Assembly (NCBI GenBank): GCA_051294905.1 | Contig: CM119374.1 | Location: forward strand, 16,120,001-16,184,000 | Reading direction: 5' to 3' | From: Botryllus schlosseri | Taxonomy: Eukaryota | DNA: 64,000 nt | In this document: positions 1 to 64,000 of the stretch, piece by piece | Layout: every line of letters starts with the position of its first letter | Numbering within the stretch: position 1 is the stretch's first letter | Notes under the pieces: generated by a model | The model's input: only the letters and a program-made list of their open reading frames with translations | The model's database searches: none | Told to the model about the DNA's origin: nothing | Made by a program: the position numbers and the translations under genes

Positions 1-1392
1 ATTTCACTAGAGTATTCGGATCACGGAATAGTTGACACATCCTGAAGAGACAGGAAAGACGCGGTTGTGCGCAGTTGACCTTCTTTTAGTCTTCGCTGTG
101 CAATCGCCTGGAAGTCTCTTCCTAAGCAAAAAAAACAGTAGGCCCACGGCATGCAAAAAAGAGGACATTTGCGCGTCTTTGAAAGACATTTTACTTTTAT
201 ATAGAGAATTCTACAAATTCTACTAATAGATAACATATATCGTATTCCCTAGGCTCGGGTTACAGTATGTTTGTGGCCTAAATTCCGGACACTCTTTATC
301 GTCTGCTACCGGGTTTTTAAATAGGTATGTAACATATTTTCTATCAATATGACGTCACATTAGCGCTGCTCTGCATTTTCCGACTGTATGCATAAGTGGG
401 TTTTATTTTACACTGATCATGAAATACCTATAGGGTATTATCTCTAATTTGAGCTATGGCGATTGCTAAGGCTAGTATTCTCATTCGGCCTGCATCAGAC
501 TTCACGGGCCGGATGTGTTAACAGCTCTGCTATAATACCGTTAGGTCGGTGCAGTTATGTGATTGTGTGTCGTAACTAGGACCGAAACAACACTTTTTCA
601 GCACCCTCCCACCCAATAAACAATGGTATGGGGCACAACATACGCTGATCGATGCAGCTTTGGGTGAGGGGGTGGTCACTATATTCATCTGGTTGTTAAA
701 TTTTTTGAATGAACTCTGTCAATAATCTGGATTCTTCCATATATCACAATAGAATTTTATTCCGCTCGCCACCAACGTTATCTTAGTATAGAATACATGA
801 AATGTAAGTACATTGTATACCGTTAAGTCATGTTCCTTTCACATGCAGAAAACTATGTATGAGACGATATGCCGGTCTGAACAGTGCATCCAGAAATTTC
901 CAACCTGTTCCGTGGCCCACCTCAAAATTCTACACAAAATAAGATATTGTTTATGTTGATCTACGAAAAATTTTGAGCTCAGTTCAAGCCTTCGAAATAC
1001 CGTAAAGTTGAACATATTTTGAGTGTTGGTAGCGGCCAGGGCGTACTGGGGTTAAACTGCCGATATCACGTTGATGTTTTCCGACTAGTTGGCCCCAAAT
1101 GACTTTCGCAGCAGGTAGCGCCACAGATACGTAATAAAAGCCCTACAGGTTTGCTATGGCCGCACACGTTGTTTAATGATCAGTGCTTGGCTTACAAAAA
1201 TCAATCGCAAATTTCGATGATTGCGGAGTGAACTTGTTTATGGATTCCCTGAAATTCGTGGCAACGTGTCGTTGAAGTGTACCCAAAACAATATCAGCAT
1301 TTTAGAATCAAAAAACTATTGAAGTAAAAGTATATAAAAACGAGACTTTACTTGATTACTACGTATCAAAGCAGAAATACTTCCATATAGAT

Positions 1393-1784
1393 CAGTGGTT
1401 CCCAACCTTTTTCGACTCATCGCCCCCTTTTCAAGCTCAACGCCCATCATCGCCCCCCAGATTTTGTGAACCAAAAAATCGGTATACAATCTGTAATCAT
1501 CGGCGGGTTGATTAAAAAAAAAGGTCAAATTTTCGGCTCGCTGTCGAATCTTACACTTTTGCAACTAAATTTCCGTGGGTTCACAAAAAAAGGGCATTTC
1601 TCCGAGTTGACTCCTATATAGCCATTTTAACGCGTCAGCGCCCCCTATCGCCCCCTTCGCTATTTTCTCCCCCTGTCGCCCCCTTTGTCCATTTCGCCCC
1701 CCATCGCCCCCTTCGTCATTTTCGCCCCCCTAGACCGTCAAATCGCCCCCAGGGGGGCGATATCGCCCACGTTGGGAACCACTG
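1393..1784. mobile_element. hAT-type MITE with internal CGCCCCC repeats
   Basis: TIR CAGTGGTTCCCAAC...GTTGGGAACCACTG. Exact 8-bp TSD ATATAGAT at 1385-1392 and 1785-1792. Confidence 0.93.
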
Positions 1785-2289
1785 ATATAGATGATCTCTA
1801 GCGTTTAGGGCGGGGCATTTAACAGTAAATAAGTGAGCGATGACTCAAATAACTTTTGGAACCTCTGCTTTAAACTATTCTTAGATTTATATACCAGCAT
1901 ATACCAGCATTAATAAAGCATTGAAAAAAATTAGAAAATGACACTGAGAATGATCACTCTCATATAAATTATTTTTGCGTTCACTGACATTGCACCCTGT
2001 GTTTCGATGACTATTTAGGTGCGAAGATCCTCACATATACACGCATTCGCATTGATTAGCCATTGCAATGTAGCCAAAGCCCAGGTCAGGAATGCAGCAA
2101 TTACCTGATTGTTCGATAGTTGAAATCTCATGAATCTTCTCCGGGATTTCAGTAGTTCCACCAGGATAAGATGATATAGGGCTTTTGGCTATGTCGACAT
2201 TTGCATCTTAAGAAAAAAGGAATGTTATTTTTTATGACAGACATAAAGTCTTACAACAGGGGATTCTGCAGTAATGCTACAATACGTAA

Positions 2290-3868
2290 GTGGTGACAAG
2301 TAGAAGTAGTTATGTCCGAGTCACCAGTCAATCTCACTTTTATAGTTTTGACTCGAGTCAAGTCGAGTCATTTTCAATTCACCACCTAGTCAAGTCCAAG
2401 TCCAAGTCACGAAGTAGACTGATGAGTCCGAGTCATAGTGTTTTGACTCGATTCCGAGTCCAAGTCATTCTGATGACTGTTCCGTTCCGAGTCAATGTCT
2501 TGTGAAACCCACTTTTCAATACTCTTCTCGGTGATATCGAATGCTTCGCATTCATAATATACTATCATTCCCCTCACTTTTAACGTTTTTTTGTAGCATT
2601 TTCGAAATAACAATACTGATAGACAAAATGTAATAGTGTGATATGTAGGGCGATTTTTTGACGTAAAAAACGAAAGATTTTGACCTAAAAAATCTAAATG
2701 TTGAAATTTTGGACCCTAATAAAACCTAATTTTGACCAAATTTTGACCTCACGTTTGTAATTTAGGTGTTTTCCCACAAAATTTTAGAATTGCAATACTT
2801 AGTATCGTAGGCCAGAGTACTACTTATCTTCATTTCTGGTTGGAAATGTCTGTCAGTACGAAGTAGTTTTTAACTAAATTTAAACTATATTTGAACCTAT
2901 GAAAAATTCCAGTAGTTACATCACGTATTATGGGAGAACTAATAAAATTTTGTTGTAGTACAACTAAAGATATTTTCCTACATTCTCGGGTAGAAATTGT
3001 CTGTCCTTATTAAGTAACTTGCCAACAATGGAGTAAGAACGTTCAACCGCAGCAGCTGTTGACTGGCAACACTGCAGTTGCGTGTACAGTACACGGCTGG
3101 TGACCAACGTTACCTCGAATTTTTCACGAGTCTGTGCGCACTCACCAACCCACTGTGCGGTCCCTTGGACAACGGTGCGTACCGACTAAAAAAACGTCAC
3201 CGCTTCAGCTTTTTTGTGCGAGGCACAGATTTTTCTGTGCACGGCGACTTTGTCAGCAGTGCGCGGCCGCGCACGGGCGCAACTGAGAGCGAACTTTGCT
3301 AGTGACACACGGTGTTGGTCATTCTGACAATTCTTTCACATCGCAATTTTTATCATGCGCTTGTTGATATAAAAAAACATGCCCATTGCCCACGCAGACT
3401 CGTTTCGCTTAGGATATTGCGATACGTTGAGCATAACACCATGCCAACCTATTTGTTGCATTTGACCGTTAATGATTCACAATGAGCAGACAATGGGCCG
3501 TCTACAACGGAGGGCCGATAAATTGAGCTATAAGCTGGAAAATGTCAATGATAAGTTCACCCACAGTGCAAACATCTACGATACAAACGAAATGCAGGTT
3601 GATAAATTTTGACTTCGTAACCAATTTTGACATTTTTGACCTAACGCTACAATTTTGGCAAAAGTAATCGCCCGAGTGATAAGACTCATAACTTCCCTAT
3701 TCTTCGAAATTACAATGAAGTGCCTGTCCTGATATACCTAGTCTCGAGTCACATGACTTGGTCCGAGTGATGCGCAATGACTCGAGTCGAGTCGTTTTTA
3801 ATTTAAAAGAAAATGACTCGAGTCAGGTCGAGTCAACAAAAAATCTCGACTCGAGTCATTACAACCCA
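2290..3868. mobile_element. Degenerate GACTCGAGTC-repeat MITE (family of 59540-60534) that hosts the 2646-3675 element; boundaries approximate
   Basis: Clusters of GACTCGAGTC/GAGTC at 2317-2491 and 3746-3858. The right end resembles the reverse complement of the left end of the 59540 element. Confidence 0.55.
2646..3675. mobile_element. hAT-type MITE, TAGGGCG family
   Basis: Ends TAGGGCG...CGCCCGA. TSD GTGATATG/GTGATAAG (1 mismatch). Colinear with 10618-11502. Confidence 0.85.
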
Positions 3869-5793
3869 GATGTATGTCAACATTACTTGAAGTTAGGGTA
3901 TAACAGGAAATGTATAAGTACCTGAAGCAATTGGAATACATCAAAATAAACGTAGCAGTGATATCATAATGTGTCAGCGACATTTTAATAAATTGAAAGG
4001 TCATTTCCACGTATCTGAAAACTAGGATGAAGGGATTTGGAGATGCGCAAATAAGGGTGATTTGCATAATGCAGTCTTACCACGAAAAACGTATCTATAT
4101 CTCTTGACTTCTTTCTATTATAAAATCAGGTATAGTACAGAGGTTCTCAACACGCGGCCCGTAGACGCTTATTTATAGGCCCGTCAGATCTTCGATAATG
4201 TAAGAAATTACTGATATGGTATCGTTATATTTTAATATATATATAGCTACTTCTAGCTCTCTCAACGCACGATGTCTGTTTTATTCACTGATAACTCATT
4301 TTGGATGCTTGATACGCTCAAGTTGAAATTCGCACTTAATATTATTATTATTATTATTGATGAAAAGATGAGTGACGCTTTTCGCCTGTAAGGCCAGGTG
4401 CGTCACGGACCAGAATGAGCGATATATCAAAATATGGGCAAGAACCGATTTACAAGTAAGTACCACAAGATATAACAAATTTTGCAACATGGGATAACAT
4501 TTCGGGAAATTCGCACTTATGATGATCGGTATTCGTCTGATGGACTCTGGCTTAAGAGAATCCCGCTGGGTAAAGTATACTTATAAAGAGTGTTACACTC
4601 AACACCACTAACTTGAACAGATCGCAACAAGGAAACCCAATGTGTTTTGTTGTTTTGTGGCATTCATGGTGTTTGTCGACTACTCTGTCGTATTTGCTGG
4701 CGAACAGTTGTCGCAACGAAACTAGGAAGTTTAAAACGACATCACTGACAGTTTCATCCGGAGTTCAAAGTACAGATACAACATCTCTTCTTAAGACAAA
4801 ACGTTGCTACTTAAGTGTAAAATCCAGCAATCCATATTTCAATGCATCGGTGCAATTGCCAAAAAAGTTGCATAGACCTAGTTCAAAATTGCCTGGAATA
4901 TTGACAAAGCCAAGAAGTCAGCTTGGGAAATGAGATTTGAGAAAACTTTAGCGGACTGTGTGAATTCCCTGTTTCCGCTATAGCTACAGTTGTCTGATTC
5001 AATTGTGTCCGAATGAGTAACATTAATTTCAGTCAATCTTTTATCGCAGTTTCTGAAACAAGCTTCCGCGTAGGCTACTTTAGCCTAGCATCGGAATACT
5101 CCGCAGACATTGTATAGCTCATAATATGGGTGCATTTTCTCGGAGTGGACATTTTCACAGAGTGAATGATGGTAGAGCAAACTTCTGGAGGGGACAGTTG
5201 TTTAGCAATGACATGACGAGCTTATATCGAAATAACACTCAAAAACATTAACCTGGCACAGCTGACGTTTGTAATTATTAATGGGGGTCCAGGGTCCACC
5301 GCTCCAGCCATAGTGGGAAAGGAGAAAAATTGCCGTGATTTCCTTGCGCCACAGGGAAATAGCATATTCACATAACTAACAGCAACTGCACACTTGTGAA
5401 CTCTATCCAATAATGCTTAAGAATGCAGAAACATTAAACATGTATTAAACGTCCGTGTACGACTGGTAATAACAGTGAATTTAATAGTAGCCCACGATCG
5501 CATGGTAATAATTTCTGCGGCCTTCAGCCCTTTTTCATATTAAAATGGGACCCGTTATACATGGGAAGTTGAGATCCCCTGAATAGATCAAATGCATATA
5601 TTGGAATTAAAAACATATAAAAGGTGAAATGTTACTATCTGAGTATCCCACATAGAATAGTTACGGTCCGGTACGGTCCGGTTGCCAGAAAGGATGTTTT
5701 TCGTTCTTCAATTCTCGTCAGGCCTGAAAACGACGTTTTCGCTGTTAATAATTGACATGATTCGCCCCATCAGGGCTATCAGCGTGTATCGTA

Positions 5794-7127
5794 GGGGAGA
5801 GTGGGTAGGTATGGGCCACCAAATCTTACAAAGCCATAACTTGGCCAAACTTGGTCTAATATTCCTAAATTTCGGTATAGACGATCATTAGTTATATATC
5901 TAACTATTACTGGTAGAATTAAGCTAATATACCCATGTATTTGGAAGTGACATCAAATTTTGTAACAATACATCATTTTTGTAAACAAAAAATAGGCCAT
6001 GAGGTATGGGCCGGGGGGTGGTGAGGTATGGGCCGCTGTCTGTATTGAATCAATAAATGCCATTCATATCCTACAAACCTCAACTCTTGTCACAGTTACC
6101 AACAATTTGTATATACTGATATAAAGCTTAGCTGGAAGTGGACATTTCATATATTTCAATTCCCGTATTGATCGTAAGCCATAACGTATAACGAAACAAG
6201 ATAACTAAAAATATGTAACATACAAATCACTATCACATCATGCTTCTTTCGCCTCAACTACCCCATCAAATCCAAATCTCACAGCTCTATCTCTTATTTA
6301 AGTAGGAGTGACAAACCATGATGCACATTTGAGCATATGATGACATACTGTGCTAACAAACTTTTCTCCTCTTCATTAAAGACAGTATTGAAAAACGATT
6401 TTGAAATCTTTTTCGTGTGAGACTCATCCCCTGTTTTTCCATATACCTGTTTAATGTAGCTCTACCAATTTTGTACTGCCGACATGCTTCTCTTTTTGAT
6501 ACCTCCTATGCTGCAACGTTTCATATTGCCAAGCTCAGATCTGATTCTGAAAACTTGCCTTTTTATGGGTTTCATGATTTACTTTCAAGTGATTGTATTT
6601 GGGAGGGATATGACCAACACCTTCTGTGTTCTGGAGATAAATATATTTAATAGGATCAATCAAATATTGATTTCAGGTATATGTTATGCTGTCCCATACC
6701 CCAGACTATTGAGGTATGGGCCGGCCCATACCCCAATCTGCTAAAAGGCCCATACCTCAAACACTCCATCTTGGGGATTCTTACCATAATTTCAAGATCC
6801 AAGAGATTGACAACGCATTAAAACTATACTCTATAGATGGCATATTTATATAGCTTTTACACCATAAATAAGTCTAATCCAAACATGCACATATGTGGAC
6901 TCAAACCCAAATTCCCTATTTTCAAATAAATTTACTTTGGACCGCAAAAATTATATATCTCTAGCTGATTCAAAAACCCCGCTGGCCTTGTGGCTGTGAG
7001 TAACATGGGTGAGTCTGGAGCCTTTTTCTAACAATCACACAGCTTGACAAACATATGTGATGTCACAGTCACCAGATATGGCAGTGGCCCACACCTCAAC
7101 AGTGGCCCATACCTACCCACTCTCCCC
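5794..7127. mobile_element. Non-autonomous Tc1/mariner-superfamily (pogo-like) element
   Basis: TIR GGGGAGAGTGGGTAGGTATGGGCCAC...GTGGCCCATACCTACCCACTCTCCCC, flanked by TA on both sides. Internal repeats of the GGTATGGGCC motif. No transposase ORF. Confidence 0.85.
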
Positions 7128-9095
7128 TACATCATACTGAGGGTGTAACACTCGGCTTGGGGGCACTGGAGTGTACCATATCCGAGTTACAGTTGTCCGA
7201 TGATTAGATATTGCAAGAAATGGGTAGGCTTATGCTTCAGAACAGTTCGACCGAATTTACAATATCGTGATGATGATAATGATGATTATCGATATGATAA
7301 TGATTATTGAAGGAACCACTATGAAAGATCTGATATTTAGAATTGATACTTCATGCGATAAGCTTATAAATAGCGCAATGTACAGGATTGCAGGAGCGTA
7401 GCCAGGGGTCTCGGGGGTCGAGTTTAACACCACTTAGGTATATGGTGTTCCTGTAACCTCGATCCCTGATTAGTATTTAGCATTCCCATGCGTTGCTGTC
7501 TTTTCCATTTTAATTTCGATTACGACAGGAGTTTAAAACCTGCGGACGTGCGGCCGCATGCAGCCGTAATACCGTAATTATGCGGCCGTTGACACATAAT
7601 TAAATTAGCGTGTGTTGGCGGCCGTCAATATTCAATTTGAATTTACGAATTAATTCCTAAATCTTCGAGAGATTTTAATTCAACCAAAAGATTTTCTTCA
7701 CGTCTAGCGCGATTTAGGGTGACTTTTATTTTTATTTTTATTTTTAATATAACATTGTCCTTGCAATCTGAGCCACACCGTACAAATGCTAACCGCAGGG
7801 GAAAATGATGCCCCCTCACAAAATAATAAAAAAGAAGGAATCGTGTGCGTCTCTTAAATGAACATTTCTCTGGAAAGTCAGGGCGATTTCAAAATATTGT
7901 GACTATACCGACAATCCTGATGAGAGGTCAAGAAACAACAACCTGCGAAAAATGAATATTGAAAACCGGACGATGCAGCATAATTGATTGTCTGCCCAAT
8001 TTCGTTTGAAGCCATCCCTAACATGGGCTTTACCCATTAAATTGATGAAGTGGGCTGAGTATGAATAAAATTTTTGCAGTAATATGTGAAACTACAAACA
8101 TTATCGACGAGGTTGGAAAGAATCCGGACTAGACTAGGAACAAAATCCCAATAACTTCCATTAATATTTCTACTCGCGATTTTGATTCATAGGCATATAT
8201 AGTATAAGCCTGCGGGGTTGTTCTGTTTCTACAATTAGAAACCTTTATACGTAAGGTATATCTCAAGAAATCAGTGATGGCACAGAACACCACAACGGCT
8301 CACCGTGGTGCGAATTTACCAGTAGCTAATTTGACATGAGTATTTGTCTTCCAGATGAGGCATGACGACTCTCCACTGGAATGTTACAGTAATCGAAATA
8401 CGGCTTATACAAAATCGTTGTATTATGTGGTCAGCGTAGTACGAGTTTTTCTTAAACGTTAGAAGGAAGTATCACGATGCCTAATAGCACATGACCTTCC
8501 GCGAGGCATTTCAAGAGGTCCGTGAAAACTATAAATTTGCTATATGATTGATAACCTTGGTTAAGATTTTTAAATTAGGGTTAGGCATATGATGCAATAT
8601 TCCTCCGTAACTGCTGCAAATTCAGTACGATCAGCAGCATGGCCACTTTAGATATAATATCCTATTCCGCAAATAACTTATCCCAATTGTCTTTAAGCAA
8701 TTTGACCAACGCGTATAGGCGTAAATTCTTGCGTCACAATATGTGATCTACGTACATAAATCGAATTTAACGTAGTAGCCTAAACGAATAAGCGGAGCTT
8801 ATTACGGTAGTCAAGGGTAATTTCGCAATATTTAAAACCATTTCAGGAAAATATCAGTCCTCGTGCGCAGATAAAGTACAGGAAACTGTAGTGAACACTC
8901 CACAGTCGCATGAAAAGGAATTCGCGGAGTATTATCCTAATTTGTCCCAATGGATTCCAACCTTTCCATAAACCCATTTTCTCAAATGATAGCTATACTA
9001 TACCATTGCTACAGAGGAACTCCAAGATAAACAATAACTATATGATAATACAAATCACACTGATACATAAGACCATATACGTACTTAGTACGTAC

Positions 9096-9294
9096 TTCTC
9101 TCGATCGCGTGAGTCCACGCCAAGATTACAATCAGCATCGTGATAATCATGGTTCCAAAAATAATGTGTATAATCGGCGTTGCCTTGTTGCATAATCTGT
9201 TAACGCAATTCGCGTTTTTCGCTGTAGAGGCATCAGGATCGCCTTTACGCACATTCGTTACCTCGTAAAGTTCATATTGATTATTTTCAGCCAT
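9096..9294 (-). CDS. Candidate first coding exon of a type II membrane protein (MAENNQYELYEV...PIIHIIFGTMIITMLIVILAW...ER)
   Basis: ATG in AACAATGG context, hydrophilic N-terminus, ~21-aa hydrophobic stretch, then a phase-1 donor A|GTACGT. Downstream exons were not resolved. Confidence 0.45.
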
Positions 9295-9685
9295 TGTTAC
9301 TCAGATTACCGTAATTGCACAGAAATCTTTTCGCAGTATGATTCGTCTAAAAATCAATACAGATAGTTTTTGGATGTATGCTGAGGTAAATTCAAAGTTG
9401 TGAAAGTTAAGTGTGTGAAAATCACGATAACACTCTCTTGAATATGGAGCCAGGCTAACTAATTTCGTCGATCGCGCAACCTGGATAAATGTCAGTAAGC
9501 ATAAGAAATAAGGAAACCACTGCTACCATTGTAATCGATCGCCATTAGGATTATTTTAAAACGCACGAATGCAATTACAGCAAAATATTTGTAGGGTCGA
9601 TTACGGCTAATATTATAGAACCGAGTATCTGGCGTAAGAATAAAATCATGAGTCAAAGAATGTGAAATAATAATTAATACATATT

Positions 9686-10482
9686 GGTGGCGAGATAGCG
9701 TGGTGGTATAATCCACAGCAGCAACACCAATGGGTTGCGGGTTCGTGTCCGACGGAGGTTGACTCTAGAATTCCTATCTAAGCGTTCGAGGTAAGGCTGG
9801 GCAAAATCGAGTACCTTAGTGATTCGATTCCGAATTCCGAGTTACGCTTCGAGTCGAGTCGAGTATTCGAGTATCACTCATTATGACGTCACAATAGAAC
9901 GCACTATCTCAAAGTTCAAATACGTACCATTTATGCCACTACAAAGAATATGATGCCTGTTATCCGTCACATTTAAGAAAATTTGATATTTTTTCGATTA
10001 TACCGATTTCATTGCACTTCTTGACAATGTTCTGGGATGTTCATGACTACGGAAATGTGTTATTTTCAGTAACTTTCGTAGTTTTGTACTATGTCTCGCG
10101 TGCTGCGACACGGCCAACCAAGGTTTCAAGGCTTCCTCATTGGAAAATAATATCAAAACTATATTTCTGGTTGGTAAATTAACTTTCAGATGCGCGGAGC
10201 GTATAATTTCAGTTCTCGAAAAAGTCGTCTTTTACTACTCCACTCGAATCATCAAAATTAATACTCGATTCAGATTCGAGTACTTGAATCATTGTGCCCA
10301 GCCCTAGTTGGAGGTTTATCTGGGCTTCTCCTCGCCACGGGATCCGCGTGAGCGGTGTCCTATAAAGGCCTCGAAGTGGGCCGTGCCACTAGTCGGTAGG
10401 CAAAATACGGAACCAAAAATAAAGAATATCGGCCTGGTGTAACGTGATCAAGGTATTCGAAACATTATGAATATCAAAAACA
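9686..10482 (+). mobile_element. tRNA-derived SINE (family A), interrupted by the 9792-10306 MITE
   Basis: A box TAGCGTGGTGG and B box GGGTTCGTGTCC. The body resumes after the MITE and aligns by eye with the SINE at 56838-57098. Confidence 0.8.
9792..10306. mobile_element. hAT-type MITE, TAGGGCTGGGCA family
   Basis: TIR TAAGGCTGGGCA...TGCCCAGCCCTA. TSD GTTCGAGG/GTTGGAGG. Homologous in reverse to 16259-17044. Confidence 0.88.
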
Positions 10483-10617
10483 TACACTCGGCCATCAGAG
10501 AATAATACATGGTTAATACCAAACATTAGGCCAACAGTAACGAACAATGCTTCTCGTAGCGTAACACACATTCTGCATTCCACAAATATGGATATTGTGA
10601 TCCCCGTTTGTAATAAC

Positions 10618-11502
10618 TAGGGCGTTTTTTTTTTGACCTAAAAAAATATAAATTTTGACCTAAAAAATCAAAATTTTGACTTTTTTTGACCTGAAAAAAC
10701 TTAATTTTGACCAAATTTTGACCTAAGATATGCAAATTAGGTGTTTTCCCACATGTTAAAATTGTACCACTTATCTTCATTTCTGGTTGGAACTGACTGT
10801 CCTAACGAAGTAGTTTGGCCTGAAAAAACGTTTTTGGCTTAGAAACAGGCAACTTTTTACTTGAAAAAAAAAACATTTTAACGAAATCTCGCCCTATGAA
10901 GAATTCCAGTGGTTAGAATATGTATTATGGTAGAAATAATTAAAATATTTTGTAGTACAACGAGAGATACTTTCCTACATTCTTGGGTAAAAAGTGCACG
11001 GACTGCACGTCCTTACTAAGAAGCTTGCCAAGAACGTTCAACAGCAGCAGTTGTTGGCTGACAACACTCAAGTTGTGCGTACACTGCTGGTGCTGGTGAC
11101 ACACCGTGTTGCTTCATTCTGACAATGTTGTCTACATCACAATTTTTCATCATGCGCTTCTTAATATGAGAATGATGCAACGCACAAGAAAACTTTCTTC
11201 AGTTAGGATATTGTGGTAGGTTGACCATAACACCATGCCTACCTATTATTTGTTTTATTTGACCGTTTATGATTCACAATGAGCAGACGATTAGCCATTT
11301 ACAACGGTAGGCCTATAAAATAGGCTAAAAGCGGTGAAGTATCACATTATAAGTTCATAGATAGTGCAAAATCTACGATACAAACAAAATGCAGACGTCA
11401 AAATTTGTTTGACTTTATGAAAAAATTTGACAAATTTTGACCTAACGCTACAATTTTGACAAAATTTTGACAAATTTTGACATGTCAAAAAAAACCGCCC
11501 TA
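10618..11502. mobile_element. hAT-type MITE, TAGGGCG family
   Basis: TIR TAGGGCG...CGCCCTA. Exact TSD GTAATAAC. Same family as 2646-3675 and the fragment at 43241-43507. Confidence 0.92.
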
Positions 11503-12781
11503 GTAATAACATATTCATATAAACGGGATATAGTGTGGAATGACATTAACATGCTCAGATAGCTGAAAGCATCATGTGTGCTTTGGAATTATATTCAAAG
11601 CGATGAAACATGTAAATATCATAAAAATAAAAATATAACACTATAAAATACTGCGATCACTAGATAAATTTATATGGGAACTTATATACATTTGAGCTTT
11701 ACCTAAACAATTTTTTGATTTCGAAACCACTCAATATGAGAGAAAGTCGGCTTCGATGAACTCTGTTAATTGCCTTACGAAGCGCCGGTAATGCAACTGC
11801 TCTGCAGCAAATATTGTGACAATGTAGTTAAGAGCTGCATGATTTTCTTCTATCGCGGATAATAATTGTCATTTAAAATCTCTTTCAAAATTTTGTCTTC
11901 AAAATGATTTAGTTTTACGATGAGCAGACAACCATAATAGAAATTCCCAAAGTGGAGCTTTTTTGCATCCAAATGTATTAGACGATTATCAAACTTTAGT
12001 GAGTTTATCAAAGTTTGAAATTGTAGTTCTCTGTCCCAGGTCAAAGATACAGGCCTAACGTCGCCTACCCGTAGTAATCTGGCACTCTTGACGCATATAC
12101 AAACGGAATTTTCTACGGAAGCTTGGTAGAGCCTAGAGTCTATCGATAGGTAAGTTGTGGGTCCAACTCCCGGACAGGACAGGCGAGGAAGCAGCATGAC
12201 CGTCACCGCTAGGAGTGGCTTGGTACACAAACATAGCGTGAAGAGAAAATGACGTCTCTATTGTTTAAAAACCCTCCAGGCCTGACGATCGTGATGACAT
12301 AATAAAATAACCTTGCTTTCTACATGCCATTATTTTGAATTTCTGGCCTTTCAACTGGTTTCGCCATCAGGCACAATATCATGAATCGTACACGACGTAG
12401 CCTAAACCCGTGAAGTTTTTGCGTCTTTTCATTGTTAACCTAATTCTGGTAGCCTATAAATACCGAGCGGCTTTTTATGTCATCGAATATGTTTGAACAC
12501 TTTATTGGTAGAGTACAACATTCTCGATCAACTCCTACAGCTGTATAAATACCACCCGAGGACAGCGATTAGCGAATCACACGGAAAATATGAAACTCAT
12601 AACGGCACGATCATAGCTGATTATATTCCTGTAAGAAACGTTCAACTCAAGATTCTCCTAAGCATCGCGTGGCAAAATTGAATAGTGTGCACAATCTACT
12701 CAACAATTAGATTAAACAGTTTTGAAATATTTGCGGAAGTTAGCTTCCCAATACTAATATTTATACATATAGGGCTATAGC

Positions 12782-13927
12782 CAGGCCACTTTAAATTGTA
12801 CTTTTGGGTATCAAAAGTACAATTTAGTATAAAATAAAATTTCTGTCGAGTATAAAATAAGGATTTTTTTTGTTTACCATTTTTCGGTGTTTGTCAGCTC
12901 ACCGGAGTCTCTAAGAGACGCATTGGCGGGTTTATCGCTTCCGTTCGGGCCCTGCTGGCTCCCACAGGTGCTGCCTGGCGGTTGGGTGGGGAGACCGGCA
13001 GCGGCGGGGGTGCAGATGCCGCACCGCACTGGGAGGAGGAGGAGGATGGCTTCCAGGGTGAATTAGAATACGTCAGAGTGGAATCAGATTCTGTTTCCAT
13101 GACAAATGTTCAGGAGTTCATCCTCGACTTAGGACTTTTTGTGCAGGCCAAACTTGATGAAATCTCAGAGGCCAGAAGGAAAACTGTTCAAAGGGGAGTC
13201 GGCCTTCTGGTTTGCACCCTACTTCATGGCGTCTGTGATCTCCTGGCAAACAACGCGGACATCAAAAACAACGAGATACCACCGACGCTCCCGAAGGAAC
13301 TGGTTAAGTTGCGTCGTTCAGCTGTCTCTGACTTGGTTCGCGAACAGTCAGGACGGCTTTGAGCAGCTGGGTGGGCCGAAGAAAAACTCGAGGATGTCGA
13401 GACGGAGCACGCTCAACTGCAGGACTTTTACAGAGACCATGACAATTTCCGCATTACGTTGAAGGAGAAGAGCACTGACAGCAGCTTCAGGGACGCTTGG
13501 GGTGTCCTCGAGGGTATGAACATCCACCTGCCCACCCTAAAGGACTTCTGCGGAACGCTCTCGACCGTGTTTCCAACGACGGCACCAGTGGAGGCGGATT
13601 TTTCCGCCATCGGAATTGACAAGGATGACTTTGACTACCGGTAGAGCCTGACCGATTTCTCGCTCGAAGGCTGCCTTCATGCAAAACAGTTTCAAGAGCT
13701 GCAGAAACTTGTGTGATTTTTGGTTAGATCATTAAACTTGAAACACCGACAGGTGGAGTAACGCAAAACACGAGCTTGTTTTCACATAAAAGTCTCAGTA
13801 TGGTACCCTCATACGCCAGAAAAGCCATTTTTCATAAAGGTATAATTTAGTATAATTTAAATTCTGGTTGAGTATAAAATAAGCTCTTTTTGCTAAATTG
13901 TACTTAAGTACAATTTAAAGACCCCTG
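12782..13927 (+). mobile_element. GC-rich hAT deletion derivative retaining the transposase C-terminus
   Basis: TIR CAGG(CCA/GGT)CTTTAAATTGTACTT. Exact TSD GCTATAGC at 12774-12781 and 13928-13935. AGTATAAAATAA subterminal repeats. Confidence 0.9.
12982..13716 (+). pseudogene. C-terminal hAT-like transposase fragment with two premature stops
   Basis: One frame throughout, with stops at 13360-13362 and 13642-13644. Motifs PPTLPKELVKL and FCGTLSTVFPTTAPVEADFS...SLTDFSLEGCLHAKQF resemble a hAT dimerisation-like region. Confidence 0.8.
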
Positions 13928-15834
13928 GCTATAGCCGTTCGGACATTGATCTATCTAACTTTTAGTAGAAAATGGCTAGCCACTATATCCTCCAGCAACC
14001 TCTGGGCATAAAGGCATAGCATATTGGACGGATATATTACATCGAATGCGGCCACAAATAATACATCAGCAGATGCTAGCCTATTCAAACTTTAACCATC
14101 AGGCACTTCACGCAATACCGCAATCGGTTACAGCCAATGCAAGACTAAGGAATACTAAATGCAAGCAATACATGCACTTCCTCTTTCCCCGCAGCATACT
14201 ACACTGCTATTGACATGAACCAGGGCGGGTAGGCTACATAATACATATACATTTCGCTGTCGTCATAAAAGTGACTGATGACGTTGTGATACTTACACAG
14301 TTGTCATCAGAAATTAAATGCATGAAGCATGTGAGGATGAGGAGATATGCTCGACCATCACGTCACAAGTCTGTTATGACACGGAAACCATACGATTACT
14401 GTGATTGCCTTATGATGATCCGGGTATATAAAGAATGTAACGTGTCGTTGCATTGAGAACAGAAGCACAAGAGAGTATGAGTATACTGTCCTATAGGACA
14501 CTATGGTATGAGTAGTTCACACTTATTGCGCATGGATGCCTTGACTGCCTTCCCATTGAAACCTATATCTATTCCATCTCCTATTATTCCGATGATCTCT
14601 CACTCCTGTTGTAGAAAGATCATTCCTACATTGCAGGAGTCGCGAACCTATGGCTCGCGAGACATATCTAACGTGATATATTTTGGCAATCATAAATACC
14701 ACCTAGAATCGAAATGACACAGGGAATGAAACATATGTTTTGGGTGTCATATAGATTGAAGTCCATGTAATATCTCGAAGGGTCATACACAGGGTTGCCA
14801 TCGACATGGGCCGAAAAATAAGGAGAGAAGAAAGGGTTTACCTTTATTCGGGGCCAAAACAGCACTTCGTCAGCCCCCAACCCCCACCCCCCACCCCCAA
14901 AAAAAAAAAGAAACGTTGGTCCTGGGCCCCCAATAGGGTGCTAGACCGAACTTCTTCACCTCGTCGTGATTAGAGTCGTAAACAAAGATGGAAAAGGCCG
15001 TACACCAAGTTAAGACAAAATCACATTTTGAGCGTATATGGAGCAAGAACTCCAGTAACAATGCTTGTAGTCTTGGTCCTGGCCGAAGCAAACTTCTTTG
15101 CGATGTTGGAATCGCGGGATATTGCTTCGTTCAATTGCGATGTCTAATCGTTCATGAGGAATGATTACTGGTGTTTGACCGTATGGTAGGCTATACCCAA
15201 GTAACCTCTGCAGCAGCTAGCTGCCTTGTAGTCTGTGGTCGTTGTCGAATAATTATTCATCGACTGGCTCAAATTATTCATTATGACACACGTCTTGTGT
15301 TTCGGGGAATCAATGTGAGTTAAAATAGTGTTCTTTCATATGATTTCCAGGTTAATATCACAATTGAAGTTATTGCAATGTGTGAAACACTCACCCCTCC
15401 TTTGAATTCTCCTTTGAATTCACTCTAATAATTGTCTCGAAAAACGTATTTACGCCTGCTCATTTCAAATAATCGGATTTAGCCTTACCAGTAGCCAAAA
15501 CTATATGTGCAAGTGCAATATAATTTAGATAAATTTATCTATGATGTGTAGCGTTACTGCTTTTAAAATAAGACACAATAAGAACGCAAGTCGAAAACAA
15601 GGACATTTCATAGAAATGAGGACAGTTAGTTTTCTAAGTCGTGGCCCATCAAAATAAGGACAAATCTCAGAAATAAGAACGGCATGGCAACCCTGGTTAT
15701 ACGGGAAATGAGAATCCGACAAAGGTGATGTGTGTTTGGTGTGAGGTATCGAGAGGAACCAATACGTGTTTTATATATGCATGTTATCAGACTTGTTCAA
15801 ACTAAACATTTAGTTAGCTGACGGTCAACTAACT

Positions 15835-15965
15835 AACAGTTTTTTGAGTAGTTCTAGTTTTAGTTGTAGTTGCGGATTTTGAAAATTTCGTAGTTCTAGT
15901 TCTAGTTGTAGTCGCAGATTTTGAAAATTCAGTAGTTCTAGTTCTAGTTTTAGTTGCGCATTTCC
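15835..15965. repeat. ~42-bp unit repeat (GTTCTAGTT...TTGAAAAT), about 3 units
   Basis: Visible tandem units, related to 17350-17535. Confidence 0.7.
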
Positions 15966-16258
15966 AAAAAATATTAGTTGCTGAACAACTAGAAACACTC
16001 GTGTGTCCTGCGTGATGAGAACTCTCCTCGCGTGACAAGTGAGGTTACTTAGGGTTACTGATGTGATCATGACCAAGGATCAAATGCTCATTGTTTGATC
16101 ATAGTTAATACATTGATTATGCCGAGTTCACTGATATCTCGGCTCAGTTACAATAATCGACAGTGCGCAGGGACACGCGATCTCCCGCTGGGTTGTTTAC
16201 TAATTGGAATGTGAACTAGTGATCTCCTGCTGTGCGCTGGCGAGTATAATCTCGGAAC

Positions 16259-17044
16259 TAGGGCTGGGCACAATGAATCGAGTACTCGAATCAGAATCGA
16301 GTATTAATTTCGATGATTCGAGTCGAGTAGTAAACGGCGATTTTTTCGAGTACTGAAATTATACGCTCCTCGCCACTTTAAGTTAATTTACCAACAAGAA
16401 TTATAGTTTTGATACTATTTTCCACAGAGGAAGCCTTGAAACCTTGATCGACTGTGTCGCAGCATACGAGACATAGTACAAAGCTACGAATGTTACTGGA
16501 AATAACACATTTCCGAAGTCATGATCATCCCACAAGAGAGAGAGAGAGAGAGAGAGAGGGAGATGATATTCTTTTTCGCCTGCACCATCGAGATGCTTTG
16601 ACGACAGAGTTGCGATACGGCCCAATGAGGTCATCTAGTCAGCGCCCCCGTTTTTTTTTCTCCTCCATGCTATCCGTGATTGCTGAGCGCCTAGCAGGAT
16701 AGCTGCGGATACCAATTTTCGAGTCTTTGGTATGACCCGACCGGGGATCGAACCCACGACCTACCGCTCGAGAAGCCGGACGCTTAACCATTACACTATC
16801 CCACAACATTGTCAAGATGTGCAAGGAAATCGGTATGGTCGAAAAAATACCAAAGTACCTTTAATGTAACGGATAACAGGCATTATGTTCTTTGTGGTGG
16901 CATAAAAGGCACATATTTGAACTTTGCCATATCGCATTCCGTTGTGACATCATAATGAGTGATACTCGAATACTCGACTCGACTCGAAGCGTAATACGTG
17001 ATTCAGAATCGAATCACTCAGGTACTCGATTTTGCCCAACCCTA
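16259..17044. mobile_element. hAT-type MITE, TAGGGCTGGGCA family, carrying a SINE insertion
   Basis: TIR TAGGGCTGGGCA...TGCCCAACCCTA. Exact TSD CTCGGAAC. Confidence 0.92.
16536..16797 (-). mobile_element. tRNA-derived SINE (family B) with (CT)n tail
   Basis: Minus strand: A box TAGTGTAATGG, B box GGGTTCGATCCC, (CT)n tail. TSD ATCCCACAA at 16527-16535 and 16798-16806. The paralogous MITE at 9792 has the empty site. Confidence 0.9.
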
Positions 17045-17349
17045 CTCGGAACTAAGAGGGCTTTCTCGGATGCTGGAATTTTGTATTCCTCAAAGAGGGC
17101 AAAACTCAGCGAAAAAACATTTTCGCGACTCATGTTGATTCGCTGTAATCAGCAACAGCTGCAGAAAATGGTTTAGTTTATCCTGTACTGATTACAGATA
17201 GTTCTGTCTGTCTGATTTTTCGGTAATTTCGTTGTACCGACGTTCGTGTGGAAAGGCTGGAACGCCGAATTCGAATAAAATAAAAATGAATGACTTGATT
17301 GAGAATTAAATTTAGTTAGTTGTGCTTTAGTTAGTTAGTTGCCGATAAT

Positions 17350-17535
17350 TAAATTTCGTTAGTTCTAGTTATAGTTCTAGTTGCGAGTTTTGAAAATTGA
17401 GTAGTTCTAGTTATAGTTCTAGTTGCGGAATTTGAAAATTTGGTAGTTCTAGTTATAGTTATAGTTGCGAGTCTTAAAAATTGAATAGTTCTAGTTCTAG
17501 TTATAGTTGCGCTTTTTGAAAATTCAGTAGTTTGT
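17350..17535. repeat. ~42-bp minisatellite (GTTCTAGTTATAGTT...TTGAAAATT), about 4-5 units
   Basis: Visible tandem units. Confidence 0.75.
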
Positions 17536-19076
17536 ACAAGTTTGCATGTTATACAACGTGAAATATAAATTCTATCATACTCATTCGACATTACGTTTGG
17601 AACGAATAAATGAATCTACAAGTCTTCAGAGACAGAAACAAACCCCGTTGTCTGTGTGACCGGACAAACTCCGTTGTACTTCAGTCAAAGCCGTTCATTG
17701 CCGTTGGACGATGGTCCGTCAAAAAGGGAAGATATACGCAGCGAATCCTACAAGTAACCTTATGGAGTCAGATTACACAAGTTTAACATCACACCAACAT
17801 CTACCCTGCGAACCACCTGCGGCTCTTTTGATGATATGATATAACTGTTTGTTAAATACATAAGTTGCCACTAAATTCGAATCTTATTTATCATTTTGCA
17901 GAATATATATTGTAAATTTTCATGACGATAGGAATAATTATTTTTGCAGTAGGTGAGATTAGTCTTTGTAGGGTCAAAAAGTGGCATGTGCAGGGGGTTT
18001 TAGGGGCTCGGACCCGCCCTTATCAGAATCTTTAAATTTACGTCCGATATTGCCGGCTGAAAATTGCTCATTTACCAGTCCAATATCATATTTTTTTAGT
18101 TCTAAAAGAGTGAAATCATCTGCAATTTTTCCGTGTATTCATGGGAGCAATCGAATCCGTCGAGCTCGATACAAATAAATCTTAGTTGCAAAATCATAGT
18201 TGCTATCGCGCAGGCAACCCTGCAAGTTATAATTCGTTCAATCCAACATCACACGCCTTGAAATGATGCGTTGAGAAATGAAAACACGACAGAAAAAAAA
18301 TAACAATGCAGTTTTCAAATTGACATCGTCTTCCTGATCATCGGCGAGAAAAGGACTGCCTTGGAAATGACATTCCCAATTACAATTTCAGCTTTATAAT
18401 ATTATCACTCAAAATTGCGAATGCTACGTATAGCTTGCTCGCAAGGGCGTTATGATGTACGGGTAGCGCAACGTTACATTTCCGCCAACAAATATCGGTT
18501 AACGATGGTATCCGCCGCTGAAAACATTACCCGGCTTGAAGCAACTGATTGAACAGGGCATCACTGTCAGTAGAACTATTGAGGTATGGCAACCCTCAGG
18601 CGCGCTGCACGGCTTCCTTGTAAAGTCATGTTAATGGAGAATATGCGGTAATTAGCAGGTTTACTGTCATATATGATTGTTGGCTTTGCTTTTAAAATGC
18701 TCATCTTAATTACCGTAAGTTTCAAAACTCACAACATGGCTTTACCGCAGTGGTGGACTGGTGGGCACTTGTATTTTGCGGCGGGTCAAATACGAAGCAG
18801 AAAATGTGTTGGCGGGCCGAGAGGAAGGAGTGCAGTTCTCCTTCTAAACTGAAAACAGTGAACTACAATGTTAAAAGTTCAGAGGTGGTCAAAGTAGTCA
18901 AGTAAGCTAGTCAATTAGAAGTAGAAGTGAAGGCTCAAAAATCCACTCAAGTACGAAACTGTTCCTTTAAAAAAAAAACTAAAACTACTTGAAGTAGTAG
19001 TAGATTTGACTGACCTAAAATCTACTCAAGTAAGTATAAGTAGATGTGAAAACGATCGTAATTCGTTCGCATAGAC

Positions 19077-21272
19077 CAGTGGACCTTGATCTTTTTTCCT
19101 CCAGCGCCCCCTTTCATAATTTATCGTGCTCCAGCGCCCCCACCTCATATTTTAAGGACTGTAATAAAGACAATGGGTGAGAGGGAGGGCCATAACAGCA
19201 CTTCGTTAGCCCCCCTAAAAAACGATTGTCTTGGGCTTCCATAGCGTGACAAATCAAACTCATGAGGACTTGGCCCCCCAAGAACTCCGTCGCGTGATGT
19301 CGATGGTCAGCAAAGTTTATGTAACCTGGTCGCCCTAGTATAGCCAAAATTTTCTATAATGCGTTAATGAAATAGGTTGTAATTACATATATATGTCACT
19401 ATAAACTTTTTATCCTCTATCTAAACCCACGTAATCAGATTTACCAATAGCGCTGAGTGAGCTGTTGTATTAGAAAATGAATGTCACGTAATTAATAATT
19501 GAACATATTCGGGCGTGCCCGTTGGTACAATTAAATCGTTACATGTTATTTTGTTACCTCTTGTCCGCTATATAGTCAAAAGTTATTGAAACGCATACAT
19601 GTATAAAACTTTGAAACGCATAAATGTATAAAACTAAAGTGAGCACACGATTCAAAATTGGTATTTCGTCACTGGCAAATAATTTTCTCTGTTGGATGTT
19701 ATTTGTCCTGTGGGGTGCAGATTGCGACGACATGATGAATCGGCACGAGCGATTTAAGTACCTATGGACAATTAGACTTATATAGGTTCCATGTGGTACA
19801 GAATATGAATATTGCAACGAACAATACATTTATATTCGCGAATTATTCACTCTAAGCTTTTCAATTCCCGATGAGTGTCAGTTGAAAAGCGTAGAGTGAA
19901 TAAATTGCGAATATGAATGTGTTGTTGGTTGCAAAATCAGACTTATATTAATCGAAGTTTACGCTCAACATAAGGAAAATCCTATTTGGCTAAGATTTCC
20001 TCGCTAACGATCTTTTTGACACACTTCTCGGGGTCCCATATTCACCGGAACTTCATATGTCTTCGTGCATCGTGGCGTGATAATGGCCGACGCAGAAATG
20101 CCTTTTTCTGTTTTCTATAATTGTGCGTATTCTTCCGTGGGGGAGTCGTAAAAAACATGATGTTTAATTTATGTTCATTCACCAAAATAATTTAGGGCAC
20201 CCTTCGAGCTAACCGATTGAGGGTTTGGGTTGAAGCAGTTTCGGTCTTGGTAAGAGGTCAAAGTTCAGTCGGTCTTTTTGGGACTTTGGTATTGGAAATA
20301 TTTCGCGCTTTATTCGCGCTCGAGGACCATTTGACTAATAATAAACCATATAGTAATTGTGTGTAGTGTATTCAGGGTCAAATCAAGGTTGTTATATCAA
20401 CAATCGGGTACGGTCTCACGCCCTGTGTTTCGATTTTCGAACCCTGGCGAATTCACATCGGCGATTGGCAATACGGGGAAATTAATGGTATTGGATTTTG
20501 TCTCAGTGATTTGTCTAACTATAAGTAAGTCAACTGAGAATTGGATGCATCTATCTGCTCATATTGAATTTAGTACTGTACCCAGTTATTAATTTCAACA
20601 TGAATGTATTTTATACAAAGCAACTCATATTATATATAACGTTCATGTGTGGTTGTGAACCACAACACGAGATAGTATTATCCTTTATGTTACGATGAAG
20701 AAATATTCTGACGATTTAATTGTGTAGCTCTCAAATACAAGTATATTTAGGTATTCATTTCGTGCAAAAAGCTTCAAAACTTATTTTATGTACAAGGGGC
20801 TTTCATTCTCAATCAAAAGTGATATACAGTGTCTCCTTCTTCGATTTTCACACGCTGTGCGCTGCGGGATATCATACCCAATTCGAAACATTTTGTTGAA
20901 AATAACCCTAGCAAGCGTGACGGCATAGTGTTTTAAATAACGGTAATAGGTGATCTAAAAGTACGCACAATTCGCTCTATATGAATTATAATAACCGACT
21001 ACATTTATGTAAACATGAAGCAAACATCGTCGCGAGGCGCGACCAAAAATTTCAAGATTTGACATGTTTTGTGGAATGTCAATTTGTTCTGAATACTCAT
21101 TTAAGAATATGTCCTTCTACCACATCATCTACGGCGAAGCCATTTTTCTTCAGCGCCCCCTCATTGCTCTCCTGAGCCGAGCGCCCCCATATCGCCCCCT
21201 GACTGTTTCCACCCCCTTCAAAATCGTCAGCGCACCCTGAGGGGGCGCTGCAGGCAAGGTTACGAACCACAG
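19077..21272. mobile_element. hAT-type non-autonomous element (CGCCCCC-repeat family related to 1393-1784) with a long internal region
   Basis: Degenerate TIR CAGTGG...CCACAG. Exact TSD GCATAGAC. Absent at the homologous position of the 38458 copy. Confidence 0.8.
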
Positions 21273-22103
21273 GCATAGACTATCAAAAGCTGCAAATTGA
21301 GCTATGCGAAAGGTATAAAATCATGCATCCCAGAAGGTATTCCTTTTCGACAGCATAACATTTGTCCGTATCATGTGATGAAAATGATAGCATTAATATG
21401 GGAATGCGATACCAATCTCTCGTTTTCTCGAAGACTCCGTTTTAGAAAATATCATGGTATGTCGCCGCCCCCCATATCATAAGGTCCTTAGTTTCGTGGA
21501 AGAGCTACACGGAGAAGTAGTGTCGGATACGGCGTTAACAATTTGCGCAATTAGTAAACGTTAATAATGCCATAAAAATGCCGTAAAAATGCCATTAAGT
21601 GTAGCTTTATTTTCGGAAAATAGAGGCATTACTTCAATTGCTTTTAAACTTCAAAATATGTTCTCCAGATAAAAGAACTGAAACTAGTTAGAACTCGGAG
21701 TGTGATACTGGGAATTGAAAGAGAAACATAAATACTACTTCTAAAATCAGAAAATAGATTCCATGTCTTTTGTCCAGAGAGTCTACTAAAACAGGTGTAA
21801 AGAAGAAAAATTAGGAGTTCACTTTTTCAGATTAGGATACGCAATGGGCTGCTAGATTAGGATATGATAGGTAGGCTAATTGCTAGATTGCGAAATGGTA
21901 ATTTCAGACGCTATGATGGGTCATATTTACTGTGCTGAAATATTTCATTTATGGGCGACAATGTGGTGAAAACGGAACCACGAAGCCCGCTACCTAAATT
22001 ATATTCACCGTTACGTTCGTGAAATCACATTAGTCTACTGTGCGGGTATAGCGAGTCTAAACGTCTGGGCTTTACTCAACTTTTATGAAAATACAATGTT
22101 GAT

Positions 22104-24747
22104 TAGGGGTGTTCAAAATTTGGAAAATGTTTGGAATACTGCGTATCCATGGATAATTCTGTAGATTATTGGTAAAAAACAATATTGGGCCTGAAAGAAG
22201 CTCACAGGAAAGCCGCTAAGATTTGTCTAAATGCGTTTGGTTGAAGACGGTAATAATAAGCGATCGATTGGCTGAAAGACCGACTTTGTGAACACTGCTG
22301 GTAACGATTTCTGTCTGCTGTTGTGCAATCGTTTCTGTTGGTAGCACTGCAGACATGATATATTGCTTTTGTTATGTTGTCATCGAGAGTCTATAGTACA
22401 ATATTGCAACCCCCCTCAAGTTATTACCTACCTGAAAAACGTGTATAACAGTGTTGCTATTCATTGCACATGTGCTCTCGCTAGTTGAGATATGAATAAA
22501 GAAGTTGCATGCATCTTACTACTGTTATGTTCGTGCATTTACGTTCAGTGTTGTTTCACTCCTAATTTCTACAGGACTAGTAATTACCGCCAATCATTAT
22601 TTCCTCGTGTGTCGTGCTTTGTATTTATACCCTGTGTTCTGTTGTCTCGTAGTCTTTCATTTAACTGCACTCTGGATCGCGTCGCCTGTCATAACGTTAT
22701 TCTGCTGTTTAATATACTGATTTCATATTGCAACCTCGTCGCATTGAGTTATTGTTCAAACAAGATCAAGAACATAACAACTACCTTCGACCTTTCGACC
22801 TTTCCAAAACTTACTGACAGTGAGTGAAACTAAAAAATTTCCCACCAGTAGTCAGCATCTCAGTAGCAATTGTTATGACTAGTCGACGTCTCACCCGTAA
22901 ACGAACTCTTATTACACTTTTTATTCACAATTGAATGAATGCAAAAAGCACTATTTACAAAAGGCATAAAAAAGTACGTTGCAGGATCAGTGTTGCATTG
23001 TCATGCACAAGTTGCAGACTACAGGAATTAGATTAAAGTTGACTTCCTGCTGTCTCCAACTGTCTTCCTATGTTGTTACACGGCGTGAAGCAGACTGTCT
23101 CTTTGTTTTTCATTTGTCAGTCAAGATTGCAGCATAGTCTGTGCTTAGCTTTACACCTCGTTCTGTGGCATCATTAAAGACTTTGACAGAACTGATGTAG
23201 GAGCTCATTCTGGTGTAGGATTCTGATAAGTGCCAAACATCAACCGGTTGAGTTAGCCATGCCCCAGAGCATTCAAAAACATCAAATATGTACCACAACT
23301 GTGGCCCAATAAAATCAGACAAAGTAGTGTCCTTGTTGATCTGTACAGTGGCATCTAACGAGGGCTGGCCCCTTCTGAAACTTGAAGTTCGCTCTACCTG
23401 CAGAAGCGTCTTTGCAGTATTTTCTCGGGTTTCATTGCTTTCACTCGGTGAAAGCAAGGGATATACAGCGGTTTACTCCGCGATATACCAGTAATGCGGC
23501 AAAAGCTTTTGTGGAGCAGCTTTGGAAACTTGTTCATCATTTTTCTTGTAAGTTGTAACTCAACATGTCCTGGATGAATCTCAAATCAATACCAGCTGCA
23601 TCATAATCGATGCAGGGATATTAAAGAGAATTCAAAATAAATTGAAGCGATGCAGTAGTTCCACTTCCTCAGATTTGTAATGTAACTGATAAGTCCACAT
23701 GAACATCTTCTGAGCATACAGAATTGTGCCCATCCATCTTGCATGGTGTATTGCACCAGGTTCGGGATGATGTATATGTTCACCTGCATCGAGAAGAGCA
23801 AGAGCATTAGTCACACATTGTCTGTAGTCATCCCGTGTGAAGAAATGTTTTCTGGTCACTGGTCAGTAGTAGCTTGAAGTTATCAACTGTCATTGCTGCT
23901 CATTCCTTAAAACATATAGGAATAGTCATAGTCTTGAATTGGTGTTTTCTGTCAAGACTGCTTAAGGTCTTCTTAAGGTGGGCATACCATGTGAACACGC
24001 CATCTTTCGTGCAGGTTTTGAAGTGATCGCACCACACGTGATTTCTGCATTGTCGCAATTCTCGCCATTCTCCACATTGTCATTACATCATCCACCACCA
24101 CATTACATAGTTCATGAGTAGAGGTTTACTGTGGACAATGCTCTTCTAGATGCAGAAAGTAACTCATTACTTCTCGTATAGTAGGTAATCTCGAGCCACA
24201 GATGTAATCGCAAGTATGTCCGACCAAGTACTGCTCCGATTAAGATCGTTCTTCGCTGCGGCATGTGTACACTCTTTCGCCGTTTTGCCTCTGCCATGAC
24301 TGCAATATTGTTGCTCCAAGTCATAAACCTCTGATATCGACTCTAAAGCATCCAAAGAACACGTGTAACAGTACTACTAACGACTCATCAACCCACAACG
24401 CGCCTGTACAGAACCACAGCCGCTACTAACAGACTCGACCTCAGCAAAACAGTCTTTCAATTTAGTAAAGCAAAGCACCGGAATCCTAGTCAGCTGTTGC
24501 AGTAATCATTGTAGCATAGCCGATTACCCAACCGAGAGCCGTGCTTTCGTGATTACCCGACTTTTCGCTACTCTGCTGTCGGTGGCCCGCCCACTCTTCA
24601 ACAACAACTTTCAAACGCATTTAGACAAATCTTACCGACTTTCCTGCGAGCTTCTTCCAGGCCCATTATTGTTTTTCAACAATAATCTACAGAATAAGCC
24701 ATGGATACGCAGTATTCCAAACATTTTCCAAATTTTGAACAACCCTA
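22104..24747 (-). mobile_element. hAT-superfamily transposon relic with ~135-bp TIRs
   Basis: Ends TAGGG(G/T)TGTTCAAAATTTGGAAAATGTTTGG. Exact TSD ATGTTGAT. Empty site at ~41085 in the paralogous host element. Confidence 0.9.
23110..24360 (-). pseudogene. Fragmented transposase of the PGAIHHARWM / KVFNDATERGVKL family
   Basis: ORF fragments 23632-23859 and 23110-23457 carry motifs typical of a widespread invertebrate transposase-derived family, with frameshifts between them. Confidence 0.75.
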
Positions 24748-25469
24748 ATGTTGATACTCCGTGAAAACAGCCCCCAAATTCCTCAGGCTATCTTTCTGAT
24801 TGGAGGATTAAACTACTTCTACTTGACAAACTGAAAATAGTGAAAAGTAAGTAAGTAGATCGCAGAATATTACAAAGTAGAAGTATAAGCAGAGGGACAT
24901 TAGATCTACTTGAGTACTTCGTTACTGAATGACCCTGGTTAACACATGCTGCTTCGTGGATGAGGTAATATTAGATTGCGTCCCGAGCTCAATAAAATAG
25001 TCTTGCTGTTTTGCTAGCGTCGCTAGCATGTCTTCCGCATACGCCCGGTGAATTTATTTCACAACATGATTTTTCTCATTATGCCGACTCATACTATAAT
25101 CCATACACACGGGGAACTGCTTGGTGCTCATCATAAACTGAAAAGACGGGTTTACGGCTGACTTCAATAAACAAATATATAGTGCTCCAAATCTTGTTGA
25201 AATGCCGGCCTTCCGCCGCACTTCTCCATTGCTTGACATGTCATCGCTTGTGAGCGAGGATGACCGCTAATCACGTTCACTGATTGTAGTATTATAGGAA
25301 ATATTATTTTCAAATAATGACTTAACAGTTCAACGTACAATGAAGTAACAATGAATGTCAACGAACAAGATTTGAACTTCAACATGGAAACAGTGACTTG
25401 TAACATTATTGTTACGGCATACTTTGCTGTACTGCAGAGTTGGGCAACTAGATAATTTTCACCTTTCTC

Positions 25470-26155
25470 AAATTAGATTACAATTAAATTATAGCTACAA
25501 AGCATTTTCCAAATTTGACTAGAGTTAGTTATATAACTAAACATCAATTTCCAAATTAGATTGGAATCAGAATTATAGCTACAAGCATTTTCAAAATTAC
25601 ATTAGAATTAGAATTATACCTAAACAGCATTTTCCAAATTAGATTAGAATTAAAATCACAGCTACGAAACCGTATCCAAATTTTATTATAATTAGAATTA
25701 TAGCTACAATGGATTTTCCAAAGTAGACAAGAATTGGAATCATAGCTAACCAGCATTTTCCAAATTAGATTTAAACTAGAATTATAGCTACAACGCATTT
25801 TTCAAATTAGACTAGAACGAGATTTATAGTTAAACATCATTTTCCAAATTATATTAGAATTAGAATTTTAGCTACCAAGCATTTTCCAAATTAGATTATA
25901 AGTAGACTTATAGCTACAAAGCATTTTCTGAATTAGACGAGATTTAGAATTATAGCTTAACAGCATTTCCAAATTTGATTAGAATTAAAATTACAGCTAC
26001 GAAGCCTTTTCCCAATTAGATTGGAATTAGGATTATAGCTACAAAGCATTTTCCAAAGTAGACTAGAAATAGAATTAGAGCTAAACAGCGTTTTCCAAAT
26101 TAGATTAGAATTAGAATTAGAGCAAAGAAACATTTCACAAATTAGATTAGAATTA
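25470..26155. repeat. ~42-43-bp minisatellite, about 16 units (AAATTAGATTAGAATTAGAATTATAGCTACAAAGCATTTTCC)
   Basis: Regularly spaced TTTTCCAAA cores. Unit variants recur in blocks. Confidence 0.9.
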
Positions 26156-27779
26156 GGAGTATGTAGTTTTACAAGTCTGCTATATTGGCTTTATTGTGAA
26201 CCTGGATTATGCATACGCCGTTCGTAGATTATGTAATCACTAGTGTACAAGTGTACATAAATAAACCTGACTTCAAAATGAACACATTTCCGGTTAAGTT
26301 TATACCGGGGCCTACGATATCGCATGAATGTCGTAGGACCAGTTTATACATCCTATAGTTCTAGTACATGCACTAATATTAATAAATAGATTTTATGGTA
26401 TAAATTACAAGGAACTTTTCGCAAAATCGCAAAATCGGACTTATGACTTTATTTGTTGCAGCATATACCTGACTATGTTTCATTGTTTCAGCTTATTTTG
26501 AATATGGAATACGCATACGACATATGTATAGGCACTGCACGCACGTAACAAGCTCAAAAGTAAACGCTTGTCCTACTCAATTCATAATTTCAGTTCAAGA
26601 AATACCATTCAAAATTAGGTTTTCTGTTCAAAATCCTAAGCAGCTTTTCGCGAGCCTCTGAGAATCACGTCGCAGAACGCATTTGGCCCGTGGGCCGCAG
26701 TAAGAAAGAAAAATGTAGCTTGCAAAGGTTCCCAACCCTGTAGCGAGCGTAAAGTGTCACATGGGTGCTCAACTGCAGCGCTCAAAATACAACTGGTTAG
26801 TGAGTGGATAGGCTATACCAATTGCCAATATGGCGGCTGACGTGTTATAACTATGTAGGATTGTAGGGTAATTTCAGACAGTGATCGCAGATTACTTCGT
26901 TGACTGCGAATCTGTTCCCTGCCTCATCAGTGTGAATTCTTATTTTCATTGCTTGTGACACTTTTTCAGGATAGCAAATATCAGATTTCTTCTTATGGAA
27001 GACATGACAGGCAACTCTATCCCTTTATCCGTTGCAGCGGTTCCTGACCCTTTTACTATGTTACCATGAAGTACGCCGGGGATCAGGAGTCCAATACAAT
27101 CTCAGACGATTCGAAACGTGTTTATCATATTTGATTTTATTCCTAGTATATTTAAACGAAACGATTGGGTTCCGAACTAAAGGTTTAGACCCCAGCTATG
27201 TCATATACCAAATGCTGTACATGTTATACATCTCAATCGCCATATAGTTCTCAAGCTAAACATCATGCATATGTAGAATAGAACTGCGGACTTGACAAAA
27301 TAAATATCAACGATAGCGTAGATAAAATAAAGAAGAACGCTTTCGCATCGTCGTTTTCGAAGTAATATCACGGAACGAGATTGTGGAATGTTAGATCAGT
27401 CAGCTTGTTCCTCGTCAAGTCATGGGTTAATTCTAGGACCAGTACGACCAAAGACTTGTTCTCGAAGCCGGCATCCGCAGTTTCTTTCCAAGGCGATCAA
27501 CATACCGCCATTGCTTGGAGTGAAAATAGTGAAGCTGATCGATATGCATTTGGTTTATTCGCATCTCCGTCGTCCAAGTGCATCAATCATGCGGACGACA
27601 TTATACCAGCATTCCCAACGGCTACGTCACGAATTAACGTGGGAAATCGTTTTTTTCCAAATGTTGCTGTCCTATTTTCGTAACGGTGATGAAGTCTTGA
27701 TCTAAGAAGATTGAACCTCCAATCGTGGAAGCTCGTTTTTACTTTGCGAACCAAGCGGGTGTACATGGACATTGTACAG

Positions 27780-28253
27780 TAGGGTTGTTTAAAAATAACC
27801 TTTTTCCCGGATTCCGGGGATTCACTGATTAAATTGCTAGGTTTGCCTAAAAAAGGCTGCACACCAAATTAGGCTCAAATTCCAACCAGCAGAAGCCGCG
27901 GCAGAGCTAATTGAATTCTTGAATGTTTTTCATCAATAATTCTGGGATTATACATTCAGCGCTATTTTTGCAAATCCAAAACTTTCTACTGCAATAACAT
28001 CGCTTCTGCTGGTTGGGATTGTGAAAAATAGTTTTTCGTCGTTATTTTAAGCAACATCACACTTTCATTGGGTTGACAGTAAATTTTGAACAAAAAAAAT
28101 ATTTTCATGAATCTCAAAATTTCAATTGGCTTTGCCGCGGTTACTACTGATTCGAATTGAATCAGATTTGTTGTGCAACGTTTTTTAGGGAACCTTACAA
28201 TTTAATCAGTGAATCCAGGAATCCGAAAAAAAAAGTAATTTTTACCAACTCTG
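27780..28253. mobile_element. MITE with ~150-bp imperfect TIRs
   Basis: The left arm (TAGGGTTG...GGATTCACTGATTAAATTG) matches the reverse complement of the right arm. Flanked by CATTGTACAG/CATTGTGCAG. Confidence 0.7.
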
Positions 28254-28685
28254 CATTGTGCAGCGATGTTCTGGCAGCAAATATTTTTTCTATATCGCAG
28301 TGGGTGGATATATACATTAGGATTAGGAAATTTATAGAAAATGACAAATATGGTTTTGAAAATCCCCCGGGAATCCGAATTCTTCAGTAATTCTCGTCTG
28401 CAGCAGGCGATCACCAAACGCACGACGACGAGCAAAGGAACAAACTGTTTCACTTATTGCGACCAACTGTACGATAGAATTATTCCGTGGTGTATTAATT
28501 CTTTTGTATTTTCCCTGGCTTAATTCAGAATGAGACTCAAAAGCAGTCAACACCGTCTTCGGGGATCAACAACCGCGCAACGACGAACAAACAAACAAAC
28601 AAAAAAATGATTTAATCAATTTTACGTTTTGTAGGATTGGAATATCATAGGTTTGAATATCTTTTTATGACACCCATTGCTACAT

Positions 28686-28877
28686 TCAGGCGTGGTTATA
28701 GCTGCAAACAACACCATATAATTTCGTGTCTGGTGATCTGTTTATCATCCCTTCGAACTGTTTTCCTTTCGTGTCCGTATACAGAGCTAGGTGGGTCGAG
28801 CTCTTTTCAGCCTTCGGATACTTCTCGTGTTGATACCATTTCAAATACATCTGCTCCGTCGCAATAGATTTTGTATT
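28686..28877 (-). CDS. CTLD gene I, terminal exon C1 (NTKSIATEQMYLKWY...GMINRSPDTKLYGVVCSYNHA*)
   Basis: Acceptor TATGATTCAG. Open frame conserved in paralog 49617-49808. Phase 0 matches exon B1. Terminal GVVC resembles a CTLD end. Confidence 0.8.
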   Translation of the reverse strand, partial: NTKSIATEQMYLKWYQHEKYPKAEKSSTHLALYTDTKGKQFEGMINRSPDTKLYGVVCSYNHA

Positions 28878-29439
28878 CTGAATCATATATTAGAGTTAGC
28901 GAATATCGACCTAAAAAGTCGTAATTATGAAGTCTGGTCTATTAACTGTTGTTTATACGTTGGCCTTTGACGAGGCTTCGCAAGGTGTAGGGGGCCACAA
29001 GCCATTTCCATGGAGGCCGTGAAAAGGACAATTAAAAGATTTCTCAAGTCTACTCGACTATAACAAAAGATATGAATTAACATTTATATAGCAATAAGCT
29101 ACTACTGGAGTTACATTCCCCCCTCAGCTGTTATTATCATTATCAGAGAAAACACAGGCTTCACCTTCTCGTTAACTGAATACATGGTAAATAAATAATG
29201 TACTGTCGTGTTTATTACGTGTTATATTTACATCATTTTATCATTCTAACTACCGATTACCTTTCTTAAATTATCCGGAGGGTTGAAATGACAAGGGGGC
29301 ATTGTTTTTTCGAAATATCAAGGATTTTTACTAAATAACAACGATTGTTAGATAATTGATTTTTCAGAGCAAAGACCGTAATACCACAATATCATCTATA
29401 ATACAACTGCACTGTCAAATCCGAAAAAAATGCTCTGTG

Positions 29440-29610
29440 CCCAGGATATTCATGCCCCTTAATGTTTAATCTCATACCCTTGGTGGGGAACCTTTTCTTT
29501 ACGTGGAACAGATGTCAGGGAGGAGCCTACATAAACCCCCAACACTTGGGAAGGAACCTATATGCGTTGCAGCATGTGGAAGGTAGCCTACCATTGCGCT
29601 GGATCGCCAA
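29440..29610 (-). mobile_element. Old SINE in intron of gene I; orthologous copy at 52400-52611 predates the duplication
   Basis: Shared position and sequence in both paralogs. B-box-like GGGTTCGAGTCC is visible in the 52.5 kb copy. Confidence 0.6.
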
Positions 29611-30577
29611 GCACGACTCAATGTCGCCGCAGCGCACTAGTGGTATAAATATTGTACGAGATGAGCAGGTAAGCCGAAATGAATAAAGATTTCATTCGTA
29701 TTAGTGATGGATTTATTTTCGGTATGAAAACATTTTGTGAGTAATGCGAAGTTTCAATACCAGTAGCTTCTGCAAAACTTGATTGTAAGCAGGAGTGACA
29801 AACGATAAAGTTATTTACATAAAATAATTCACCGCATTATTGTGTAGGATTGAAATATCGTGCACCAATAATCCTGCGCATTATTTTTTATTTTTTTTTA
29901 TTCACTATTATTTTTATGCCATGATTCATATAATAGTGAAATGGCTGGAAAGCCGAGTGGTGATTCAATAACAATGAGCCAAGTTGGGCGAGTACGTTTC
30001 GGATGCAGTTTCATATCTTGTATTCCTCACAACACTTACACATAGCGACAACGTCGCAACGTGGCTAACACAGTTGGAGCATAGAAACACACCAGCTTTT
30101 ATTAATATGACCATCCAGATAGAGCACTTGTTTTATTACTTTATATCAGTATTCAATCGGTCAATTATTGCATAATTATAAATTCACCCCATTATTGTTT
30201 ACGAATAAAAGTGTTGCTGGAATACAACCCGTGTAACCTGTAGCTTGATAACAAAGGATTCCATTGAAAAGAAAGATATGGATTTGAAGAAACAATTTGG
30301 CATCATTTGACTAGTTGGGTCTCCCGGCCAGCAAGATTTTCGAATCCGGCCCGCAACCGAAATGGAGTTTGACACCCCTAATTAGACCTTACTGGCACCC
30401 CGAAATGCCTTATTTATATACAATTATAGTGACATTTATACATACTTCGGACTTTTGATTTATCATGATTTTCGAATCCGGCCGGCTACCGACATTGAGT
30501 TTGACACTCCTAATTTGACCTAAGTGGCACCCCGAAATGTCATATTTATGTACAATTATAGTGATATTCATACATAC

Positions 30578-30828
30578 ATTGGCCATTGGATTTATGGTGC
30601 CGCTTATCCAGGCATTCGTATATATCACATCGGTCCCATGTCTCTTGCGGTGCGGCCGCAACATTCCCATGAGCAGATTATATTCCGCTATATTTTTGAC
30701 TTCTGCCACGGTTGAATTGTTCTCCTGGCATATACGATCTCCCGCATTGTACGTAATCATCAACTCGCCTGCCATCGATATCCAGAGGCATTCACTGGTG
30801 GAATCGTAACGGCACGCTTCGGGAACCT
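30578..30828 (-). CDS. CTLD gene I, exon B1 (EVPEACRYDSTSECLWIS...TYNAGDRICQENNSTVAEVKN...AWISGTINPMAN)
   Basis: Acceptor TTTTGCAG, donor GTATGT, 251 nt, phase 1/0. C-x7-C-x-W, helix-1 Cys and WIxG match the CTLD N-half. Paralog has the same length. Confidence 0.85.
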
Positions 30829-31214
30829 CTGCAAAATTTCAAATTCGATGACTCACACGCTCAGTCACACATGACGAAATGACCAAGTTCGTCCTAATAT
30901 ATAGACGCTGGGCCTGCTGCTATTACTAGTATAAATGCCCGATGTTGCGGTCAAAGTAACGCCCAATATATGGCATCCCCGCTGCTAACAAGAGATTTAT
31001 TATTGTTCGAAGTCTCAGTGGCAAATTGAGTCGAAAAGTTGTATATCGAAATGACGTCGGATTTCATAACTGGTATATCCTGAAAAAATAGTGTCAAATA
31101 ATGACAGCAATTGCACTTAATCTAAATCAATGTTTCAGGTCGCTTGTGATCCCGGATTTTGTTCAAATATTGATTAACTTTACTTTCCTCTTAATTTTAA
31201 AAGTACGTCTATAG

Positions 31215-32072
31215 CATGGGCAGGCAACATACGGCCCACGATGGGATTTTGTCCGGCCCGCGGACAGTTTTCCGTCTTGCATGATAATGTGACCCGCGTC
31301 CCCAGTCTGCCGAGACTCCCCACTACTTGCTTACTACCTCAAATTTTAGTGACTTTATGTTATTATATACGTGTATGAGCAGCGTTGCGAGAAAGGAGCT
31401 TACGTGGAAGTTCGTCGAAGCGAGAAGACTTGCATTATCGGCATTTCGATGCACTCAACCCTAATGTCGTTTGTGGTATTCATGATTTTTGTCGACCACA
31501 ATGGTCATATTTACACCAGGCTGATATTTCTTATTTTTGATTCCGTAACCGACGACTTGTAGCACGGCACACTTCTAGGCTTTTTGCACCGCATATGCCA
31601 GGGGTAGCCAACTCAAAACGGGTCGCAGGCCACCTTTCAAATCTCGTAGAGGACCCGGGCCGCATGACTTCAATATCGAGATTAATTTGGCCACACAGTT
31701 GAAGAACGACGCTATCCCGTCACCTGCTCAACCCTAATGAATTGATATCTTGGTAAATTAGGGTTACCGGGCTTATCGAACGCCTTGAAATCTTAATTAG
31801 GGATTGCAGCGTGTGTTAATTGATCAGATAGAAGCAGACATGGCGGCGCATGTATGAAAATGTTATTCTCAAATACACATTGTCTTCGCCATCAGGTGCG
31901 AGAATTGGCTTTGAAGTGACATTGCCATCGTTAAAATACATTCATTGAATACGATTTATTCCTGGTATATGTGGATAAATGTGCGAATAATGTATCGATT
32001 CAGCAATCCGGACTGCCAAGTACTCAATTTTCCTAAATCCGGCCCGCCGACTGGAGAAGTTGCCCGCCCCTT
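31215..32072. mobile_element. hAT-type MITE in intron of gene I, containing a 5'-truncated SINE-A insertion (~31468-31739)
   Basis: Exact TSD GTCTATAG. The insert is flanked by direct repeat CTCAACCCTAATG, which is single-copy in the homologous MITE at 55082-56523. Confidence 0.8.
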
Positions 32073-32815
32073 GTCTATAGAATAATATTGCTTAGCCATG
32101 CTTACATTTACAAATACTAGCAAACGTCAGAAGCAATATTGTATTGCATATAGTTTTAAATGCTAAGATAAATATGCTACATTAGAGAACTATAAGACTG
32201 TGAACTTAAAACTATATATGCCAAAAAATGATGCAAATCTGACAGTAACACATAATAAGAACAATGATGTTGTGTCCACGCCGGTAGTTGTTGGGATTTT
32301 GATACGACTGCATGCACGGTTATCGCGTTAAACGGCCTAAAGATGGCGGTGTTATGGTACCAATTGGGACTGAAGTATAAGGTAGGGAAGTCAAATTAAG
32401 TGCAAATTACAAATACATACATATTCAGAACTGCTACCAAATTATGGAAGCAATCATTATAGCTATACAATATTCAGTTCACGGGTACTCGAGTTGTTCC
32501 CTTCCCATCACGTGATAATATTTTAATAATAATACATCGATCAATTTCTGATGCAAGTATGGATCGACACCGACAATGTTATCCTTCTCGGGAGACTGGT
32601 GTAAAGGGTCGGGGTCGCACGCAAACCCGGTAGATCTACTTTGCGTATATAGGCATAACCGAGGGTGTAATAGTCAATTTCACGCTCCCCCTCCCCTAAA
32701 TATTGGTTTAACTCGGGCATGACATTGTGACGCTCTACTTTTTACAAAATAACAAGACATTCGTCATTGTCCACTGAGCGCTAGTGCAGGACGGACATGA
32801 CAAGTCAATATTTAC

Positions 32816-32905
32816 CTTTTCTAGTCGGAATATTTGTGGCATCAATGGATATAACGTTTTCCATACTTTTCATAGATGATGCAAACTTTTCGAAACCAAT
32901 TGGAC
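32816..32905 (-). CDS. CTLD gene I, stalk exon A1 (GPIGFEKFASSMKSMENVISIDATNIPTRK)
   Basis: Acceptor CTTCCAG, donor GTAAAT, 90 nt, phase 1/1. In frame with B1. Homologous to A2 and A3. Confidence 0.75.
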
Positions 32906-34019
32906 CTGGAAGTTATCAGTATTCAGAAAATTACGCCCCGGGTTCGCTTTTATCAATATCATGAGACTGACCCAAAGATATATGATATATAACACCACGG
33001 AGGTGAATTGCAGATTGACATAAAATAAACACATGCACACCACGACGCCCACAAATTACAAGTCGTTATCAATGCGTGGTATGGTGATAAACTGTCTATA
33101 AAAACACAAAGCAGTGGAAGATCATATAGAAAAACATTTGTTTTCTCCTAAATTCAACCCGTTCATCCGTTTGGTTTATATTGTACTTTCATCCAGATAT
33201 TGTGTTTCGTTACAATTTAGTTTGGTTTCAATCATTATTATATTATTTGTAATACAACGGTGATTATATGGTACATGACGAGTTACATTGCTAATGTGAA
33301 TTATGTGAAATGATGATTAACACTAGGTAGCCTGATTACCGAGGTTGTAGCCTGCGAACTATAAATGTGACGTCATTAATATAAAATCCCAGCCATAGCA
33401 AGGCTTTGTAGAGTTGTATACCATAGGAGCACACTGACCGACAGGCACTGGGCGGCATACCTGTGATACAAACCGACACAAAGCGAGGACTGGCGGCATT
33501 TCTAATGTATAAAGTATGCAAAATGATAAAACAAGGAATTGCTGAAACTTGAGCAACACAGAACAAACCTGATAAACGTGTAAATTGAAGTCGATGCGTT
33601 TCAAATCGCGTTGGCCAATCGCTGGAGTGACAGAATATGCTACTCGGGCATTTAGGATACGATCGTACAATGCTATTTATGTCGACTGGTCGTAATTTGA
33701 TGTAGCAACTATAGGCTAGATATGGATGTGTGGTTTCGGGAAGTCGAGCGCTATATTTGCTCTAATATAAGTTGCTGATATCTATTGAATCACTTGACGT
33801 TTACAGTCGCGACTGCTTTGGCTATAGGAGATGAATGTTTTTCATCGTGTTTATTCATTGACATGAACTCTGCAGTCTGCATGGACAATTCACTACTAAG
33901 TGTATGGGAGATATTCATACACTTGGGGGCGCCAAAAGCTCGTCCTAGTGATCCATTGTTTACATTGGATACCGAAAGAAACGTTGTCTTGATACGTTGT
34001 CTTTTGACATCCCTAGTGT

Positions 34020-34330
34020 AGCTGGTTGGAAGTCAATTGCCCCTACACGGTAAAGGATGACCTAATAACACCTGGAAAGTATTTTCCATATTTCACGATT
34101 GCTTCAGATGGCTATTATCTGAAGAAAAATCACAGATGGTATGCCCAAGTACAAGGCCAAATGGCTTGCGCTTGTATGAAACTATATGTTGTTTTATGTA
34201 TACATTTCGTAATGTGCACATGGAAAATATAGAGTTTGACCCATAATTTGTTCCTAAATTTATGATTCTGAAGCTGCAAAAGTTCTACGAAATGTATTGG
34301 CGTCCTTTTTTGGTGGTCAAGATTGCGACA
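34020..34330 (+). pseudogene. YqaJ/lambda-exonuclease-like gene fragment of the ISL2EU element
   Basis: EVNCPY...YLKKNHRWYAQVQGQMAC matches the EIKCPY...H.YY.QVQGQM motif. 5' part missing. Confidence 0.85.
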
Positions 34331-34739
34331 TCGCAAGACGAAAAACTGAAAACTGCTGCATGCAATGTAGCATTGATACAATTTTTTTGAGCAAAACCGT
34401 TCCTGCCGTTGTGGTGATTAATGATATTATCAAATTCCATGGATCTTTCTGTTGATTACGTAGTCTACCTATATATTGGGAGTTTTTATGTATCTCGTTT
34501 AGTAAATGAAAACAAAACTTGCGTCTAGTTAGTGATATGTTTTCTGTTCAGTCATCAAATCCAGTAGTGATATTCCGGTTTATTATGGCGGCATCTAATA
34601 TTGAAGTGGGATTAAGAAAATCCATTCAACACTAAGAGTAATCAATCATTATCACTAACCAAATCTGCTTCAGCAAACACAAAATAATAAAAGCATCAAA
34701 TGCTGTTATGTAGGACTATATCAAAGTATGTCTTTCCTA

Positions 34740-35997
34740 AATTTAAAAAGCGTAAAGCAGATAAAGACTATTTCATTTTTCAAATGCAAGAGTTTGTAAG
34801 GCAAGACATTTTGAATGTCTTTGCATAACCAATAACCCTTTCAACGTGTACATGTTTTGAAGAGATAATGTAATCCTCTACCCGCTGTTCCTGAGAGAGC
34901 CGAGTCATGCCTTTCATCAAAGTAGGGGTGTTGATTTTCACATCGAATGGTGCAAACAAACCTTGCAGTAGGTATCCTTCATCAGCCATGATGCTGTCGC
35001 CCTTTTCAAACATTACTCTGGCTTCAGCCAGCAAATCAGATTGCTCAATAATGCTGCTGCAGTCACTAACGGATCCACTATAGCAGTCACTTATGAAGGA
35101 GACAGCACCCGTGGGTGCAATGCCAACTACTACTTCCATAGTATTTCCATTCTTTCAAGTGGAGAATGTAACGGACTGTGCAGTGTGCATGGATATCAGA
35201 TGGCTTCTCAATTGGGATTTCTGTAGAGTCAATAATTATCTCGTTAAAGGATATAGTTTTTTAAATCATCTGGCATGGGATCCAATATTACTTGTTTTGA
35301 AGGCGAAATTAGTAATTTTGATAAGCAGTACATATGCTTGATCCAAGCAAGCATTAATGATGCGGGAAGCTGTTGATTCTGAAACAGTACCAAGCAGTTG
35401 ATGATCCAGAGCTTGATCAGTGTCAGAAAAACTTGCTCTTCATTTGAACACAACGTACAGGTGTACTCCAATAGATGAACATCGTACATTGCAATGTCCT
35501 TTAAAAGCAGAAACTGTTTGATGTCATCAAATCCAGTGAAGTACTGCACTGCTTTCTTATCATCCTTGATATTTTCTCAACTGAAAGCTGGCATTGAAGC
35601 TCCTAGTTGGCACTGAATGCCCATATTTTCCGAGTCTGTTTGAAATTTCTGGTCACTATGTGTTACGGAATGAATTATTTCAGTAGGTTCTGGTATACAG
35701 GGGTTCGAATTGTTTGTCTTCCTGACAGTTTTTAGTGGCGTTCTTTTATCATGCTGGAAGACTGATGGGACTGCCTCCTGTCTTTCAAGTTTCATGTTCG
35801 GCTCATATAATCACTTGAAAGAAAATGACCATAGCAAGCAATATGTCTCTGCCCAATGTCTCTGTCCAAAGCTGTTTCGTTTTGGAGTCTGATCTCCTAA
35901 TTGCTACTCTCCATTTCATCAGCTTCCCTGGTGGCGTAGGAATCAAATTACCACCAATCCGACTCGTGCAACCAGGTACACAGCAATATCGTGGCAT
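34740..35997 (-). pseudogene. Frameshifted THAP-domain plus DDE_Tnp_4 transposase
   Basis: MPRYCCVPGC...KW.AIRR, CYGHF in a shifted frame, AVPSVF, YFTGF, EEQVFLTLIKL, GIAPTGAVSFISDCYSGSVSD, GDSIMADEGY, HVERVIG. Confidence 0.92.
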
Positions 35998-36310
35998 TTT
36001 ATAATTTAGATATATGAAAATACAGACTATTAAAATGAAATATACATGTCACTCAGCTAATATTAAAACGCCACTCTCTGGAAATGAAATACCGATACAC
36101 GAAGTAACCTGGCAATTCATAAATTGCACTAAACTCAATCATCAGTCGTAAATATGTTTAAACGCCGTACATATAGAAGATTAATCCTGTTACCCAAATC
36201 CAACAGGCAGTGGCCGACCTGGTTTCTAGGGAATAAAGCTATAAGTTTTGTTTGCTTACTACGGACTAGGACGAGGTGTTGGCGCCCCTAGTGGTTTGTG
36301 AATGTCTCCC

Positions 36311-36367
36311 ATTCTGAGTGAGTGAGTCGAGGTTTAGGAATATAAAACACACGAGCATGCTGGCGTA
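36311..36367 (-). CDS. Putative signal-peptide exon of gene I, 5' part; the 3' part continues at 33903 beyond the ISL2EU insertion
   Basis: Acceptor CATTTACAG. Reads YASMLVCFIFLNLDSLTQN. The frame stays open after in-silico excision of the element. Confidence 0.45.
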
Positions 36368-36612
36368 CTGTAAATGAAGGTAGAAGTAAAAAGAAAGTAA
36401 AATCAACCAAACAAAAGAATAGTACTGCACATATACTATTTGTCGTTTACGGATTCATCAAACGTATGTAAAACGTAATATGCAACATACATATAAGGAT
36501 TTACACTTTCATGCGTTGCGGACAAGGATGCAAATGCAGTCATCCACGTGTGCTTCAACGAATGCTGCTGATACTGCAAATAATGTCTCAAATTAAGAAG
36601 CTATTTACTCAC

Positions 36613-36622
36613 CATCGAAGCT
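36613..36622 (-). CDS. Putative 10-nt microexon ending in ATG (paralog 61751-61760)
   Basis: CTTTGCAG|AGCTTCGATG|GTGAGTA is identical in both duplicated copies while the flanks have diverged. Confidence 0.45.
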
Positions 36623-38555
36623 CTGCAAAGAAACAAATATTTTATGCCAGAAGACTGTGTGATAATATGTTGTGAATATTTATCGTTCAGTTACTTCCTT
36701 ACCCCTTGTTGATAACAAAGAGCTTGATTCTTCAGATTCCCATTGACATATACAGTAAAAAGATATGCTACACAACCGACCCTGTCGCTACAAAAACTTC
36801 AGAATAGTATAGTCCTTTAGAACCAAGTGAGAGTATTGTATCAGATGGAAGTATGGTATGCGAGTATCGTTATGTGCAAGAGCAAGTGTGTTATGCAGAG
36901 CGAAATATCAAGTATGGTATTGAGATGGCCAGGAACGAAACATCTGGTTTTTCGGCCGAAGAATTTTTTCCTGCCTTTACCGCTAATTCTACTTCTACAT
37001 CGCCATATTTTGTAACTTAGTTTTTGATGCTCTTTATCGCTCCTTGTCTTATTAACTACGGACCTTGTCATCCGAGGGGGCGCCATTTTCTGAACGCGGC
37101 TTAAGGGTGACAAAATTATTAAGAAATGCCGCTGCACTATGGATATTCTTAGCATCGTGATATTTCGTAGTTTCATTACGCCCCAAATACCTACACGCCC
37201 GGCATTCCGTGTGTCTAGAAAAGGTTTCAGCTTCATCACGGCAAAAGTAATAGAAAGTATGGAATATGTATTAAATGCGCCAGATATGGCTGAAGCAATC
37301 TACTCAAGCAGCAAGCAGCAGTAGAAGTTCTGCCAAAAACTTTCACTTATTTATAAGTGGAAGTGCGGCTTCGATAATCTGTACTTCACCTGTCTCTTCG
37401 CAGTATTTCTGTACAATAAATATGCAAATTCCGTAATGTTGGGTGCACAAATGTTCCATATCAGTCATTCATCAACATCAGTACAAAATAACAATATTCA
37501 TTTAAGGTTTCACAATTTTACGTATTCTGACCACAGGTGAGACGCTGCCTCACTTGCATTCTTGGGCGCACCTAATTGTTAGCGGGCTCATGATCGATTT
37601 GCGATGTAGGCAGACTGCGACATTATATTGCACATAAAGTGCTCTTGATAAAAATACATAAAACATGCATGTTTTTTTCTCACAATGGTCATCTCGACAG
37701 TTCGCACACACGCTACTATAGCAACACCCTTGACATTCTATGTCAAAAAGGCATTTTCTTTAGCACGGCAAAAGTGATAGAAAGTATGTAATGTGTATCA
37801 AATGCGCCAGCGGTAGTTGAAGCAGACAGTATCGCCACTCAAATAGAAGTATAAACATTGCCGAAATTTCAACTCAATTGTAAGTAGAAGTGAGGCTTGA
37901 CTCCTCGGCTCCTCAACTGTCCTCGAGCTATTTCTGAACAGTAAATATGCAAATTACGTGATTTTGGGCGCAGAAATGTCCCAAATCAGTCATTCATGAA
38001 CACCAGTAAAATATAACAATAGTTATTGAAGGTTTCACAATTTTCTTTTATTTGTTCTGACACCAAGTGAGACGCTGAGACTCACTTGCCTCCCTCGACC
38101 GCACCTCCCTGTTAGTAGGCATATATCAAATTTGTGGTAGGCAGACTGCGACATTGTATTACGCATATTGTTCTCTTCGTTCATAAAAATATAACAGGCA
38201 TGTCTGTACTCACAATGGTCATCTCGACACACGTACCGGCAGTAGACATTTCGTCTGTAAATATAGGACATCCCGTTATATGCAGTCATCATGTTTACAT
38301 TTATACATACACTGATAGTCCAAATAAACGAATTGGTTCAAAATCAACGGTATATTATAGCAGTCATAGTGTGAAGAATCACCAAGACCATATCACCCTC
38401 GGATCGTTTGACTCATAGTTGCTTTTAATTCACGTGAAACGTAGCAGTCCAATATTACAGAGGTGGTCAAAGTAGTCAAGAAAGTTACTCAAGTAGAAGT
38501 GGAAGTAGCGACACAAAAATCTGCTCAAGGACGAGTAGAGGTACTCCCTTCAGAA

Positions 38556-40135
38556 CAGAGGTCTCAAACACGCGGCCCGCGGGCCGCATGCGGCCCGCGA
38601 CGGCATTTTGGATTTCGAAGTATTCGACAATATTTTACTACCAATTTTTGAGAACTTAAAATTCGCACTAAAACTACTCCAGACTGAAACTACTCATCAA
38701 ACTTCACCAATACATCACTTTCAAAAGTTACCACTCAGTGGAAGATCAACTATAACGTGACATTACTTGTTTAATATGGTAAAACATGACCCGTTGATGA
38801 TTCGTGACTGAAAATTGTGATTTGGACTTAGGCGCGACCCTCTGTATTACTCGTACTCGTCACGTCAAACGTTAAAATCAGAGAAGAACTTTTGTGACTC
38901 GGAATGCCGTGACTTGGCACAACCACGCACGCGACTAACCATGGTGTCCTATATGGCGTGGACACAAGCAAATCTCACGGCTCAGTGAAATTGGTGTACG
39001 TCACACTTTCCATTTGGTCGAAGGCAATTTGACGGCAATTTTTGTCCGGTTTGTCCTGCATTAGCCTAAATTTTATAAAATGGGAATCAACCGAAAGCTA
39101 CCGCGGTACTGATTGCGAAAATATATATTTATTCTGTTCGTGGTCCTGGAACTCCCCAAAATAACCCTCGAATGTTGCATTGCATGTGAGTTTGGTATTG
39201 TGATGCAGCAATGACGCCTGGGAGCAGGCGAGGAGCACCGCAGGCAGCCAGCGTATCGGCCATTGTTACGCAAGCGATTGAGCACTCTCACTCTCGTGGC
39301 ATTTGCTCCTGAGCTGCTCAGACGGCATGGTTGCGTCACAATACCAAACTCACTTACAATGCAACATTTGGGGTATATTTTGGCGTGTTCCAGGGCCACG
39401 AACAGAATAAAATTTATACTTTCGCAATCAGTACCGTGGTAGCTTTCCATTGATACCCGTTTTATCAACTTTAGGCTAATGCAGGACAAGCCGGTCAAAA
39501 ATTACCGTCAAATTGCCTTTGACCAAATGGAAAGTGTGACAAAGACCAATTTCCCTGAGCCGTGAGATTTGCTTGTGTCCACACCATCTAGGACACTATG
39601 AACAAACTATAAAACTGGCAGGAGAAATAGTAAAATATCAAAAGGTTGTAGCTTGCGTTGCGTAGCTTATTTAGATATCTAAGCATGTAGGTATGGCAAC
39701 CGACATTGGCATTATGTTGCCCCTTTGATGTATAGTTGGTTACATCCCGTGTCATCTTGGGTATCTTTATATATGTTATTGTCGTCAATTTAATGTGGCG
39801 AGTATTAACTAGTCGTAGCCTATACGCTTCACAGCTGTAACACCAACGGATTCTTCGGCGATTGCACATTTCTATTGTTATAGCACAGAACCGTTATGTT
39901 CACGTTGTTATTGATCTGTTCCAACATTCGAAGGTAAAATCAAACGCTGATTCTATTTGACTTCCGAAATGACATTTCAATATAGCCTAGTTATCAGGAG
40001 TAGACCAATGCTAGAAACCCGGAAATGAAGCCTACTCTGAAATACATTGAATTCCCCTATCATTGGTGGTGCGGCCCGCAGCGCCATCAAAAATAGGAAA
40101 TTGGCCCGCGAGCACATTTGAGTTTGAGACCTCTG
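38556..40135. mobile_element. hAT-type MITE nested in the 38458 element
   Basis: TIR CAGAGGTCTCAAAC...GTTTGAGACCTCTG. TSD CTTCAGAA/CTTTAGAA. Confidence 0.88.
38941..39599. repeat. Foldback element with ~280-bp inverted arms and a short spacer
   Basis: 38941-39220 matches the reverse complement of ~39320-39599. No clear TSD. Confidence 0.88.
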
Positions 40136-42057
40136 CTTTAGAAGCAGCTCAAAACTACTTGAAGTAAAAGTAGAATTGACTAACTTTAAATCTACTCAAT
40201 AAGTAAGTAGTTGTGAAAAAGATCGTAAAATTCGGTAAAATTGACTGTCACAAGCTGCAAATTGAGCTATGCGAAAGGTGCGAGCTTGATTCATATTGAT
40301 GCTTCCCAGGTGGTATAGCATAAGCATAAGCATTCTTCCGCATCATCGAATGGAAAAGATAGCAATAATATCGAAATGCGATTCTAATCGTCCTTTTATT
40401 CAAATACCTCGATTCAGAAAAATCATGGTATGGCGACCTCATCCATATTATAGGGCTCGTAATTTTGGTCGAAGAGCAATGCAGAAACGTTGTGTCGAAA
40501 ACTGTGTAATGCTTTGCGCGATTAGTAAACGATAATAAAAAATATAGCTGATCCTAAAAATGCAAATGCCATATAGTGTAGCTATATTTTCCGAAATTAG
40601 AGGCATCACTACACTTGCTTTTATACTTCAACATGTATGTTCTCCAGACAAAATAGTTGAAACGATAGCTAGAACTCAAAGTATGATACTGGGAATTGAA
40701 AGAGAAATATAAATACTAATTAAAAAAAGCGCAAAATCTATTTCATGTCTTTTGTCCAGGAAGTTTCAACAGTGGTCTGCTAAAACAGGTCTAAAGCTTA
40801 GAAATATCCACTTTTCCAGATTAGGACACGCCATGGGCTGCTAGATTACGATATGATAGGTGAATGCTCGATTGCGAAACGGTAGTTTCAGACGCCATGA
40901 TGGGCCATATTTACTGTGATCAAATATTTCATATGGAAGACGATGCGGTGTGAACGGAACCACGCAACCCACATACTAAATTATATTCACCGATACATTC
41001 GTGAAATCCTATTGGTCTACTGTGCGCATAGCGCGACGAAAATTCTGGACTTACTCATTTTTTATGAAAAGTAAATGCTGATACTCTGTGAAAACAGGCC
41101 CGAAATTCCTCAGGCTATCTTTTTGAGTGAAGGATTAAACTACTTCTACTGAAAATAGGGAAAAGTAAAGAAGTTCATCATAAAATATTATGAAGTAGAA
41201 GTATAAGTAGCGAGAAATTAGATCTACTTGAGTTAGTACCTAAGTAGCGGGAAACTACTTGAGTACTTCAAAAAAGTTGAAGTACTTCATTACTGACCGC
41301 CTTTGCAATATTATCGTAGGCCAACATAAAACCATGGCTGCTGAGTGTAGAATTTATGAAGTCATGCTATCGGCGCCTGATTTTCCTTTTCGTTCAAGTG
41401 ACTGGCATTCAAGTGTTTAGAATGGAGGCCGTAGCTAAGCTTAAGATCCGCCAGCGCAGGGCTCTGCGGGTCGGTTTCAAGAAGAATGTTTTCTTGGGAA
41501 CCGGTCTGTAAATACACAAATGTTCAAAATTTGCCACCTTAAAGTCTATATATAAAGTCCGGCATCTACCGGTCGGAATAGACTCAGATTTTGGGTGTAG
41601 CGTTTTTTCAGGCAACCTGGCCATTTTATATTCAAGCAAGTTGAATAGGAAAAAATTATATTTTTGAACAATCATAGTGCCCACCCATGTAGTATACAAC
41701 GTGAGTATAGTGTTGGGCAAAATCGGTATCTGAGTGATTCGATTCCGAATCAATAATTACGCCTCGCGTCGGTCGAGTATTTGAGTATCACTCCTTATGA
41801 CGTCACAACTGCATGGATGCTGTGGGACGTTTAAATGTGAACTTTTTATGCGACCGCAAAAAATATAATGCCAGTTCTACATCATTATTTGGCATTTTCC
41901 GATCATGCCAATTTCATGGCACTTTTAGACAATTCTGTAGGTTGACTACCACTTCACAGATATGTCATTTCCTCTAACGTGAGTAGCCTTGCACTACATG
42001 TTTCATATGCTGCGATACGAATAATCGGGGTTTATAGCCTTCTACAGTGGATAAAAA

Positions 42058-42085
42058 TGTCAACAATAACAACAACAACAGCAGC

Positions 42086-42119
<34 letters not shown>

Positions 42120-42141
42120 GCAACAAAAACAACAACAGCAA
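42058..42141. repeat. (AAC)n microsatellite
   Basis: Visible directly. It explains the poly-L, poly-T and poly-N ORFs at 41974-42361. Confidence 0.95.
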
Positions 42142-44054
42142 CGTCGACCGGCTGGCACCGTCCCCGTACCAGAGGTTGCGGGCCACTGCACTCCTAATTT
42201 TTCAAAAAACTAATTCACGAAGACTATATATCGAATCATTAAGACTGGGTCATTTAGAAGCAATGAGAATATCACCTGCTCCTTCGCTTTTGATGCATGC
42301 AATAAATACAGCTGCAATAAACCATGACAAAAGTTTCGTCGAGGGAGTATTCATGTTTTAAAGTAACCTAAAAGACTGTAAAACAGTACGCATATCATCG
42401 AGTAGCCAACCAACAGGCTCGAATAGAATCGCAGCTTTAAAATCTGGTGAACGCGTACATTATGAGTAGGCTATATCTTATGTGTCATAGAAGCAAATGG
42501 ATAAGCCAGTACATTGAATACGGAAATGGTCTCTCGATGTTGCCATCCTAGTTATTTTATATTTGCGAGGACTCCGACCGAAATGTCATGACTTACATTG
42601 ATTTACATTGTGTTTTATTTCCGTAGAACACTATCGACTATCACAATATAGTGTTGAATCTATTATATTTCCATCTTCAGAGCTGGTTGCGAGCCAATAA
42701 AAAACTGACTCGTGAAACGCAGTTGTCCACGGTAAGTGGTGTTAACAACTCGGATGTATGGCACCTATCCAAGTGTCGTGAACTGAAATCACTTGTCCTA
42801 CGACTAATCTTGGTAAAACAATAAAATGATCTTTCCCTTGGTGCTTCTCGAGCTTACGTTTAAAGCTTGCTGCCTGATAGATATATTTGCAGAATGGTTT
42901 ACATAGTCGTATGGATGAGCTATCCTTGCCGATCGCTTTGTTTCCACTCATGAATAGACTCGAGTACAATTACAACTGCTGACAGTAGAAATCCATATTT
43001 ACTTCCTTGCGACAGCAGGCATATCCGTGATTATGTTCCGAAGCGTACTATTAGCCAAATTTCGCGTCTCTGTGGCAATAATGTGGATGAGTTCCTTATT
43101 TAGTGTTCGCGATTCGTTAGGAAACTGAAGTGCCGACACATGTGTTATTATTTGTTAGTTGCTGAAACCCGTTCCACTGCACAGCATATCGTTAATTCTC
43201 AGTCCTAGTAGTTAATAATCGCCGCAATTGAGCCGCGACAGCTTGCCAACCTATTAGTTTCATTTGGCCGTTTATGTTTCACAATGAGCAGACGATGGGC
43301 CGTTTACAACGGTATGCCGATAAATTGGGCTACAATAAGCAATAAAATATCAATGATAAGTTCACTCACAGTGCAAAGATCTACGATATAAACGAAATGC
43401 AGGTTGCAAAAAAATTATGACTTCGTAAACATTTGTGACATTTTTTGACCTAACGCTACGTTTTTGACCAAATTTTGTGTCAAAAATGTCAAAGATAAAT
43501 CGCCCTACTGATGAGTCACGAATTACGTTTTTTATGGTCGTCGCCCAGAATGCTCACGTACTCTCCGATTTGAAAATGTTCCATAACACATTCTTATTTA
43601 TAGTCACTTCAATATTGACTTCAGTCAGTGGCCGAGAATGCTTGCTCACAACTAATAACTAGGGATGGTGCGAACCTCTGAAAGTTTCTAGTTCATCTGA
43701 ACGCGAACCTTTTTGAAAGCTTCTGTGTAAACGCCAACGTGAACCTTTGACGTCACGTGACGTCATATTGTTAATGAGAATCCTAATCTTCGTAAAGTGA
43801 TATATTATTGTACAATGTGTATGATGACTAGCGACGACTCACCAAATTATGCAACTATGCTCAAGTAAATGATGACTTTTAAACGACACCTAATGTGTAC
43901 ACTGGAACAATCAAATTCCACAAATTCAATATTATCCGTCCCTTTGCCAACAATTTCGACGAGTACTCAGATTGACCGGCCCTAGGCATTCTTGAGAGTA
44001 CAACATCGGTTTCTATACTTGCACCAAATATTATTTCAGAAATAGGTTACACAC

Positions 44055-44710
44055 CAGGGTTCACCAACACGCGGCCCTCGAGGTCATATTTTGCGGCCCG
44101 CGACCTGATTTGTGATGTAGCTTCGTGAAGCATGTTGTAATCCTGAAATTGATTTCAGTTTAAAAATAATGTTGTTTTTGTTCAAAATAAGCTATTCGCT
44201 TATACCCAACATCACTATTCCTAATTAGCAGATACGGCTTCGGAGATGGTAATAACAGTCCATGAAGGTAGAATTAGCTGATATGATATGCAATGGCCCA
44301 GACACTGCCAAGACCGAAACGCTCAGAAAGTGACCTCTGGCTTCCACACAAGAGCAAGCTTTACGATGAGATATAGTTTTCCGTAAAGTACCGTATCTAT
44401 ATCGCTAACCCCAATATCGAATCATTAGTCGTTGAAATGCATTGTTAGATATCGTTCAAAATTCAATAAAAGTGATGATCGTGAAGGTGATTTTTGTTAT
44501 ATTTGCATTTCTTCATGAAAATAATATTTATTGTGGTAACTATGGCTACTCCCGTTGCTCATGTTAGAGGCGACAGCCCTGTACTAATGTAGTTTTAAAA
44601 CTGTGCTTGCTAAACTGTGTGGCCTCTTTTATCTCGATATTGAATTCATACGGCGGCCTCTACGAAATTTGAAAAGTGGCCCGTGACCCATTTTGAATTG
44701 GCGACCCCTG
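44055..44710. mobile_element. hAT-type MITE (CAGGG...CCCCTG)
   Basis: Ends CAGGGTTCACCAAC and ATTGGCGACCCCTG. TSD poorly conserved. Confidence 0.65.
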
Positions 44711-44716
44711 TAACAC

Positions 44717-45097
44717 TAGGCTTACCATACGTCCTCTTTTAAGAGGATTTGTCCTCTTTTTTGACTTTTTTGAAAGTGTCCTCGGAGGACGCCCTTTTGT
44801 CCTCTTTTTTGAGATTTTGTCCTCTTTTTTGAAAATTTAGGTCAGATTTAGAAGAAATTGCGAGTGATATGCCGCAAATTAGTGCAGAAGTGAAGCTCCG
44901 GCGGGTATTTCGGAGGGAAAAGCGGTGATTTCAGCTCCGAGCGAAAAGAAGACCTTTTTTTTTTTTTTTTTTTTTTTGTCAACCGATCATGAAGTGGGAA
45001 AAATTTACCGGTTTTTGAGAATTCTTCTCCAGTTTTGCATGTCTGAAATTTCTGAAAAAGTGTCCTCTTTTTTCATTTCCGAAATATGGTAAGCCTA
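44717..45097. mobile_element. hAT-type MITE, TAGG..ACCATA/GTCCTC-repeat family
   Basis: TIR TAGGCTTACCATA...TATGGTAAGCCTA. Exact TSD TGTAACAC. Confidence 0.92.
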
Positions 45098-46229
45098 TGT
45101 AACACTGTATCCACCTACCCAATCGAAAAAATTTGATATTTATGATACAGTAAAATTGTCAAATCAAGAGAGGTCCCGTACGCCTGATAGATATTTTACA
45201 TTAGAAATTGATACCTTATTTATATCAACTTCGTTGATGTAAATGTAATTGATTGGTTGACGAGGCACAATTTGCTGACTTCCTACAACTTATGTGTTTC
45301 GTTCATGATATTGTGTGATTGCGGGCAAAGCTCATAGCAGAGAGTCATTTGGGATGAGGGTTGCAGTAAGCGGTAGCGTTTGCTGGCTTGGAAGTTTCGT
45401 TATGTGTTTTCTCGTGGACGGAAGTATATGTAGCCTACAGTGCGAAGCTATCATTTCGTAACTACTACTAGGACTGTGCAGGATCGCGTACCTGATGATT
45501 CGAATGCGAATCCAGAATTAGGCTTAAGGTCGAGTCTAGTATTCGAATACCACTCATTGTGGCGTTTTAGCTTTATGTATGGTCTGGAAAGTTTTAATAT
45601 GTATCTTTTATGCAGCCACAAATGAAATTATCTCAGTTATACTACATTGAAGATAATTTGGTATTTTTCGGTCATATATATTTCATATCGCTTTTATGAC
45701 AAAGCTGCGGATCAATCATGTTTAGACAAATGTCGTTTCTGCTAACGTGCGCATGCGCATACTTTTTCCACAGGTTTTGTATACTGGGATGGTTTCAAGG
45801 ATTCAACGGTGAAATTTAGTATCGAGACTTTCATTAACGTTGATAAAATAACTGACTGTGTCAAGGAGAATATAATTTCAGTATTTAGCTTATGGTCCGG
45901 TAAGTCTGGACCAAGCTCAAGTCGGATAACGGAAGGTATTAGACACCAACATCGCTAAAATATGTATATTCTACCCCCTACCATTGCACATTATTATTTT
46001 TGACCAAATAATAAACTGAAAAATTTTCCGCACTAGGCGCGATTTACCTTCATCTCATATTTATTACATTGTGTAGAGCAGTGATTCCCAACCGTGACTT
46101 CCAATTAGCCTTCTTGCGGCTCCCATTGACGTTTGAAAATCGCCCAAAAATATTAAAAAATCAATTTATAACAAAAAAATCTAAATCATATTAAAAAAAT
46201 AACCCTTGCTTGGCTCTCAGCATGGTGTT

Positions 46230-46830
46230 TATAATCAAGGCTGAAGGACAACTCCTCTGCTGTCGAGTAGCGATTCACATCTCAGCATCGATTTCGTTCT
46301 CACAGCAAAATAATCACACACCAATGCGTTCGGATCGGCACTCAAATTTAAGTCAGCTCACAACCAGACATTTTCCAACGGTATCTGAACATCACCCCAG
46401 TGGATCATTTGATGCAGGCAACAGGCTAATCAGCAACTTTATTGATGAGCTCAACCGCTGCATTGACGGAATGAATGCTTTCTTGTCCGTGATGAAAATG
46501 TTTTGAAATCCTATTACATACAATGTGGTCACCGCCCCTTGTAATATTCAACTTGAGTTGCTAGACATGCAGTCAGATATCGAGCTCAAGGAATTACTTA
46601 AAAGAGAAGACTTACTTAAATTTTTTGAGTCAAGTTCCTTGATAACCAAATGCCCAGAAAATCGATTCTCTATTGTGATCAACTTATGTAGGCCTATGTT
46701 GAGCACTTTTGAGCAGAATGTTTAGAATGAAAAATCAATATCGCAATCGATTGACCGATGACCACATGAAGCATCTACTGCGTAGGCTGCATTCTCTGCA
46801 ATTTATCCTCACTTTGACACACTTCTTGAA
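46230..46830 (+). pseudogene. C-terminal SPIN/GTF2IRD2-like hAT transposase fragment
   Basis: HFPT...F*NP...APCNIQLELLDMQSD.ELK and KNQYRNRLTDDHMKHLLR motifs, with stops and frameshifts. Confidence 0.8.
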
Positions 46831-46892
46831 GTTCAAAGCCAATGCCAGGATGGACATTAAATTGATTTTATTTTGCTTGTTAGTGTTGCTAT

Positions 46893-48205
46893 CAGGGCTT
46901 TGGAGCCGGAGCCGGAGCCCGGAGCCGGAGCCCCGGAGCCGTGCATTTTCACCGGAGCTGGAGCCGGAGCCGGAGCTCTACATAAAATTCAGCCGGAGCC
47001 GGAGCCGGAGCTGGAGCCCGTTATTTGAGGAGTAGCTCCGGCTCCGACCTATTTCATAAGATGCTATTATATATGCAACAAACACATCTGCTGATTCATC
47101 ATAATTGAACAGCAGGCCTGAATTTTAATGCTGTGCGCAGCAATGGCATAGAGTAAAGTGCGTTCTAATGCAGCTATGATGTTGTCGACAATTGACAAGT
47201 ATACATTATCACGTCACAAGCCGGCACGGCGGCACCTAGTCTATATGTCTTCGTTGCTACATCGGATGTTACTGACGGCTGACAGACTCTAGACTACTAT
47301 TATAACTAACCTATGGGTAGATTTGTAATCTATATAGACCAGGAATGGTCAACCTTTTCGGCTAAAGGGGCACATGCAATTGACGAACGAGTGCGCGGTC
47401 CACTAGTCGCGCCAAGCGGGTAAAATTTTCAAAGTTTATAAATAAACTAGGTCAATATTATTATTACTTGAGTATATTGCGGGTCTATATTGTATACCGC
47501 CCGCTAGGCTCAGTTTGCAAAGACACGACTATTCGGCGTCTGGCCACATCGATATCGAAGGTCTCCGATAATATGCGACAATCATTTTGGGCCTACATTT
47601 CACCGTCGACTATGTTTATGCGAGCGTAAACGCGAAAAGACTTTCTCCCGTAATTGCGAATACAGTTAGACTCAATCAGGTAAATTAGGCGTTTATTTCA
47701 TTTTCAGTAGGGGCCAGGGGGTAGGCTACCAAGCAAGAAATCGTGTGACAATTAAATACGCGAAGCGTGAAGAAAAATTTCGCTACTATTTTAGTTTATT
47801 GTAATATACGACGATTTACTGAAAATGTGACCGGACCCTGGATCTGCCAATGCGTCGGAACTGATATTTTAGTCATCAACATCCCAAGTGTCGCAGCCAG
47901 AATTGTAATTTTTGGTTTGCATTGCATTGCAAGTCCACAATCTTAGCAATTCATTTTCGATAATATAATAGGAAATTACCTCGCGGGTCACGCAAAACCC
48001 TCTCGCGGGCCACATTTGCCCCGCGGGTTGGCCACCCCTGATATAGACAGACCCATTCGATAATTTCAGAGCCGGAGCCGGAGCTGGAGCCGGAGCAGTT
48101 GTAATAATGCGGCTCCGGAGCTGGAGCCGGAGCCACTGTATGATTGAAGAACGCTCCGGAGCCGGAGCTGGAGCAGTTTAAATTTACGGCTGCTCCAAAG
48201 CCCTG
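46893..48205. mobile_element. hAT-type MITE with subterminal (CCGGAG)n arrays
   Basis: TIR CAGGGCTTTGGAGC...GCTCCAAAGCCCTG. Exact TSD GTTGCTAT. Confidence 0.93.
47340..48040. mobile_element. hAT-type MITE, innermost of a triple nest
   Basis: Ends CAGGAATGGTCAAC and GTTGGCCACCCCTG. Exact TSD ATATAGAC. Confidence 0.88.
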
Positions 48206-49616
48206 GTTGCTATTCGTTGGTACGTGCTTTCATGCTTTATAATTTTTGTTTTACCTAATGAGTGTGTTCCTGCGCCTCCAAACGTACTCTGAAATTTGAA
48301 ATGCGGCCGCGAAACCGTAAAAGGTTGGGAACTACTGGCGTAGCGTTTGTAACCTGCATGTCATTTTGATGATAACCCTCGGATTATCCTTGATCGAGGA
48401 TAATCCGCGATTTATCAACGAAAAACTCACATAACTCCGCTTCCACTGGTCAGAATTGACTAAAATTTGTTTTGCAACGTCTTTGAAGACAGCTCAAATT
48501 TCATGGGGTTGGCAAAAAAAATTGGAATTTTTTTTCAATTTTTCATAATAAACTAAAAATTTTAATTGGATCTGCGGAGTCCTATACTAGTTAGAATTGA
48601 ACCAAATTTGGTGTGCAGCGTCTTTTAGTGTAACCTGACAATTTAATCAGTGAATGGCTGTAATACTAAAAAAAAATATTTTTGAATAGCCCTAATGAGC
48701 AGTCTCTCAACAGTCACGCTGAAACTACACGTTGAGATTGAAAACATTCTGGTTGCTTTGGATTTGACGATAAAATATTCATTATCACCAAGGAAGGCTT
48801 GTCTAAACGCTGTTCCATGTTCTTCTGAATGTAAACTGAAACTGGTCTCGGATCTGCTGACCCATCCATTTCTTCAACAGTCCTCCGTTTCTTGCTAAAT
48901 GCTGAGGTGTTAATTCTTTTTATTACTGTCCCATTCCCCCCCACCCATCGCTTTGCTGAAGTTCATTGGTACTTCTCGCTTCGAAATAGATTTATGACTA
49001 TAGATACGTTTTGTTCCCATTGTGCCCCACCTTCTCCTACACAGGGGATGAGGGCTTCAAAAAGAGCTCAGACTCTTCGAAACGTATTGTATTACATTAT
49101 ATTTTAATCCATGTATGTTTAAACTAAATGATCGGGTCGCAATCTGGAGGTTTAGACCAGCAGGTATGTGCTATAACAAATACTGTACGTACATGTTATA
49201 CATCTGAATCGCCCTATTTTGCTCCAGAAAAACATCATGCATATGCAAAATAAAACTATCACCTTGAAATAATAAATATCAAAAATATCATAAAAATAAA
49301 GGACAACGCGATATATAAACTAATGTTACAAAAATTATAGTTTTATTCGGAAGAATTTTAGAAACACTAACAAATCCGATTTTGAAAATGTATTCGGGGT
49401 ATTCGAATCCTTCAATAAATTCTTCAGCAAATTCCTGGATGTATCAAGTCTTTTGTAATATCCATGGCTAAATTCAGCTGGGGACATAAATACAGACATC
49501 ACCGTCTTCGGGCATCAACAACCGCGCAATGACGAGCAAACGAGAAAAGGATTCAATCAATTTTACGTTTTGTATCATAAGGTTAGCTATCTCTTTTTTA
49601 ATACCCATTGCTACAT

Positions 49617-49808
49617 TCAGGCGTAGTTACAGCTGCAAACAACACCATATAATAATGTGTCTGAGGATCTGTTTATCATCCCTTCGAAGTCTTTTCCTTT
49701 GGTGTCCGTATATAGAGCTAGGTGGGTCCAGCCCTTTGTCTTTTTCGGATGTTGTCCGTCTGGATACCATTTCAAATACATCTGCTCCGTCGTAGTATAT
49801 TCTGAGTT
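49617..49808 (-). CDS. CTLD gene II, terminal exon C2 (NSEYTTTEQMYLKWY...GMINRSSDTLLYGVVCSCNYA*)
   Basis: Same acceptor, length and stop position as C1. Open frame. Confidence 0.8.
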   Translation of the reverse strand, partial: NSEYTTTEQMYLKWYPDGQHPKKTKGWTHLALYTDTKGKDFEGMINRSSDTLLYGVVCSCNYA

Positions 49809-52800
49809 CTGAATCATATATTAGAGTGAGCGAATATCGACTTGAAGAATTCGTACGAAATGTATTAACATTTATATAGCAATGAGCTACTTCTAGAGAA
49901 ATCATTCGGATGGTTGAAATAGTAAGGGGGCATTGATTCTTCAAACTTTTTAAAGGGGGTAACGATGAAAAAATGTTGGTAACCCCTCGTATATAGTAGG
50001 CCTACGTATAGTTTTCCGCTGCATAGATTACATTTAGCGCGATCTCCAGGTCCAGCGAACTTGGCGAACGAGTTTAACATGTGATGCGCGACAGCCCATA
50101 TATTAGGCCTCAAAAAGTAAGAACTGCCAGTACACAAACGAATCAAATTCAAATGTGAAAATATAGAGGACGTAAGTAAGTAATGAAGTCTATTCGCGAC
50201 GAATTATTATAGTTCTACATAGGATTTGGTTACAATACAGAGGGGTTTATCTCGAATTTACAGAGTGCAAATGCAATATTGCTTACAAACCCTCAGAGTC
50301 AAACTTTGATTTATAATTTCTTTATGTTTGAGTTACAGTTGCTATACTGACATTCACGATACGCAATGTATGTATCCGCGAAATTAGGGCATAAATAATG
50401 TCGGCGCTTGGCACAGCGTTCTCAAAGCAGGACGCGTGAAAGCATCAGAAGGGGAGGGCAAGCTGCGGTATACTGAAGATATTTTTGCGCTTCCCGCGAT
50501 TTACCTACAATTCATAGTTATTGCTCCGTGCATAGTCCGAATTTCAGATTTGAGAATTCTCTTATCAACTGTCATTACCTTCCATGCCATCAAAGTATAC
50601 GTTGGCATTACCAGCATTCTGGGTGCCCTTTGTAATATGACGATAATTGGGCACGATATTTCGGACTATTATAAAATGGGTCGTGTCTAAAAAATTGAGA
50701 ACCACTGGCTTAGAAGGTAGTTTTGTTTTTTGGTGTTCAGTGTGTTTTCAACTGAAATGGTCATTGACACCAGGCCGATATTTTTGCTAGGATTCGGTAT
50801 GTATTGGTCGGGAATTACGCTAGGGCTTCCCATCCTTTTTTAATTGCTCGTACCAGTTTGTCATGTCAGAGCATTATTTGTACCCCCTAAATAAATCTCA
50901 TTGATTTTTTCAGATAAAATTATGTATTATATTTCACACACGCAAAAAAGAAAAATCACAAAAAGTAAATGAAATGTCAGTTATTTCATTAGTCCCTTCT
51001 CAGTGATATATTGGTTTCTGCTTCATTGATAACATTCGTTTCCAATCGCAGATATTTGTAAACTAATTTTTGATATATATTATAGTAAGATACCCTTATT
51101 CACAGTAAGAAGATGTTAAGAAGGGAATTCACTCAGTCATCGAGTAAGTAAGGAAGGCTTTTATAGCAACACACCAAAAATCTTTTAATTTTGATTTGAA
51201 GAGCTTCTTGGGCGTAAATAACTTAAATATACAATTGAATAGTATATTCATATTGAAATGAACCCGAAGGCGGGGAGGGGCCGTTCGCACTTTTATTTGT
51301 GTGCCTTGGAGTCGACTTTTATCAAATGACACCACCTAAAAATAGTACATTGAGCGCTCTGTCATTCGAAATTTCATGCTCATGACGTCATATTTTGTGA
51401 TACGATTGTTGATATATGATGTTCTTTCCAATTCTCTTCTAGTTACTGACGATTACCCCTGACGAGTGTCAGCCGAAAATATTAGGGTTCATTTCAATAT
51501 GAATATACCATTCAATTATGACTTGTCAAACTGATGTTTCAATTTTAGGCAGCTTTCCAAGTCGATGGGCTTTTCCTGCTAATTAACTTTTTCAGATGTT
51601 TCTGTTGAATCAAAACGGAATGGATTTGTAATTCAAAGCTGCATATCATTCAATTCACCACAAGAAAAGTAGCTATCGGAAGAATCAACCACATCATATT
51701 TAAACGAGGAATAGTTTCATAACTTTATTTTGCAGCAAAGAGTTATTGGAAATCTAATCAAGATATGCACTTTTGTCACATTTATTAGTTGACATGAAGC
51801 GATCGGTTTGGCTCGTTTAGAATGTTTACGATTTCGTCACTTTCAAGTGAGGTAACCAGATTAGAATTTCGATGTTGTCAATACAACTCAAAATTTTAAA
51901 AAAATCGTAACATCACTCGACCTCAAGGGAGCCACCTTACATCAGTGTGATACAGCAAAATGTGGACAAAAACACAAACAAGCATTGTGTCTGATATTAA
52001 TGACTATTCGAACACATTTGTCGAACAGATCCTTCAAACTTTACGGCAGACGCTTTGAGACTTCTAGTGTTGGTGCAGAAAGAATTGCTATGATCTAATC
52101 ATAGCGTGCAACAGTGGAGCTTATTTACGTATATTATACGTGTACGTTCGTCAACACGCGGAAGTTAGTCTGATCCTTCTATTTATTTGAATTTGGATTT
52201 GAAAAAATATCAAACCATTCGTATTTTTCATCTGGCTATGCGTCTGGCTGGAAGCAAGTAAAAATGCATTGATATGAGACAAGGAGGATTTTTACTAAAT
52301 AGCAACGATTGTCAGATAGTTGATTTTTCAAAGCAAAGACCGTAATATCATAATATCACCTATAATACAACTGTACTTTCAAATCCGAAAAAACTGCTCT
52401 GTGCCCAGGATCGTCATACCCCTTGATGGTTAATCTCATACCTCCGGTTAGGAACCCTTTCTTTACGTGGACCAGATGTCAAGGAGGAGCCTACATAAAC
52501 CCCCAACACTTTGGAAATAATGTTGTAGTCGACCGCGATCGGACTCGAACCCGCAACCTATTTGTGTTGCAACATGTTGAAAGTAGCCTATCATTGCGCT
52601 GGATCGCCATGCACGACTCAATGTCGCGACAACGCAGCTGCGGCATAAATAATGTACGAGATGAGCAGGTAAGCCGAAATGAATGAAGATTTCATTTGGA
52701 TTAGTGATGTATTTCTTTTCGTTATGAATACATTTTGTAGTGAGTAATGCGAAGTTTCAATACCAGTAGATTCTGCAAACTTGGTTCTAAGCAGGAGTGA

Positions 52801-53431
52801 CGAACGATAAAGGTATTTTCACAAAATAATTATGCGCATTACTGTCCAGGATTCAAATATCGTGCACCAATAAACCTACGCAATATTTTTTTTTGATTTT
52901 TGTGCCGCGATTCATATAATCGTGAAATGAGTGAAAAACCGAGTGGTGATTCAATAACAATGAGCCAGGTTCGGAGAGTATGTTGTCGATGCAGTTTCAT
53001 ATCTTGTACTCCTCACAACACTCACACATAGAGACAACGCCACAACGCGACTAACACGGTGGGAGCATAGAAGCACACCAGCTTATATAAATATGACCAT
53101 CCGGATAGAGCACCTGTTTTATTACTCTATATCAACATTCAATCGGCTAATTATTGCATATATGTAAATTCCTTCTATTATTGTTTACGAATAAAAGTGT
53201 TGCTGGAATACAACGCGTCTAACCAGTACCTTGATAACGAAGGATCCCACTAAAAACAAAGGTATGGATTTGGAAAAAACAACTTGGCATCATTTGACTA
53301 GTTGTACCCCAGGCCATCAAGATTTTCGAATCCGGCCCGCAACCGAAATGGAGTTTGACACCCCTAATTAGACCTAACTGGCACCCCGAAATGTCTTATT
53401 TATATACAATTATAATGACATTTATACATAC

Positions 53432-53682
53432 TTTGGCCATTGGATTTATGGTGCCGCTTATCCACGCGTTCGTGAATGTCACATTGTTTGCATCTGTCTT
53501 GCGGTGCGGCTCCAACATTCCTATGAGCAGATTATATTCCGCTGTATTTTTGACTTCTGCCACCGTTGAAGTGTTTTCCTGGCATATCTGTTCACCCTCA
53601 TCGTACGTCATAGTTCTCTCGTCTCTCATCGATATCCAGAGGCATTCACTGGTGGAATCGTAACGGCACGCTCTGCAAACCG
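53432..53682 (-). CDS. CTLD gene II, exon B2 (AVCRACRYDSTSECLWIS...TYDEGEQICQENTSTVAEVKN...AWISGTINPMAK)
   Basis: 251 nt, canonical splice sites, open frame. Confidence 0.85.
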
Positions 53683-54729
53683 CTGCAAAATTTCAAATTC
53701 GAAAGTAAAAAATACAAAAAATCCCTATTTTTATCATAAATTTGCTGTAAGTTTACCGTGACGTTATGTACCTCTTGACATGGTAGACCTATGACTAGAA
53801 ACTTTCAACATAGCACAGGTCTGAATCTCAGCTTTTCAAAAAACCTTGAGTGACGCATTTACGACAAATATTTCAAACAAATTTTTGGTTTGCCGTGATG
53901 CAACGTAACAAAATTTTACAATTGAGAAAACGACTATCAAACACTTGAAACGTAAAAAGTCAATGTACAAGTGTTACCGATGTAATGATAAGAATGAGTG
54001 CCAGAATGTTAGAATGCCAACTGACAACAATCAAACACATTTGTACCCAGAGATAATATAGATAGATATATTTTGTAACTGTCAAACCATATAGTTTATA
54101 GAGTCATTGGACAAAACATGCGAGCTTTTGGTTGGAACTTGAAAATAAAAAAAAAACAATTATCAAAGGAAAAAAATCGAAATTTTGCAGTTTTTAGGTA
54201 TTATTTGGGTGAAAATGGACATGAGGTGACAGCAGAGATACAATGTTAATATTTCTTACCAGAAATAAAATCAAAAATTTTGATTTTTGTTGGTTGCTAG
54301 TCCCCTCAAGAGGGCTGTGTTACGGTACCAAGAGTCTGAAGTAAAGTCGGGAAGTCCAGATAGGTGCGAATTACAGATGTATACATATTCAGAACTGCTG
54401 CCAAATTATGGAAACAATTAATATAGCAATACAAAATGCAGTTCACGGTTACTAGAGTTGTTGCCTCCCCATCACGTGATATTATTTTCATAATAACACA
54501 TCGTTCAATTTCCGTAGCACGTATGGATCTAGTGATTCTATCTATTCACTCTCGGGAGACTGGTATAAATTGTCGGAGTCAAAGGCGAACCTGGAAGATC
54601 TACAGGCATAACCGAGGGATGCAATAGGTGAATTAGTTTACTTTCTGGCATTGTGACGTTATGTTTTTCATTAAATCACATGAGAACCGTCATTGTCCAC
54701 TGAGCACTAGTGCAGGACTCAGTATTTAC

Positions 54730-54882
54730 CTTCTGTTGTTGGAATATTTGTGGTTGTTGCCTCAGTTTTTGTTGTGACGTCATGTGCCGTGGAAGGGGTT
54801 GTATTATCCTGCGAGGTATCAATCGAGATAGGATTTGTCCTACTTTTCGTAGATGCTTCAAAATTTTCGGAACCCATTTCAC
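54730..54882 (-). CDS. CTLD gene II, Thr-rich stalk exon A2
   Basis: 153 nt, phase 1/1, acceptor CTTCTAG, donor GTAAAT. Reads GEMGSENFEAST...TTKTEATTTNIPTTE. Confidence 0.75.
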
Positions 54883-55081
54883 CTAGAAGTTATCAGCATT
54901 CAGTATATTACGCCCCGCGTTTACTCTCATCAATATGATGAGACAGCCGCAGAGACACAAGACATTTAACGAGAAGAATGTGAATTGCAGAATGCAGAAT
55001 GAAACAAAAATAAAGGAAATACATGCACACCTCGCTACCTCCAAATCACAGGTCAATATCAATGCGTTGTATAGTGTATAG

Positions 55082-56523
55082 CAGGGGGGCAACATACGGC
55101 TCGCGCACAGTTTCTCGTCTTACATGATAATGTGACCCGCAGCCCCACTCTGCCGAGATCCTCCAATACTTGCTTAACGTCAAATTTTAGTGACTGTATG
55201 CAAGACCGTAACTGCCGCACCACAAACCCCCGAATTGGGGGAGCTGAGCTCGAAGGAGGTCAAAATTAGGTCGCGAATTTAAAAGAATTATGAAGTATTT
55301 CTTTAGAGAATTATGCATTTATCAAATTTTTTTTGCGCTGGGTGCGATTTATTGTTGGCAATTACCCTCAATATTGGGTTCCGTTCCCCCAATAAAAATA
55401 CGCATGATTTATAGAAGCGGACACTTTGGCGTCGGCCATTACCGCGCCACGACGCACCAAGACATATGATGATATAGTCCATGCTGTAACATGCGATTCC
55501 GAGAAGTGTGCCAGAACGACCAGCAGCGAGAAGACCTTGGCCGAAAAGGACTGCCCTTGTGCTGACCGAAAACTTCGATATAAATATACAATTATAGCTA
55601 CATGTTTAAATGTCCATTGGCGCCTAAATGGCTGGCGCCGAATGTTCCTGTCCTGGCGCTCTGAACCCCACAAGACAAATGCCATACAGCAGGGAAAAAT
55701 TATTAGCCAGTAAAGAAAAAGCAATTGAAATCGTGTGCGTCATTTAGATGAGTAAGTTTGGGCCATTTCAATATCTTTCGACATAGCAGATAGGAGGTCA
55801 CGAAATACCATCATGTAACGAAATCATTATACCAACGGGTCCGCCCGGAGATGTTTGATTATTATTTGGGGCCCTACATTTTTCAAGACACTCAGCTCTA
55901 TTACCGGTAAATATGAGTACGTGAATAGAGAGCGGATAAAAATGATAGCAATATATATGCAACTCCCGATCATATTGACCGATTCAATCATGAAGTATAA
56001 CAATTTTTGCGCGCTTCGCTCGTTTAGCGTTTAGGGGGACCCAATATCAACGTTTTTCGGGAAAGGACTGACGAAGTGCTGTTACGTTCCTGGCGATATG
56101 TTATTATATAGCCTACGTGTGTGCGCAGCGTACGAGAGTATAGAGCTTACGCGTAAGTTCGTCGAAGCGAGAAGACTTGCATTATCGGCATTTGCACTGT
56201 ACTCAACCCTAATGAATTGATATCTTGGTAAATTTAGGGTACCGGGCTTATCGAACGCCTTGAAATCTTAATCAAAGGATTGCACCCTGTTTTAATTGAT
56301 CAGAGACAAGTAGACATGGAGGCGCTGGTATGACAATGCTGTTCTCAAACCCCCATTGTGTTCGTCATTATCGGTTAGAAATGGCTTTGAAGTGACATTG
56401 CTTTCGTTTAAACACGATTTATTCCTTGTATATGTGGATAATGTATCAATTCAGCAATCCGGTCCGCCCAGTACCTAATTTTCCCATATCCGGCCCGCCG
56501 ACTTGAGAAGTTGCCCGCCCTTG
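55082..56523. mobile_element. hAT-type MITE (family of 31215-32072) with a further internal insertion (~55200-56140)
   Basis: TSD GTGTATAG/GTGTAAAG. Shares internal sequence with the 31215 copy. Confidence 0.78.
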
Positions 56524-56837
56524 GTGTAAAGGGATATAGTGATAGAACGGGCAATAACAATACAGCAAGCGCTGCACCTATGGACTTGGACACCTACATT
56601 ATTATCTTTCCCGGGAGACTGGAGAAGCGGTTGGAGTCACACGCGTACTTGAAAGATCTACTATGCGCATATAGACATAAACGAGTGATGAAATGAGTCA
56701 CTTCACCCTCCCCCTCAGCCAAATATGGTTTATAGCTCTGGCATGACATTGTGACGCTATATTTTTTTTCTAAATCACAAGAGATTCGTCATTGTCCAGT
56801 GAGCTCTAGTGAAGTTCAGGCATGATGTATTTACCTT

Positions 56838-57098
56838 GTTGTTGTTGTTGTTGTTCAATATTCATGGTGTTTCAACCACATTGGTCATTTTACAGGCTTA
56901 TAGGCTTTATTTGATTCCGTATTTGCCAACTGGTAGCGCTGCCCACTTCTAGACTTTTCAAGACACCGTTTACGAGGTCACGTCGCAGGAAGCAGCCTAG
57001 ATGAGCCTCCAACACTTAGAGTCGCACTCGCTAGGACCCGAACCCGCAAGCCATTGGTGTTGCATTTGTGGTACGTACCACTACGCTATATCGCCTTA
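56838..57098 (-). mobile_element. Full-length tRNA-derived SINE (family A) with (AAC)n tail
   Basis: A box TAGCGTAGTGG, B box GGGTTCGGGTCC. Exact 11-bp TSD GTATTTACCTT at 56827-56837 and 57099-57109. Confidence 0.9.
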
Positions 57099-57106
57099 GT
57101 ATTTAC

Positions 57107-57259
57107 CTTCTGTTGTCGGAATATTTGTGGTTGTTGCGGAAGCTGTTGTAGTGACGTCATATGCCGTTGAAAGGGTCAAATCATCATGATAGGCATCAAT
57201 GGAAATAACATTTCTCATACTTTTCAGAGATGCTTCAAACTTTTCGAAACCCCTTTCAC
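57107..57259 (-). CDS. CTLD gene II, duplicated Thr-rich stalk exon A3
   Basis: 153 nt, phase 1/1, canonical splice sites. Reads GERGFEKFEASLKS...TTTASATTTNIPTTE. Confidence 0.7.
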
Positions 57260-59539
57260 CTGGAAGTTGTCAGCATTCAGTAAATTACGCCGCGCACATG
57301 CTTTTATCAATATCATGAAACAGACGCGGAGACACATGACATATAGCACGAGGAAGGTGAATTGCAGAATGACATAGAAGAAACACATGCACACCAAGAC
57401 ACCTACAAATTACAGGCCGTTATCAATGCGTTGCATGGTGATGAACAGGCGTTAAAAACAACAGTAAGCAGTGTAAGATCATAAGGAAAAACATTTGTTG
57501 ATTCAAAAATTAATCCCGTCAATACATTTCATTTAAATTGTACTTTATTCAAGATATTGTTTTTCGTTAACAAGTAACTTAGTTTCAATACATTATTATT
57601 AGCAATCCACCTGTCAGTATGTGGTACATTTAGACTCACATTCCTAATGTGAATTCTGTGAATTGATGATCGACATTAGGTAGTCTGATTACCGAGTATG
57701 TAGCTCGCGAACTATAAATGTCACATCATTAATTTAAAATTCCAGCCATAGCAAGGCTTTGTAGAATTGTATACAATACGAGAACGCTGTCCGTATACCT
57801 TCGCTGGTATGTATAGCAGTGAAGCAAACCGACACTAAGCGAGGAAAAGCATTTCTAATAGGGCTGGTGTGAACGCGAGTTTCGCGTTTCCGTTCTGTGT
57901 GTGAAACTCAGAGATTTAGAAGTTCACGCTCACAGACGAAAATTAGTAGGTTCTGCATTGTGAATCTTTTTCATATTATAATTTCCACGTCATTATAGCA
58001 TCGTTGGTTGCAATTTATTGCATTGCAACTGCGCGTCACATGCGGGCAGCATAAAAAATCAACACTAAACAATCATGCGCCTTGACAATCTCAAACATTT
58101 TACCTGCTTTGTTACAAATGTTTGCTCTAAATACCCAGATTTCTTTTTGTGAATATTTAGTAACCCTCTGCTGTGAGCTTGACCCGCAATCACAAAGCTT
58201 TAGGAGCGAAATGCGCTACGTGTAGATAGTCAGCGAATGATGCTTATTCGATTAGCAAATGAAATTGTTATCGTTGTTTGATGTAAAAAAGTCTGGCAGG
58301 CGTTCGAGGTCAACCTTGATTTCATATATTTATTGTATCATAAAAACAAATCCATGCGATTGGGGTGTTGGCTACTGCTGTTTAACTTTTTAATGGGGTG
58401 ATGTTGGTAGCAAGTATAGAAACCCGTTTTACACTCTGCTCAATATCAAGCAATATGAAGCAATAGCGATTATCAGCCGCCGAATACATTGTCAGGTCTG
58501 ACCTAGATCGTTACGGCAAAAGGTTATATTTCCTTGCAAGTCCTTGTCGAAATTGTTGGCAAAGCGACGGAAGATATTGATTTTAAGGCATCTCGCGTGA
58601 TTCAGAATCGAATCACTCAGGTATACTCGATTTTGCCCAGCCCAAGAATCTAAAGGTAGCTAGACTACCTCTGGATCTCACAATCCACCTAATTCAAAAG
58701 CATGCACAATTGCACATAGACTTCTGTGGATTCTATATCGACTATTTTAGCATTGATATATCCTGATTGCCGAGTTATATACATTGAATAAACTGAAAAG
58801 GCATATCATTACTACAACATACTATTGTGTCGTTATGTGATAGCTCTTCAAACGTTCCAGCACTTAACGCAAAAGTTCATGGCGAATTATACGCTTAGTA
58901 ATATTGGACTTATTGCCATTTATACTTGAGTGGGAGCCATTATTTTGATGTTAGGAATATTGTGGCGAAATTTGCTCTTCACAGATACTGGAATATATAA
59001 AGGTCTATGAAGGTATATGACCGCGGAAATCCTTGTATCCATAAAAAATATGGTACGGTACCGTAGAGAGGGGTCACTCATCAATTCTCATTTTTAATAA
59101 CCAATAAACCCCATGCACCAATGTAAAATATGGTACCATAAGCAGTAGTCGTTCATTAAATTTCTGCACCCGTTGAGGGAGCTCACTTTGATTTTATGAT
59201 CTCTAGCAATTTTGCCTTTAGCTAAAGGAAATTTACGCGAATACGGATGCAAATAAGTTCAAGAAATTCAAGGAAGAGGCAGTCAGCATGAAAACGGCAC
59301 TCAGATGTAAGCCTATCTACCACTTGATAGAACAACTGCAGCAACGGCGGGCGATAGGGCTGGGTTAGACAACACTTCAAAGACAGTAAAATGAAGATTG
59401 AGCCAAGTACACTCTTCGCGCATAAATCTGCGATAAAATTGATATTCCGGACATGCAATAACGGCGAGCATACATGCTAAATGTAAGTCAGGATCTAAGA
59501 AAAGGAAGTTGGTTTAGATTTAGAAAGAAAGTAAGAATG

Positions 59540-60534
59540 CAGTGTTGTGATTACTCGAGTCATGACTTGACTCGAGTCAGACTCGAGTCAACTATTTTGT
59601 ATGACTTGACTTGACTTGACTCGAGTCACTTCGCAAAAATGACTTGACTTGACTTGACTCGGCGCTTCAGAAATGTGGTTTGACTCGTGACTCGGAGCAA
59701 AATTTACGAGTCAATTTCAAGTCATCAATAAGTAAATGGTGTCGCCTAAATCACTGTATCATGTGTATATTCGGATTATTCGCGATACGGCGATTACACT
59801 TGTGATAGCAACCAGTCATTCACTTATTGTACGTGTCACTGGTCCTCCATTGCTACATCACAAATAGATTGGCCGCAAACGAGATGATCACAGCTTACGT
59901 TGCCGCAGTAGGAGTAGTAGATTAATTTCAACGTATCACTGTTTCTCAGACGGCTCAGTGCTTACATTGCGCAGTGCACACCTTTACGAACCCTCATGTA
60001 TGATTTAAATCGAATGAATATAGTTCATGCGTTTATATTCTCACGGATGTGTAGATGGGTAGTGTATTGTACCATATCAATAAAACTTCTTGAGGCTTCG
60101 TATTCGATCCTCAATTTTGGCTGGTATTTAGACTGTAGCATGTAACTGTACAGTTATTCGCGTATTTCATTAGCAGTTCGCTACGTGTGCGTGTGCGATA
60201 GAACGCATTTTTGCATGTATATCTAACTTTATATTCGTTATTTGATTCAAGATAATTGCTTGGGTAATTAAACTGTCTTTCACACATCTGGCAAAATGTA
60301 ATGACTTTTAATCACCACTCATACTTCGAACATTCGATTTGATTTGAATTGTGACTTGACTCGTGACTTGACTTGACTTGACTCGACTTGACTCGAGTCA
60401 CCTCCAAACATCGAGTGACTTGACTCGAGTCACCTTCGAAAATCGATTGACTTGACTTGACTTGACTCGAGTCAAAATATGCAGTGACGCGAGATGACTC
60501 GTGACTCGAAGGTAGTGACTTGATCCCAACACTG
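59540..60534. mobile_element. hAT-type MITE with (GACTT)n/GACTCGAGTC subterminal repeats
   Basis: TIR CAGTGTTG...CAACACTG. TSD TAAGAATG/TGAGAATG. Confidence 0.88.
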
Positions 60535-61033
60535 TGAGAATGCAAATGTAGTACTGCTGCACAAATATTTCAACCATCTATGTCAGCTAAGGAATGCTCG
60601 GCACACTTGAATAATGTAACAGTGCTCTCAAATACGTATATGGTAGTTTGGTTGTAGTGAACTTTTGTCTATGTTTTTTTTTAGGTTTAATCCAACCAGG
60701 CAAGTTCTTATACGGATCGTGGAACTAGTTCTTCACAGGTACTACCGGTACCGATCTGTTCCTGTGGTATTACTGGTGCTGTACCACATTGCCGCACATT
60801 TTGTAACAAAATGTTTTTCGTAGAAAAAAAGATAGGCGTAATTCAGCACCTGGCTGAAACCTTGACGTTGGGTGCTGGATTATTATTAATGCCAGTCGAC
60901 AGCTTTCTGGATTTATGTGGTCTATTTGGCTTGCAGCTCCATATTGGCTAGGACTTTAATGTTTGTCTTCGTGTTTATTCATTGACATGTAAACTGCTTC
61001 GATATTGCCACACAAAGCGTATTCGGATTAAAG

Positions 61034-61446
61034 TAGGATAACCATACGTCCTCCTTTAGGAGGATTTGTTCTCCTTTTCAGGTTTTAGTAAATGTCGTCC
61101 GAGGACGCCTAAACGTCCTCCTTTTTGAAATTTTGTCCTCTTTTTTTGAGAATTTTTGTCAAATGTATGGCAAGTTCGACTGAGTTACAGTAAATCAGCA
61201 CTGAAGTAACGTTCCGGAGGCTATTTCTGGAGCTGAGCCGGAAAGGTGACCTCTTTTAAGTCAACCACCTGATAATGTGAAACAAAAACTGTATTTTGGG
61301 AAATGGGCGATATAGTGGACCCTTTTTAAGTCAACCGATCACGGAGTGGAAGAATTCACCATTTTTTTCAAGATTTTCCTCCAGGATTTTAAGTTTGATA
61401 CTTTTGAAGTGTCCTTCAAACCCGATTCCAAAATATGTTAACCCTA
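61034..61446. mobile_element. hAT-type MITE (family of 44717-45097)
   Basis: TIR TAGGATAACCATA...TATGTTAACCCTA. Exact TSD GATTAAAG. Confidence 0.9.
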
Positions 61447-64000
61447 GATTAAAGTGAGTCGCGGCTTAGGAATACAAAACACACGAGCAGGCTGGTGTAC
61501 CGTGAATGGACGTAGAAGTAAAAAAAAAAGTAAAATCAACCAAATAAAAGAATGGTATGGGCGGTATGGCACATATACTGTTTGTCGTTTATTGATACAT
61601 CAAGCGTACGCGAGACGTGGTATGCAACATACGAATAATAAAAAACCTTCATGCGTTGCTGACATGGATGCAAGTGCAGTCATCCACGTGCGTTTCAATG
61701 AATGCTTGTGATGCTAAAAATAATGTTACAAAATAATAAACTATACTCACCATCGAAGCTCTGCAAAGAGACAAGTATTTGACTATACCGCAATCGAGAT
61801 ATCATTCAATGCCAGAAAACTGTGCGAAAATATGGTGGCTGATTTATCGTTTCTAGTTACTTCCTTTCCCCTCGTTGATAACAAAGAGCTAGATGCTTTA
61901 GATTCCCCATTGACTTGTAGAAAAAAGAGATATGCTATACAGCAGACCACGTCGCAATGAAAAAAAACTAGCCTTACGCCCCCATATAGCCCTAATACCT
62001 ACACGTTCGTCAATCTGTGTGTCCAGAAAATGCATTATCTTCATCACGGCAGAATTGATATAAAGTATGGAACATGTATTAAATGCGTCAGAAATGGTTG
62101 ACACCTGCAAATAGTACTTTGAACGCTCTCTCGTTTGAAATTTCATGCTGGTGACGTCATATTTTGTGATACGATTATTGATATACAATGTTATTTCCAA
62201 TTCTCTACTAGTTGCTGACGATTACCCCTGACGAGTGTGAGCCGAAAATATTCGGGTTTATTTCAATATGACTATGCTATTCAATTGTATAGTGCTCCTG
62301 ATAAAAATATACATAACATGCATGTTTGTTCTCACAATGGTCATCTCGACAGTTCGCTCACACGCCGCGTCAGTAGACATATCATCTGTAAATATATGGC
62401 ATCCCGTTATATGCAGTCATCATGTTTACAGTTGTACATAAACTGATAGTCCAAATAAACGAATTCCTTCGAAATCAACGATGTACTAAAGCAGTCATCG
62501 TGTTAAGAATCGCCAAGACCATATCACCCTTGGATAGTTTGACTCAGGGTTGCTTTCAATTCACATGTAACGTAGCAGTCCAATATTATCGTGGGCCTTC
62601 AAGAAACCCTGAAGGTTGAAAGTAGAATTTAAAAAGGTATGCTATCGGCGTGGATTTCCCCCTTTTCTTCATGCGATTGGCCTCTGAGAGTTTGGAATGG
62701 AGGATATTTCTAAGCTTAAGATCCGCCAGCGCAGAGCTCGGCAACCGTTTACGCTCTGCGGGCCGGATTCAGGAATAATGTTTTCTTGGGAACAGGTCTG
62801 TAAATACAGAAATGTTCAATATTTCCACCACCAAACTATTCGACGGTTTCGTCTTTTATTGCTGGTATTGAGGAAAATACGTGCTCGCTTCGGTAGAATG
62901 ACGCAAGTGGAAGCAAGGTTGGTAATGCTTTTATTACTGTGGTTCTTATTCCATGTGTCGCGACTAAAACATGGATCGTGATAGGTTTGGATTTTCGTTT
63001 CTGTCGCGTCAGATCGTTTGGCGGAAGTATTATTTGCCGATTAATTTTGCAAATAGTATATGTTTCAAAACGTTAGCCTCTGCTTCGTTCGATTTTATTT
63101 GTACAAACTTTGTACATTTTAAAATCCGCTCTGTTCGGTACTAATCAATAAGCAGAATACGCAGACAATTTGACCTGATCGTAAAAAGTATGCCAACCCA
63201 TGTAATATATCACGAGAGTATGAGAGTGGGAAAAATCGAGAATCTGCGTGGTTCGCTTCTAAACCGATAAAATTAGGCTTCTATCGAGTATTTTAGTATC
63301 ACTTCTTATAACTTCACAACAGTATGGATAATGTGGAAGAGAATATATGTACTTTTTAATCGACCGCAAAGAGTACAATACCAGCTCCACATCGCATTAG
63401 ATTATTTGGCATTTTTCGACCATACCTATTTGGTTGCACTTTGTGGCAGTTCTGTCGTGACGACTGCACAGATTTATCATTTCCACTAACGTACGTGGTC
63501 TTGTACTATACAAAATATATGATTGATCGCTGCGATACAAACAATCGAGGTTTACAGCCTTCCACAGTTGGCAAAACTGTCAAAACTATAATTCCCGTTG
63601 AAAAACCAGCAGAAGAGTCTAATTTCAGTACTCGAAATGATCATCTCTCACCACTCTGCACGAATCATTGTGCCTAGTCCTACGCGTGAGTCGCTTTAAT
63701 GCTATATATTAAAATTAGTCTGACCTTTCGTATTTTCGAAAAGCTTCTTATCTACCGCGGATAAAAGTCCGGAATGGAGTGTTTGTGTCTGACTTGCTAA
63801 GTGTGTGCCACCGACATGACATTCACGGCTGCCAACTGGCGTGACATCTGTTACTGCCGTAGCGCGTAAAAGCGTCGACTATTATAGCAAAAAGTCGGAC
63901 ATTAGTTTGTTTTTATAAATTATTCCCAGTGATATCCCATTGAATCTTCACACTACGACCTACGTATCATCCTTACCAGGGCCGTAACTGCCGCACCCCA

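Follow-up and report, generated by a model that had tools for sequence, protein, structure and literature searches.

The window considered here, a stretch of 64,000 nucleotides of the Botryllus schlosseri genome, contains two chains of exons on its minus strand whose products recall C-type lectins. This raises the question of whether they are intact genes and, if so, what kind of protein they encode. The reading preferred here, to which a probability of roughly 0.78 is assigned, is that copy 1 and copy 2 are two intact paralogous genes of a same-strand sea-squirt tandem array, and that each encodes a small secreted protein with a single C-type-lectin-like domain (CTLD) of divergent fold.

Exon structure of the two copies

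Both copies are read on the minus strand and are held in a segmental duplication (about 27.0-42.0 kb versus about 49.0-63.6 kb, 72-86% identity). They have in common a stalk exon (phases 1/1), an exon B of 251 nt (1/0) and an exon C of 192 nt, stop codon counted in (0/stop), with GT-AG sites at all junctions in both copies. The minus-strand pair with shared phases, equal B and C lengths, canonical splice sites and open frames, as claimed in the preliminary description, is therefore borne out, and the loop peptides quoted there are found in the sequence. Its span, 28686-57259, was too short and missed the 5′ exons of both copies, which lie at 36.6, 38.2, and 42.3 kb in copy 1 and at 61.75 and 62.35 kb, plus one past the window end, in copy 2. 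Upstream of the stalk, both models contain a signal-peptide exon, an exon X (41-50 nt), and a fully conserved 10-nt micro-exon. With one or two stalk exons between the micro-exon and B, each gene would then comprise six or seven exons, from the signal-peptide exon and X at the 5′ end to C at the 3′ end.

In copy 1, the first exon, E1 (42276..42367, minus strand as for all exons given here), has a 13-nt leader after a ttttag acceptor, an ATG at 42354, and a phase 1 donor, G/GTGATA. It encodes a 26-aa signal peptide, MNTPSTKLLSWFIAAVFIACIKSEGA. Homologues of E1 occur in copy 2 (outside the window), in p16213, p16193, and p16084, and at the distant paralog loci L027, L029, and L038. The following exon, Xb (38214..38254; acceptor tttacag, donor GTGAGT), leads from phase 1 to 0 and ends in CVEMTI. 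Paralogs retain exon X, and in its two copies with canonical splice sites the indels (+15 and -9 nt) are multiples of 3. A duplicated X-like block, Xa (37684..37737, phase 0/0), would be in frame if included; its coding status is uncertain because the L024 version of the block has a 2-nt deletion. The micro-exon, AGCTTCGATG, at 36613..36622 leads from phase 0 to 1, reads S-F-D, and has a strong acceptor and a GTGAGT donor. Its 19-nt core is identical in seven of eight loci and differs by a single substitution in the remaining one; these loci include paralogs whose exon B is less than 70% identical. The ATG of the micro-exon was discarded as a start codon, since it would throw the following exon out of phase and the S-F-D reading fits both neighbours. 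A hydrophobic ORF at 36266-36430 was also discarded as a signal exon because its frame and acceptor are not kept in either copy 2 or L024. Between micro-exon and stalk, the intron houses a transposon at about 33.9-36.3 kb, seen against the uninterrupted L024. The stalk exon (32816..32905) has 90 nt. Exon B (30578..30828) supplies the first half of the CTLD, with the hairpin cysteines, beta1, alpha1, alpha2, and the WISG strand, and exon C (28686..28877) the second half and the stop. The spliced ORF of copy 1 is open and in phase across the junctions (663 nt, 220 aa).

The first, signal-peptide exon of copy 2 is located 1.6 kb past the window end. Exon X (62336..62385, phase 1 to 0) ends in ACERTVEMTI and is followed by the same 10-nt micro-exon, AGCTTCGATG, at 61751..61760. 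Two stalk exons of 153 nt, both of phase 1/1, are present, the Thr-rich 2b (57107..57259) and its internal duplicate 2a (54730..54882). Exons B (53432..53682) and C (49617..49808) again hold the first CTLD half and the second half with the stop. The ORF is open with stalk 2a, with 2b, or with both, and in phase across the junctions (735-888 nt, 244-295 aa).

Such chains are not expected by chance, because the genome holds paralogs with the same exon boundaries, counted as 23 exon-B and 23 exon-C matches, and because six to seven exons are open. The junctions upstream of exon B and all junctions of copy 2 are predicted from phase, splice sites, and conservation. For the B-C junction of copy 1, the exact predicted join, 28877 to 30578, is present in two contigs of the public run X1, which is RNA-like and tentatively taken to be RNA. 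The junction ends are CT..AC on the plus strand, that is, GT..AG on the gene strand. The X1 contigs may represent an allele or an unassembled near-copy, as they differ by 3-7% from the reference.

Predicted secretion of the products

From N- to C-terminus, the product would consist of a cleavable signal peptide, a linker, and one long-form CTLD made up of the exon B and exon C parts. The linker is short, acidic, and Thr-rich, with one conserved cysteine, and, judging from its sequence alone, it is probably O-glycosylated. Given the conserved 26-aa signal peptide, whose exon is kept across paralogs, copies 1 and 2 are predicted to be secreted rather than receptor-like and to have no membrane anchor.

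The opposite possibility is that the genes encode type II membrane receptors of the NK-cell-receptor/CD94 kind, anchored by a hydrophobic ORF upstream of the stalk. Indeed, hydrophobic ORFs of 46-70 codons abut the stalks at 32906-33052, 54886-55095, and 57260-57397, one X1 contig runs unbroken over 32882-33096, and some relatives in Styela clava (P0029 and P0032) have an N-terminal anchor. However, the hydrophobic ORF is out of frame with the stalk, with a stop ahead of it, is missing upstream of the stalk exon in distant paralogs, carries frame-breaking indels in L026 and L034, and has lost its acceptor in copy 1. Moreover, the signal-peptide exon, with fitting phases, completes the ORF without any hydrophobic segment. 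The stalk-adjoining ORF was rejected as an anchor on account of its wrong frame, its absence from distant paralogs, and its indels. An NK-receptor-like N-terminal cytoplasmic tail with a membrane anchor was not found before the stalk, where the hydrophobic ORF is intronic, and the receptor reading is regarded as highly improbable.

The domain encoded by exons B and C

The C-type-lectin-like identity proposed in the preliminary description is supported by structural modelling and profile comparison. For copy 2, the peptides of exons B and C are predicted to co-fold into one domain, with an ipSAE of 0.78 (best control, 0.02), at least 85% of contacts in agreement between runs, and a partner pLDDT of at least 72; in the calibration, 51 of 78 solved complexes and 2 of 108 mismatches attained the co-fold mark. 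The model of the window chain is this B/C co-fold, and the single-chain model is that of a Styela clava relative, P0016:192-340 (pLDDT 93.7); both agree with the double-loop alpha/beta fold of CTLDs (beta1, alpha1, alpha2, beta2 to beta5). Among the matches listed, all Foldseek PDB matches of the latter model are CTLDs (probability 1.0, TM-score 0.53-0.76). The PDB matches of the exon-B profile are CTLD chains only, and, of the HMM of the spliced B+C peptides, positions 1-140 of 142 are matched by contiguous Styela clava domains.

The hallmarks of the fold are in part retained. The alpha1-beta5 disulphide (C1-C4) is predicted between Cys33 of B and Cys58 of C, which touch in the co-fold with an expected error of 0.5 A; 20 of 21 exon-B peptides have its exon-B cysteine, and all 17 paired paralogs (17/17) have both cysteines. 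A WIGL-type strand is present, with the W invariant in AWI.G, and the C..(4-9)..C.W motif of the long-form N-terminal hairpin is conserved. Against Pfam Lectin_C (PF00059; gathering threshold 22.6 bits), exon B of the two copies reached 14.8 and 16.8 bits, these being scores of single exons; exon C alone gave no match, and the window exons are absent from the matches of a genome-wide PF00059 scan. The same Pfam model scored 22.9-37.1 bits in four Styela relatives and 18-22 bits in three others.

The domain departs from canonical calcium-sugar lectins in other respects. No paralog or Styela relative has a cysteine for the second conserved disulphide (C2 in beta3 to C3 after beta4), and the aligned positions read T-H-L-A-L and G-M-I-N-R-S-P-D. 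Some accepted CTLDs likewise lack this disulphide. The calcium site 2 motifs are also absent: the EPN/QPD position reads YPK and HPK in the copies, and the WND position GMIN. The domain would accordingly be one that keeps the hairpin cysteines, the alpha1-beta5 disulphide, and the WI.G core and has lost the second disulphide and EPN/WND.

Many invertebrate CTLD expansions are of the calcium-dependent, carbohydrate-binding pattern-recognition kind. A role as classical lectins of this type would agree with the CTLD fold and the predicted secretion of copies 1 and 2, but the substitutions at the EPN/QPD and WND positions and of the beta3 cysteine and its partner, together with the lack of an acidic calcium-ligand set conserved across the family alignment, make it improbable. 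The sequence rather suggests soluble binding proteins in which the variable loops would recognise ligands without recourse to the canonical calcium site.

The array, its evolution, and its relatives

The two genes had been described as a tandem pair. Both stand as genes, but the pair is not isolated and belongs to a larger array of at least 18 same-strand copies, or about 20 genes: a single contig (C4) holds 20 of the 23 exon-B matches and 20 of the 23 exon-C matches, all on the minus strand.

The overall dN/dS between copy 1 and copy 2 is 0.68; it falls to 0.29 in the conserved columns and reaches 1.02 in the variable ones. Overall values among close copies are 0.5-0.75. Their differences fall in 33 of 76 family-variable columns versus 7 of 66 other columns (Fisher p = 1.3e-5). 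The earlier claim that differences concentrate in the loops holds modestly (28/76 in predicted loops versus 14/70 elsewhere, p = 0.03). That of fast diversification holds as regards the overall rate; the variable columns, at about 1.0, do not exceed 1, so positive selection is not demonstrated.

High dN/dS may also reflect decay, and one or both copies could be pseudogenes, unexpressed or decaying, of an array under birth-and-death evolution, with open frames left over from recent duplication. In favour of such decay, exon divergence (about 14-20%) is near intron divergence (about 16%), three bulk RNA-seq runs, of which 6-13% each was sampled, yield hardly any reads on copy 1 exons, and decayed neighbours exist (p16084 with a stop in its signal exon, p16019 without an in-phase exon C acceptor, and stops in two exon-B copies). 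Nevertheless, a dS of about 0.23 has given time enough for frame breaks, yet all six to seven exons and their splice sites are intact in both copies; dN/dS is low at conserved columns, changes avoid core residues, and for copy 1 there is a contig with B spliced to C. Decay of these two copies is therefore considered unlikely, though slightly less so than the classical lectin role.

The trees of exons B and C conflict, which indicates gene conversion. Between copy 1 and p16084, dS is 0.028 in exon C and 0.185 in exon B; between copy 2 and p16115, it is 0.055 and 0.52, respectively. AU tests reject the clade of the other exon (p = 0.015 and 0.0004). The family may have diversified by tandem duplication, relaxed or diversifying loop change, exon duplication, and gene conversion between neighbours.

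The family is lineage-specific and unnamed. Its named relatives are entered as Styela clava “uncharacterized protein”, bar two automatic “X-like” labels, in agreement with the earlier remark that it is probably uncharacterised. Literature searches returned no paper on the gene family of copies 1 and 2, a homologous-protein search that took as query the 142-aa open frame surrounding exon B gave no match, and tblastx of the upstream regions returned mostly repeats.

The closest likeness is to Styela clava RefSeq proteins (XP_039256040, XP_039256068, XP_039256053, XP_077974709, XP_077966168, and others), with which the domain aligns end to end. These proteins, likewise unstudied, share the cysteines of the hairpin pair and of the alpha1-beta5 bridge only, the WI.G strand, and a C-terminal QGM.N...GVVC, whereas identity is just 23-33%. 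They carry a coiled-coil neck, two to four tandem domains, or an N-terminal anchor, unlike the window genes, in which a signal peptide, a Thr-rich linker, and one domain are combined in a dense tandem array. Fold and profile matches among vertebrate CTLDs (mannose receptor CRD4, CD23, PLA2R, DEC-205, CD93, LOX-1, and type II antifreeze proteins) share the long-form fold, the alpha1-beta5 disulphide, and the N-terminal hairpin. Compared with them, however, the window genes show only 14-21% identity, lack the second disulphide, EPN/QPD, and WND, and have other N-terminal parts.

Lineage-specific CTLD expansions of invertebrates, such as those of bivalves (PMC10140915) and nematodes (PMC9085898), are similarly tandem, fast-evolving, and secreted, with variable loops. 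The present family differs in its subfamily, so far seen in stolidobranch-type sea squirts only, and in its unusual exon structure with a conserved 10-nt micro-exon. As it stands, the array is an ordinary, typical lineage-specific CTLD expansion. A more specific role, as a diversifying, polymorphic soluble recognition system (e.g., for microbes, gametes, or non-self tissue) generated by B/C exon shuffling through gene conversion and by positive selection on four loop segments, is speculative, if somewhat less doubtful than decay of the two copies. The part in innate immunity or allorecognition suggested in the preliminary description is likewise conjectural. What is new is that a family labelled only “uncharacterized” in the one related annotated genome now has a full gene model and an assigned fold, and that a sea-squirt chromosome is found to bear a dense, recombining array of predicted secreted lectin-fold genes. 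If the loops were ligand-binding and polymorphic, the array would make diversity of recognition accessible to study in the invertebrates most closely related to vertebrates.

Outside the gene model, and absent from the window, a mini-ORF, MWRTRGIPC, is conserved upstream in three distant paralogs.

Exon organisation of the two genes

Two genes of the 495.5-Mb genome, copy 1 and copy 2, lie on the minus strand of the window. They are composed of stalk, B and C exons, the last two encoding a C-type-lectin-like domain (CTLD), and can be read in the sequence at the phases and lengths reported in the preliminary description, together with the loop peptides quoted there. In copy 1, the stalk exon (32816-32905, phase 1/1) is followed by exon B (30578-30828, 251 nt, phase 1/0) and exon C (28686-28877, 192 nt, phase 0/stop). 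Copy 2 possesses two stalk exons (57107-57259 and 54730-54882, both phase 1/1), exon B (53432-53682, 251 nt, phase 1/0) and exon C (49617-49808, 192 nt, phase 0/stop). All junctions of these exons show AG and GT borders in both copies. Comparison of the window with itself reveals a segmental duplication of about 27.0-42.0 kb against 49.0-63.6 kb, with 72-86% identity.

The spliced genes are real, as had been proposed, but their 5′ end had been under-extended. When the copies are compared with paralogs fetched from the same genome, three further conserved exon types are found upstream of the stalk. The innermost is a micro-exon of 10 nt, AGCTTCGATG, at 36613-36622 in copy 1 and 61751-61760 in copy 2; its acceptor is strong, its donor is GTGAGT, and the reading S-F-D plus one base takes it from phase 0 to 1. 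Among eight loci (copies 1 and 2, L024, L026, L027, L029, L030 and L034), seven share an identical 19-nt core and the remaining one carries a single substitution, and this conservation extends to paralogs whose exon B is less than 70% identical. With its flanks identical or nearly so across the eight paralogs, the micro-exon is the best-conserved piece of the entire locus. Exon X (38214-38254 in copy 1, 62336-62385 in copy 2; phase 1 to 0) encodes ...C(E/V)RTVEMTI, and its indels of +15 and -9 nt, among copies with canonical splice sites, are both multiples of three; copy 1 also bears an exon-X-like duplicate at 37684-37737. The first exon of copy 1 (42276-42354) contains the ATG, a 26-residue signal peptide, MNTPSTKLLSWFIAAVFIACIKSEGA, and a phase-1 donor. 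That of copy 2, with the signal peptide MINSSMQVLSWFIAAVFVVCIKSAGA, is located 1.6 kb past the window end (L061:1583-1661). Counterparts of this exon can be recognised in eight paralogs, five close and three distant.

Once chained, the exons give an open frame of 663 nt (220 aa) in copy 1 and of 735 or 888 nt (244 or 295 aa) in copy 2, with one or both stalk exons, respectively. No membrane anchor is found in the chained gene models of either copy. Hydrophobic ORFs abutting the stalk exons were considered as coding and rejected: they are intronic, in the wrong frame, missing from distant paralogs and interrupted by frame-breaking indels. From the sequence, the products would be secreted through the signal peptide, their Thr-rich linker may be O-glycosylated, and the conserved odd cysteine of exon X could possibly mediate dimerisation.

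Fold and lectin motifs

The proposal of a C-type-lectin-like fold is sustained by several lines of evidence. Pfam Lectin_C scores weakly on exon B alone (14.8 and 16.8 bits, against a cut-off of 22.6) and gives no match on exon C. A profile of 21 exon-B peptides retrieves from the PDB only CTLD chains (PLA2R, DEC-205, CLEC10A, CD93 and E-selectin), as does a full-domain profile. Exhaustive protein search found full-length relatives in the ascidian Styela clava, the source of all named protein relatives; four of these full-length proteins have Lectin_C scores of 22.9-37.1 bits. A local HMM of 142 positions, built from spliced B+C peptides, matches contiguous Styela clava domains over positions 1-140, straight over the exon junction. 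The AlphaFold2 model of one such relative (P0016:192-340) has a pLDDT of 93.7, and all its listed Foldseek matches in the PDB are CTLDs (probability 1.0, TM-score 0.53-0.76), including mannose receptor CRD4, CD23, CD93 and LOX-1.

As a split-domain test on the window's own sequence, the peptides encoded by exons B and C of copy 2 were submitted as separate chains to a complex predictor. The pair scored 0.78, against 0.02 for the best control, with at least 85% of contacts in agreement between runs and a partner pLDDT of at least 72; among solved complexes, 51 of 78 attain this mark, as do 2 of 108 mismatched pairs. The predicted complex places Cys33 of B against Cys58 of C, as in the canonical α1-β5 disulphide. 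This result supports, and does not prove, that the two halves form one domain. The models support a CTLD fold with a single core disulphide.

The family retains the hairpin cysteines, C1-C4 and the WI.G strand, and no cysteine occurs at the C2 and C3 positions of its alignment. Where canonical C-type lectins carry EPN/QPD and WND, the family reads YPK/HPK and GM.N. Because these cysteines and motifs are absent, its sequence would class it as a CTLD family and not as calcium-dependent lectins; ligand binding, if any, may occur via the variable loops and independently of calcium.

Array membership, exchange and constraint

The genome contains 23 matches to exon B and 23 to exon C. The window's own contig (C4) bears seventeen exon-B matches at 15.46-16.25 Mb and another three at 17.5-17.65 Mb, every one of them in minus orientation. 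Family copies, few in number, also occur on C16, C7 and C10. Exon boundaries are conserved throughout the family. Decay is present as well: in the neighbouring paralog p16084, the signal exon (L024:8263-8340, about 16092962-16093039 of C4) contains an in-frame stop, although exons B and C are intact, and this member is probably a young pseudogene; p16019 has no in-phase acceptor for exon C, and two exon-B copies carry stops. The locus is a birth-and-death array rather than an isolated pair. Just before the window, at C4:16107113-16115457, lies the paralog p16115, whose exons B and C are about 8 kb apart. A peptide search of the 10 kb upstream of it, the last 5.2 kb of which belong to the beginning of the window, detected neither a stalk nor a signal-peptide exon, and a pattern search detected no micro-exon there; p16115 may be a partial gene.

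The two exons have distinct histories. Between copy 1 and p16084, exon C is nearly identical (dS 0.028) and exon B has a dS of 0.185; between copy 2 and p16115, the values are 0.055 and 0.52. The trees of exon B and of exon C are in conflict, and in AU tests the clade of the other exon is rejected (p = 0.015 and 0.0004). In a sliding window, the 3′ half of p16084 exon B resembles copy 2 more than copy 1, and its flanks show the opposite. The simplest reading is that array members have undergone gene conversion or unequal exchange.

Between the two copies, dN/dS (Nei-Gojobori) is 0.72 for exon B and 0.64 for exon C, with a dS of about 0.23. When columns are classed from 14 other paralogs only, dN/dS is 1.02 in the variable class and 0.29 in the conserved one, values at which positive selection is not demonstrated; amino-acid differences affect 33 of 76 variable versus 7 of 66 conserved columns (p = 1.3e-5). 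Mapped on the relative's model, they are modestly enriched in the loops, where they had previously been noticed (28/76 versus 14/70 in helices and strands, p = 0.03). With these ratios at conserved and variable columns, each copy shows the constraint of a working gene, and half of the domain is free to change. The pair is part of a lineage-specific CTLD expansion, undescribed but of an ordinary kind. Its interest lies in the conserved micro-exon of 10 nt, the lost second disulphide and calcium site, and the exon-level mosaicism of the array.

Transcripts, and elements in and around the genes

Contigs and RNA-seq reads of public runs were placed on copy 1. In X1, a run of Logan contigs whose RNA origin is a guess, two contigs connect 28877 with 30578. 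The 1700 nt left out between these positions have CT..AC ends on the plus strand and correspond exactly to the predicted B-C intron. X1 covers exon C, this junction, a repeat at 31.25-32.24 kb, the stretch 32882-33096, which spans the stalk exon 5′ end, and traces elsewhere. It behaves like a transcriptome, because most unique intron bins are empty; since its contigs differ by 3-7% from the reference, they may represent another allele. Almost no reads fall on the copy 1 exons in three bulk RNA-seq runs, each sampled at 6-13%, and expression in these samples is very low. The repeat in the stalk-B intron (31250-32240) has a very high X1 contig depth (250-440), and many RNA reads fit it only in part, leaving loose ends. 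It is a transcribed mobile element of high copy number.

Other elements lie in and around the genes. In copy 1, the intron that separates the micro-exon from the stalk exon harbours a DNA transposon (about 33896-36320), which contains, on the minus strand, a DDE_Tnp_4 ORF (65 bits) and a weak THAP ORF, and is absent from L024, the closest paralog. A MITE-like short dispersed repeat recurs in the array (44717-44915 and 61034-61232, also L025 and L035), one instance lying in copy 2 at about the place of the copy 1 transposon. The first intron of copy 1 contains, immediately after the signal exon, a long trinucleotide microsatellite (42060-42190), whose three frames would give poly-Leu, poly-Asn or poly-Thr. 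Finally, three distant paralogs share a block upstream of the signal exon (L029:6633-6687, L030:7445-7499 and L027:3618-3671), with 98-100% identity between two loci and 83% in the third. It comprises an acceptor, the mini-ORF MWRTRGIPC and a GTGAGT donor, beyond which lie paired TGACGTCA-like palindromes; it may serve as a leader exon or as a promoter element.
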